A DNA stretch of 58,701 bases. Origin: Chiloscyllium plagiosum (taxonomy: Eukaryota). Below are positions 1 to 58,701 of the stretch, one piece after another. Numbering within the stretch: the first letter of the stretch is position 1; each line of letters begins with the position of its first letter. The DNA lies in the NCBI RefSeq assembly GCF_004010195.1, contig NC_057719.1, positions 32,775,948 through 32,834,648 of the forward strand, read 5' to 3'. The notes under the pieces were generated by a model, which worked only from the letters and a program-made list of their open reading frames with translations, was not told where the DNA came from and made no database searches. A program made the translations under genes and the position numbers.

Positions 1-570
1 TTTTACAGGCTCACCTTACATTTGCTGGAGTTTAGAATAGTCAGAATTAACTTGATGGAAACGTCTAAGTTTCTCTCAGGAATTTACAGGGTGGATGTGG
101 AGATGAAGTACCCTCTTATGGAATAATTTAGAACCAGTGGTCAGAGTTTAAAAATAAAAGATGTCCACTTAGAACAGAGATTAGGTAAATATGCTCTTCT
201 TAATGGGTCATGAGTCATTGGAACTCTCTTATTGAAAATGTTGCAGAAACTACATATGTTTGAATATTTTTAAGACGGACGTGGATAGATTCCTGAGGAC
301 TACAGATGCTGGAAGAGCACAGCAGGTTAGGCAGCATCCAAGGAGCAGGAGAGTCGATGCTGATAAAGTGCTTATGCCCGAAACGTTGACTGTCCTGCTT
401 CTTGGATGCTGCCTAACCTGCTGTGGATAGATTCCTGGTGAGCAGGGAAATGAAAGGTCATCAGAGGTAAGCAGAAATGTGGAGCTAATGTAACAATTAT
501 TATTGAATGCTGGAGTAGAATTGAGGAGCAAAATGGCCTAATCCTGCTCCTTTCTTGTATGTTAGAAAGC
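1..570 (+). mobile_element. CR1-type LINE 3' end, degenerate, interrupted by a PLE insertion
   Basis: Degenerate ORF2 C-terminal region (ctggagtttagaa..., ggaactctctt) and 3' UTR motif aatggcctaatcctgctcct. Confidence 0.75.
296..422. mobile_element. Penelope-like terminal repeat (family A), head-to-head palindrome
   Basis: Inverted arms cagcaggttaggcagcatccaagg / cttggatgctgcctaacctgctg; 15-bp TSD gtggatagattcctg at 281-295 and 423-437. Confidence 0.85.
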
Positions 571-1069
571 ATTGAGTTGAATAAGTATTAATAAGGATTG
601 CTTTCAAAAAAATGTCTAGCGTTGATTTCAGCGATTATTTTCGAGGTGCCTGTTAAAAAACATCGTGAGGATTTTTGGAAAGGGAGAGAAAGAAACAGCA
701 ATGTCTGCAAGTTGACAGTTAATGCATTGCAATAAAGGAGGAACATCATACTCAAGAGCCATACAGCTACATGGGAACCACAAGCATTCAGCTCCTTCAC
801 TTGGATAAATGATACAGTAGTGAAAGTGACTACTACACCTGAGAATGTCACAGAGCCTGAAATCCATCTGAAGGAAATAGATGCACAAAGTCCAATGATC
901 TTGGTCTCTGTGGTAGCTTGAGTAAGGATGATATCTCATTCTGGATGAAGAAAGATTCCTCATGTTGTCAAGATTTTAATGACACATTTGAGAAATCAAT
1001 GCAGTCATTCAGAAACCAAGTTAAATTTCATTCAAAAAAATTCCTTTAAGTTCCCCCCAAAACCAATCT

Positions 1070-1270
1070 CCACCTTGACTTGAAAATATATCACTGTTCC
1101 TTCACTGTCGCTGAGCCAAAATCCAGCAATTCCCTCCCTAATGACATTGTGGGTCAACCCACAGCAGGCGGTTCAAGAAGGCAGCTCACCACCACCTTCT
1201 CAAGGGCAACTAGGGATGGGCAGTAAATACTGGCCAGCCAGTGATGCCCACATCCTACAAATGAGTTAAA
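1070..1270 (+). mobile_element. LINE 3' end whose tail is shared with the SINE at 2660-2985
   Basis: Tail gggcaactagggatgggcagtaaatactggccagccagtgatgcccacatcc; same family as 34865-35360. Confidence 0.65.
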
Positions 1271-1479
1271 ACATTAACAATGAAAAATACAATCAGACTG
1301 CCTAATTTGTTATACTCACTGTTTTGTCTGAAAATTCTTTTCAACCTCATTGACTACACTGGCTAATGATGGATTTAATGACTGGTGAAACCCTGTTGTA
1401 AGTCACTCATTGAGTAGGCCATCACTATCATAAACAGTAATGATCCCAAGGAGATGGTGCATGGGAATGACTGAGTCTC

Positions 1480-1815
1480 ATCTATAAAGGGGACGGCATG
1501 CTGAATAGTATGTGGATGAGTGTGTGTGGTGCTATTAAAAGCATAAAAGAGCTCTTAAGGTATTCTGACCCCTTTTGTTCAGTCGCAGAAGGCAAGTGTA
1601 TACGCAGTCAAGCGGAGCTCTGTTGAATTATCCTTTGGCTGATAGAGGGTGGGAATGCTATAGACCTTGCAAAGTGCCTGTGGCATCTTGTTGTTGAAGT
1701 TGCACCCCTGTTCACCATTAATCTGACATGGAACACCAAATGGTCATATCAATTACACACCATCATATTGGTTACAGTTGAAGCCTTTTTGGTCACAGAT
1801 GGCAATGGCCACTTC
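1480..1815 (-). mobile_element. Gypsy/Ty3 integrase relic
   Basis: Minus strand reads, across frameshifts and stops, approximately AIAICDQKASTV...FGVPCQINGEQGCNFNNKMPQALCKVYSI..YQPKDN...YAFNSTTH. This resembles the Gypsy integrase core (FGVP..IHSDQG.NFES......LC...GI......YHPQGN...AYNST.H). Confidence 0.7.
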
Positions 1816-2294
1816 TTAGCTAATTATTTGAGAACATCCTCCAAAGATCATGAAACGCGTGCTTTAAATTTTATGCCTGCTTGTATTGTTGTTTCTTTTG
1901 GGTAAATACTGATTTTTGACATTGCTTTTCTGTTGCTCCAGATTAAAAGTTTGGATATAAGCTAATTTAAAAAATCATAAAGTATTTTCATTTGTAAGCA
2001 CTTCCTATTTTAAATAGGTTTATTGCAAGATAGATGTTTTAAATAGATATTTTCTGTTGTTTATTTGCCTGTGTGCAAATGCAAAGTTTTGATATTTCTA
2101 TTTTTATTGTTTTTACTGTTAGAATAATACACTTCTTTTGACAACATTATATGGCCTCTCAAGCTTGGCATAGCTTAACCAAATTAACAATAAATGTTTC
2201 GAGGTGAGAAGGTCTAAAGAAAATCCCTTTCGAGGAAACTACTGTGGTTGCATAGGCTGCCATTGTTACTTGTATTGGCTCCAATGTCCATGTC

Positions 2295-2489
2295 GAAAAG
2301 TGTGGCGCTGCAAAAGCACAGCAGGTCAGGTAGTATCTGAGGAGCAAGAGAATCAAAGTTTCGGGCATAGGCCCTTGTTTGCTGATGAAGGGCTTATGTC
2401 CGAAATATTGATTCTCCTGCTTCTCAGATGCTGCCTGACCTGCTATGCTTTTCCAGTGCAACACATTTTGATTCTGATCTGCTCACTTT
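2295..2489. mobile_element. Penelope-like terminal repeat (family A), head-to-head palindrome
   Basis: Inverted arms; 16-bp TSD ctccaatgtccatgtc at 2279-2294 and 2490-2505; degenerate hammerhead core ctgatgaagggcttatgtccgaaa near 2382-2405. Confidence 0.88.
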
Positions 2490-2659
2490 CTCCAATGTCC
2501 ATGTCCTTCTCTGCACATCCTGCCACAAAGAGACTATTTGGGCCTTAACGAAGCAAGACTCCTGCCAGCCCACAGTCAATTCAAACCACAATCTGCTTTC
2601 TATTTACTACTGAGTAACTTTGTCTGTGGTCGGGGTGGAGACGGTCAATGATACTATTT

Positions 2660-2985
2660 CTAGACAATTAACCTAGAGACCCAGGTAATGTTCTGTGGAC
2701 CCAGGTTTGAATGCTGGCAAATGGTGGAATTTGAATTCAATAAATATCTGGAATGAGGAGTCTAATGATGACCATTTGCAGACCATTTTGCATCAGCAAA
2801 GCCCATCTGATTCATTAATGTTCTTTAGGGAAGGAAACTGCCGTCCTTGATTTGGTCTGGCGTACCCATGACTCCAGACCTGCAGCAATGTGGTTGACAC
2901 TTAACTGCCATCAGGGCAATTAGGGATGGGTAATAAATGCTGTCCTATCCAACATTGCCCACAACATATGAGGGAATAAAAAAAA
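2660..2985 (+). mobile_element. SINE with MER131-like core and A-rich tail
   Basis: Core ttagggaaggaaactgccgtcctt...actccagacc..cagcaatgtggttgac and tail gggcaattagggatgggtaataaatgc...aataaaaaaaa. The family name is from recall, not a search. Confidence 0.65.
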
Positions 2986-4375
2986 AGAGTAGCATCAGGG
3001 AGCCCCACGAACCCAATCCAACTCGGCTACTTTACCAATTCCTCCTTCTGCTTTTCTGACATTGGTGGCCAGAAACGTTCAGTCCATTTAATCCTAATTC
3101 TCTTTCCACACATATTGCCAAGTATTTCCAGCATTTTCTGTTTTGTTTGCAGATTTCCAGCATCTGCAACTTTTGGCACCATGGACCAATAGAGAGGTTG
3201 AGTGATTTGCTGGTTGTAAATAGGATCCTAATTCATTTGGAACACTGTGCCGATTATCAACATTCCCATACCAACTTGAGAGTTCCTGCTGACTGTTCTC
3301 CAAAAAGTCAGAGCACTTTGCTAAATTGCATCTGATGCAACACAGTTTGTCTTTATGCAAATCAGAGAATGGTGACATTCTATCACAAGTGTCACCACTG
3401 CAGAATCAATCTGAAATTTTCAATGGTTCTGCTTGGGGCAACTTACTGTGTATCAAAACTTTGCAGCTTGTCACAATCCCCAGCTAAAAGAATGCTTTGA
3501 AAAGTAAAATGTTCTTAGAGTATAATGTTGCTTAATCAACAAAAAGGTTGCCCCTCAGATCCCTTTTAAATCTTTCTCCTCTCACTTTAAAAATATGTCC
3601 CCCAGATTTGAACTCACCTACCCTTTGCTATTCATCTTATTTATGCCCCTCATGATTTTATAAACGTTTATAAAGTCATCCCTCAACCTCCTACACTCTA
3701 GAGAAAAACACCCCAACCTATCCAGCCTCTCCTTGTAACTCAAACCTTCCAGAAATATTTTCTGGTAAATATTTTCTGAATCCTCTCCAACTTAGTAATA
3801 TCCTTCCTGTAACAGGGTGAGCAGAACTGTACCCAGTACTCCAAAACTGGCCTCACCAATGTTCTTTACAACCTCAATATGACATCCCAACTCCTATACT
3901 CAACGGTCTGAGCAATGAAGGCAAGTCTGATCAATGCTTTCTTAACCACTCTGTTTACCTGTTATACAACTTCCAAAGAACTGTGTATCTAAACCCTCAG
4001 GTCTCTATGTTCGACAACATTACCCAGGGCCTTACCATTACCTGGATAAGTCCTGATCTTGCTTGTTTTACCAAAATGTAATATCTCGCATTTATACAAA
4101 TTAAACTCTATCTGCCACTGCTCAGCCCATTGATCCAATTGATCAAGATCCCTTTGTAACCTTAGATAACCTTTTTCACTGTCGACTATAGCACCAATTT
4201 TCGTGACATCCACAAACTTACTAACAATGCTCCTAACTTCTCATCAAAATTATTTATATAAATGACAAACAAAAGTAGACCCATCACTGATTCCAGTCCG
4301 AAAGCATCTCACTTTCCATTCCGAAAACCAACCCTCCACCAACATCCTGTCTCCTACCGTCAAGCTACTTTTACT

Positions 4376-4530
4376 ATAAATTCTGTGCCCTATGATCCTG
4401 CCCTACTAGCTACCTGATGAAGGAGCAGTGCTCTGAAAGCTTGTACGTCCAAATAAACCATTTGGATTATAACCTGGGGCTGTCTGATTTTTAACTTTGC
4501 TTACCCTAGTCCAACACTAGCACTTTCAAA
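4376..4530 (+). mobile_element. Penelope-like terminal repeat (family B) nested in CR1
   Basis: tacctgatgaaggagcagtgctctgaaagcttgta...aataaacc...ttggattataacctgg; homologous to copies at 12617, 15880 and 27098. Confidence 0.75.
4411..4445 (+). ncRNA. Minimal hammerhead ribozyme motif (family B)
   Basis: UAC-CUGAUGA-A-GGAGC-AGU-GCUCU-GAAA-GC-UU-GUA; stem I UAC/GUA, 5-bp stem II. Confidence 0.65.
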
Positions 4531-5446
4531 CGATAATCAATCCTTGCCTCTCCAAATGCATGGAAATCCCATCTCTGAGAATTCCGTCCAACAACTTACT
4601 CATCACTGAAGTTCGGTTCACATGTCATTACAGCCTTCTTTAAATAAAAGCACAACATTAGCCACCCTCCATTCCTTCAGCACCTCAACTGGGGCTGTAG
4701 ATCATATAAGTATCTCTGCTAGGGGCCCCACAAATTCTTCCTTAACTTCCCACAATGTTCTGGGATACATTTGATCAGGTCCCTCTGATTTATGCACCTT
4801 CACATTTTTAGGACCTCCAGCACTTCCTCTTCTGACACGTGGACTGTTGTCAAGACATTAATATTTACTTCCCCAAGTTCCCTAGCCTCTATTTCTTTCT
4901 CCACATTAAAAACTGGCATGGAGTATGAGTTTAACATGTCTCCCATCACCTGTGGTTCCACCCATAAACAAGCTCATTGATCTTTAAAGGGCCCTATGCC
5001 CTTGCTCTTAATCTACTTGTAGAATCTCTTTGGATTATCTTTAACCTATCCACCAAGGCTATCTCAAATTTACTTTTTGCCCTCCTGATTTCCCTTTTAA
5101 GAAAATGCCCCTATCCCTCATACTCTTCAAGAAATTCATTTGATTTGAGTTTTTTTATTCCTTATATATGACTTCGAATTATCCTTGACCAGAGCTTCAA
5201 TATATTTATTCATCTGTTGTTCCATATTCTTACCAGCCTTACCCTTAACTTTAACTGGAACATAATTCCTCTGAACGCTTGTTATCTCACTTTTGGAAAG
5301 CATCTCGCTTGCCAGTCATCCCTTTTACCTGCGAACAGACTACTCAGATCAACTTTTGAAAGTTCCTGTCTCATACTGTCAAAATTTGCCTCAATCCCAT
5401 TTAGAACTTTAACTTTTATACAAGGTCCATCCTTTTCCATAACCAT

Positions 5447-7040
5447 GGGGTCAGTGATCATAATTCTGCTAGTTTTAAGATAGTTTTGGAAAACGATAGA
5501 CCTGATCTCAAGGTTAAAGTTTAAACTGGAGTGAGGTAAATTTTGACAGTATTAGGCAATAACTTTCAAAAGTTGATTGGGAAAGACTATTCGCAGGTAA
5601 AGGGATGGTTGGAAAGTGGGAGGCCTCCAAAAATGAGATAATGAGAGTCCAGAGGAAGTATGCTCCTGTTAGGTTAAAGGGCAAGACTGGTAGGTGTAGG
5701 CAATGCTATGACTAGAAATTGAGGCTCTGGTCAAGAAAAGGAATATGGCAGAGATAGCCTTGGTGGATAAGATTAAGGATAATCCAAAGAGATTCTACAA
5801 ATATATTCAGAGCAAAAGAACAACTAGGGAGAGATATACTTAAGGAGGAAATCAGGAAGGCAGAAAGGAGACATGAGATAGCTTTGGCAAATAGGGTTAA
5901 GGAGAATGCAAAGAGATTCTGCAACGACATTAAGGGCAAAAGAGTAACCAGAGAGAGAACAGGGCCCTTAAAGATTAACAAGGTGATCTCTGTGTGGAAC
6001 TGCAGGAGATGGAGGAGATACTAAATGAGCATTTCACATCAACATTTACTGTGAAGAAGGATATGGAAGCTAGAGAACTTGAAGAAATAAATAGTGATGT
6101 CTGGAAAAAGATCCGTATTACAGAGGAGGAAGTGTTGGACATCTTAAAATGGATAAAAGTGGATAAATTCCTGAGACCTGATCACGTGTATCCTAGAGCT
6201 TTGTGGGAAGCTGGGAAAGTGATTGCTTGGCTCTTTACTAAGATATTTGTTTCATTGGTAGCCGCTGGTAAGGTATCGGAAGACTGGAGGGTGGCTAATA
6301 TAGACCCATTATTAAAGAGAGACGGTAAGGGTCCTAGGGAACAGAGCAGGGTGCAGGCTCATAGCTCATTGAAGGGGGAGATGCAGGTAGATAGGGTAGT
6401 GAAGAAGCATTTGGTACACTTGCCTTTATTGATCAGTGCATTGAGTATTGGAGTTGGGATGTCAAGTTGTGCTGTACAGGATATTAGTTAGGGCACCATA
6501 GGAAAACTGCAAGTAATCTTAGTCTCCCTGTTATAGAAAAGATTTTGTTAAACTTGAAAGGGTCCAGAAAAGATTTACCAGGATATTGTCAGGGTTAAAG
6601 GGTTTGGGTTATCGGGAGAGGCTGAATAGCCTGGGGCTTTTTCCCCTGGAGTGTCAGAGGCTGAGGAGTGACCTTATAAAGGTCTATAAAATTGCGAGCA
6701 GCATGGATAGGTGAATAGCCAAAGTCTTTTTCCCAGGGTAGAGGAGTCCAAAACTACAGGACATAGTTTAAGTTGAGATTTAAAAGTGATTTAAGGGTAA
6801 AGTTTTTCATGCAGAGAATGGCGCATATATGGAATGAGCTGCCAGAGTAAGTGGTGGAGGCTGATACAACTGCAACATTTAAAAGGCATCTGCATGGGTA
6901 CATGAATAGCAAGGATTTAGAGGGATATGGGCCAAATGCAGGCAAATGACACAAGCCTTATTTAGGATAACTGGTCAGCTTGGATAAGTTGGACTGAAGT
7001 GTTTGTTTCCGTGCTGTACATTTCTATGAGTCTATGGCTC
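5447..7040 (+). mobile_element. CR1-type LINE, 5'-truncated and internally deleted, with 3' end
   Basis: ORF 5994-6491 EEEVLDILKWIKVDKFLRPDHVYPRALWEA...EDWRVANI; 3' end gtttccgtgctgtacatttctatgagtctatg. Confidence 0.85.
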
Positions 7041-7043
7041 TGT

Positions 7044-7790
7044 GTTCCTTCTCTAGTGGATACACCTACATATTGATAAAGAAAATTTTCTTGAACATAT
7101 TTAACAAATTCCTCAACATCCAAGCGCTTAACACCATTGTAGCCCCAGTTTATGTTTGGAAAGTTAAAATCCCCTAATGTTACAACTATATTATTCTGAC
7201 ATACATCTGAGATCTTTCCACACATTTTTTCCTCAATTTCCCTCTTACTATTGGGGGGCCTATAGTACAATCCCTTCAAGGTGATCATCCCCTCCTTATT
7301 TCTGACTTCCACCCATATAGCTTCACTGGATGATCCCTTAGAAATATCCCCTCTAAGTACAGCAGTAGTGTTTGCCTTTATCAAAAATGCCACTCCCCCT
7401 CCTCTCTTGCCTCACTTTCTGTGCTTCCTAAAGCAACTACACCCCAGAACATTGAACTGCCAGTCCTGTCCATTTCTCAGCCAAGTTTCAATAATAGCTA
7501 TCGTGTCCTAGCCCCATGATCCTATACATTCCCTGAGTTCATCTTTATTACCTGTAAGATGTCTTGCTTTGAAATAAATGCATTTTAATTCTTCAGAGTT
7601 ATTTTGTTCACTGACTTACTTTTACCTGCTTTTTCTAACCAACATGCTCTTTTTAAATTCAGAACCATCCTCATTGCTATTCTCACAACTAATGAGGGTT
7701 CTCCCATCCCTATCTCTACTAGTTTAAAGGCTCCCAAATAGCACTAACAAATCTCCAGGATGTTGGTCCCCTCCAGTTCTGATGAAACCA
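7044..7790 (-). mobile_element. CR1-type LINE APE endonuclease region
   Basis: ORF 6962-7393 EAIWVEVRNKEG..YYRPPNS...LGDFNFPNINW. Confidence 0.85.
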
Positions 7791-8658
7791 TTTTCCTCTA
7801 TTCCGTTCATCACTCCCTCCTCTGTCCTGTTTCTTAATCTCTTTCTCCCACTTTCCAAGCCTCTGTCCCTCATTTCATCGCTTTATGCATTCTTTCTCAA
7901 ATCTCATCTACCTGCCTCGACTCCATCCCTCCACATTTCACCATCTGTGGATCATTCCTTCTGATCCCAAAGACTTCCAATTCTTTTCGTCAAGCCTGTC
8001 GATCACTAATTCTCCTCCTTTGGTTCACTATGGTCTTCCCTTCTCTACTCCCTCCCCACTCACTCTCTGCTTCCTCAATTCACTCTCTCACCAGCCTACC
8101 TGTACCATTCCACTCTCACATTACCCTCCATCCTACTCATATCCCAATCCTTGCAGTGCTGCTTCAGCCTTGAATCAATTACTAGCCCTCCTTGAACTGA
8201 AGACATCACTTTCCTAACTCTCTCGGCCCAAACCCCAGAGAGACTGACAAATTATACATTATACAATAATATAAAATGTTGCTTTCCAAATGTTGCATAC
8301 AAAATACTTTAAAAAGACAATTTAGATCAATAAACAGATATATTTAGCAATTGTTCTTTTCATTTACTGATACTACCACACTTCAAGGTAATATTCCTGT
8401 GTCCAAAATGTATTGTAAGTGAATACTTCCTATTGGATTCAATGTAAATAGTGCAAGAATACACATTATTATCCTGCTACTTTTAATATTATCTATCCTT
8501 TAATTTATGTCAATTGTTTCCTGTTAGCCATATTATTTTGATCACTTTTCTTCTGCATTCTATTGATCCTTTACCAAAGAGGTAAATGTTAAACTGAAGA
8601 TGCTGTTAAACATGTTTTAATTCAAACAGATGCACAAATTTCTTTTGCTCACACATAC

Positions 8659-8817
8659 CTATGTGCTTTCCATACATGTTATAGTAGAAGCTGACGCAGT
8701 AAGCACTGTTAATGGAACCATATGGATTTTTAGGCAGTGTGCTGAAAATAGGACTTAGGAGTCGAGCCTTTTCACCTTCTGTTCGAGGGCGGGAAGTCTC
8801 TATATACATGTAGAAAC
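8659..8817 (-). CDS. MDGA2: Internal coding exon (159 bp, phase 1/1) of MAM domain-containing GPI-anchored protein 2, MAM domain segment
   Basis: Translates to (G)[52 protein letters not shown](G). From recall this closely matches vertebrate MDGA2 ([34 protein letters not shown]...YCFSFFYHMYGQHIG); the PKNPYG insert distinguishes it from MDGA1. Minus-strand acceptor tttacag|G (AG at 8819-8818) and donor G|gtatgt (GT at 8658-8657); length is divisible by 3. Confidence 0.93.
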
Positions 8818-8992
8818 CTGTAAACATCAAAAAAAGTAATTTAGCTAAATTTGTACAACAAACATTCAAGTGTCTCCAATTCACTTCAAATTATATTTAC
8901 ATGAAACTATATAAAGTGTCAATCAGAACAACACTTGAAATTAAACATGGAACATATAACAGTACAGCAGAAAAACAGGTCCTTTGGCCCTG

Positions 8993-9090
8993 TATTCCTG
9001 ATGAAGGGCTTTTGCCCGAAACGTCGATTTTACTTACCTTGGATGCTGCCTGAACTGCTGTGCTTTTCCAGCACCTCTCTAATCTTGACC
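8993..9090 (+). mobile_element. Penelope-like terminal repeat (family A), single arm
   Basis: ttcctgatgaagggcttttgcccgaaacgtcgatt...ggatgctgcctgaactgctgtgcttttccagca. Confidence 0.8.
8996..9027 (+). ncRNA. Minimal hammerhead ribozyme motif (family A), intact core
   Basis: UC-CUGAUGA-A-GGGC-UUUU-GCCC-GAAA-CG-UC-GA; predicted cleavage after 9025. Confidence 0.72.
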
Positions 9091-10230
9091 CCACCATGTC
9101 TGTGCCAACCATGAGGCCATTCTAAACTAATCCGAATTGCCTGGATATGGTGCTTATCACTCCAGTCTTTACCTTATTCATGTGTCTGTCTAAATGCTTC
9201 TTAAACATTGATATATGTTTCTAACACCTCCTATTTCTAACACCTCCTCAGGCAGCACATTCCATGCACTTACCACACTATGTGTAAAGACATTGCCTCA
9301 TGTATCTCTTTTAACTTTTCCCCTTTCACCTTAAACCGAAGCCCCCTACAATTTGCCATTTCCACCCTGGGAAAAAGACTCCAACTATCCACACTATCCA
9401 TGGTTCTCATCAATTTTATATACTATTATCAGGTCACTCCCTCAGTCTTCAATGCTCAAACAAAAATAATCCAAGTTTATTCAACTTCTCCTTATCATTA
9501 ATACACTCCAAAGCAGACAACATCCTGGTAAAACCCTTTTGCACCCTCTTCAAAGTTTCCACATGCTTTCTATAGTGTGTTAACCAGAACTGCACTCTCC
9601 AAATATGGTCTAACTAAAGTTTTATATAGCTGCAACATGACTTGCCAACTTTCACACTCAGTGCCCTGACTGACGAAGGTAAGCATGCCACACACTTTCT
9701 TTACAACCATATCCATTTGTATGATCACTTTTAGGGAGATATGGGCTTGCACCCAAGATCTCTCTGCATACCAATGCTCATGAGAGTACTGCCTTTTACT
9801 GTATACTTTTCACTTGCTTTCAACCTCCCAAAATGCAGCATCTAACACTTGCCTGGATTAAACTCCATTTGCCATTTCCCCACCCAACTTTCCAACTGAT
9901 CTCTGTTATATGGTATTCTTTGACAATCTTCCTCATTATCCACAACTCCACCATTTTTTGTGTCATCTGCAAATTACTAAGAAGACCACCTACATTACAA
10001 ACAACAAAGGTCCCAGCACTGATCGTTGTGGAACATCTCTGGTCACAGACTGCTAGTGAGAAAAACACCTCTCCACAACAACCCACTTGCAGTCACAGAA
10101 ACACTCATTTGTGAATATAGAGTCCCTTATCATTATCACTAAACTACACTTTGACCCTCCCTACTGTACAACAGTGCCAATTGCGGTACCATCAGCTAAT
10201 TGATTCCTTCTCAAGGAAGTTGGTCTCTTA

Positions 10231-10445
10231 GAGCTAATGTCACTGGATTAGTAATCCAGGCTCGTGCTCTGGGGACATAAATTTACATCTCTCCAAAGCA
10301 GTTGGTAGAATATAAATTCAATTCATACATCTGAAATTGAAAGCTAGCCTAATGATGACCATGAATCATAAAAGCTCATCTGATAAATTAACATCCTGTA
10401 GGAAAGGAAACCCAGCCCACATTTGACTCTATACCCACAGCATGG
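10231..10445 (+). mobile_element. Degenerate SINE, same family as 2660-2985
   Basis: aatgtcactggattagtaatccagg...ctaatgatgaccat...gactctatacccacagca. Confidence 0.55.
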
Positions 10446-11269
10446 GCAAAGAGAAGCATTGCATGTGGCAAGGATTCAGAATATATTCTGGGTGGGGTGG
10501 TGAGGACCTTCACTGCTCATCATCAAGAGCACCTTGGTAACAGCACCACTTGCTATGATTCTGTAATTTTCTACATATGTCAGTCCACATAACATATACT
10601 ATGATGGCTGGGTTCTGTTGAGTCAGACACCATGAAATTTATTTACAAAATGCACTGATGACAAGACTATAATATCACAGATGTAGATGCAAAGTCAGTT
10701 TTAATGTCCATAACTGACTACATGCACAGAGTGATTGAAGGCAAGGCAGTTTTTTTTTTAATATTAGAACATCACACATTGTGATGGCATGTGACTATCT
10801 TAAATGTATAGGCCTGTCTGGCCTAGAATCTGTGCCATCGAAAAATATCCTCCGTTTTTCCTTTAAAGAATGGGACCCTTGTTCTGATAAAACAGGTACA
10901 AAGATTACACCCAGATATATTGTCTCTGTAAATTCAGATAACACTTTGCGGACATTCAGCACAATCAGATTTAGTTCTTATACAGTTGTTATGACTTGTT
11001 AGTGATGCTTCAATACTCTGTGCTTTGCTGTCATCACAGATGGATGTGTGTCATTTATCATAGGTGTATGGTTGTTGTCTGGCATGATATCTTCAGTATC
11101 ATCCTGTGTGATGGATAGTTAGTGATGTGCAGTCCAGATGTATCATCTATTTCTTTACAGGACTGACTACTGTCATTGTAGGTGTACTGGACTCAACAAT
11201 GTTGTACTTTGCCATGGTGATGCTTTGACATGGCTGAAGTTGGGATTGCTGCCTGTTTGCTCATTGATC

Positions 11270-11400
11270 AAAGATCATTACTGGAATGTTTATTGTTTGT
11301 AATATATGTATATGTGATTTGGATGAAAATGTAGGTGGTCAGATTAGTAAGTTTGCAGATGACACAAAAATTAGTGGAGTTGTGGGTCCTGGGGATCTGA
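11270..11400 (+). mobile_element. Short CR1 RT fragment
   Basis: [25 protein letters not shown]. Confidence 0.75.
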
Positions 11401-11496
11401 AACAAACAAAAACCAAAATTGCTGAAGAAACTCAGCAGGTCTGGCAACTTCTTTCCAACAATTGGGTAGTAAGAATACAAGAGGGATCGAAAAATA

Positions 11497-11690
11497 CCAA
11501 AAGAACTGCAGATGCTGGGAATTAGAAACAAAGATAGAAATTGCTGGAAAAGCTCAACAGGTCTGGCAGCATCTGTGCAGACAAATCTTCCATTCTGAAG
11601 AAGGGTGACAGGACCTGAAACTTTAATTCTGATCTCTCTCCAAAGATGCTGCCAGACCTGCTGAACTTTTCTAGCAATTTCTGCTTTTGT
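11497..11690. mobile_element. Older palindromic PLE-terminal (MER6-like) element
   Basis: Arms caggtctggcagcatct / agatgctgccagacctg around a degenerate core ctgaagaagggtgacaggacctgaaac. Confidence 0.65.
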
Positions 11691-11894
11691 ACTATTGGAT
11701 CAATCTTCCAACATGCGAGTTGCCAGTGAGGGTTTACTATAGCCTAAAGGAGTATCATAGAGATCTAACAAAGCTTTTTAAAAATCTTGGCAAATCACTT
11801 TATGTTTAATGATCATGGATTTTTCAGTATGAATGGTGTATTCTGCAAGACTACTTGTTTAGGAAATGAGGTAATGTGTTGAACATCACATTTA

Positions 11895-12475
11895 GAATCA
11901 TTGAGTCATAGAGCTGTACAGCACAGAAGCAGAACCTTTAGTCTAACTCATCCGTGGCGATTAGATATCCTATAAATACGTAGTCCCATTTGCCAGCATT
12001 TGGCCCATATTCCTCTAAACCCGTTCTACTCATGTACGCATCCAAATGCCTTTTAAATGTTACAATTGTGCCAGTCTCCACCACTTCCTCTGGCAGCTCA
12101 TTCTATACATGCAGTACCCTCTGCGTGAAAAAGTTACCCCTCAGGTCCCTTTTAAATCTTTTCCCTTTCACCTTTAATCTATGCCCTCTACTTTTGGATG
12201 CCCCTACCCTGCAAAAAAGAACTTGACGATTCACCCTATGCATGCCCCTCATAATTTTAGAAACCTCTTTAACGTCATCCCCATAAGGCCTCTGATGTTC
12301 TAGGAAAAAAAAAATCCCAGTCTATTCAGCTTCTCTGTTTAATTCAGACCCTCCAATCCTGGCAACATCTTTGTAAATCTTTTCTGAACACTTTCAAGTT
12401 CAACAACATCTTTCCTATTGCAGGGAGACCAGAATTGAATGCAATATTCTAAAAGTGGCCTCACCAATGTTTTTT
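11895..12475 (-). mobile_element. CR1-type LINE 3' end
   Basis: Reverse-complement tail gagtcatagagctgtacagcacagaa followed by typical CR1 3' sequence. Confidence 0.8.
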
Positions 12476-12616
12476 GCAGAAATCTTGGAAGAATGGATTA
12501 ATGTACAGTTGACCATTGTGAGAAATTATTTGTCAAGGTACCACTGAGCAAACTGAATATGGTGGTCAATGTTCCAATACATGAATGCACTCATGTCTTA
12601 CATGATCTTATGTGAT

Positions 12617-12731
12617 GTCTTACAATCTTATACTCCACAACCACCTGATAAAGGAGCAGCGCTCCGAAAGCTAGTACTTCCAAATATAAACCTGTTGAAC
12701 TATAACCTGGTGTTGTGAGATTTTTAACTTG
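12617..12731 (+). mobile_element. Penelope-like terminal repeat (family B)
   Basis: ccacctgataaaggagcagcgctccgaaagctagtac...aaacctgttgaactataacctggtgttgtgagatttttaac; hammerhead G8 is mutated. Confidence 0.75.
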
Positions 12732-12829
12732 ATGCATTTATGGTATTTTTGAAGTATTGCACACAAGAAAACTTGGCAATATAGTCAGCCGCCAGATCTT
12801 AATGAAATTCTGGCCATAGATAATACCAG

Positions 12830-13048
12830 CGCTGAAAATGTGTTGCTGGAAAAGCACAGCAGGTCAGGCAGCATCCAGGGAACAGGAGAATCGACGTTTC
12901 GGGCATAAGCCCTTCTTCAGGAATGAGGAAGGGCTTATGCCCGAAACGTCGATTCTCCTGTTCCCTGGATGCTGCCTGACCTGCTGCGCTTTTCCAGCAA
13001 CACATTTTCAGCTCTGATCTCCAGCATCTGCAGACCTCACTTTCTCCT
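12830..13048. mobile_element. Penelope-like terminal repeat (family A), near-perfect head-to-head palindrome
   Basis: ~85-bp arms almost identical; candidate TSD catagataataccag (12815-12829) / catggagaataccag (13049-13063), 13/15 match. Confidence 0.88.
12891..12922 (-). ncRNA. Minimal hammerhead ribozyme motif (family A), intact core, sense to the MDGA2 pre-mRNA
   Basis: Reverse complement reads UC-CUGAAGA-A-GGGC-UUAU-GCCC-GAAA-CG-UC-GA. Confidence 0.72.
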
Positions 13049-13071
13049 CATGGAGAATACCAGTCAGGCAT

Positions 13072-13200
13072 AAGTGAGGACTGCAGATGCTGGAGATAAG
13101 AGTCTAGATTAGAATGGCACTGGAAAAGCACAGCAGGTCAGGCAGCATCCGAGGAGCAGGAAAATGATGATTCGGGTAAAAGCCCTTCATCAGGAATGAA
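13072..13200 (-). mobile_element. Penelope-like terminal repeat (family A), single arm
   Basis: aagtgaggactgcagatgctggag...cagcaggtcaggcagcatccgaggagcagg...gcccttcatcaggaat. Confidence 0.8.
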
Positions 13201-14279
13201 GGAACTGGTAGAAAATACCAGTGGCAATCTCCCATCACAAATCAGAAGGAATCTTGTGTGGGAGGGTATATCCCCTCAGTTGTTGAGGTATGGAATTGAC
13301 ATGTTTTCATACGTTTATATAAGTTAAATGTGTCTCTGTCTCCGTCTCTGTCTCTCTCTCGCTCTCCATACATGCTGCCAATAATTCCATCAATTTTGGT
13401 TTTTGCTTGTTTCAAATCCCTAGCATCTGTCGTTCTTAGTTTTATTTTTGCTGACTCAGGGGCTTGTTGGATGCTTTCAGGCTTTTGGACCTGTTGTCCC
13501 TGGTCATCATTTGATGCAGCTTGCTGAATCTGCTCTGCTTGGCTGTGACTAAACGTACAAGATCAATGCTGCAGTCTGCAGCACCGGTGTTGCAAATACC
13601 AAGTTTGTTACCTCATGGATTCTAACACTGTATAGATCTGTGCAAAGATTGCCCAGCAATAGGCGATCCATCTCTTTTAATGATGTAAAACATTTATAGC
13701 ATCTAGCCCATCGAACTGAATTGGTATTGAAGGTGGTTATTGTCAGAGGCAGGGGAGTGATCTGGACATTTCCTTTTCTTTTGGCTGTTTGTTTTATTTC
13801 CGTTTCTGTTTTTAATCCTGTCCCTTGTACACTAAGAGGGTGCTGGAGGTTGGTGACTTGATACACTTTTCACCGTCTTCCGCTATTCCTGAAATTGAGG
13901 CTGGCACATATCAGATGCCAATGTATGGAGGCCATTGCCCACTGTGTGTGCCCTGAGAAGTTGCTCAGTGCTGTCCAGTGTGATGTCTGGTGGAACAAGG
14001 GGCAGATTGAAGTTGCCAGGCACCTTTTCCATGTCACATTTTCTTGACATATAGCTTACGTGGTGCATTTAGTAAGATGACAAGTGGAATAATAATGAGA
14101 CAAGCTGTGCTATTAATAAGGCATTTTGCTAACTATAATCCTCCTAATTGGCAACACTCCAACCGAGAAACTTGGTTGAAACCCAGCAAAAGCATACAAG
14201 ATCCTCTCCAGCTAGATCCTCTCCAGCTAGATCTCACTGGATCTCTCATCTGGTTCTGCTACAAATCCCACCATAGCCC

Positions 14280-14454
14280 AATGTGGACTTACATGTTCTC
14301 AGCATCATCTTGCAACAGCTTAGCAAATGGTCAGTAAATGCTATGTATATTGTTGGGATGACCAGTTTCAAGCAAGGAGTTGTGTTTCTGGAATGTCCAG
14401 CAGCAGGTGATGATGGTGAGGGAGGATGGCAGGAGCAGTCAAATGGGCCCTGTC
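14280..14454 (+). repeat. Dispersed direct duplication, copy 1 (copy 2 at 16527-16722)
   Basis: aatgtggacttacatgttctc...aaatgggccctgtc is near-identical to 16527-16722 except for a 21-bp gap. Confidence 0.92.
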
Positions 14455-14619
14455 AGAAAACAACAAAGTTCCTCCTTTTGTGTTTGCCCTGTTGCACTAA
14501 CATTGCTATTTCAATGATTAGCAGCTTCATCACTTTGATTGTTGGTTATAGCTGCAACAACTCTCCAAAGGAGCAATGCACCCAGTGCCACACTCCTGCC
14601 TTGCCCTTGTAGCCGGGCT

Positions 14620-15350
14620 TTGTTCCTTTCCAGATAACAATCTATTCCCTCTGGAGTGTAATGATTGAACCTGCATCCATCACTCTCTGAGGCAGCACAT
14701 TTTAAATGTTAACAACTTGCTGAGTGAGAAGTTTCTCCTTATGTCAACATTGATTTTTTTGAGAACCATTTTAAATCTTTGCCCTCATACTCTCGATTCT
14801 TCTACAAGTAGAAACATGTTTTCTCTCTCTTCTCTGTCCTTGATTTTGAATACCTCTGTCAAATCTCCTCTCCAAAGAAACATTTCTTACTTCTCCAAGC
14901 TGGTATGTAACAGAATGGACAATTTTTGTCCATCTTTTCTGCACTCTCCCCAATGCCTTCACATCTTTCTTAAAGGGTGGTGTCCAGACATGGATGCAAT
15001 TCTCCAGGTGAAGCTGACCTATTGCTTTATATAAGGTTAAGAGAACCTCCTTGTTCTTTTACTCTCTGGTGCTATTAATAAAGCCTATGGTATTGTTTAC
15101 TTTATTAACCACTGTGACCTTTAATGATATATGCACACATGCAGCCAGGTCCCTCTGCTCCTGCAACCCCGTTAAATAGGAGTCTTTACTGGGTAGTGTC
15201 TCTCCATGTTCTTTCTACTGAATAAATCACTTTATATATTTCAGTCTATTTACTTTTACCTGCACTTATCTGTCCATTCTTTTGAAGTTCTACATTACTG
15301 TCTTCACAGATCCAGGTCATGAATATATTGACGCAAAGATCCTAACACTG
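14620..15350 (-). mobile_element. Old CR1-type LINE fragment
   Basis: ORF 14771-14962 KALGRVQKRWTKIV...SLERR. Confidence 0.65.
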
Positions 15351-15879
15351 ACTCCTGGCAAACTCTTCCACGGACTTTCTGTTTCACTTTTTTTAGAAAA
15401 AAGTCATTGATTTCTGCCTCAAACCTTTCCTCAGCAGTATAATACAATGGAAACGAATGGAAAATTTACATCATCCAGCCATACCTAAATTCCGCCCATA
15501 ACAAGTTGGCTGGCAGACTGTTGTTTTTTTCTGTTCATTATTTCATTCCTATAGCCATAATAGCACTCACTGTTTCACATATTCTCAGGAAACCTGTTCG
15601 ATATAGACTAGTGGAAAAAGGACAATATGACCTCCTCACTAATCAACAAAATAGTGGCAAGTGTGGGGCAGTAAAGATGGAGCAGATAGCTTATTGGTCT
15701 GCTGAGAAGGACCCAAATGGTGGACATCAGCGTAGTCCATCTTTAAAAACACAATTAGTTCAATTCCAGTCCCAATCTGCAAACGTAGCCCAAAGCCTGA
15801 GTGCCTTCCCTGTCAAGAAAAGGGTTTAGGTCGTAAAAAAACCTCAAAGAGATAAACCGGCAAAAGCATTTTTTTTTAA

Positions 15880-16059
15880 GATTTGGAGATGCTGGTGTTG
15901 TACTGGGGTGTACAAAGTTAAAAATCACACAACACCATGTTACAGTCCAACAGGTTTAATTGGAAGTACAAGCTTTCAGTGCGCCAAAGAAGTGGCACTC
16001 CGAAAGCTAGTGCTTCCCATTAAACCTGTTGGACTGTAACCTGGTGTTGTGTGATTTTT
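15880..16059. mobile_element. Penelope-like terminal repeat (family B), head-to-head palindrome
   Basis: aaaaatcacacaacaccatgttacagtccaacaggtttaat / attaaacctgttggactgtaacctggtgttgtgtgattttt. Confidence 0.82.
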
Positions 16060-16526
16060 CGCTTTTCTTTTAGGTTTCCTTGCTTGTCAAATGGAACTGG
16101 AGAGTGTCTCTTGGCCCAACAAAGAAACTTTGGGCCTACCCTACCCAGAGTAGCCCATATACACTCCAAACCATGATCCCCAATTGAACCTTGCCCTACC
16201 TGCCCAACCACTTCATTTGGTCCAAGGGACCATTATTCCAGGACCAGACTGGAAATAATGTTGATTGGACAGGAGGCCAAGCATTGAGATAGCAACAAAA
16301 TCAGGGAGTTAAAATCTGTTGAGGTCTCTTGTGGCATGTAATCCGAACACTCTTCATGGCCCAGACATCCACTGAACCCACTCACTTCATAAAAAGAGAG
16401 CCAGGATCCCTTAGAAGGTCCAAGTACAGATAAGAGGCTGAGAAGGCCCTCTCAAGCAAATGCTGATATTGTCCCAACATTTACCATGTGCCCAGGTAAT
16501 TGGTGCATGAATGGTATTCTGCCACT

Positions 16527-16722
16527 AATGTGGACTTACATGTTCTCGGCATCATAGTGCAATTGAACCTGCTAATCTTGCAACAGCTTAGCAAATGGTC
16601 AGTAAATGTTATGTATATTGTTGGGATTACCAGTTTCAAGCAAGGAGTTGTGTTTCTGGAATGTCCAGCAGCAGGTGATGATGGTGAGGGGGGATGGCAG
16701 GAGCAGTCAAATGGGCCCTGTC
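16527..16722 (+). repeat. Dispersed direct duplication, copy 2
   Basis: Matches 14280-14454 and contains the extra 21 bp agtgcaattgaacctgctaat. Confidence 0.92.
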
Positions 16723-17379
16723 TGGAAAAGGGGTGCTTGTAAGTGAAGGAGGGTTCATCAGATGAAGCAGACAAGACAAAGGATTCCTGAACCCAATCTA
16801 AATCACAGGCTTTATTCTATGTAAGTATTTTCATCTTTAATCTTATTTCCTTTCAACTTGTAATGACCTAATGACAGTGGATTAAAGAATCCCTGCTTCG
16901 TGATATCTTTGCCTTCTCTGTGTTCAATCACTTGTTACACTCTCTTTGCAGGAGAAAAAAGGCAGATAACCTGGCAGCAAGGAGGTCCATTTGAAGCCCA
17001 TTGGCCACGTGTGCCCACTTGTTTTCATCAGAATGCAGCATTGAGCCTGAATACTGCAGATATCAGCAATAGGAACTCTGAAAATCCCTGTCCCGCTCCC
17101 CTCCCCCAAAACACCCAGGATCCTGGTGCTCAGGCTTGCTAAGACTGCTGCTCCTCAGTCTGTAGATCCTGAGTTGGGGAACTCACTTCCTGCAAGCTCG
17201 ATCTGTGCCATTATTCTTTGTCCTGTGGATCAGCAAGTGCCTGAGGAAATGCTGCTGGTGTTGGTGTTCCTGCTGCTGCCATTTCTGTTGCTCATCAGAA
17301 GTCAAGATAGAGCTGCCTCTGTGCTGCAGCAAAAGCTGACAGCAAAAGAAGTGCAGATCTAAGTGAATGAAGACCAAGA

Positions 17380-18805
17380 ACGATTTGGATCCAAACTTAG
17401 GAGGCATGGTTAGTAAGTTTGTGGATGACACAAAATTGGTGATATAATCAACAGTGAGGAAGACTTTCTAAAATTATAAAGGGATCTTGATCAATTGGGT
17501 CAATGGGCTGAAGAGTGACTGATGGAGTTTAATTTGGATAAGTGCATTTTGGTAAAACAAAATCACCATGGTAAAACAAACAAGGGCAGGACTTCGAGTC
17601 ATAGAGTTGTACAGCATGGAAACAGACCCTTCGGTCCAACTTGTTCATGCTGACCAGTTATCCTAAATAAATCTAGTCCCATTTGCCGGAATTTGGCGCA
17701 TATTCTTCTAAACCCTTCCTGTTCATATACCCATTCAGATGCCTTTTAAATGTTGTAATTGTACCAGCCGCCACCTCTTCCTCTGGCAGCTAATGGCAAA
17801 TTTGCACCAGCTTCTACATGAAAACGTTGCCCCTTAGGTCCCTTTTAAATATTTCCCCTCTCATCTCAAACCTATGCCCTTTACTTTTGGACTCCCCAAC
17901 CCTGAGAAAAAGACCTTGCAATTCAGCCTATCCATGCCCCTCATGATTTATAAACTTCTATAACATCACCCCTCGGCCTCTGACACTGCAGGATAGCCAC
18001 AGCCTATTCAGCCTCTCCCTTTAGCTCAAACCCTCCAACCCTGGCAACTTCCTTGTAAATCTTTTCTGAACCCTTCCAAGTTATGGTAGGGCCCTGGGTA
18101 ATACTATTGTACAAAGAGATCTAGGGGTTCAGATGCATAGGACTTTGGGTCACAGGTAGACAGGATATTTAAGAACGCATTTAGCATGCTTGTCTTCATT
18201 GCTCAGACCATTGAGTACAGGAGTTGGAATGTTGTACTGGGTTTGAACAGGACATTGATGAGGCCACTCTTGGAGTACTGGGTACAGTTCTGGATGCCCT
18301 GCTATAGGAAGGATATTATTAAATTGGAAAGGGTTCAGAAATGTTTTCCAAGGATGTTACTAGGACTGGAGGGTTTGAGTTATAACGAGAGTCTGGATAG
18401 GCTGGGACATTTCTCACTGCAGCGTAGGGGTGATCTTATAAAAGTTTATAAAATCATGAGGTACATAGGTAAGTTGAATAATAAAGGTATCTTCCTTAGA
18501 ATAGAGGAGTCTAAAGCTAAGGAGCATATTTTTCAGGGAAGAGGAGAAAGATTTAAAAGGGAGTTGAGGGGCAACCTTTTCATACAGAGAGGGTTTGTGG
18601 GTGGAATGAACTGCCAGAGGAAGTGGATGATGCAGGTACAGTTACATTTAAAAGACATTTGGACAAGTACATGAATAGGAAAGGCTTAGAGACATATAGG
18701 CCAAACACAGGAAAGTGGGACTGGTTTAGGTTGGGAAACTTGGTTGTCATGGATGAGTTGGACCAATGGGCCTGTTTCCATGCTGTATGCTTCTGTGACT
18801 CTATT
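17380..18805 (+). mobile_element. CR1-type LINE RT/3' region interrupted by a nested antisense CR1
   Basis: agtaagtttgtggatgacacaaaaattgg; ORF 18186-18674 RPLLEYWVQFWMP.YRKDIIKLERVQK. Confidence 0.85.
17597..18080 (-). mobile_element. Nested CR1 3' end
   Basis: Begins with the reverse tail gagtcatagagttgtacagcatggaaacag. Confidence 0.82.
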
Positions 18806-19856
18806 AATAGTCCCTATGAAGTTGGAAAACATCCATGATGCAGTAGAAGAACACTCTCAGAACTGATACTGCCAATACAAGCCTTTCACCTCAAGGAATG
18901 GCTGCAGCTATTCAGCTTTATTCTTTGATGGCTTCCCAGCCTGCCACTGTGCTCTCACCTGACTCACCCTGGTGAGTCCTACATAGCTCAGGGAGCTTTT
19001 AAAGCCAAAATGCTGAGTCAAATTGTGAGTTGAATCATGGGGGGGGGGGAGGGGAGGGGAGTGTTTATATACTTTGATCACTTATGAGTTCCATGGTGAT
19101 TTCTTTTTTCACTTGCCTGCAAATCCACACAGGTTAAAATTGGTAAGATATCGGGATTCCTTTGTGATCTAGACCACACAATCAGAAGCATTTGCCATGC
19201 TCCTTAATTTTACCAGTTCACCTGACCAAACTTGTTCAAAGGATTTGTCCAGACCGAGATCTAATTTGCATCTTGCTCTCTTATCTGCTCTCATGCCGTC
19301 TCCAAGCTTAATTTATCCATGGGATCCACCTCCTAATACCTTAAATCTATTCTGACTGAACTGCTGATTACTCATTTCCTTTCCTGTGTCCATGTTAATC
19401 AATATTGTTAATGGTTCTCTCAATTCAAGTGCTGTCCCATTCTCCTTTGAAACTGCCATCATTACGTCTCTCCTGAAAAAAGTCCCTCAGCCTCGCCACC
19501 AATACAAATTACCAGTCACTCTTGAACTACCCTTACCCCTCCAAAGTCTTTGGATGTATTGTCTCTTCCCAAATCCATTCCAATTTTCCCAGTAGTTTTC
19601 TTCCCCGTCTCAGGACCAAAACAGTTCTTAGCAAAGGCACAGTTGGAGTCCTATACAAATGTAATACATGTCAACGTTTCCTCGTTGTCCATTTTGACCT
19701 GTCTTCAGTCTTTGACATGGTTAAGCATACTGTCCTCTTAATGTCTCTCTGCTCCCACCTAATTCATTCACAACCATCCAATCATAGCCAGGGAATCAAT
19801 TGCAATTTTTCCCTTCCTGCTTTCATACCGTGTTACCTAGTGTCCTTCAAGGATCA

Positions 19857-21361
19857 GAAGAAAGTGAGGACTGCAGATGCTGGAGATCAGAGCTGAAAAA
19901 TGTGTTGCTGGAAAAGCGCAGCAGGTCAGGCAGCATCCAAGGAGCAGGAGAATCGACATTTCGGGTATAAGCCCTTCTTCAGGAATGAGGAAGGTGTGCC
20001 AAGCAGGCTAAGATAAAAGGTAGCGAGGATGGACTTGGGGGAGGGGCGTCGGAAATGTGATAGGTGGAAAGAGGTCAAGGTGAGGGTGATAGGTCAGACG
20101 GGGGTGGGGGCGGAGAGGTCGGGANNNNNNNNNNNNNNNNNNNNNNNNNNNNNNNNNNNNNNNNNNNNNNNNNNNNNNNNNNNNNNNNNNNNNNNNNNNN
20201 NNNNNNNNNNNNNNNNNNNNNNNNNNNNNNNNNNNNNNNNNNNNNNNNNNNNNNNNNNNNNNNNNNNNNNNNNNNNNNNNNNNNNNNNNNNNNNNNNNNN
20301 NNNNNNNNNNNNNNNNNNNNNNNNNNNNNNNNNNNNNNNNNNNNNNNNNNNNNNNNNNNNNNNNNNNNNNNNNNNNNNNNNNNNNNNNNNNNNNNNNNNN
20401 NNNNNNNNNNNNNNNNNNNNNNNNNNNNNNNNNNNNNNNNNNNNNNNNNNNNNNNNNNNNNNNNNNNNNNNNNNNNNNNNNNNNNNNNNNNNNNNNNNNN
20501 NNNNNNNNNNNNNNNNNNNNNNNNNNNNNNNNNNNNNNNNNNNNNNNNNNNNNNNNNNNNNNNNNNNNNNNNNNNNNNNNNNNNNNNNNNNNNNNNNNNN
20601 NNNNNNNNNNNNNNNNNNNNNNNNNNNNNNNNNNNNNNNNNNNNNNNNNNNNNNNNNNNNNNNNNNNNNNNNNNNNGTATTGGAATTGGTCCTCCTGGGA
20701 GCAGATGCGTCGGAGGTGAAGGAATTGGGAATATGGGATGGCGTTTTTACAGGGGGAAGGGTGTGAGGAGGTGTAATCTAGGTAGCTGTGGGAGTCGGTC
20801 AGTTTATAGTAAATGTCCGGGTTGAGTCGGTCGCCCGAGATAGAAATGGAGAGGTCGAGGAAGGGGAGGGAGGAGTCTGAGACGGTCCAGGTAAATTTGA
20901 GGTTGGGGTGGAAGGTGTTAGTAAAGTGGATGAACTGTTCAACCTCCTCATGGGAGCACGAGGGTAGCACCGATAAAGTCATCGATGTAGCGGAGGAAAA
21001 GGTGGGGGGTGTTGTCAGTGTAGCTGCGGAAGATGGACTGTTCCACATATCTGACGAAGAGGCAGGCATAGCTGGGGCCCATGTGGGTGTCCATGGCTAC
21101 TCCTTTGGTTTGGAGGAAGTGGGAGGATTGGAAAGAGTAGTTGTTCACTCCCTCTCCGGCCTATCACCCTCACCTTAACCTCCTTCCACCTATCGCATTC
21201 CCAACGCCCCTCCCCCAAGTCCCTCCTCCTTACCTTTTATCTTAGCCTGCTTGGCACACCTTCCTCATTCCTGAAGAAGGGCTTATGCCTGAAACATCAA
21301 TTCTCCTGCTCCTTGGATGCTGCCTGACCCGCTGCGCTTTTCCAGCAACATGTTTTTCAGC
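19857..21361 (-). mobile_element. Penelope-like retroelement (family A), 5'-truncated, RT fragment with inverted terminal repeats
   Basis: FLQTKGVAMDTHMGPSYACLF...FLRYIDD and FHPNLKFTWTVSDSSLPFLDLSI...DIYYKLTDSHSYLDYTSSHP..CKNAIPYSQFLHLRRICS are PLE RT motifs. Inverted termini at 19857-20124 and 21147-21361; 14-bp TSD tccttcaaggatca at 19843-19856 and 21362-21375. Confidence 0.93.
20125..20676. other. Assembly gap (552 N)
   Basis: Run of N inside the PLE. Confidence 0.99.
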
Positions 21362-23019
21362 TCCTTCAAGGATCACACAGACACAGATAATACCCGACTC
21401 TATCTCATCACCACCTCTGTCCTTGGCTGTTGATTTATCCAGCATCGAGCAAGAGAGGAACAGAGATTTCCTTCATTTAAATATTGGGAAAGCTGAAGCC
21501 TCTGTTCCCTACTCCAGTCTCTTTTCTCTAACTACTGATGCTGTCTGTTTCCCTGGAAACTACTTTCGTGACTAAGTAACATCTTTCGATGGCCACATCC
21601 CTCCATTTATCTGTAACCTCCTCCAGGCACACAATGCTCTGAAATATTTATGTTCATCGAGTTCTGGCCTCTTGAGCATCCCCAAATTTATTTGCTCCAC
21701 AATTGGTCACTGTTCATTTAGCTACCCAAACTCTGGAATTCACTCTCTATCTCTCAATTTGTTTGTATATCTATATATGTCACTTTCTACACTACTCAAC
21801 CTTACTTCTTGAGTCAAACTTTTAGTCATCCGACTGAATATCTGACCTTGTGATGTTTTAGTATGTAAATAGTACTGCGTAATTGGAAGTTCTGACTGTT
21901 GCTGTTTAACTGCCAGCTCACACCTAAACACCCCCCCCCCACTTAGAAGTTAAAATCCTGTCCAATGAATGTCGTTGTTTTACCATTTACTGCTGCATTA
22001 TTCGATGCTCTGAGAGCAATCTGAAGCTAAAGCGTCTTCTGACTCCACTTGAAAAGAGAAAGAGTGAAGTCTTTTTTCTCTTCAGGCACTGTTAATATGC
22101 TTAATTATCTGGTTGCTGTTAGGCTGCAGAAGAAGGTACTGATTATAGTCATTTGGTAGCTGCCTTTTGGTTTTGACATATAAAACGATAAGGCAGATTA
22201 AGCTAGTCTCGATTTTAAGACTCATCAACAATTCAAGTCTGAGCTGTCAACTTTGAAAAATTCACTTTCAAACCCAGTCTTCAGTGAGAAAGCACTCGAG
22301 AGAAAGAACATGATGAATAGCCATGCAAGTATGTTCTGAGGTACAAAGATTAGCAATGATAAAGTACAAACAGGACAGAGTCAGCGGAAATGAACATGGG
22401 AGAGCAGAGAGAGCCGACGTAATGTATTTTCAAGTTTTAGTTTGGATTGAGACTTTACTGATTGTCTATAATAATTTGCTTTTGATAGCAACTACTATTA
22501 GTGTTTCAGTGTCCCAATACATAAGGTAAAATCAAAAATTCATGTGATCAGAAAGTGATATATGAAGTACAGTGGTAGCATGCATAAAAAAGATGAAATA
22601 TTCCCATCAAATATGAATTATTATTGTAGGCTAAAAAGTATTCTTCAACAGAGGAACCATTAACTGTATGACAAAGGATAATTGGACTCAAAATATCTTC
22701 TGTCTCCAGACCTACTGAGTTTCTCCACCATTTCCTATTTCTGAGCCAACCATTGTAATCAACACCAATTTATAAAGTATGTTTGGATCAACATACTGGA
22801 ATCTTCATACAGGTAGTGGGAATATGAAGCATTCCTATTCATTAATGATGTAATTTCAGGAATTCTTGTTATGAAAGCTTTGGTTGTGTGAAGGACTAAA
22901 ACAGAGATTTCCATGCGACATTACACGTTACCATGTTTCCATTATTCCAGGTAACAGTTCTTTCAAACATAGAAGGAGATGTTGTCTCTCCATTGAAGTA
23001 AAAAGCAGTAGCTAAAGCC

Positions 23020-23285
23020 ACAAGGGAAGCAGTGATGTAATAGTAACATCACTAGGCGAGTAATTCAGAGCTTAGTTTAATATTCATATCCCACCATAGC
23101 ACATGGACACATTTGAATTCAAAAAGAATTAATGTTGAATTAAAATCTAGCCCAATGTAAACACTGTTGTAAAACCCCATATAGTTCGCTGATGCCCTTT
23201 AGTGAAGGACCCCAGACCCACAGCCATGTGTTTGACTCTTAATGTCAATTAGGGAAATAAATGCTGGTCTAGCCAGTGATGCTTC
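23020..23285 (+). mobile_element. SINE, same family as 2660-2985
   Basis: ccagacccacagccatgtgtttgactcttaa...aaataaatgctggtctagccagtgatgc. Confidence 0.6.
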
Positions 23286-23844
23286 ACTGAGTTCTGAAAA
23301 GGTCTCTACGTCCATACTTTACAATCAATGATTATTCTACAACTGAAGTATACCCATTTCTTATAAATAAGTTTACTTTACATATTTTGTACGTGCTGAG
23401 TGGCATTTTTTCCCCCAGTTGTTCTTGTGAGCTTGGTGGTTGGAGGTTTGGAGACCTGTTTGTCTACATGCACTTTTAACGAGGTTTTACATCCTTGGAA
23501 GTGAAGAGAGGTGGTTTTGTAGTTTAGTGCAGTAAAAGAAGTGGTGAAAAAAATTCTGCTGTTGCCTAGACATTGGGATCCAAAGACGCATAGAGACACA
23601 CACCCAGGAGGGAGGGAGTCCGTCAGTCAGTCACAGTATGGGTATGCCAGATACTATCCAGTAAGAAATCCTACACGTAAGTTGGAAATGGAATTTGGGA
23701 AAAATAGTAGCTGAAGAAAAGAGTTATTGAATGAATGAGCAGAAATTCACCAGAAGGAAACCAAATACAGCTGTGCCAGCCAAAGCAAAAGCTTTCTTAT
23801 GGAGTTAGTCGTAAACCTTTGCTGGATTTTGATGTTTATAAATA

Positions 23845-25528
23845 TACAAGGAGGGGACATGAAAGGTCCTTAGTTGGTAGGATTAGGGAAAACCCTAAGG
23901 CTTTCTATAGGTATGTCAGGAATAAAAGAATGACTAGGGTAGGAATAGGTCCAGTCAAGGATAATAGTGGGAAGTTGCGTGTGGAGGCTGAAGAGATTGG
24001 GGAGACACTGAATGAATACTTTTCGTCAGTATTCATTCAGGAACAGGACATTATTGTCAATGTGAATACTGAGTCACAATTAAGTAGAATGGATGGCTTT
24101 GAGGTATGTAGAGAAGAGGTTGGAAATCCTGGAAAGGGTGAAAATAGATAAGTCCCCTGAGCCTGATGGCATTTATCCTAGGATTCTCTGGGAAGCAAGG
24201 GAGGAGATTGCAGAGCCATTGGCCTTAATTTTTATGTCCTCGTTGTCTACAGGAGTAGTGCCAGAAGATTGGAGGCGAGCAAATGTGGTTCCCTTGTTCA
24301 AGAAGGGGAGTAGGGATAACCCTAGTAACTATAGGCCGGTGAGTCTCACTTCTGTTGTGGGCAAAATCTTAAGAGAGAATTGTAAGGGATAGGATTTATG
24401 AACATCTGGATAGGAATAATGTGATCAAGGATAGTCAGCATGGTTTTGTGAAGGGCAGGTCGTGCCTCACAAACCTTATTGAATTCTTTGAAAAGGTGAC
24501 GAAGGAGGTTGATGAGGGCAAAGCGGTAGATGTGGTATATATGGATTTTAGTAAGGCGTTTGATAAGGTTCCCCATGGTAGGCTACTGCAGAAAATACGG
24601 AGATATGGCATTGAGGATGAGTTGGAGGTTTGGATTAGGAATTGGCTGGATGGAAGAAGACAGAGGGTAGTAGTTGATGGCAAAGTTTCTTCATGGAGTG
24701 CCGTCACTAGCGGTGTTCCGCAAGGATCTGTTTTGGGACCATTGCTGTTTGTCATTTTTATAAATGACATGGAAGAGGGGTTAGAAGGTTGGGTGAGCAA
24801 GTTTGCGGATGATACGAAAGTCGGAGGAGTTGTTGACAGTGAGGAAGCATGTGGCAGGTTACAGAAGGATATAGAGAAGCTGCAGAGCTGGGCAGAAAGG
24901 TGGCAAATGGAATACAATGTAGCTAAGTGTGAGGTGATTCACTTTGGGAAGAATAACAAAAAGATGGGGTACGGGGCTAATGGACGGATACTTGGTAGAC
25001 ATCTGGAGTATTGCGTGCAGTTTTGGTCGCCATACTTTAGGAAGGATGTGGAGGCACTGGAATGGGTTCAGAGGAGGTTTACCAGGATGTTGCCTGGTAT
25101 GGTAGAAAGGTCGTATGAGGAAAGGCTGAGGCACTTGTGGTTGTTTTCATTGGAGAAAAGAAGGTTTAGGGGTGACTTGATAGAGGTGTATAAGATGATT
25201 AGGGGTTTAGATAGGTTCGACAGTGAGAATCTTTTTCCACGTATGGAGTCAGCTATTACAAGGGGGCATAGCTTTAAATTAAGGGGGGGGGGGGGTAGGT
25301 ATAGCACAGATGTTCGGGGTAGGTTCTTTACTCAGCGAGTCGTGAGTTCGTGGAATGCCCTGCCAGTAGCAGTGGTGGACTCTCCCTCATTATGGGCATT
25401 TAAGTGGGCATTGGATAGGCATATGGAGGATAGTGGGCTAGTGTAGGTAAGGTGGGCTTGGATCGGCGCAACATCGAGGGCCGAAGGGCCTGTACTGCGC
25501 TGTATTCTTCTATGTTCTATGTTCTATA
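23845..25528 (+). mobile_element. Young CR1-type LINE, 5'-truncated, (TTCTATG)n tail
   Basis: ORF 24421-25446 has [38 protein letters not shown] and KFADDTK; tail ttctatgttctatgttctat. Confidence 0.95.
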
Positions 25529-27097
25529 TTGCTGGGATAAAATAGATAGACTGAATTTGAATTCTTTTCTGCCATTTGTAGTGAAGTCTTTCCGAACTTT
25601 CAACTTATGTAACATAAATTATGCTCTTTTTGTTTATGAAACACTTTTTGTTTTAAAAGTATACCGTAAGACTCTCGGAATTTATTCATAATTGGCCTCC
25701 ATGGTTGAAAAGAAGTCACAAAGTTTATCAAGTCAGGTGTCACTTTGGGAATTGACTTTTCCAGTATTAGCATCAGCTGGGATTATAAAAGATTCAAAAA
25801 TCAATACAATCAGACTCACATGTTCAACATATTGTACACAACTGATTAAATGCTCGTGATCAGTGAAGCAACCATTCTTCTCTACAATGGCGCTCAACAT
25901 TGAGTAACGTGACTAACTTCAAAATTGATACACAGGAAATGTAGTGGAGAGCCTCGCCCATGCTCCCTAACTCCCCTCTCAGCCAGATAATGTCTGGAAA
26001 TATTAGAGACCATGTCTTTCTGACATAATGATTTGTTTATATCTCAAAAGATGATAGTTGCAGCTTTCATTCAGAAGAAAGATACAATGAGGTGAATTTA
26101 TTACTGCCTCATTTTGACAAAATGAATTGAAATAGGAGTTGTACCTAAGAGATTCAATACTCCCCTGCACTTCTTTTATAGTGGATAGAATATTGCAGTA
26201 TTGTTTTTTCATAGATAATATGCTGTTATAAAAACACTGCTACACGTTTGAGAAGTAATTGTGTTTCAGGAAGTCTGCACAGGGGCAGATCTGTGATTTG
26301 AATCATACAGCATAATTGTTGCTAACTACAAAAAAATTCTATGATATTTAATATTGACTACTAAAACAGTTGAATGCATGTCAGAAGACGTAACCAAACT
26401 GTAGAGTGCTCTGTTCTGACCATGTGTTGAGTGTTGTGTCTTGTTCTGCTGGTCGAACAAGGCTGCTTTCATCTATAGAGACAATGCAAAGAATGAGACT
26501 GAACTTCAGATCACAGTGTTCACCCAAAATGGTTTGGGTCAGGCAGCAATTTATAATTTAAAAATCTGAAACAGGAGTACAATCTATTCAAACCTGCATC
26601 ATTTTTGATTTCAATGGAGACGGGAGCAACTAAATGCTCTTCGGCTGCTGGTCAGTTGTTGAACACTGTTATATGGCTGTTTGCCTTTATTCTAACAGAA
26701 TTTCTGCTTGAGTTTTCTAGTCCTCCAGAGACTAGCAGATAAACAACGCTATAGAAGGACTGGATACATCAGGTAAATGAAATGCTGTCATTTGGAAAGT
26801 TATGCCCAAAAATATATAGACTCTATCAGGGCCTTCAAAAGAGAATTAGAAAATTATCTGAAGAGAAAATAATTTGCGAGACTACAGAGAAAAGGTTGTG
26901 GATTATGATCATGGGGGCTGTTATTGTAGAAAGACGATACATACATAACAGGCAAAATGGCTGCCTCCAGTTGCTGTAACCCTTCTATATTTCCAAATTA
27001 TTGCATGGACCTGTCTATAAATCATATCACTACATTAACTGCAATAGATTCCCAATCCAACTTCAATCCACCAGTGATTGCTAACACTGCATCTTTG

Positions 27098-27210
27098 TTA
27101 TAAATTCTATGTCTTACGACCTTATATCTGATGAAGGAGCAACGCTCCGAAAGCTAGTCCTTTTGAATAAACCCATTGGACTATAACCTGGTGTTGTGTG
27201 ATTTTTAATG
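27098..27210 (+). mobile_element. Penelope-like terminal repeat (family B)
   Basis: 9-bp candidate TSD gcatctttg at 27089-27097 and 27211-27219. Confidence 0.8.
27126..27158 (+). ncRNA. Minimal hammerhead ribozyme motif (family B), intact core
   Basis: AU-CUGAUGA-A-GGAGC-AAC-GCUCC-GAAA-GC-UA-GU; predicted cleavage after 27156. Confidence 0.7.
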
Positions 27211-28119
27211 GCATCTTTGGATCTTGTCAAATTTTGACTTGATGCCTTAATCTCTGGCTCTCCCTTGACCACCCTATCTCTCCCATTCCAGGCTCTCCCT
27301 TATGCTCAGGGATCTTTGAGAGCATTCTGCCCACCTCCCTGTCCCCATGAAGTGATAAACCTGAACCCCTCAGCCAAGCTCTACCCTCTTTCCCCCTACC
27401 CATTCCCACATTGTCACTACTGCTACCCCTCCCAATGTCACCCCATGAAGATCCCTTTTTGAGGCCTGGCATATCCAACTAATTTGGGTTAAAGTCAGAA
27501 ATGCTGCTAAAGTGAAAGCAAGTAGCCCAATTAACAGTGTTCAACAACTGACCAACAGCCTAAGAGTAATTGGTCGCTCATGCAGCCTCTGTTAAAATTA
27601 GAAATTAATATTATCATAGCCTGAATTGCTTCCTTGTAAATAAGAACATTAGAACATAATACATAGAAGCAGAGTGGACTAGACAGTTCCTCGGGCCTGC
27701 TTGTTCAAAGGATATGTCTGTGGCTCAACTTTTAATGATTCTCATTTTCTTGACCCATTTTGGTTGATTCCCTTAGTATCCAAAAGTCAATTCTTATTAG
27801 TCTTCAGAATGGTTATTAACTAACATCCACAATCTTCTGGGCTAGCGGATCCCTAAGATTCATAACCTGAATGAAGAAATTTTCCTCAAAATGGCAGACC
27901 CCTAATCCTGAGACAAGGATCCTGAGTTTTCACTCTCTCTGTTATTTTATTACATAGATCGCAGGAAGGCAGTGTTATATTTAACAGTGCTGGATGATAC
28001 CCCTGGATTTCGGGATATTCCTGTATAAAGGTCCTCACTTTACCATCAATAGACACAAAGCATGGAATCAATGTTCTGTGTCATCAATTTGTCAGCCATG
28101 TGTTGTATTGCAGCTGTGT

Positions 28120-28243
28120 GTGAGTTGTTTAGCTCAGTTGGCTGGACAACTGGTTTCTGATGCAGAAATGATGCAGAATTCTCATTACCAGCTGAAGTCA
28201 TCTTCAAGGTTACACCTTCAAAACCGTTGCCTAAGTGTGGTTA
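28120..28243 (+). mobile_element. Degenerate tRNA-derived SINE head
   Basis: A-box-like tagctcagttgg followed by ctggtttctgatgcaga. Confidence 0.4.
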
Positions 28244-28244
28244 C

Positions 28245-28638
28245 TGCTGAAAATGTGTTGCAGGTCAGGCAGCATCCAAGGAGCAGGAGAATCAACGTTT
28301 CGGGCATGAGCCCTTCTTCAGGATTAAGGAAAGTGTGCCAAGCAGGCTAAGATAAAAGATAGGGAGGAGGGATTTGGGGAGGGGTGTTGGAAATGCGATA
28401 GGTCAGAGTAGATGACCTGGGGTGTGCAGTGAGAGAGGGACTCACTGAAATCCTTGTAGAGGGAGGAACAGAGCTTCTTCAAAGAAGGCATCCTTGTAAG
28501 AGGATTCGCAGTAGGTTAAAATCAACTAGGAGAAAGTGAGGAGTGCAGATGCTGGAGATCAGAGCTGAAAATGTGTGGCTGGAAAAGCGCAGCAGGTCAG
28601 GTAGCATCCAAGGAGCAGGAGAATCGACGTTTCGGGCA
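28245..28638 (-). mobile_element. Internally deleted PLE (family A) with two direct terminal repeats
   Basis: Two same-orientation terminal repeats (28245-28403, 28528-28638) flank a ~125-bp segment whose minus strand reads MPSLKKLCSSLYKDFSESLSHCTPQVI. Confidence 0.75.
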
Positions 28639-29471
28639 TTGGTTGAGTGGCAGGAAACAGAGAGTTGGAATCATAAATACTCAAATTGGCAGGATGTGAC
28701 TAACGAGTGTCCAGCACAGATCTGTGTTGGGGGCCCAGTTGTTCATAATATTCCTTACTGACTTAGATAATGGCACAAACTTGGGCAGCATTAGAGACAG
28801 TGTTGCCAACAACATAAAATTACAATAGTATATTGATAGATTGGGTGAATGGGCAAAGCTGTGACAGATGGATTGTAATATAGGCAAGTGTGAGGTTGTC
28901 CATTTCAAACCAAAAAAAGGAGACATCAGGGTGTTTTACAGTGGATGTCCAACAAGATTTGGGGGTTCAGGTACACAGCAATCAGGTGTACTACAATCAG
29001 GTGCAGAAAATAGTGAAGAAAGCCAATAGAATGCTGGCTTTCATATCCAAAGGGCTTGAGTAGATGTAGAGATTGTGTTGCAGTTATTCAAAACTCGAGT
29101 TAAACCCCACTTAAAGTAATGAGAGCAGATCTGGACACCACACTTTAGGAAGGATGTTTTGACCCTGGAGAGAGTTCAATGCAGGTTTACAAGGATGATA
29201 CTTGGACTTCAGGTGTTCAGTTATGAGGAGAGATTAGACAAAATAGGCCTATATCGTCTAGAATGTAGAAGGTTAAGGAGTGATCTAATTGAGGTTTTCA
29301 GGATGTTACCAGGGAATGACTGGAAGATAAGGATAAACTATTTCCACTGGTTGAAGGTTCTAGAACCGGGGTCACAGTCTAAAAGTTAAGGCCAGGTCAA
29401 AGTTTGTAAGAAGATTTGTAGCTCGGGTGCTCGTTGTTGTAGTTCTGTTCGCCAAGCTGGGAATTTGTGTT

Positions 29472-29511
29472 GCAGATGTTTCGCCCCCTGTCTAGGTGAC
29501 ATCCTCAGTGC
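29472..29511 (-). ncRNA. Minimal hammerhead ribozyme motif (family C), mirror copy
   Basis: Exact reverse complement of 29934-29973. Confidence 0.68.
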
Positions 29512-29933
29512 TTGGGACCCTCCTGTGAAGCACTTCTGTGATGTTTCCTCCGGCATTTATAGTGGTTTGTACCTGCCGCTTCCGGTTGTCAGTTCCAGCT
29601 GACCGCTGCAGTGGTTGGTATATTGGGTCCAGGTCGATGTGTTTGTTGATAGAATCTGTGGATGAGTGCCATGTCTCTAGGAATTCCCTGGCTGTTCTCT
29701 GTTTGGGTTGTCCTATAATAGTAGTATTATAGGAGAAGCCAAACAGAGAACAGCCAGGGAATTCCTAGAGGCATGGCACTCATCCACAGATTCTATCAAC
29801 AAACACATCGACCTGGACCCAATATACCAACCACTGCAGCGGACAGCTGGAACTGACAACCGGAAGCGGCAGGTACAAATCACTATAAATGCCGGAGGAA
29901 ACATCACAGAAGCGCTTCACAGGAGGCTCCCAA

Positions 29934-29973
29934 GCACTGAGGATGTCACCTAGACAGGGGGCGAAACATCTGC
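29934..29973 (+). ncRNA. Minimal hammerhead ribozyme motif (family C)
   Basis: GCA-CUGAGGA-U-GUCACCU-AGAC-AGGGGGC-GAAA-CA-UC-UGC; stem I GCA/UGC. Confidence 0.68.
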
Positions 29974-30799
29974 AACACAAATTCCCAGCTCGGTGAACAT
30001 AACCACAACAATAAGGCCAGGTCATTTAGGAGAGATGTTCTAAAGCAAAGAGTAGTGGAGGTTTGGAAATCTCTTCCTCAAATGGTGGTCGATGTTAATT
30101 CAATTGTTAAATTTAAATCTGAGGTGGACAAATTTTTATTAAGCAAAGAGACCAAGGGATATGAGCCCAAGGCAGGCATATGGAGTTAGGTCACAAATGA
30201 GCCCTGATCTTATTGAATGGTAGAACATGCTCAAAGGGCTGAATGGCCTACTCCTCTTCCTATGTTCGTATTTATCTCTTGAAATGCACGTTAACTTTCT
30301 GCATATAAATATTCACTATTATAAAAGTGTTTTGTTTTTCGACTCTCCCCACCAGTTTCAAGCATTACATTCCACTGGCCCTCTTCTTGCCCTATCACTG
30401 ATTTGGGGTTTGACAGGACAAACACTGTAAGGTTGTTTATCTCTCACTTGGGGGATACTCTTGGCTTAATGCCTGGACCATTTAAAACTGAGTTGAGGAG
30501 AAATTCTTCACTCAAGGATTTATAAATACGTGAAATTTTCTGCAGCAAAGAATTGTGGATGATTCATTGGCAAATGTGTTTAAGGCAGGAGCATGCAGAT
30601 TCTTGATCTCTCAGGGAATGACGGATTCTGGGGAGCAGACAGGAAATTGACGATGACGTCCAAAGTCAGTCCTGATCATGTTGAATGACAGGGTTAATTC
30701 AACAGGCCAAATAATCTATTCTTGGTCTGTATCTTTATGCAGCCTCTTTATATTCTTCTTACTTCAAATTTAGCTTTGTATCAGCAAAAAGCTTCAATC

Positions 30800-32600
30800 C
30801 ATGACACATCATCCCTTCATCTAAACCATTGACATATCATATAATGTACACAGAATAGATTGTTGAGGGCTCAAGCACTGATCCTTGCAGTTTCTCATGA
30901 ATTATCGCCTGCTATCTCAAAAATGTCTTGTTTACTTCTACCTTCTATCTGTTAATCAATTCTCATACAATGCTAGTATATTAAAAGCCATAATCAGTGC
31001 AAAAATCTTTGGTGTGACGCTTTGTTAAATGCCTTCTGAATATATTACATCCATTATTTTTCCCAAATTTGTCCTATCATTTAGACCTCAATACACTTTA
31101 AAAGATAGTCAAACACGAACATCCTTTGGTAAAATCACATGGACTCTCAGTATTCATGTGGTGATTTTGCAAATGCATTGATGCCATCTCCTAAGTAATG
31201 GATTTCAACAATTTCCGTATAACTGATGCTCTGCTCATTAGCTATTATTTCCCTGCTTTCACTCTCTCTCTTTTCTTTAACAGTGGTGTCCAATTGACTC
31301 AGAATTTTCTACAAGCTGGGAAAGTCTGAAAGATCAAGACCAAACTATTTCAGTCAACCCATTTAAAACTCAAGGGCATAAGTTGTCAGACCCATCAGAT
31401 TGTTAGCTTTAAATTATATCAACTTCTCTAATAATCAATATTAAGAATATTAATTTCTCACTATCAATACTTCTTAGATCCCCAGTATTTCTAATATATT
31501 CCTTGTGGCTTCCAATGTAGAGAAATGAAGCATACTTGGTTAGCATATCTGCTATTTCTTCATTTTTCCTCATTATTAATTCCCTGTCTCATCTCATAAA
31601 GGACCAACTGTGTTTTTTTTAAATAATCTCCACCTTTTCACGACAATCATTTCTTAAAAAATCTTCTTTGTTGCTTCCATATTCTATTTTCTCCCATTTT
31701 ATCAAGTTCTTAGACGTTCTTTATTAGTTTTAAAATTATCTATATCCCGAGGCTTACCATTTATTTTAGCAATCTAGTCAATCTTTTCTTTGAATCTTAA
31801 TAGTACCCTTAACTTTAGTATGCAGCCATGGCTGTTCTTCTTTTCCAGCAGTTTTTATTCTTCGTGGGCATGTGTATTCATTTAAAATCCTGATTTGTTT
31901 AATTTTAGGTATTTCATTGATTAACTGCTATCACTTATTTTAATCCAGGTTCCTAAGCTATGTTGGCCAAGTTGACTTTGCACCTGTAATTGATGTAATT
32001 TAAAATCTGAGTTTTAGCTTTAACCTGCTACTCTCAAAGTCAATATAAACTTTTATAATGATCATTGTTTACCATAGGATTCTTTAATACGAGATTACTA
32101 TTTAACTCTGTCGCGCTATGCAGTATTGGATCAAAAATAGCCTGTTCACTATTTGCTTTTTTGATAAGTTACTTTAGAAAACTGCCTCTAATGGATTCCA
32201 TGAACCTATCCTACAAGCAACTTTTGTAAATGTGGTTAGACAATAGAGTTTTCTAGAGTTTTCTGCCCTTTGCTGTTTCTTAATTCTGTTAATTCTGATC
32301 CTGCATCTATTCTTCTAGGCTCAGACTTGTACTCAATATTGTTTTTATCTCATCCTTTACTATCAGAGCGACTCTATTTCCTTTTCCATTTTCGCCTTAT
32401 CTTTTCAGAAAGTCAAGTATCAGGACTTCCTGGATTTCTATCGTCGGGCACCATGCCACCACATTTCAGTAAAGCTGCTTTATCAAGCATATTCATCTAC
32501 AATTATGTCTAATTTATGTATCTTGTGCAAACATTTCCCATTGTTATAGAAAGTAACATTCATATTATCATCTTACTACCTGTCCTTGAAGTGGCCTTTA
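30800..32600 (-). mobile_element. Very old CR1-type LINE relic
   Basis: Scattered reverse-complement CR1 motifs (gggctcaagcactgatccttg, ttgttaaatgccttctgaa, gttgtcagacccatc). Confidence 0.55.
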
Positions 32601-33627
32601 TTACAATGGTCTGACACTTTGCTCTCTTGTCACATGTGCGTGATTTTACCCAAGTTCTTTCTCTGCTTGACAGCTTTGATTTTTCTCTTTAGATATAAAG
32701 GACAGTAATTCACTGGTGCTAGATGGTGGAGTAGATAATTAAGTTGGTGGAGAGTCAAGTTGAGACAGACACTATAGATGCCAGCACAACGGTAAGTTTC
32801 CCAGCAGTATGGCAGGATGGTTGCCTATCCTAAAGAGAAATTTTAAAGGACCTATGAATAGCCACTTATGGGGGCTGCCAGCATTTTGCCTATAGTGGGG
32901 TGACTCCATGCTTCACTGCTGAGGGGAAGTAGTGTCCCTGTAGTAGCCAGCAGAAGGTCATTGGAACTGCAGGTGCCATGGTGAAAACAGGAGACTGCAG
33001 GAAGTGGAGGCTTCAAGGATCCGGGGTCCATCCTTCCTCCCCCACCGTTGGAGAGATTTCACCTCAGAGTCTCAGTTGCACTGAATATTTTTCTTATGTG
33101 TGAAAGTCCCTGAGATGTCCTATGTGCCTCATCAGTGCTCACCTATCCTGGTCATGCTGCTAACACGACAGAAGTGGCCAATCCTCAGATTGAACTAGTG
33201 AGATTAAGAGCCCACATGATATCCCTATCGGAATAGAATGCTCGCAGACTGCCAGCAAAGAAGCTGCCTCTAAGCACAACCAATCCCACTGCTAGCGAAT
33301 ATAGGATCAGGACTCACTTTCTGCACTGGGGCCCAAGTATGTGGTAAATTTCATCCCATAAATATGCCCTTATCTGAACCTTATTATCTTGATAATTTAA
33401 AGCCCTATCCACCCCTCTGGAGTGTACCCACCTAACAGGGAGTCAGCAAAAATGAAAATATGTCAGAAGCAGTAAAACTGAAATAAAAACAGAAAATACT
33501 GGAAAAACTCAGCAGTTCAGGCAGCATATGTTTTGAAATAACCTTTCATTTCAATGATCCATTCTGTATCTGATTTCAACTTGTTAACCTGAAAAGTTCA
33601 CTCTTTCTATTCAAAGGTGCCATCCAA

Positions 33628-33930
33628 CAGGATGTGGGCTTCACTGGCTCAGCCAGCATTTATTGCCTATCCCTAATTGTCCAGAGGGCAGTTAAGAGTC
33701 AATCACACCGCTATGGGTCTGGAGTCACATGTTGGCCAGATCAGGTAAGGATGGCAGTTGCTTCCCTAAAAGGACATTAGTAAATCAGATGGGTTTTTCC
33801 AACAATGGTTTCATGACCATTATTAGACTCTTAATTCCAGATATTTTCTTGTAATTGAGTTCAAATGTCCCCATCTGTTATGGCAGAATTCAACTCCGGG
33901 GCCCCAGAATACTACCTGGGTCTCTGGATT
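33628..33930 (-). mobile_element. SINE, same family as 2660-2985
   Basis: ggatgtgggcttcactggctcagccagcatttattgcctatccctaattg...gagtcacatgttggccagatcaggtaaggatggcag. Confidence 0.75.
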
Positions 33931-34864
33931 AAGAGTTTATTAGGTGATTGCCTCCCTCGATGAGTGTTTTTAGTTTGAGCAATCAGACTATTTGCTGGAT
34001 TGGGAATCTGCTCAGAAAAATAAATATTCACGTATTCAACATGAAGATCTATTTCATTTTTCAGTTAAGATTTAAATTCCAACCTTCCCTACTGCAGACT
34101 GCCTGAACAATCGCCATCCCACCACTCTGAGATTCCAATATATTGGAGACTCAGTGTCAAAATCCTGATTGATAAATCATTATGAAAGAAATGTAGGTTT
34201 TTCTTCCTGGAAAGGAAAGGTGTGAAGTGATCTTTAAAAATTTTGCAAATATACATCAGGACAACCCCTAGAACCAAAATAAGAGAGTCAAGGGCACTTT
34301 GCAATTGTTGGATAATGAAGTCATGAAAAGCACTACGTAAGTACAAGTTCATTCTTTATATTATTCATTAATTCAGGATATAAATATCCAGCAAGGCCAG
34401 AAATTACCATCCCTAGTTGTCTAACTTTGAAACAACTGAATGGTTTACTAGGCCAGTTCAGAGTCAAGTATATCGATGTGAAATATATAGGTCAGACAAT
34501 GTATGGCCAAAAGACATTCTTCTGCAATGCACAATAGTGAGCCATTTGGTGTTTTATAATAATATGACAGCTTTTCTTTTAATAAAACCAATATTTTTAT
34601 TAATTTCTGACATACACATATATATGCATATAAATCTAAGTTTTAAAACTGAATTCAAACTTCCAAACTCTCATTGTGATGAGAATGAGATTATCGGTCC
34701 ATGTGTATAGTTGCAAACAAATCACCAGTGCGGTAATCTACCCATTTCCCAACACTTGTGAAGGAATAAAAACAATGTAAAGATGTATGATAGAAAAAAA
34801 AACAAAAGTCTGTGGTAAGCTGAAGGTTAAATGACAAAAGGAATGATGATAAATTCTGAAGGGG

Positions 34865-35360
34865 TTGGTAATAAAGCAAGTGCAGACTGGGATGGAAAGC
34901 TCCCCACATGCCTGGATGGGTGCACCTCCAACAACACTCAAGAACCTTCATTCCATCCAGAACAAAGCAGCCCGCTTGATTGGCAGCACATCCTCAAATA
35001 TCCACTCTCTCCACCACTGATGGTCAGTAGCAGCAGTATATACTGTGCAAAAGATGCACTGCAAAAATCCTTAGATGTCATCTTCCAAATCCACAACAAC
35101 AACCATATAGAAAGACAGAGGCAGCAGATAAATGAAATCAATACCACTGTCCAAACCACTGATCATCCTAACTTGAAAATATTTTACCATTCTTTCAGTG
35201 TTATTGAATCAAAATCCTGGAATTCCACCCTTCATAGCATTGGGGGTGTTCTCACACCAAAGGGTTCAAGAGGAATCTCATTACTACCTTCTCAAGGGCA
35301 ACTTGGAATAGGCAATAAATGTAGATTCAGTCATCAATGCCTTGTTGCGTGATGGAATTG
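34865..35360 (+). mobile_element. LINE 3' region, same family as 1070-1270
   Basis: cctggatgggtgcacctccaacaacactcaagaa...ccatccagaacaaagcagccc...ttctcaagggcaacttggaataggcaataaatg. Confidence 0.65.
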
Positions 35361-37732
35361 TTTTAAATTTTTTTAAAATTGATATTGACAAAGTGTCAAT
35401 CACTTCAAACAAATGGAGGGAAAGATGAAAACTGTGGCCTAGGATAATGGACCAAACACCACATCAGGACAGTGGACAACTTAACCAACTAGTCATGATA
35501 AGGGATTCAACCCCAAACACTAATCCATAACTCCCTTACTCCCAAGTGCTGTGAAGCAGCACCCTTCACTGCTAATGCCTGTTATTTGAGATTAAATCTT
35601 CTGAATGTATTGTTAAAGCCAGAGAGCTGATCTAGCAGAATGATCAGGTGCTGTTCATGGGCTTCATTGGAAAAGTGAAGGAGCCCAAAAACAGAGCATT
35701 TACAATTTCAATTTCATTTTCCCAGAATTTGCAGTCTTTTATCTTTACTTCACCAGGGAAGAAAATTAGGTTGTACTCTGGTTTTACTTACAAATTTCAT
35801 TTAAGTACTTTTAAGATCATATATTTTCAGCAATGGTTCAAGAGGAACCATTTGAATGCAGGTCTGCAATTAAACCAATTGCATATACAGAGCAGTACCA
35901 GACTAAACCATGGTCAGCAGCTTTATATATTGCTCTTTCCCAGCATGTGTTCACCTTGAATACTGGCCTGTAGCAACCAGTAATATTGTTGGTGAAGAAA
36001 ATTTACATTTTCCCACTGACATTTACCAGCAAAGCTGTAAACAAGAAGTGTATCATCTGAATGGAAGCTGATATTATGAATGAATCTCATAGCTTACAGT
36101 ATAATATTTTTCCAACAGTTGCACTTCTTCAATATTACATTTTCTGAATCTTGAAGCTTATTCCAGTAGCTAAACTTTAATTCCCAAAGATTAATTCTGT
36201 ATATTGGAATGCATCAATGGATTAACCAGAAATGATATATATTTACTGCAAAGATGTATACCCACACTGCAATTGCTAGATCAATAAAGATGAGGCATTA
36301 AAAACAACAGGGAGCATTTTATTATCTAATAATGTCACATTGAGGGTCTCATGTTGGGTAATTGATAGTGATGAGACTTATACAATAAAACATTGTGATT
36401 CAAAAACAATAAATACTGCGTCCGGCAGACAAGATAATGGCAAAGATTATCACCGCATGAACAATTCTATCATAAATTTTTCCCAATAAACTCTTTATAC
36501 AAAGTTCTTTGCCGCAGTATAATTTATAGAAAAAAGTTGGTCTATTCAATTGTTAATAAATTGATGCACTTCAATACTTGTATCAATCATGCTTACAATC
36601 TCATTATGTGACATAACCTGCCAACTTACATGGTCTCTCTACCCCCATAGTATCAAAAAAATTAAGGCCAGAACAATTCCTTATATGAATTCCTCATATC
36701 CTGCTCTTCCCTCCAAAACCCAACTTTTGTGCCTGCATTCTCAAATAATCAACTGTCGTACGTATGCCTCTTTGTTCACCATGACTTTCTACAGTTACGA
36801 TTCTTCTCAAGTAAGTTCCCACCTATATCTTCAATGCTTTAGATCCCATTAAAACCATTCCTTTATCTCACTTTGACCATACCCCAAGTGTGGTCCACTT
36901 CTATGCTCCCTTAATTCAACGGATGTAAACTTGGAACGATATGGTGGATGTAAAGGTAAAGTCCAAATTCTTTACTTTAAACTATTAGTTAAAATCTCTT
37001 TCCACTATATCTTCCACCCTCACCTGGAGCAGCCATGTTTGAATGGTGCAGCAGACTTGATAGGTCGAATGGTCTAGTTCTGCTTCCTCCTCAGAAAAAT
37101 GATGTTTTACACCTTCCTCCTCAGAAAAACAATGTTTTATATCTTTGGTCCTTTGAAATAGCTTTGATAGTGCTATCACCTTCAAATGCGTGCCCTGTAC
37201 CCTGAAACTCCATGTTTGAATCACGCCAACAAGGTATTTACTCCTCCTATAGGAATGATATGCTGTGTAATTGGTACAAATATATAAAGCCCTCTTTGTA
37301 CTTCTTGCCTTTGATACACTTGATCATACTATCCACCTCCAAAGATTCACCATTGTCATCAAGCTGGACAAGAGTACACTAACTTTGTTTCCTTCTTATC
37401 TATCTAACTGCAGTTCAAGAACAGATTTTAATGTCTTCTCCTCCCATTCCTATATCTTTGTCACTTCCAAAGATCTATCCTCAGCCCCCTCCCATTCCTC
37501 AGCTACATGCTGTACTCAGTGACACTCAAATCAGTTTCCTTCTGTTGGCTGATGACATGCAGCTCTACTTCACCATCACATGACCCGATCTCGTCGCTAG
37601 ATTGTCAAAACTATTTGACCAATATTCTGCACAGAATAAGCACAAACTTCCTCTTAATAAATATTGGGAAGACCAAAGCATTGTCTTCAGGCCATTCCAG
37701 AAACTCCATTAGCTCACCATCAGCTCCAAACT

Positions 37733-40700
37733 TTTAGATTTTAGATTTCATTGGCACTTGCACTCAAGTACAGACGTATAGTCAAAAGTGCATAATGTTA
37801 CCAGATATGGTCCCATTTTAGGTTCCAAGGGATCTAGGTACAAAAGTAGCTTAGGTACAAAGTAATAAGAGACAGAGGATGAATAGAAAAATAAAGAACT
37901 AGGTAATAGTTTACATTAAAATCTTTCATAGTTTAAACTCGGAAAATAAAGGAATAAGTTAAAAGTTCAACAGTCTTTCATGAGTCCTCCGCTAATCTTG
38001 CTCAGCTGCCTGTTCTTGATACCACTGTCACAGATATCATCACTGCTGCTGGAACTGCTGCCTCCCGATCACCCCCGTTGCCTCAGCAACATACTCGGAC
38101 AAGGTCCACTCTCATGTTGAGCTGAGACACTGCCTTGACCACTGAGAGACCAACTGTCACACCGCCCAGAGACTGGGAGCTACCGGGATTGACCGAGAGA
38201 CTGGGCTGAGAGCCATCGTGATTCACCGAGAGACAGGGCCAAGAGCTGCCGTGATTCACTGAGAGACAGGGCTGAGAGACACCGTGATTCACCAAGAGAC
38301 TGGGCTGAGAGCCACAGTGATTCACTGAGAGACCGGGCAGAGAGCTGCCGTGATTCACCAAGAGACCGGGCCGAGAGCTGCCATGATTCACCAAGAGACT
38401 GGGCTGAGAGCCACTGTGATTCACCGAGAGGCCAGACAGAGAGCTGCCGTGATTCACTGAGAGACTGGGCTGAGAGCCACTGTGATTCACCAAGACTGGG
38501 CTGTGAGCTGCCGTGATTCACCGAGAGACCAGGCCCAGAGCCATTGTGATTCACCGAGAGACTGGGCTGAGAGCTGCCGTGATTCACCAAGAGACCGGGC
38601 TGAGAGACACCGTGATTCACCGAGACACTGGGCTGAGAGCCACTGTGAATCACCGAGAGACTGGGCTGTGAGCCACCATGATTCACTGAGAGACCGGGCT
38701 GAGAGCTGCCGTGATTCACTGAGAGACTGGGCGCTGAGCTGCCGTGATTCACCGAGAAACCGGGCTGAGAGCCACCGTGATTCACTGAGAGACCGGTCAG
38801 AGAGCTACCGTGATTCACCGAGAGACCGGGCTGTGAGCCACCAAGATTCACCGAGAGACTGGACTGAGAGCTGCCATGATTCACCGAGAGATGGGATTGT
38901 GAGCTGCCGTGATTCACCGAGAGACGGGGTTGAGAGCTGCTATGATTCACCGAGAGACTGGGCTGAGAGCAGCTGTGATTCACCGAGAGACTGGGCTGAG
39001 AGCCAACGTTATTAACCGAGAGACCGGGCTGAGAGCTGCCGTGATTCACCGAGAGACTGGGCTGTGAGCTGCCGTGATTCACTGAGACACCGGGCTGAGA
39101 GCTGCTGTGATTCACCGAGAGACTGGGCTGTGAGCTGCCGTGATTCACCAAGAGACCGGGCAGAGAGCTGTCGTGATTCACTGAGAGACCAGGCTCAGAG
39201 TGGCCATGCTTCACCGAGAGACCAGGCCGAGACCCACCGTGATTCAGCGAGAGACCAGGCCGAGATCCATCGTGATTCACCGAGAGACCGGGCTAAGAGT
39301 CACCGTGATTCAGCGAGAGACCGGGCCGAGATCCACCGTGATTCACCGAGAGACTGGGCTGAGAGCTGCCTTGATTCACTGAGAGACCGGGCAGAGAGCT
39401 GCCGTGATTCACCGAGAGACCAGGCTGTGAGCTGCCGTGATTCACTGAGAGACCGGCGTGTGAGCTGCCGTGATTCACTGAGAGACTGGGCTGTGAGCTG
39501 CCGTGATTCACCGAGAGACCGGGCAGAGAGTTGCTGTGATTCACCGAGAGACTGGGCTGAGAGCTATCGTGATTCACCGAGAGACCGGGCTGAGAGCTGT
39601 CGTGGTTCACCGAGAGACTGGGCTGTGAGCTGCCATGATTCACCGAGAGACTGGGATGAGAGCTGCCGTGATTCACCGAGAGACCTGGCTGAGAGTTGCC
39701 ATGATTCATCGAGAGACTGGGCAGAGCGCTGCCATGATTCACCAAGAGACTGGGCTGTGAGCCACTGTGATTCACCGAGAGACCGGGCTGAGAGCCACCG
39801 TGATTCACCGAGAGACCGGGCAGAGAGCTGCTGTGATTCACTGAGACACCGGGCTGAGAGCTGTCGTGATTCACTGAGAGACCAGGCTCAGAGTGGCCAT
39901 GCTTCACCGAGAGACCAGGCCGAGACCCACCGTGATTCAGCGAGAGACCAGGCCGAGATCCACCGTGATTCACCGAGAGACCGGGCTAAGAGTCACCGTG
40001 ATTCAGCGAGAGACCGGGCCGAGATCCACCGTGATTCACCGAGAGACTGGGCTGAGAGCTGCCTTGATTCACCGAGAGACCGGGCAGAGAGCTGCCGTGA
40101 TTCACCGAGAGACCGGGCTGTGAGCTGCCGTGATTCACTGAGAGACCGAGCTGTGAGCTGCCGTGATTCACTGAGAGACTGGGCTGTGAGCTGCCGTGAT
40201 TCACCGAGAGACCGGGCAGAGAGTTGCTGTGATTCACCGAGAGACTGGGCTGAGAGCTATCGTGATTCACCGAGAGACCGGGCTGAGAGCTGTCGTGGTT
40301 CACCGAGAGACTGGGCTGTGAGTTGCCATGATTCACCGAGAGACTGGGATGAGAGCTGCCGTGATTCACCGAGAGACCTGGCTGAGAGCTGCCATGATTC
40401 ATCGAGAGACTGGGCAGAGAGCTGCCATGATTCACCAAGAGACTGGGCTGTGAGCCACTGTGATTCACCGAGAGACTGGACTGAGAGCCACCCTGATTCA
40501 CCGAGAGACCAGGCTGAGAGCTGCCGTGATTCACCGAGAGACCAGGCTCAGAGTTGCCATGCTTCACCGAGACACCGAGCTGAGATCCACCGTGATTCAC
40601 TGAGAGACTGGGCTGAGAGCTGCTGTGATTCACCGAGAGACTGAGCTGTGAGCCACCGTGATTCAGCCAGCGACCAGGCCGAGATCCACCGTGATTCACC

Positions 40701-40910
40701 AAGAGACTGGGCTGAGAGCTGCCGTGTTTCATTGAGAGACCGGGCCGAGAGCCACCATGATTCACCGAGAGACTTGGCTGAGAGCTGCCATGTTTCATTG
40801 AGAGACCGGGCCGAGAGCCACCGAGAGACCAAGGGGGAACAAAAACAAGAGAAGGAAACAGAAGGATTGGAGGAGCTTCGTTTGGAGAATCCTACTCCAT
40901 TGCCATCGTG
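37733..40910 (-). mobile_element. Putative VNTR-bearing non-autonomous retroposon, copy 1
   Basis: Both flanks are homologous to those of 47941-50332, and it interrupts an L2 relic. Minus strand starts gatggcaatggagtagga and ends ...gtgccaatgaaatctaaaatctaa. Confidence 0.65.
38197..40825. repeat. 33-bp GC-rich minisatellite, ~80 units
   Basis: Unit gagagactgggctgagagctgccgtgattcacc; produces the RDWAESCRDSP and SVNHGSSQPGL repeat ORFs. Confidence 0.97.
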
Positions 40911-41399
40911 ACCACTCCTTGGCAACTATTTGAAGCAGAACCAGACTATTTGCAACTTCAGTGGCATAGGTGATCCCAAGGTGAACTCCCAATCACATAT
41001 TCACACCATCACGAGGCCTTCATAACAATTGCCCATCCCCACCCCAATCTCAGAATCTCTGCTGTAAACACATTAACGATTCATTTGTTATACACAGACT
41101 TGTCTTTTCTAATGTACTTCCAGCTGCCCTCGGACATAAATCTCTTTAAAGATGTCAGGTCGTCAAAACTCTGCTGGTCCTGTCCCAACTCAGGCTAGAT
41201 GCCATTCACCTACTATGCCTGTACTCACTGACCTACACTATTTTCACTTTTAAAGTTTTCACCCTGGTTTCAAAACCTTTGCATTTCCTCGACCCAAACT
41301 CTCCATCATCTAACTCCTGTCAGTGCTCACCTATTTCTAGATCTAGTGGGTGTGGCTTCAGTGACTGTGCCCTCAGTTCTGGAATACCCACCCTACAGT

Positions 41400-41770
41400 T
41401 CACAAGACTAATTCCTTGGATAGCCAAATGCCTCGTGAGGACGGATTGTGGAGCATGCCCTGTATTCTCTCAAGTTTTGATGACTGAGAAGTGGTTTCAT
41501 TCAGTGTTTTGATTTTTAATTGTGATGCAGAAAGGATGTTTTGCCTGGCTGGAGGGTCTAGACTCAGAAAACACAATCTCAGAATAAAAGGCAATCTGTT
41601 TGGCACCAAGGTGAGGGGTAATTTCTTCACTCAGATGCTAAGAATTGTTGGGAATTCTATGTGGAAGCTTAGCCATTGACTGTTCAGGCCTAGGATCAAT
41701 AGATTAATGGATATGAATGACACCAAATAGACATAGTGTTTCATAGGAAAATGGCATTGAACAACATCGA
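41400..41770 (+). mobile_element. CR1 3' fragment
   Basis: ERMFCLAGGSRLRKHNLRIKG..FGTKVRGNFFTQ. Confidence 0.7.
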
Positions 41771-41782
41771 GTCAGAGAGTCA

Positions 41783-44700
41783 TAGAGGAAAGCATACCAA
41801 ACGCCTTCTTCACTATCCTATCTACCTGTGACTCCACTTTCAAGGAGCTAGGAATCTGCACTCCAAGGCCTCTTTGTTCAGCAACACTCCCTAGGACCTT
41901 ACCATTAAGTGTATAAGTCCTGCTAAGATTTGCTTTCCCAAAATGCAGTACCTCGCATTTATCTGAATTAAACTCCTTCTGCCACTCCTTAGCCCAATGG
42001 CCCATCTGATCAAGATCCTGTTGTAATCTAAGGTAACCTTCTTTGTTGTCCACTACACCTCCAATTTTGGTGTCATCTGCAAACTTACTAACTGTACCTC
42101 TTAAGCTCACATCCAAATCATTTATATAAATGGCAAAAAGTAGTGGAGCCAGTATCGATCCTTGTGGCACTCCACTGGTTACAGGCCTCCAGTCTGAAAA
42201 ACAATCCTCCACCACCACCCTCTGTCTTCTGCCTTCAAGCCAGTTCTGTATCCAAATGGTTAGTTCTTCCTGTATTCTGTGAGATCTAACCTTGCTAATC
42301 CATCTCCCATGGGGAACCTTGTCGAATGCCTTACTAAAGTCCATATAGATCACATCTACCGCTCTGCCCTCATCAATCCTCTTTGTTACTTCTTCAAATA
42401 ACTCAATCAAGTTTGTGAGACATGATTTCCCATGCACAAAGCCATGTTGACTATCCCTAATCAGTCCTTGCCTTTCCAAATACATGTACATCCTGTCCCT
42501 CAGGATTCCCTCGAACAACCCACCACTGACGTCAGGCTCACCGGTCTATAGTTCCCTGGCTTGTCCTTACCGCCCTTCTTATACAGTGGCACCACGTTTG
42601 CCAACCTCCAGTCTTCTGGCACCTCACCTGTGACTATCGATGATACAAATATCTCAGCAAGAGGCCCAGCAATCACTTCTCTAGCTTCCCACAGAGTTCT
42701 AGGGTACACCTGATCAGGTCCTGGGGATTTATCCACCTTTAACCATTTCAAGGCATCTAGCACTTCCTCCTCTGTAATATGGACATTTTGCAAGATGTCA
42801 CCATCTATTTCCCTACAGTCTACATCTTCCATATCCTTTTCCACAATAATTACTGATGCAAAATCCTCATTTAGTATCTCTCCCATTTTCTGTGGCTCCA
42901 CACAAAGGCCGCAGATCTTTGAGGGGCCCTATTCTCACCCTAGTTACCCTTTTGTCCTTAATGTATTTGTAAAAACTCTTTGGATCTCCTTAATTCTATT
43001 TGCCAAAGCTATCTCATGTCCCCTCTTTGCCCTCCTGATCTCCCTCTTCAGTATACTCCTACTTCCTTTATATTCTTGTAAGGATTCACTCGATCTATCC
43101 TGTTTGTACCTGACATATGCTTCCTTCTTTTCCTTAACCAAACCCTCAATTTCTTTAGTCATCCAGCATTCCTTATACCTACCAGCCTTTCCCTTCACGC
43201 TAACAGGAATATACTTTCTCTGGATTCTCGTTATGTCATTTCTGAAGGCTTCCCATTTTCCAGCTGTCCCTTTACCTGCGAATATCTGCTCCCAATCAGC
43301 TTTCGAAAGTTCTTGCCTAACACTGTCAAAATTGGCCTTTCTCCAATTGAGAACTTCAACTTTTAGATCTGGTCTATCCTTTTCCATCACTATTTTAAAT
43401 TTATTAGAATTATGGTCACTGGCCCCAAAGTGCTCCCCCACTGACACCTGCCATGCCTTATATCTCAAAGGTAGGTCAAGTTTTGCACCTTCTCTAGTCG
43501 GTACATCCACATACTGACTCAGAAAATTGTCTTGTACACACTTAACAAATTCCACTCCATCTAAACCCTTAAGACTAAGGCAGTCCCAGTCTATGTTTGG
43601 AAAGTTAAAATCCCCTACCATAATTACCCTATTATTCTTACAGAGAGCTGAGATCTCCTTACAAGTTTATTTCTCAATTTCCCTCTGACTATTGGGGGGT
43701 CTATAATACAATCCCAATAAGGTTGTCATCCCTTTCTTATTTCTCAGTTCCACCCAAATAACTTCCCTGGATGTATTTCCTGGAATATCCTCCCTCAGCA
43801 CAGCTATAATACTATCCCTTATCAAAAATGCCACCCCCCTCCTCTCTTGCCTCCCTTTCTATCCTTCCTGTACCATTTGTATCCTGGAACATTAAGCTGC
43901 AAGTCCTGCCCATCCCTGACCCATGTTTCTGTAATTGCTATGATATCCCAATCCCATGTTCCTAACCATGCCCTGAGTTCATCTGCCTTCCCTGTTAGGC
44001 GCCTTGCATTGAAATAACTGCAGTTTGATTTATTAGTCCTATCTTGTCCCTGACTGTTTGACTCGCTTCTGTGCTAAACTGTACCAGTCTCAGATTGATC
44101 TCTTTCCTCACTATCTCCCTGGGTCCCACCCCCCCACCTTACTAGTTTAAATCCTCCTGAACAGCTCTAGCAAATTTCCCTGCCAGTATATTAGTCACCT
44201 TCCAATTTAGGTGCAATCCATCCTTCTTGTACAGGTCACTTCTACCCCAAAAGAGATTCTAATCATCTAAAAATGTGAATCCTTCTCCCACACACCAGCT
44301 CCTCAGCCATGCATTCATCTGCTCTATCCTCCTATTCCTGCCCTCACTAGCTCGTAGCACTGGGAGTAATCCAGTTATTATTACTCTCGAGGACCTCCTT
44401 TTACAATTTCTGCCTAACTCCCTGAAATCTCCCTTCAGAATCTCAAACTTTTCCCTTCCTATGTCGTTGGTTCCAATGCAGGCAATGACCTCCTGCTGGC
44501 CCCTCTCCCCCTTGAGAACATTCTGCACCCTCTCTGTGAGATCCTTGATCCTGGCACCAGGGAAGCAACACACCATTCTGCTTTTTCACTGCTGGCCACA
44601 GAAACGTCTGTCTGTACCTCGGACTAGAGAATCCCCGAACACAATTGATCTCTTGGAACTCGACGTACCCCTCATTGCATTAGGGCCAGTCTCAATACCA

Positions 44701-45655
44701 GAAATTTGGCTGTTCATGCTATATTCCCTGAGAATCCATCACCCCCTACATTTTCCAAAACATCATACCTGTTTGAAATGGGTATATCCACAAAAGACTC
44801 CTGTACTAGCTGCCTTCCTCCCCTACCTTTCCTGGAGTTAACCCATCTATGTGATTGTATCTGAAACTTTCCCCCCTTCCTGTAACTGCTATCCATCACA
44901 TACTGTTGCTGTTGCAAATTCCTCATTGCTTCTATCTGTCTCTCCAACCGATCCATTCGATCTGATAAGATTTGCAGCCAACAGCATTTATGGCAGATAT
45001 AATCCGCAGTAACCCTTAAACTCTCTTCAAACTCCCAAATCTAACAAGAAGTACATATTACTCTATTAAAGGCCATTTTTGCTGATTCACAATCTATAGA
45101 CCCAGAAAATAACACCGTCTTATTCCTCTACAAACACTGCCCCAGATTAAATTAATAGTTATGGCTTATATTTTAAATTTAATCAAGAGACTTATCTCCA
45201 AAAACATATAATCAAGAAAGAACCCACTCTTCTCACTACTGCAGATTCTCTGTAGGCCACACTTAAATATAATACAATACACTTATCTGCTTCTGTGTTG
45301 TGAACTTCGCCGAACAGTTCCTCCAAGATCAGTTGTGAATTTCACTGTTTGTTAATTTTCTCAGATGCACTCCGATGTCCAACGATACATGAATTCAAAC
45401 AGCAAAGGCAGTAACTGTGCAGGTTCTCTCTTTCTCTCTCTCCCTCCTGCAATGACCTCACCATGTGCTTCTTTTGTCTGTTCTTCTTCCTTTTAAAACT
45501 GCTGTTGTTTTGACTTTTTTTTTCCAAAGTTCCAAAACAATGCAACAGCATATAAAACTGTAATTGCTGCTCCTGGAATTCGAGGAAATCACCTCCACCT
45601 AAAGTACCTCAAAAAAGGAGCAGAAATTTTTCCTGTCCTCCATCTTGAATAACCC
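41783..45655 (-). mobile_element. CR1-type LINE retaining 5' UTR, ORF1 (esterase) and ORF2 EN-RT; 3' end missing
   Basis: ORF1: DRLERQIEAMRNL and VCCFPGARIKDL...IGTNDIG (SGNH-like esterase). EN: GDFNFPNIDW and [33 protein letters not shown]. Several frameshifts. Confidence 0.95.
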
Positions 45656-45679
45656 AAAATTCTCAGACCTCTTTCAACA

Positions 45680-46440
45680 TTTTATGATAAATGCCATTGG
45701 GTCTAGGGTAGTTGTCAGCTTTAAATCCTATTAATTTCTTCAAACCTAATTTTTTCAAATGTCACTTTCTTTCAGGTTAACATTCTCACCAAAGCCTTGG
45801 ATCTTAATTATTTCAATGAGATTTCTTTTGTCTTCCTCTGAGAAAACATTCATAAAATCTCTGTTCAGTTTTTCAGCTATTTCTCTGTTTCCTCTTATAA
45901 ATTCTTCTGTCTCTGGCTGTAAAGAACCCACATTTATCTTCATTCATCTTTACCTTTTTACACACCTACTGAATCTTGACATGTTATTTTTATGTCTCTT
46001 TCTGTTTTATATTCAGATTCTATTCTCTCTGTTAATAATTCATTGGTTCTTCCTTGCTGAATCCTGAAATTCTCCCTATCATCAGACTTACATTTATTAA
46101 CCACTTCCTTTGAACTTAGACTTTGCTCAACTTTCCTCATTAGCCATGGTTCTCTCAATTCCTCTGTTGGCTATTTTGCCTTAAAGGAATTTATACCTTT
46201 CATTTGAAAAACAACCATTAAATCTTTCAATACGATCCATTTCCTATCTAATGTCAAACCTTCTAATGTGTTTTTCTAATTGGCCACAGGCAAGTTTCTT
46301 CCCATAATTTCATAATTGCCCTTATTTAGATTTAATTCAGATTGAACTACATCATTGTTGTCTAAGATGAAATCTAAAATAAGCTATGCTCTGTTTGGTT
46401 CCTCAACATATTACTTGACCTGCTATTTCCAGGATTCTGT
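45680..46440 (-). mobile_element. Old CR1 ORF2 fragment
   Basis: NVGSLQPETEEFIRGNREIAEKLNRDFMNVFSEED. Confidence 0.7.
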
Positions 46441-46779
46441 CTTCTTATTTCATTAAGAACTTTCACCTTCTTCTCAGGACAACAATTAAAGCCATCCTTT
46501 GATCTTGAGCAATCAAACCATGTTTGCTTATTCTCAGGCAAACTTCAGAACATGTTACATGACCGCCTCCATTTACCTTAAATTACAGATGCAGTCACAA
46601 CCTATAACTTGTAATAATTACATAAACAAGCTTTTCGGAACATAATTAAGTAAATTGAAAAATATGTTTTATGCCTCATATCTATACTTACCTACAACTT
46701 AGTATCATTCTGAATAAGTCTGAAATTATGACAAAGATAGTCACACCATCTTGTTCTCCTGTAAGTGAATTAGCCACCG

Positions 46780-47345
46780 AGTCATTAGAGTCAGACAGCA
46801 CACAAATAGACCCTTCAGTCTAACCAGTCCCTGTCGACCATAATCCAAACATAAACTAGTCCCACCTCTCTGTACTTAGCCTACATCCTTCCAAATATTT
46901 CTTATTCAAGAACTTATCCAAACATCTTTAAAACATTGTCACATCCACCGCTTCCTCTAGCAGTTCATTCTACACCTGAACCACTCTCTTTGCAAAAAGG
47001 TTGCCCCTCAAGTCTTTTTAAATCTTTCTCCTCTTAGCTTAAAAATATACCCCCAGTCTTGAAATCCCTAACCCTAAGGAAAAGACACCTGCTGTTCACC
47101 TTATCTGTATCCCTCAAGATATTATATATCTCTATAAGGTTACTCCTCAACCACCTAAGCTCCAGTGAAAAAAAGTCGTAGTCTATCTAGCTTATTTTTA
47201 TACCTCAAACCCTTTATTCCTGGCAACATCCTGGTAAATCGGAACCCTCCCTGATTTAATAATATCCTTCCAATAACAGGACGACCAGAACAGCACACTG
47301 TATTTCAGAAGAGGCCTCACCAATGTCTTATACAACCTCATGACA
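46780..47345 (-). mobile_element. CR1 3' end
   Basis: Reverse tail gagtcattagagtcagacagcac followed by typical CR1 3' sequence. Confidence 0.78.
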
Positions 47346-47940
47346 TCTGGCCCTTGTTGCAGGTCGTACAGGGTCCAAGAATGAGAACACCATCAAAATA
47401 ATTGTGAATAATTTGACATTCCAACAATGAAAATCCCTCCCTCTTGAAGGTACAGAATATAGGCATATCTTTAATAATAAGAAATTTACCTTTGAATGTT
47501 TCCAAGAGATTCTTATTGTATTTTGTACACAATCATGTTGGACTCTTGAATCAGTCAAACTTTGTAATATGTTTTGGAAATAAAAACAGAAAATTCTGGA
47601 AAAACCTAACAGGTCATGCAGAAACTGTGAAGTGATGAAAAGGCATCAACTCGAAGTATTTTTCTCTCCATAGATGCTGCCAGATCTGCTGAGCAATTGC
47701 AGCAATTTCTTTTTATTTTAATTATCCAGCCTCCACAATCTTTTGTTTTCTGCATTGTTACGGCTCATTTATAAATGAATTAAAATGAATTTTAAAAAAA
47801 CACTCATTACACAACTACCTACAATTTTTCAGGGTTGTTTTATTTAAGAAAAAAATCTTAGATATACAGTAATCATCGTCTGCAACCATTTTCATGCGTA
47901 ATGAGGAATTGGCAAGTGACTCAGATGCCAGATTTTGATT

Positions 47941-50332
47941 TATTAGAATTAGAATTAGACTTAGCTTTATTGTCACATTTACTCAAATTAGAGAAAAGTT
48001 TACAACTCACCAGTTACAGTACCATCTTACGTACTTAGATACTTAGATACAGCTTCTTAAGCACAATTTTCTGGGGAAAAAATTAGAATAATAAAGAAAT
48101 AAAAGTTCAGAATAACAATCCTTCCAACCCAGCACATCCCAGCACCTAGCCTCCAGTCTGGGGTTCATCTTGAAGCTGCAAGTCCAGGCTAAGGCCACAT
48201 CACAGCTGGAGACTGCCATGCTGGGCTGAAAGACCAACATGCCAGACTGAGAGACCATCACGCTTGGCCGAGAGGCCACCACACCGGGCTGAGAGACGAC
48301 CATGCTGGGCCGATAGACCGCTACACCGGGCCAATAGACCACCTTACTGGGTCAAGACACTGCCACACTGGGCTGACAGACCACCATGCCAGGCTGGGAG
48401 ACAACCACGCTGTGCTGAGAGACCATCAGACTGAGCTGAGAGACCACCACATCGGGCTGAGAGACCACTACGCTGGATTGAAAGACCACCATGTTGGGCC
48501 AAGAGACCACCTTGCTGGGTCGATAGATCGTTACACCGGGCCGATAGACCACCACACTGGGCTGACAGACCACCTTGCCAGGCTGAGATACAACCATGCT
48601 GGGCTGAGAAACCATCATACTGAGCTGAGAGACCACCACATCTGGCTGTGAAACCACCAGCTAGGCTGAGAGACTACCATGCTGGGTCGAGAGCCCACCA
48701 TGTTGGACCGAGAGACAGCCATGCCAGGATGAAAGACCACAATGCTGTACTGAGTGATTGCCATGCCAAGAGACCACCATGCTAGGCTGGCAGACCGCCA
48801 CTCTGGGCTGATAGACCACCATGCTGGGCCAGTAGACCACCACACTAGGCTGAGAGACAACCATACCAGGCTGACAAACAACACATCAGGCTGAAAGACC
48901 ATCCCGCTGGGCTGAGAGACCACCATGCCAGGCTGAGAGGCCACCACGCCTGGCAGAGAGGCCACCACATCAGGCCAAGAGGCTGCCATGCTGTGTCGAC
49001 AGACTGCCACACGAGGCCAAGAGACCGCCATGCTGGGCCAAGAGATTGCCGTGCTGAGCCGATAGACTGCCACACTGAGCCGAGAGACCACCACACCGGG
49101 CCAAGAGACCAACGTACCTGACCGAGAGACTATCACAGCGAGCCAAGAGTCCATCAAACTGGGAGATTGCCACACCGGCCGAGGGGTCGTCATGCGAGGC
49201 CGAGAGACCACCACGCAGTCGAAGAGACTGCCACGCCAAGCTGAGGGACTGCCATGCCGGGCCGAGAGACCACCTCACCAGGCCGAGAAAATGCCATGTC
49301 AAGAGACTGCAATGATGTGTCGACAGACAGCCACACTCGGCCAAGAGACCGCCACACTGGGCTGAGAGATCACTATTCTGGGCCTATAGACTGCCATACC
49401 AAGCCGAGAGACCACCTCACCAGGCCGAGAGACCACCAGACTGAGCCAAGAGTCCTTCACACTGAGCTGAGTGACCACCATGCTGGGCCGAGGGACCATC
49501 ATGCCAAGCAGAGAGACCGCCATGTTGGGCCAAGAGACCACCATGCCAAGCTGAGAGAATGCCACACCAGGTCAACAGACCACCACGTTGGGCCAAGACA
49601 CCACCATACTGGGCCGATAGACTGTCACGATGGTCAGGTAGACTGCCACGCTTTCTGACAGACTGCCATACCGAGCCAAGAGACTGCAACACTGGGCCGA
49701 GAGACCGCCACTCTAAGACACCACCACGCTTGGCAGAGAGACCAGCAAGCAGGGGCGATAGACCGCCACGCCGAACCAAGAGACTGCCACGTTGGGCTGA
49801 GAGACCACAACGTCAGACTGAGAGACCACCACCCTGGGCAGAGAGACTCCCATGCCAAGCCAAGAAAATGCCACGCTGGGCCAATAGGCAACTGCACTGG
49901 ACCAATAGACCGCCATGCCAAGCCGAGAGACTGCTACGCTGAGAGTCTGCCATGGTGGGACGAGAGACAGTTCCGCTGGGCCAAGAGACTGCCACGCTCA
50001 GATGAGAGACTGCTACACTGTGCCAAGAGACTGCCATGCCGAGAGACCGCCATGCTGGGCCTAGAGACCGCTACACTGGACTGAGATACTGCCACGTTAG
50101 GCTGAGGGACCATCATGCCGAGAGATAGCCATGCTGCACCGGAAAACTGCAATTCCAGTCCAAGAGATTCCCATGCTGGGCCGAGAGACTGCTATACCGG
50201 GACTACTCTAAGGCCAGGAGTTCAGCACATTGTCGAGAGGAAGGAAAGGAAATAAAGTCACAAAAGAGAAGAAAGAGAGAAAGAAAGAAAAGAAATGGAC
50301 AACAGGGGTGTTCCCTGGCTGGAGATTCCTAC
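47941..50332 (-). mobile_element. Putative VNTR-bearing non-autonomous retroposon, copy 2
   Basis: Minus-strand 3' end tgtgacaataaagctaagtctaattctaattctaa (AATAAA plus simple-repeat tail); candidate 7-bp TSD tttgatt at 47934-47940 and 50333-50339. Confidence 0.65.
48205..50200. repeat. 21-bp GC-rich minisatellite, ~95 diverged units
   Basis: Unit approximately gctgagagaccaccatgctgg; produces the VVSQPSM-type repeat ORFs. Confidence 0.95.
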
Positions 50333-50439
50333 TTTGATTACAGAGTAGAATCTTTTTTGATGAAGTTATTGAGCAGTAATTATATAATTGTGATACTTGA
50401 CATGAATCCATGACTTCACCGCATTGGTCTGAAAGGAAA

Positions 50440-50770
50440 GGAGCTTGCCAGGAGATTTCAGAGGCGTGGGAATTGCGATCATCTTCAAGAAAGGAGACAG
50501 GTCTGACTGTGGAAATTACAGAGATATTTCCCAACTATTTACTCGGAAAAAAGCCAGCACGAGAATGTTCCTCAACCACCTCTACACAGTGGCTGAAGCA
50601 TCTCAATGTGGCTTTCACCCATCAAGAGGCACAATGGACATGGCTTTCAGTGCACAACGAATCCAAGGAAAGTACAGGAACAGCACAAACCTCTGTATGT
50701 GGCCTTCTTCAATCTCACAAAGACCTTTGACTCTGCCAGTTATGACACACTGTGGAATATCCTTCCTCAA
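50440..50770 (+). mobile_element. RTE-clade LINE RT fragment
   Basis: IIFKKGDRSDCGNYRDIS...SQCGFHPSRGTMDMAFSAQRIQ and QEQHKPLYVAFFNLTKTFDS are typical of RTE/BovB-like RT. Confidence 0.8.
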
Positions 50771-51319
50771 AGGGCATTCTGTGTTCTATAGGTAGACCCC
50801 ACAGTGCTGTTAAGGAGGGAATTTCAGGCTTGGAATGGCAATATAATTCCAGGATGGCAACTAGCTTGGACGGAAACTTGCAGCTCGTGGTATATCTTCT
50901 GTCCTTCTCTTTCTAGCTAGAAGTGACTCTGTGGGTTTAGAATGTGCTATCAAGGGAATTAGTTTTGGAATTAGGAATTTATTTTGATATACATTGTCAG
51001 GAGACTCAATGTCATCAATTCTTGTTACTGCCTTGAACATACATCAGGCATCACTTTGACGTAAAAGGACAAAAATATTTCATTTAATGGTTGAACCAGC
51101 CTTTGTATTATGGATCTGAAAAATAAATTGATGTGATATCTCTAATTTGAGTTTTACTTAAATAGAAGAGAAAAGACATCAATTTTCCATCTGCTGTGAG
51201 GTTGTAATGATTTTCTTATTGTCAATATTTAATGAATTTCACCACAAAGTCTAACCAGAAATTATTCTGAGATTGCTTCATGGAGCTCGAATACAGGATA
51301 GATTATGTTAAGATTTTAA

Positions 51320-51995
51320 AACCATAAGATATAGGAGCAGAATTAGTCCGTTTGGCCCATCAAGTCTACACCATTCTGCCATTAAAGTTTCTCAATTCCA
51401 TTCTCCTGATTTCTCACTGTAACCTTGATCCTGTTAATAATCAAGAATCCATCTATCTCTGTCATAAATACACTCAATGACTTTCCACAGCCTTCAGTTT
51501 AACCACCCTCTGACTGAAAAATTCCCTCCTTATCTCAGATCTAAAGGGTCATGCTTTCACTCTGAAGCTGTGCCTATTTGTGGAAATATCTTATCCACAT
51601 CTACTGTATCTTGGCCTCTAAATATTCTGTAAATTTCAATGAGATTCTTCCTAATCCTTCTAAACTCCATTGAATGCAGACCCAGAGCCCTCAATCGCTC
51701 CTCATTTGACAAGCCTTTCATTTCCAGGATCATTCTTCTAAATCTCCTATGGAACCCCTCCAATGTCAGCACATCCTTCCTAGATATGGGGTCCAAAACT
51801 GCTTCACAACATTCCAAATGCTGCCTAACCAGAGCTTGTACACCTCAGCAGTGCATCTTTCCTCTTGTATTGTAACCTTCTTGGAATGAATGCTAACATT
51901 ACATTTGCCTTAACTGCCAGCTGAACCTGCACGTCAACCTTAAGAGAATCCTAAACGAGGACTCCCAAGTGCCTTGGTGCTTCAGATTTCTGAAG
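51320..51995 (-). mobile_element. CR1 3' region
   Basis: RKDVLTLEGFHRRFRRMILEMKGLSNEERLRALGLHSMEFRR. Confidence 0.82.
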
Positions 51996-52459
51996 CCTTT
52001 CCCCAATCAGTTCGACAATTGGCTCATTTTCAGGAAGGAATGTTGCTGTTGTACTCCAATCACCTGCTGTTTCACTTAATGTATGAAGCCATGCTAATTG
52101 ATTGTTTGTGTAATGAAGTAAATTCTCCCTCTGAATTCCAATCTTCATCAGGACACTAGAGTATAATACTGCTTGAATAATCCAGTGGCTCAGACAAATA
52201 CTCTGGCGACACAGGTACAAACCTCACTAAGCCAGCTGATGAAACTTGAATTCAATGAACAAATAAGGTATTAAAATCTCATCTCAGTATTGGTAACCTT
52301 GAAATTATTTACATTAGCTGGGAAGGAAATCTTCTCTTATACAATCTCGCCTTGATATCATTTCAAACTCACCGCACTGAAATTGAATGTTCTCAGAAAT
52401 GCACTACCAAGTTCTCCATTACATAAAAATGCTCCAAAGGTTAAAATGAATAAAATCAG

Positions 52460-52770
52460 AAGTTAACCCGGCATTGATCTAACCACTGGAAATGATAGCG
52501 GCAAACACTATCTTATGGATATATAGGGGCTGATGTCAAATTTGGAAGAGCTATACCTCAAACTAATTAAGCAACAGTCTGAAATTGCCATGTTTACTGA
52601 ATTGTAGCTTACAGACACTGTCCCAGACACTACCATCACCATTCCTGCATTTGCTTTGTCCCAGAGCCAAGACAGCTCCAGCAGAGATGGACAAACATTG
52701 GTGTACATCGGGATAGATTTGCCCAGGATTTTATGAACGTTGACTCCTGATCCCATGAAGAATTGTTATG
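52460..52770 (+). mobile_element. LINE endonuclease N-terminal relic
   Basis: LIKQQSEIAMFTEL*LTDTVPDTTITIPAFALSQSQD resembles an APE-like LINE endonuclease start. Confidence 0.5.
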
Positions 52771-52779
52771 GAGCAGAAG

Positions 52780-53370
52780 GTGGTTGTTTGGCCCATCATG
52801 CTTTACCAGCTCATTAAGTGAGCATCATTATGTTGTGCCAATCTGCTGCTGTTTTCCCATACCCTTGCACATTATTTTTATCCAAATATTCATCCAGTGC
52901 CCTCTTGACTGCCTTAACTGCATCTGCCTCTACCACACCTACAAGGTAGAAAAGCAGGAGGCTGGAAGAACACAGTAAGGCAGGCAGCATCAGGAGGTGG
53001 AGAAGTCAATGTTTCAGATGTAACCCTTGCGGAGTTCTTCCAGCCTCCCGCTTGTCTACCTTGGATTCCAGCATCTTCAAGTTTTTTTTGTCTCTCCCAC
53101 ACCTACAGGCATTGTGTCCTATACCCTAACTACTCTCTGAGTGAAACAAAATTTCCTCACTTCACGATTGCTTCTTTTGCAGGTCGCTTTAAATCTATGC
53201 GCTCTTGTTTTAATTCCTTTTAGAAGCGTGTCAGTTTAGCCTATCCAGGCTGCTTATGATTTTGAAAACATCTATTAGATCTCCTCTTAGCCAGCTACTC
53301 TTCAAGGAGAACATTCTGAACTTCTTCTATCTAACTTTATTATTGAAACTCGTAAACCCTAGAACCATAG
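52780..53370 (-). mobile_element. CR1 3' region hosting a PLE palindrome
   Basis: ggagcagaaggtggttgtttggcccatc...tgattttgaaaacatctattagatctcctct. Confidence 0.65.
52944..53091. mobile_element. PLE-terminal palindrome (family A relative)
   Basis: Arms ggtagaaaagcaggaggctggaagaac / gttcttccagcctcccgcttgtctacc; TSD ctctaccacacctaca (52928-52943) / ctctcccacacctaca (53092-53107), 15/16. Confidence 0.8.
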
Positions 53371-53383
53371 CTACAAACTGCTT

Positions 53384-53820
53384 TGGCGGCATGGTGGCTC
53401 AGTGGTTAGCACTGCTGCCTCACAGCGCCAGGGACCCAAGTTCGATTCCCAGCTTGGGCGAGTGTGTGTGTGTGGAGTTTCCACATTCTCTGCGAGTCTC
53501 TCGGTGCTCCGGTCCACCCACAATACAAAGATGTGCTGGTCAGGTGATTTAGGTAAAAACAAGGATTGCAGATGCTGGAAACCAGAGTCTAGATTAGAGT
53601 GGTGCTGGAAAAGCACAGTAGGTCAGGCAGCATCCGAGGAGCAGGAAAATCGACGTTTTGGGCAAAAGCCCTTCATCAGGAATAGAGGTCAGGTGAATTG
53701 CCCATAGTGCTAGATGAATTAGTTAGTGGAATGGGTATGAGTGGATTACTCTGGAAGGTCGGTGTAGACTTGTTGGGCCGAAGGGCCTGTTTTCATACCG
53801 TAGGGAATTTAATCTAATCT
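53384..53820 (+). mobile_element. HE1-type tRNA-derived V-SINE
   Basis: A box tggctcagtgg, B box gttcgattccc, V-domain-like tgtgtggagttt.cacattctc, CR1-like tail ttgggccgaagggcctgttt...(aatct)n. Confidence 0.85.
53549..53686 (-). mobile_element. PLE family A arm nested in the HE1 SINE
   Basis: 10-bp TSD ggtcaggtga at 53538-53547 and 53687-53696. Confidence 0.85.
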
Positions 53821-53944
53821 CTGTCCTGTATTGCCTCCAAGGCTTGTTTGTCCTTCCTAGTCTGGTAGTCCAGGTGTGAATAAACTAATATTTCATAATG
53901 GCTTAGCCTAACTTCACCACTTTCTCCAATGTGCTCTCCAGTGC

Positions 53945-54525
53945 ATAAGACCATAAGACCATAAGACATAGGAGTGGAAGTAAGGCCATTCGGCCCATCG
54001 AGTCCACTCTGCCATTCAATCATGGCTGATGGGCATTTCAACTCCACTTACCCGCATTCTCCCCAAAGTCCTTAATTCCTTGTGACATCAAGAAATTTAT
54101 CAATCTCTGCCTCGAAGACATTTAGCGTCCCAGCCTCCACTGCACTCTGCGGCAATGAATTCCACAGGCCCACCACTCTCTGGCTGAAGAAGTGTCTCCG
54201 CATTTCTTATCTGAATTTACCCCTCTAATTCTAAGGCTGTGTCCACGGGTCCTAGTCTCCTCGCCTAACAGAAACAATTTCCTAGCGTCCACCCTTTCCA
54301 AGCCATGTATTATCTTGTAAGTTTCCATTAGATCTCCCTTTAATCTTCTAAACTCCAACGAATACAATCCCAGGATCCTCAGCCGTTCCTCGTATGTTAG
54401 ACCTACCATTCCAGGGATTATCCTTGTGAATCTCCGCTGGACACGCTCCAGTGCCAGTATGTCCTTCCTGAGGTGTGGGGACCAAAACTGGACACAGTAC
54501 TCCAAATGGGGCCTAACCGGAGCTT
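53945..54525 (-). mobile_element. Young CR1 3' end with (TCTTATGG)n tail
   Basis: VRPHLEYCVQFWSPHLRKDILALERVQRRFTR; tail cataagaccataagaccataagacata. Confidence 0.92.
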
Positions 54526-57500
54526 TCCTCCTTCCTATAAAGTGGCAACCAGAAATACACACTGTACTCCAGCTATGACTTGACTAACAATATGTACAGC
54601 TCCAACATAACCTCCTTGTTCTTGTATTCAATACCTTGACTAATAAAGGTTAACATTTTTGTGATTCCCAGATGCTCACTGCAAAATTCGCCATTGAAAT
54701 AATTAATTATTTTTCTTTCCTTCCTGCCAACATGGGCAAGTTCACCTTATTCTACAAAATGTTCCATCTGCCAAATTTTGTCAGTTATTTAACTTCTTTA
54801 ACTCCCTCCTTTGACACTTTCAAAGAGTACGATATGCTGACCATGATCTCACACCATCTGTACATTGATTGAATGGTAACCTTTATTGTGGTGTCATTCT
54901 CTGCAGCTGATGGTGTTCCACACCAATGAGGAAGCCTGGCGTTCTGGCAAAGCTGAGTGTATGCTTCATCTGCTTCATCTCGTTGTTGAGAGAAGACTCA
55001 ATATGTTCCTTTTTTCTGCTAATGAAGAGTTCATAATTTTTTTTTGCAGTGAACATTGATGTTAGAGATTTCCCTTACTACAAATGGAAGCATCCCGGTG
55101 TGAAGAAATTCAGGGCTATGGTCAGCCTCGGTGTATTATGCACAGTATTCTGGCCCTGCTCTGAGAATGCAGCTGTGTGTGCAAGAGATGGAAGATTTCC
55201 ATGAGCACATTCCTTATAAAATGGATATTATGCACACACTCTTCAAGACTTAGCTTGCCATGCTTCTAAAATATCCAAAACCTTTTCCTTCTGTTCTGAA
55301 TCTCTTAAAATAACTCAGGTAGGAGGTACTTCCTGAATTCATGTTCAGCTGTGTGTGTTGAAGAAGTAGTATTAACTGTGGAAGCAGGAAGGTTGCTACG
55401 CTGAAAAGTGGTGATGCAGACTGATATCCCGATCTCCCTAATCAGCATACCTCCAATTTGTGCCCCAACTGACTCAAAATGGCTTCCAGTGTGGGTTGTG
55501 TGTATGGCATTGATGCCATTTTGGAACCAAAATAATATCTATAGCATGAAATCCATGGGAATTTTACTAGTTGCATTTTTTTCATGACATCTAAAAAGCT
55601 TTAAGAAATGCTGTTTAAGACTTCTATCATGGTATAGTGTTATTGATCCCTGGCAAAGCTGAGTATATGCGTCACGTGTGAGTTGTCATTTGACTTTGCA
55701 TCATTGGTTTAGGCGCAACATATATGGCGCTTAGAGCAGGGATAAATTGGATTGGAGAGAATTAATCACAATACAAAAATTCAAAGATGATGTTGGCATC
55801 ATTTATAACAAACTTGCATTGTTATAACACTGCTGAATCTACTTATTTAGGAGCAATACGTGATGTATAACTTGCACTAGCTTAAAGGCTTAATTGGCAA
55901 TCGCATTGCACAACGTAGAACATAAGCCTAAAAGATTCACAAAGTTTCATCCTTGGCTCATATCTGTATACTGCAGGTCAATCAGAGTGGCAGCAGGCAC
56001 ACTGTATTTGGTTCCACGTATCAAACACCAAACCAGGTTGCTACTGGTTGAATAACTAACTTTGAAAAAGTGCATGTGTGGAGGTAAGGTCAGAATCAGC
56101 TGTGTTGGTTGCCAGTTATCGTGCCCATTCATGACAAACAGCCATAGTAGCAAAGATTTGTAATGAGGTCAGCCAGGTAGACGTCATGGAATATGAGTTC
56201 CATGATTGGTCCAGAAAAACAATCCCAATCAGGGAACCCTGACTGACAGATATAAACAGAAATGTCAGAGGTTCTGCTCACTGTGAGATCTGGCTCTGAG
56301 GGAGCTGGATCAATGGCAAGGACTCTCCACATGTAAATAATGGATGACATGGTGACAGGATACCAGTCTCTGTAGAGTTATTCCTGTTTGAAAAGACATC
56401 TAGGGTGCCAGCCCAGTCAGCCAGCGCTCTCAAGTTAAGAAGGGAGGGAAATTTGAGGAAAAAAATGTAGAAGCTGAAAGTTCCTGACAACAGCTATGAC
56501 CCAATTCTGACTGGGATTATCAACTAGGACCAGGAATTGTAGGCCTTGTTGTTTTTAATTAGGCATAGTTTTATTATCTAATCCGTAAATAGGTGTGTTA
56601 TTTATGACAATGTCTATTTAACATCATTGCACTTGTCAATCAGCAGACAGAACCAAATGCTTATCCGTTCACAAAAGACTATTTAGGGAGTTCATAATTT
56701 GCCCTTACTTTTACTGTAGAAAGCATTAAACGTACAGAATCATGATTACTTCTACCAAGATGCTTGTAAGTTATTATGTCTCTGGTTATAATGCTACCCA
56801 TGTCCATTTGCAAACATATCACTTACAACAAGCAATTTCCTTCAAATGAAATTTCTGGTATTCATTAGCTCTGAAAGCTTGCATAACGAATAACGTGTGG
56901 GTAATAGGCATAACAGAGGCACCAACCTTTTCTTATTAAACATTCTACATGATCCCTTGTTGTGTTCAATGACTAAAGTGGTTTTAAAGAGTGATTCATG
57001 AGACTGGATTAGGTCAGCTCTTGTGCAGACTGACTTATTATTTAAAATTAAAGGTCAGACTAGTGGGAATTTAAACTCCTTCAATCAATCTGTGTTCTTT
57101 CCCATCATGGCAACAAATGTATGAGTGTAGCTGTATAACACTGCTATTTTCATTTCTACGATCATAATTGCTACGTACTTGCATTTTTGACAAGTAGTAT
57201 TTGTAAAGTATACCTTTTTTTCTGATGCCTCAAATACACCAATACACCAGATGTGATGAGATTCACAGCAGACTATTGATGTAACAAATATTTCTTTCCT
57301 TCTCTGCTTCAGACATGAACTTAATTCCATATGGCACAGAAAGTCCAGAATAAATATTTATCAATTTCAAAAAACATGGTTCCAATGTAACCTTCAAACA
57401 GCATTAAGGAGGCAAACAACGCGACACACTAATTATCCTCAGCAGTATGCGTGCAGGTATGAATTCTATTTCCTTGATTTTATATTAGAAATGGGAGGAA

Positions 57501-57894
57501 CTTTGTTGAGAGTTCCATAAGAAATAATGTGACAGCATGGTTGCCTTTTTTGTACAGATTAAGATGCAAGATTACTTTGCTGCCACTAATCCCTGAGTGA
57601 CACAGTTTCTATTTCACTCTGAATGCAGCTTTGACAAACCTGCAGCTTCCCAAAAATCTCTGATCACCCCCGCTGTGATCTGACTTGTTACTGCGCTTAC
57701 CACACACCACTATAACCTTCAAGATTGCACCCCTCCTCCCCACCTATTTGTCATGGGCTTACACAGTCTTGGAGTCTTCACTGACTATCTCCCTGGTCGA
57801 CTGGAAGCTTGTCAATCAGTTAATTTTGGCTTTAAGTCAGTTATCTGATCAGTGTAAGTTAAGTTAAAGTTGTGTCGAGTGAAGTAAACCCCCA

Positions 57895-58701
57895 TTATAC
57901 TGTGGAAAAGGATATGGAAGATATAGACTGTAGGGAAATAGATGGTGACATCTTGCAAAATGTCCATATTACAGAGGAGGAAGTGCTGGATGTCTTGAAA
58001 CGGTTAAAGGTGGATAATTCCCCAGGACCTGATCAGGTGTACCCGAGAACTCTGTGGGAAGCTAGAGAAGTGATTGCTGGGCCTCTTGCTGAGATATTTG
58101 TATCATCGATAGTCACAGGTGAGATGCCGGAAGGCTGGACGTTGGCAAACGTGGTGCCACTGTTTAAGAAGGGCAGTAAAGACAAGCCAGGGAACTATAG
58201 ACCGATGAGCCTGACCTTGGTGGTAGGCAAGTTGTTGGAGGGAATCCGGAAGGACAGGATTTGGAACATGTATTTGGAAAGGCAAGGACTGATTAGGGAT
58301 AGTCAACATGGTTTTGTGCATGAGAAATCATGTCTCACAAACTTGATTGAGTTTTTTGAAGAAGTAACAAAGAGGATTGATGAGGGCAGAGCAGTAGATG
58401 TGGTCTATATGGACTTCAGTAAGGCATTCAACAAGGTTCCCCATGGGAGACTGATTAGCAAGGTTAGATCTCATGGAATACAGGGAGAACTAGCCATTTG
58501 GATACAGAACTGGCTCAAAGGTAGAAAGGTGGTGATGGAGGGTTGTTTTTCAGACTGGAGGCCTGTGACCAGTGGAGTGCCACAAGGATCGGTGCTGGGT
58601 CCTCTACTTTTTGTCATTTACATAAATGATTTGGATGCGAGCATAAGAGGTACAGTTAGTAAGTTTGCAGATGACACCAAAATTGGAGGTGTAGTGGACA
58701 G
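57895..58701 (+). mobile_element. CR1-type LINE RT region, same subfamily as 41783-45655; runs off the window end
   Basis: Near-identical to the reverse complement of ~42050-42850 (gaaaaggatatggaagat...gatgacaccaaaattggaggtgtagtggaca). Confidence 0.93.

Follow-up and report, generated by a model that had tools for sequence, protein, structure and literature searches.

What do the hammerhead motifs of Penelope-like elements (PLEs) do in vivo? This wider question is raised by a 58,701-nt stretch of the Chiloscyllium plagiosum genome (GCF_004010195.1, NC_057719.1, 32,775,948–32,834,648, forward strand), referred to below as the window. According to the original prediction, three PLE families of the window carry hammerheads of one unusual design and use dimeric self-cleavage to process their RNA. 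As stated, this claim adds little, the motif design and the dimer idea being already in print. Our own reading is that the motifs are minimal type I hammerheads in the terminal repeats of three PLE families, that they probably cut only slowly, as dimers and together with protein, in long tandem transcripts, and that the truncated and fold-back copies in the window are probably inert.

Hammerhead Motifs in the Window and in the Genome

We found 11 matches in the window to a strict descriptor (CUGANGA followed by one extra base, G10.1, at least three pairs in stem II, and GAAA-NN-UH), compared with a mean of 0.0125 (maximum 1) hammerhead-core matches per shuffle over 400 dinucleotide shuffles. 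The palindromic tetramer was present in six of the 11 matches and in none of the 400 shuffles. Genome-wide, the pattern scan returned 165,437 strict motifs against 199 in the control, including 93,494 of family A and 18,117 of family B with a perfect stem II. Both comparisons rule out a chance origin of the motifs.

All 13 positions cited earlier do hold the motif or a decayed version of it, and the predicted cut positions agree with ours (H17 at 9025, 27156 and 29970). The sites at 12891, 13170, 19954, 28292, 29472 and 53650 are minus-strand copies that had been cited near their left edge. Ten of the 13 satisfy the strict descriptor, the failures being 12644 and 53650, with G8 and G12 respectively changed to A, and 13170, where GAAA/UH is decayed; the remaining match, at 11595(+), had not been cited and represents an overlooked fourth family (D). 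None of the 25 matches that an Rfam scan of the window gave at E up to 10 was to a hammerhead model; the top ones were to microRNA models on fold-back hairpins, all under the gathering score.

Full Elements and Their Classification

The data support three separate PLE families whose terminal repeats each contain a minimal type I hammerhead built for dimer pairing. Elsewhere in the genome we found, for each family, tandem full elements in which two same-sense motifs, 2.5–3.4 kb apart, flank the reverse transcriptase (RT) ORF: L141 in family A (motifs at 6285 and 3548), L132 (2835 and 6273) and L133 in family B, and L115 (3505 and 6008) and L117 in family C. Partial tandems, an inverted 5'-truncated partner and an optional 30–40-bp tail are all present.

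Pfam RVT_1 scored above the cut-off in three of the five proteins scanned and below it in one, with no match in a 94-aa piece from family A. RT identity is 31% between B and C and 30% between B and A (E of 1e-40 for the A–B alignment); the RT motif is DKG in B and C, and DKR in the one family A copy read. A C-terminal GIY-YIG endonuclease is recognisable by motif only (VVYKIPCKDC...YIGQT in C, IVYLTRCRQGC...YIGET in B), the endonucleases of B and C giving neither a Pfam GIY-YIG match nor a match to a solved structure. Only RT maturases were hit when the family C protein was compared with solved structures (best E 0.021). For family A, we read the final part of the endonuclease domain together with the linker; in the translations, a CX2-5CxxC linker separates RT and endonuclease in A and B but is absent from C. 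Judged from these sequence features, family C is classified as a Penelope/Poseidon-type PLE, and families A and B as Neptune/Nematis-type PLEs. The family C ORF has its start codon within the motif, where A9, the extra U and G10.1 make up the AUG, and the stop codon lies in the motif of the downstream repeat; the family B ORF starts ~121 nt after C3.

Motif Design and Covariation

Rather than being unusual, the design is that of the metazoan consensus already published: an extra base after A9, a G10.1–C11.1 pair, a palindromic tetramer and no helix III. The extra base had been described correctly, being A in 137 of 139 family A copies, 79 of 83 in B and 21 of 21 in D, and U in 70 of 72 C-type copies; the G10.1–C11.1 pair was seen as well. 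The palindromic tetramer was likewise rightly assigned to A (ACGU) and B (AGCU), but not rightly limited to them, since C has ACGU too. Its central bases are CG in 99 of 139 copies of A, GC in 75 of 83 of B and CG in 3 of 21 of D, which are mostly decayed. The 72 C-type copies comprise 52 with CG, 13 with CA, six with TG and one with TA, and a hand count of the first 100 family C genome matches listed gave CG 77, TG 13, CA 9 and GA 1. A family C devoid of the palindrome is ruled out by this CG majority. Non-CG tetramers in A and C are mostly products of CpG decay, and the CA of the family C copies in the window is such a decayed CG.

Stem II sequences are indeed unrelated between families and nevertheless pair, except that the family C stem really consists of 3 bp, an A.G mismatch and another 3 bp, the GGGGGC seen in the window being a variant of the usual GGGGAC. 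Covariation, the check proposed originally, is found between families: pair 2.1–1.1 is C-G in A and B, U-A in D and A-U in C, and pair 2.3–1.3 changes from G-C in C to U-A in E. Within families it is only weak, as in family B (n = 83), where pair 2.3–1.3 is C-G in 59 copies, C-A in 11 and U-A in four. Because copies decay after insertion, covariation across genomic copies was a poorly posed refutation. Variation across 63 in-register copies of family A reaches 43–51% at N7 and in loop II but averages 3.3% at non-CpG core positions.

Stem I is only 2–4 bp long. Rough nearest-neighbour energies placed the dimer fold 10–17 kcal/mol above the best alternative in four of four cases (three of the four natural copies used have point changes), an uninformative result, because such a model ignores the non-canonical pairs of the core. 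Hammerhead dimers have reportedly been put to a direct test by Lunse et al.

Copies in the Window

The full core, a Watson–Crick G10.1–C11.1 pair and the palindrome occur together in only four window copies (8998+, 12920−, 27128+ and 28321−). Among family A copies, the intact hammerhead at 8994..9029 (+; C3 8998, H17 9025) lies in a short solo tail copy starting a few nt upstream of the core. The intact one at 12889..12924 (−; C3 12920, H17 12893) forms one arm of a fold-back insertion (12822..13063) with 93-nt arms that are 97% complementary; its 8-bp direct repeat (12822 and 13056) is probably a target-site duplication. An intact core is also found at 28290..28325 (−), where H17 is a U at 28294. 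A 5'-truncated family A element occupies 19843..21375, with a 14-bp direct repeat at 19843 and 21362; on its minus strand the RT C-terminal region is readable from 21096 to 20677, the next stretch reading N. This element has a sense hammerhead at 19982(−), decayed by CG to TG and one stem II mismatch (19951..19986, −), and an inverted copy with a hammerhead at 21271(+), decayed by C11.1 to U and CG to CA (21267..21302, +). Of the other family A copies, 2378..2413 (+), in a fold-back arm, retains the core, its tetramer having become AUAU through double CpG decay; 13162..13197 (−) is decayed in GAAA/UH, and 53648..53683 (−) has decayed by G12 to A.

Family B is represented by 4411..4445 (+; C3 4414, a G.U closing pair, tetramer AGCU, H17 = U at 4442), by 27125..27159 (+; core and stem II intact, stem I weakened, H17 = A at 27156) and by 12642..12676 (+), inactivated by G8 to A. 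The two family C hammerheads, 29934..29973 (+; C3 29937, H17 29970, CG decayed to CA) and 29472..29511 (−; C3 29508, H17 29475), are in opposite arms of a fold-back insertion at 29387..30024, with 287-nt arms that are 96% complementary and a 13-bp direct repeat at 29387 and 30012. These arms contain the end of the endonuclease coding region, and a 34-nt tail is found on one arm only. By homology with the full element L115, the AUG at 29943–29945 in the plus-strand copy is the ORF start and the TAG at 29951–29953 the ORF stop. The family D hammerhead (11591..11628, +), absent from the earlier list, is decayed and has a stem II of the GGGUC/GACCC type.

According to computed folding, the fold-back pairs form 96%-paired hairpins, and in no window element is there a same-sense motif pair able to dimerise in cis. 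The truncated and fold-back copies are probably remnants of earlier insertion events and inert. One might suppose instead that individual window copies work as ribozymes for a host transcript, given that four are intact and that the genome offers a great many partners sharing their tetramer. However, helix III needs a partner, most window copies are CpG-decayed or inside fold-back hairpins, and the strict-motif density (four in 58.7 kb) is close to the genome mean of ~2.7, which makes this idea hardly credible.

Copy Ends, RNA Reads and the Possible Role of Cleavage

Copy ends provide a fossil record, in which templates appear uncut at the downstream motif and show a sharp start at the motif's 5' edge. 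The motif is complete in inserted copies, which extend ~40–100 nt past the cut site and whose 3' ends fall into two modes. The 5' ends were mapped with a downstream anchor and a leave-one-out procedure in a 659-kb genome sample; in this sample we found no pile-up at the cut site, with nine of 102 family A ends and one of 39 family B ends within 3 nt of it. In about half of the A and B copies the start lies at stem I, immediately before the core, and this edge is possibly the transcription start in both families. An extra G before the start point, which would be a cap sign, was not seen (3/24 in A, 1/17 in B, 1/7 in D) in a set that included some copies with upstream element sequence. The motifs are built for dimer pairing, but the original proposal that cleavage processes the RNA is supported only in part, given the uncut copies and the lack of a 5'-end cluster or read-end pile-up at the cut.

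The same data bear on the model proposed by Cervera and De la Pena (PMC4209133), in which dimeric cleavage at both repeats frees an RNA of unit length; ligation closes it into a circle, and reverse transcription for more than one turn then gives partial tandems. Tandem elements with two same-sense motifs do exist in all three families, and since the motif would be made whole again by ligation, a cut-and-religated circular template is also expected to give copies in which it is intact. Nevertheless, 5' ends are not in excess at the cut, and polyA reads on L115, a full family C element, span the cut site, with no end pile-up among 1,157 reads, although this is a weak test. Moreover, core mutants of the Anolis carolinensis Poseidon element PAc are reported still to insert in vitro, with no reads starting or stopping at the PAc cut site in the experiments described (PMC11167929). 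On balance, circular templates seem unlikely to us.

It might also be argued that catalysis is incidental and that the motif is retained as a folded signal or a promoter-overlapping sequence, or simply hitch-hikes. The start of about half of the A and B copies at the motif's 5' edge would fit such a role, as would the overlap of the family C motif with start and stop codons; in addition, Naiad PLEs thrive without canonical hammerheads, and the authors of that report raise parasitism (PMC8557442). Yet the catalytic bases and the palindromic tetramer are kept across families despite ~30% RT identity and unrelated stems, and PAc cleavage is described as core-dependent, with C3G/G8C rescue (PMC11167929). 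We regard incidental catalysis as quite improbable.

Returning to slow dimeric cleavage in tandem transcripts, we suggest that two motifs would pair through ACGU or AGCU and so build helix III. Reverse transcription would begin downstream of an uncut motif, and cleavage would therefore not make the template; it would more likely trim or silence the transcript. In family C, it would separate the ORF from its start codon. It is tempting, if only tentatively, to go further and speculate that in A and B the first base of stem I is the transcript start, hammerhead-led RNAs being the major templates and the ribozyme a cap-removing switch, and that in C the cut severs a start codon which uses the extra base. 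If the 5' edge is the transcription start, the ribozyme would regulate the RNA 5' end and not make the template.

Comparison with Known Systems

A consensus of minimal hammerheads in the pLTRs of metazoan PLEs was published by Cervera and De la Pena in 2014 (PMC4209133). The motifs described there are like ours in having CUGANGA with an extra base, G10.1–C11.1, palindromic positions 15.2–16.2, no helix III and a short helix I, and in occurring mostly as single truncated copies and opposite-strand pairs. The alignment in that paper has CG-type rows from fugu, Xenopus and lamprey and a GC-type row from turtle, and we found no cartilaginous fish names in the two of its supplement files that were searched. 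More generally, the mostly open-access literature searched yielded no earlier report covering sharks or the hot spot of 5' ends.

The two 3'-end modes past the cut site match the tail and the two RT start sites of PAc (PMC11167929). The PAc hammerhead cleaves only with protein and is dispensable for insertion in vitro, as reported in the same source, which also gives in outline a start codon inside the motif; here family C could be compared with it by description only. Family B differs from PAc, with its ORF starting outside the motif. The EN+ PLE clades Penelope/Poseidon, Neptune and Nematis, as presented in PMC8557442, share with our families the DKG motif, an RT followed by a C-terminal GIY-YIG, partial tandems, an inverted 5'-truncated partner and a 30–40-bp tail at one end; a 5'-end hot spot at the motif edge is not mentioned in the part of that source considered here.

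Non-LTR retrozymes have type I hammerheads derived from PLE pLTRs, and one chondrichthyan genome was sampled in the work describing them (bioRxiv 10.64898/2026.07.22.740005). As described there, they are head-to-tail non-coding tandems, whereas the copies studied here are dispersed or fold-back tails of RT-coding PLEs, and we have rejected a retrozyme identity for them. Finally, the 165,437 motifs of C. plagiosum compare with ~4,000 in coelacanth and 9,000 in Xenopus (PMC4209133), the descriptors differing between the two studies. With a count tens of times those reported for vertebrates in 2014, this genome would lend itself to directly testing what PLE hammerheads do.

Hammerhead Motifs in the Window

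Hammerhead motifs were present at all of the positions where the original prediction had placed them, six of the cited copies lying on the minus strand. Ten of the 13 positions passed a strict descriptor, and those at 12644, 13170 and 53650 had lost a core base. The descriptor matched the window 11 times, whereas 400 dinucleotide shuffles gave 0.0125 matches on average and never more than one; a palindromic tetramer occurred in six of these strict matches and in none of the shuffles. The cuts predicted at 9025, 27156 and 29970 were also correctly placed. Four copies are fully intact; no Rfam hammerhead model matched the window at E values up to 10.

The eleventh descriptor match, at 11595 (+), belongs to a further family, D (hammerhead at 11591–11628), with stem II GGGUC/GACCC and stem I AGUU/AACU. 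The D cluster comprises 12 copies, mostly old and CpG-decayed, and its sequence 3′ of the hammerhead is similar to that of family A. More tail fragments of families A, B and D lie at 300–430, 15880–16069, 28528–28639, 33448–33531, 47577–47714 and 52949–53028, several of them being fold-backs (two inverted arms of one insertion) truncated within the motif.

Penelope-like element (PLE) copies in the window are 5′-truncated tails, often fold-backs flanked by short direct repeats (13 bp at the family C pair, and 14 and 8 bp at two family A insertions), and no element there carries two same-sense motifs. Since the fold-back pairs have one motif per strand and form hairpins that are 96% paired when folded, they are unlikely to self-cleave.

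The window also contains a tandem array with a 33-bp period at 38033–40900 (about 80 overlapping 300-nt matches, with repetitive open frames) and a second, degenerate repetitive stretch at 48000–50100 with open frames on both strands. Decayed LINE-type ORFs with endonuclease and RT motifs, which we take to be CR1-like, lie at 23735–25446 (+), including an open RT frame of 357 aa at 24373–25446 (+), and at 41772–45040 (−), with fragments at 5979–7411, 18141–18674 and 54122–54583.

Elements Carrying the Motifs

Genome searches returned thousands of candidates for each family, and long copies identified A, B and C as PLEs. In the family C locus L115, motifs at 3505 and 6008 lie in 534-nt direct repeats flanking an RT ORF. 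The motifs of two family B loci (L132 and L133) are 3.3–3.4 kb apart, with an RT ORF carrying a cysteine linker between them, and GIY-YIG-type motifs are visible in other family B copies. In family A, 2.7 kb separates the motifs of L141, and the linker was seen in L145. Pfam RVT_1 scored above the cut-off in three of five scanned proteins. RT identity is only 31% between B and C and 30% between B and A, so the three are distinct families. By the linker criterion that the available text of PMC8557442 uses to separate PLE clades, family C is assignable from its sequence to the Penelope/Poseidon type, and A and B to the Neptune or Nematis type. The putative endonuclease is identified by motif only, the sequence read for family A covering the linker and the last part of the domain; neither the Pfam scan nor a solved-structure search matched an endonuclease domain.

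Another family, the C-related E (L238, minus strand near 1552 in reverse coordinates; L237, L233, L137), has a mismatch-free 6-bp stem II and, as in family C, AUG at A9-U-G10.1. A 94-aa piece of family A RT at 20677–20958 (−) is 100% identical to G000:C10:18432662-18432943, 14 Mb off on the same contig, the remaining genome copies reaching at most 96%; the match reflects duplication, either recently in the genome or in the assembly.

Abundance and Conservation

Across the 3.56-Gb genome the pattern CTGANGAHGN{6,18}CGAAASSTH had 165,437 matches, and its reversed control had 199. Family patterns with a perfect stem II gave 93,494 (A) and 18,117 (B) matches, and a C-type pattern with the first three stem II pairs fixed gave 18,613, all controls being 0. 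PMC4209133 counts about 4,000 in coelacanth and 9,000 in Xenopus, by a different descriptor.

As originally noted for stem II, the stems differ among families yet pair. Stem I opens with a C-G pair in A and B, with U-A in D and with A-U in C; in family E a stem I G-C pair has become U-A and a stem II mismatch is closed. Such paired change is seen between families, but covariation within them is weak. Among the 63 in-register copies of 70 blind-picked family A copies, variation reached 43–51% at N7 and loop II, and averaged 3.3% at non-CpG core positions and 20% at CpG sites; 19 of the 63 motifs are strictly intact. Such a pattern is consistent with master elements being under selection and their copies then decaying.

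The palindrome holds for A and B, but it is not limited to them: family C normally has CG too, its tetramer ACGU being identical to that of family A. CG was found in 52 of 72 C-type copies and, by hand count, in 77 of the first 100 family C genome matches listed; nearly all C-type copies without it carry TG or CA, the dinucleotides that CpG decay yields. Family C thus strengthens the pattern. ACGU is common to A, C, D and E, and judging from these tetramers the four could in principle pair across families, excluding B with its AGCU.

Copy Ends and Proposed RNA Processing

The L115 ORF (549 codons) starts with an AUG that A9, the extra U and G10.1 make up together; its stop codon falls in the downstream motif, within stem II/loop II. 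A cut 28 nt past this AUG would part the start codon from the ORF. For PAc, the Poseidon element of Anolis carolinensis, the reported start lies at stem II and the cut 26 nt downstream (PMC11167929). The family B ORF starts about 121 nt past C3 of the motif core.

We sampled 5′ ends in 600 kb of blind-picked loci (L181–L240) and the window, locating copies by a downstream anchor alone. Copies do not start at the cut, within 3 nt of which lay 9 of 102 ends in A and 1 of 39 in B. Ends fall instead just upstream of the core, within 10 nt in 39/70 A and 20/29 B copies, at densities of 5.1% per nt in A (0.65–1.4% elsewhere) and 6.3% in B (0–1.7%). A leave-one-out check weakens this excess yet retains it: element sequence upstream of −4 is lacking in 31/58 A and 16/29 B copies, or in 28/54 and 13/26 once fold-back arms are merged. 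Because many copies lacking upstream sequence (18/31 in A, 15/16 in B) are fused to an inverted partner, much of the excess could stem from a junction preference. No extra G was found as a cap mark at the 5′ ends. The bases upstream, TCATTC in A and TCAGTT in D, presumably resemble an initiator element. Drosophila Penelope is transcribed from inside its own terminal repeat, the pLTR (PMC2377424). The 5′-end hot spot and the in-motif start codon deserve a bench test.

The 3′ ends are bimodal, at about +93/+127 from C3 in A, +85/+120 in B and +75/+113 in C. As both modes lie beyond the cut site in all three families, the RNA template would have been whole at the downstream motif or previously religated, which qualifies the proposal that dimeric self-cleavage processes PLE RNA. 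The two modes agree with the two internal RT start sites of PAc, for which the available text describes protein-dependent cleavage, insertion persisting in core mutants and no reads ending at the cut site (PMC11167929).

The RNA reads came from a polyA single-cell run (X21), possibly of a related species, of which about 2% was sampled, and they derive from many copies; run X22 contributed no aligned reads. On L115, 1,157 reads lay mostly in the orientation expected of sense RNA, with depth peaking across the downstream motif. They revealed no site of many molecule starts or ends on L115, a weak test given the origin of the reads and because such libraries would miss cyclic-phosphate ends.

Comparison with Published Minimal Hammerheads

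In the literature text that could be searched, no shark-specific report of these motifs was found, but one chondrichthyan genome was among those sampled in a 2026 preprint. The design that had been called unusual matches recurring features already published by Cervera and De la Peña in 2014. The available text of that paper defines a minimal hammerhead without helix III, describes a base between 9 and 10.1, a G10.1-C11.1 pair and palindromic 15.2-16.2 as recurrent, and reports cleavage as absent in monomers and low in dimers (PMC4209133). In its supplementary alignment, rows with CG come from fish, lamprey and frog, and a row with GC comes from turtle. A review citing Lunse et al. regards dimers as the likely cleaving form of such motifs (PMC6765202). 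Overall, we conclude that the hammerheads described here are a real feature of a known kind in new host examples.

Follow-up and report, generated by a model that had tools for sequence, protein, structure and literature searches.

Two minisatellite arrays of Chiloscyllium plagiosum lie within copies of an old, non-coding family with a Rex1-type tail, and likely expanded in place

To date, VNTR composite retroposons are described as hominoid-specific in the accessible text of PMC7353768. As far as that text goes, SVA and LAVA are non-coding and LINE-dependent, and combine a pyrimidine-rich 5' tract with a variable GC-rich tandem centre, a subfamily-typical unit structure and a terminal polyadenylation-type signal (PMC7353768). 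The shark family reported here has the same features, its LINE dependence being likely. The likeness is one of layout, and no homology is claimed. SVA and LAVA are described as ending in poly(A) and depending on L1, whereas our element ends in a Rex1-type hairpin and a microsatellite, is old, and has neither target-site duplications (TSDs) nor recognizable Alu- or ERV-like donor parts; it also lacks a 5' (TCTCCC)n hexamer repeat. Unlike theirs, its long array is missing from most copies and is private to a locus, with units of 15-55 bp compared with the 36-50 bp given for the primate elements (PMC7353768, accessible text).

Other described systems share one or another of these properties. Squamate SINE-derived satellites (sSat) are likewise arrays born in dispersed retroposons, with element sequence kept at the end(s) and with longer arrays more homogeneous; in the available sections their source is tRNA SINEs, arrays of different loci tend towards a common unit, and usually one terminus is retained (PMC10702118), whereas our element keeps both termini, a fixed periodic seed domain and locus-specific units. 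SlmI, HpaI and OS-SINE1 of salmonids, and SINE2-5_NV, are similarly non-autonomous with the 3' end of a Rex1-type LINE, but such Rex1/RSg-1-tailed SINEs have tRNA or 5S heads and Pol III promoters in the part of the source available (PMC3747384), while our element has a tandem-prone middle and neither a B box nor an Rfam match. Bipartite ORF-less LINE derivatives (Bov-A, RIME, NARTc) are, like it, non-coding, presumed Pol II transcripts with a LINE-like start and 3' end, and are reported, in the text accessible, only for RTE, Ingi, Vingi and R2 (PMC5786205); the 5' homology of our element to its candidate helper is in contrast a 10-nt motif only, and several hundred bp of its middle and body have no helper counterpart. 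Finally, HE1, SacSINE1 and the CmiSINEs are also non-autonomous retroposons of cartilaginous fishes, but with tRNA heads, V, Deu or CORE bodies and CR1- or L2-type tails; the accessible parts of the sources describe no Rex1 tail or VNTR for them (PMC5499810, PMC3747384).

The window analyzed here is a stretch of 58,701 nucleotides of C. plagiosum (contig NC_057719.1), in which an initial annotation had noted two arrays in related flanks. Both prove to lie in copies of one dispersed family, as judged from head and tail profile HMMs and exact-match counts. Their features are as follows, with the basis in brackets.

37300..37731, plus strand: LINE relic, taken to be L2-like, left part (translation)
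37732..37790, minus strand: copy 1 Rex1-type 3' end, with decayed hairpin, AATGAA (37752-37747) and two ATCTAAA units (tail HMM; family tail compared with Rex1-B)
37753..38172, minus strand: copy 1 body, subfamily A, with GC-rich linker, AT-rich body and an internal second AAGATGG-type motif region (40 scored of 1,113 candidates; tree)
38173..40825, minus strand: copy 1 33-bp minisatellite, about 80 units, core private to the locus (TRF, genome-wide exact matches)
39163..40476, no strand assigned: higher-order duplication in array 1, 693 bp or 21 units, near-exact (39163-39783 against 39856-40476, 9 mismatches in 621)
40826..40868, minus strand: copy 1 CT-rich tract (sequence; family composition)
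40852..40912, minus strand: copy 1 head, with a YY1-type motif one change from CAAGATGG, then GAGTAGGA and GAGCTCC motifs (head HMM, sequence)
40913..41330, plus strand: L2-like LINE relic, right continuation (translation)
47944..47971, minus strand: copy 2 AATAAA (47971-47966) and (CTAATT)n-type microsatellite tail (sequence; same tail in other copies)
47972..48204, minus strand: copy 2 body, subfamily B, with internal AAGATGG motif and 3' hairpin (40 scored of 1,133 candidates; tail HMM)
48205..50200, minus strand: copy 2 21-bp minisatellite, about 95 decayed units (TRF, sequence)
50236..50287, minus strand: copy 2 CT-rich tract (sequence)
50288..50333, minus strand: copy 2 head, without its first ~14 nt including the YY1-type motif (head HMM positions 15-60)

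TRF places the 33-bp array at 38173-40818, where it counts 80 copies with 82% matches; for the 21-bp array it gives 48205-50110, at 61-67% matches. The proposed homology of the left flanks is significant, with an alignment score of 80 compared with 31.4+/-5.0 for dinucleotide shuffles, 0/300 of which scored as high; in a comparison of 584 tiles of the window, moreover, each flank has the other as its best match apart from itself. Pairwise alignment detected this homology, whereas self-BLAST of the window missed it. For the right flanks the claim fared less simply: taken alone, the pair gives a weak signal (score 40, z=3.8, 2/300 shuffles as high), but an HMM built from the heads of other copies places a head at both, at 40907-40852 in copy 1 (E 2e-9) and 50333-50288 in copy 2 (E 3e-4). 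A tail HMM, also built from other copies, matches copy 1 at 37870-37748 (E 3e-14) and copy 2 at 48074-47966 (E 1e-19). The initial annotation was right that copy 1 sits inside a LINE relic, which we take to be L2-like: in translation, RT-type motifs to the left of the insertion resume to its right. No intact homologue of this relic spanning the copy 1 site was found by tblastn among the fetched loci. Long ORFs in the arrays are repeat artefacts, with no Pfam match above cut-off.

Genome-wide, the family tail has 1,570 exact matches and the head motif 199, while reversed-pattern controls have 0. Read on the minus strand, the parts follow in the order YY1-type head, CT tract, GC-rich periodic middle, AT-rich body, ~38-nt hairpin tail and short microsatellite. 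We sampled 61 head loci in chromosome order, and counted as full length the 48 from which a tail HMM match was reached. These have a median length of 645 bp (most 350-1,100 bp), and positions 50-110 are 84% C+T, an irregular tract that follows the 45-nt head and forms no regular (TCTCCC)n hexamer array; the middle domain is 58% GC. Copies are often truncated at the 5' side, a head lying within 1.4 kb in 3/30 (HMM) to 4/30 (motif) tail-selected loci, and they terminate in a conserved end followed by an oligonucleotide microsatellite tail of variable length, a stated feature in the available text of PMC6274825. The body of copy 1 falls in a tree clade of 17 rows with support 99/97 (subfamily A). 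None of 13 tail-less head loci has sequence of Rex1-B, a LINE family considered below, directly after the head. By its median length, the Pfam scan of array ORFs and these tail-less loci, the family is non-coding and without RT or endonuclease capacity, which bears out the earlier view of a dispersed non-coding element.

Rex1-B belongs to the same genome and has APE/RT-like frames together with PF09004 (E 1e-7), which we take to mark Rex1/Babar. It ends in the same hairpin, AATAAA and microsatellite as the element; element ends score 33.2 against it compared with 19.1 for shuffles, and 48/48 exceed the highest shuffle. The Rex1/Babar-type end suggested by the initial annotation is thus tied to an actual LINE of this genome, and the shared 3' sequence supports its idea of LINE mobilization and makes a Rex1/Babar-type LINE the likely helper. 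Rex1-A, top-ranked for PF09004, was rejected as best helper, its tail being less similar (score only 25.1). The loop of the Rex1-B hairpin differs from that of the element and the shared tail is short (~38-50 nt). Inspection of 30 tail-motif loci and 70 PF09004 loci turned up no LINE that carries the exact tail of the element, so a different Rex1 family, extinct or unsampled, may have been the true helper. Hairpin positions are paired in 89.6% of 240 cells, compared with 12-55% when slid; covariation is not above shuffles (127/500), and RNAalifold gave no consensus structure. 'Composite' in the SVA sense is shown for the last ~40-50 nt only; no donor was traced for head, middle and body.

The 7-bp TSD that had been proposed for copy 2 did not survive: the 7-mer is present (47934-47940 and 50333-50339), but family-wide, matches of at least 7 occur at chance rate (5/67 versus 6.6% in the control, and 0/40 under the other boundary definition), and it is probably a chance match. 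Insertion flanks are variable, with no fixed target dinucleotide. The family is old: no pair among 126 copy bodies is above 89% identity, and contigs of two other organisms (B and C) span both insertions tested, that of copy 1 and one more, with no empty site seen in either organism. As a transposon it is probably extinct, and its arrays may still be changing.

Significant periodicity is found in 35/48 full-length copies, TRF arrays in 21/61 head loci, and arrays of at least 500 bp in 11/61. Unit lengths range from 15 to ~55 bp across copies, in agreement with the earlier claim of an internal repeat whose unit changes, and periods are subfamily-typical: A has ~33 or 23-24 bp and B has 21 bp, with further values in other subfamilies. 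The same annotation had made a VNTR of 2-2.6 kb a regular transposed part, which the usual size of full-length copies does not support, long arrays being a locus-private minority. Consensus units are 52-91% alike among six 33-mer arrays and 62-86% alike among five 21-mer arrays, with none common to two compared arrays, and 8/8 genome-wide exact matches of the 25-nt unit core of copy 1 lie inside its own array. Four arrays are 95-97% homogeneous, compared with at most 89% between any two of the bodies. The 693-bp block of array 1 is duplicated at 98.6%, which could be real or an assembly artefact; unit homogeneity in copy 1 is 89%, only slightly above the 85% identity of its body to the subfamily majority. 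Given the short median, the few long arrays, the diverse units and the private core of copy 1, the long arrays likely grew in place after insertion, and were not carried along as in primate SVA. Part of the repeat structure was nonetheless inherited, because period follows subfamily and units of certain loci resemble one another (24-mers of L042 and L325 are 88% alike, and 50-mers of L312 and L322 are similar). That long VNTRs were present in the transposed RNA, having evolved in masters and aided mobilization as in a true SVA analogue, appears unlikely. The SVA domain order is matched (pyrimidine tract, GC-rich VNTR, unique 3' part, AATAAA), the periodicity is widespread and follows subfamily, and the SVA VNTR also varies by slippage and determines mobilization, according to the accessible text (PMC7353768); yet the modest size of full-length copies, the rarity of long arrays, the absence of a common consensus unit and the single-locus unit of copy 1 argue against it, and it would call for roughly one master per array.

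It is conceivable, if doubtful, that the family is a bipartite element derived by deletion from an unsampled Rex1 family, its head, CT tract and repeat being a 5' UTR and its body and tail a 3' UTR. Full-length Rex1-B indeed starts with the same 10-nt motif as the element head, with GAGCTCC at similar spacing, has a GC-rich, internally repetitive 5' region, and is found internally deleted at 4/17 loci. Beyond the 10-nt motif, however, element heads score near shuffle level against Rex1-B heads (15.0 versus 13.6), no similarity to Rex1-B is found upstream of the last ~50 nt, and 0/61 head loci run into Rex1-B coding sequence (in one case a distinct copy of Rex1-B lies 2.6 kb further downstream). 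It is improbable that the family is a Pol III SINE combining a decayed tRNA-Leu head and a Rex1-type tail, in the manner of salmonid SlmI: the first ~20 nt of the head do resemble the genome's tRNA-Leu gene starts (mean 20.3 versus 15.9 shuffled), and A-box-like matches occur in 16/48 heads versus 1.8 shuffled, the heads having been chosen by an overlapping pattern. RSg-1 is presumably of Rex1 type. SlmI joins a tRNA-Leu head to an RSg-1 tail in the part of the source available (PMC3747384). Against this, the likeness stops at ~20 nt, Rfam at E<=1 gave no match in 6 loci, and a B box occurs in 3/48 copies versus 7.9 shuffled; because the B box is absent and the likeness weak, we reject a tRNA-Leu origin of the head. 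T-runs stop Pol III, and the polymerase would halt at those of the CT tract (positions 50-110). A search for the L1 ORF1 family gave no match and is uninformative. Helitron/Helentron-type elements have no TSD, a 3' hairpin and central tandem repeats, which would fit; a non-autonomous rolling-circle element is nevertheless largely refuted and very improbable, for a LINE of this genome that encodes RT has the same end of hairpin, AATAAA and microsatellite, microsatellite tails vary, 5' truncation leaves 3' ends intact and target dinucleotides are not fixed.

Our preferred explanation, to which we assign a probability of roughly 0.72, is that the two arrays lie inside an old non-coding Rex1-tailed family whose RNA was likely copied by a Rex1-type LINE and whose GC-rich middle likely expanded in place. 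A master copy would have been transcribed, probably by RNA polymerase II, beginning at the YY1-type motif with which the element opens, a candidate promoter by motif match. In one run, poly(A) RNA reads fall on the 3' body of paralogous copies, on both strands and with no discrete starts or ends, and hardly reach the head, a pattern that is no evidence of independent transcription; for the flank of copy 1, no RNA data set was listed. The Rex1-B protein would then recognize the ~38-nt hairpin, which is homologous in both, and reverse transcription would be primed from the microsatellite tail, leaving the many 5'-truncated, TSD-free copies that are observed. Masters of different subfamilies bear a short degenerate tandem region of subfamily-typical period. 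In a minority of inserted copies, slippage or unequal exchange would have multiplied one or a few units to give arrays of 0.5-2.6 kb, as the private units suggest.

We found no description of the family in the open-access literature searched. Only tentatively, it could represent an undescribed Pol II, Rex1-mobilized, VNTR-bearing lineage of cartilaginous fishes: an independent instance of the SVA layout, with many subfamilies each seeding its own minisatellite class, a major birthplace of the genome's GC-rich minisatellites, and a periodic domain kept as a mobilization aid. A Rex1-dependent, apparently non-Pol III family in a fish would mean that the SVA layout can arise with a stringent, hairpin-recognizing LINE. 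The family is probably also missing from shark repeat libraries. Its thousands of similarly aged seed copies, common to related species, constitute a natural replicated experiment on the birth, unit choice and homogenization of minisatellites, in which some copies have grown to kilobases with different units and most have not.

Both minisatellites of the window lie in copies of one dispersed non-coding retroposon:

about 37732-40912, minus strand: copy 1, full length
about 47944-50333, minus strand: copy 2, without its first ~14 nt

The periods reported in the initial annotation were recovered for the 33-bp array of copy 1 (array 1; 38173-40818, 80 copies, 82% matches) and the 21-bp array of copy 2 (array 2; 48205-50110, 61-67% matches). 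The homology claimed for their left flanks also holds, with a score of 80 against 31.4 ± 5.0 (0 of 300 shuffles reach it), and among 584 tiles each flank is the best non-self match of the other. Likeness of the right flanks is weak by itself (z = 3.8; 2 of 300 shuffles), but a head profile trained on other copies recognised both. As annotated, copy 1 splits a LINE relic, which we take to be L2-like. A third, weak match to the family's 3' body (13822-13899, plus strand, E 8e-4) is possibly an older relative.

The window contains other repeats. Fold-back sequences (29434-30011, 12827-13016, 2293-2471, 15914-16065 and 4628-6328) comprise perfect or near-perfect palindromes, of which several belong to a single short family, as well as one large inverted LINE pair. 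LINE relics with RT frames at 41772-43666 and 57898-58700, presumably CR1-like, are two inverted copies, 92% alike; translation reveals another relic, presumably RTE-like, to the right of copy 2 (50400-50900).

The element family is real. Copy flanks used as queries on the species' own 3.56-Gb genome gave 1,133 and 1,113 candidates (40 of each scored); a 20-nt tail motif matched exactly at 1,570 sites and a 21-nt head motif at 199, against 0 for the reversed controls, and these counts are lower bounds because copies are 11-25% apart. Of the 199 head matches, the 61 that come first along the chromosomes were followed: in 48, a tail profile match was reached from the head, at 356-2,086 bp (median 645). 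The other 13 were compared with element bodies and with Rex1-B, a Rex1/Babar-type LINE family of this genome: those listed (at least 10 of 13) have nested insertions, a gap or diverged tails, and none has a head running on into Rex1-B sequence; in one, a separate Rex1-B copy lies 2.6 kb downstream. Among 30 loci selected by tail, only 3-4 have a head within 1.4 kb, and in three more, arrays or a gap extend to that limit.

On the sense strand the head begins CAAGATGGCG, whose reverse complement matches the YY1 site that PMC11602158 gives for the L1 Tf monomers of mouse. A CT tract (84% pyrimidine), a GC-rich middle (58% GC) and an AT-rich body follow, and within the body a second AAGATGG-type motif lies ~60 nt upstream of the 3' end; the end consists of a hairpin followed by AATAAA and, last, a 5-7-nt microsatellite, different from subfamily to subfamily. 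In a tree of 66 3' ends, with good support for only 11 of 63 inner branches, copy 1 falls in a clade of 17 members (support 99/97), copy 2 lies outside it, and there are several more subfamilies. Minimal copies of 70-95 bp (L131, L125 and, some 1,020 bp upstream of the motif match there, L144) run from the internal AAGATGG motif, or close to it, into the tail; they represent either truncation from the 5' side or an ancestral mini-element that later gained its upstream part.

Of 48 full-length copies, 35 have a middle with significant periodicity; the element therefore includes a short degenerate repeat, whose period follows subfamily. TRF arrays occur in 21 of the 61 head loci (500 bp or more in 11), and units across the family range from 15 to about 55 bp. 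If long arrays had travelled with the element and decayed afterwards, their consensus units should agree between loci; they disagree, with identities of 52-91% among six 33-mers, 62-86% among five 21-mers and 88% for the closest 24-mer pair. All 8 exact genome matches to a 25-nt core of the copy 1 unit lie inside array 1. Four arrays are 95-97% homogeneous; among 126 bodies no pair exceeds 89% identity (median 84%). Array 1 also holds a duplicated 693-bp block (9 mismatches in 621), possibly a misassembly. Long arrays thus most likely grew in place after insertion. Against this, unit homogeneity in copy 1 (89%) is only slightly above its 85% body identity to the subfamily majority, and in copy 2 (80%) it falls below body identity (84%), so the expansion in array 2 is old and may have begun before the element inserted. 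Three unplaced contigs (L002, L005, L007) share one insertion whose 21-bp array is highly homogeneous, either as haplotigs or by local duplication. Several of the most homogeneous arrays stop at assembly gaps (L004, L026, L138, L295), and array lengths are therefore underestimated.

The tail junction of copy 1 is bridged by contigs of two other organisms, B and C, at about 96% identity. Their contigs also bridge junctions of a second copy (L198), and family matches occur in thousands of them. No young copy turned up among 126; extinction of the family is probable.

The suggestion of a Rex1/Babar-type 3' end was borne out within the same genome, which has at least two such LINE families; a search with PF09004, a domain we take as a marker of Rex1, gave 15,436 candidates. 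Starting at the 3' end, Rex1-B was followed upstream across RT- and APE-like frames as far as the 5' end; one fragment matched PF09004 (E 1e-7) and the other four had no Pfam match. It shares the hairpin, AATAAA and microsatellite end: element ends scored 33.2 against 41 Rex1-B ends (shuffled 19.1; 48 of 48 exceed the top shuffle) and 25.1 against 23 ends of the second family, Rex1-A, whose hairpin is related yet different. Upstream of the last ~50 nt, element and Rex1 gave no similarity signal. Stem positions are paired in 89.6% of 240 cells, against 12-55% when slid; covariation does not exceed shuffles. On this sequence evidence the helper class is identified as a Rex1-type LINE; since none of 30 tail-motif or 70 PF09004 loci has a LINE with the element's exact loop, Rex1-B would be the best helper, not a proven one. 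Insertion hallmarks fit target-primed reverse transcription: few tail-selected loci have a head nearby, element tails are variable, and target-site duplications are absent (7 nt or more in 5 of 67 copies, control 6.6%). The 7-mer flanking copy 2, proposed as one, is probably chance.

The first 10 nt are identical in the element head and Rex1-B, and GAGCTCC is similarly spaced in both; past the 10 shared nt, the similarity score (15.0) is close to that of shuffles (13.6). The first ~20 nt resemble the genome's tRNA-Leu genes about as well (20.3, shuffled 15.9). A tRNA-Leu-type Pol III head was rejected: a B box occurs in 3 of 48 copies against 7.9 in shuffles, and an Rfam search of 6 loci at E<=1 found no match. 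We infer an internal Pol II promoter in the head. Poly(A) RNA reads (183, ~2% of one run; a second gave none) cover the paralogues' 3' body on both strands, hardly cover the head and have no discrete ends, neither showing nor excluding independent transcripts.

Rex1-B has peculiarities of its own. Four of 17 5'-end loci (L285, L286, L289, L292) are internally deleted, ORF-less or nearly so, with 5' 150-350 nt fused to the 3' end at a junction private to each; excerpts of PMC5786205 list bipartite ORF-less LINEs only for RTE, Ingi, Vingi and R2. One full-length insertion with its flank (L226:740-990, L248-L273; ~27 occurrences, many on unplaced contigs, 77-93% identity) is a multiply duplicated segment. 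About 150 nt into the 5' UTR (L278-L293), a conserved pyrimidine tract precedes a splice-acceptor-like CTTACAG|G. At L229:350-720, given in Rex1-B sense, a Rex1-B element lacks its first ~140 nt, which are replaced by an adjoining antisense copy resembling the retroposon.

No description of the family was found in the literature searched; consensus sequences could be in supplements, and the odds are about even that Repbase or Dfam already lists fragments under unknown or Rex-Babar. The proposed analogy with SVA stands for domain layout, but the hexamer repeat, poly(A)/TSD and regular transposed VNTR of SVA are all missing, as is the Pol III promoter of SINEs. The nearest parallel to the arrays, in the excerpts of PMC10702118, is the SINE-derived satellites of squamates, and the element itself works like a Rex1-tailed non-autonomous retroposon.
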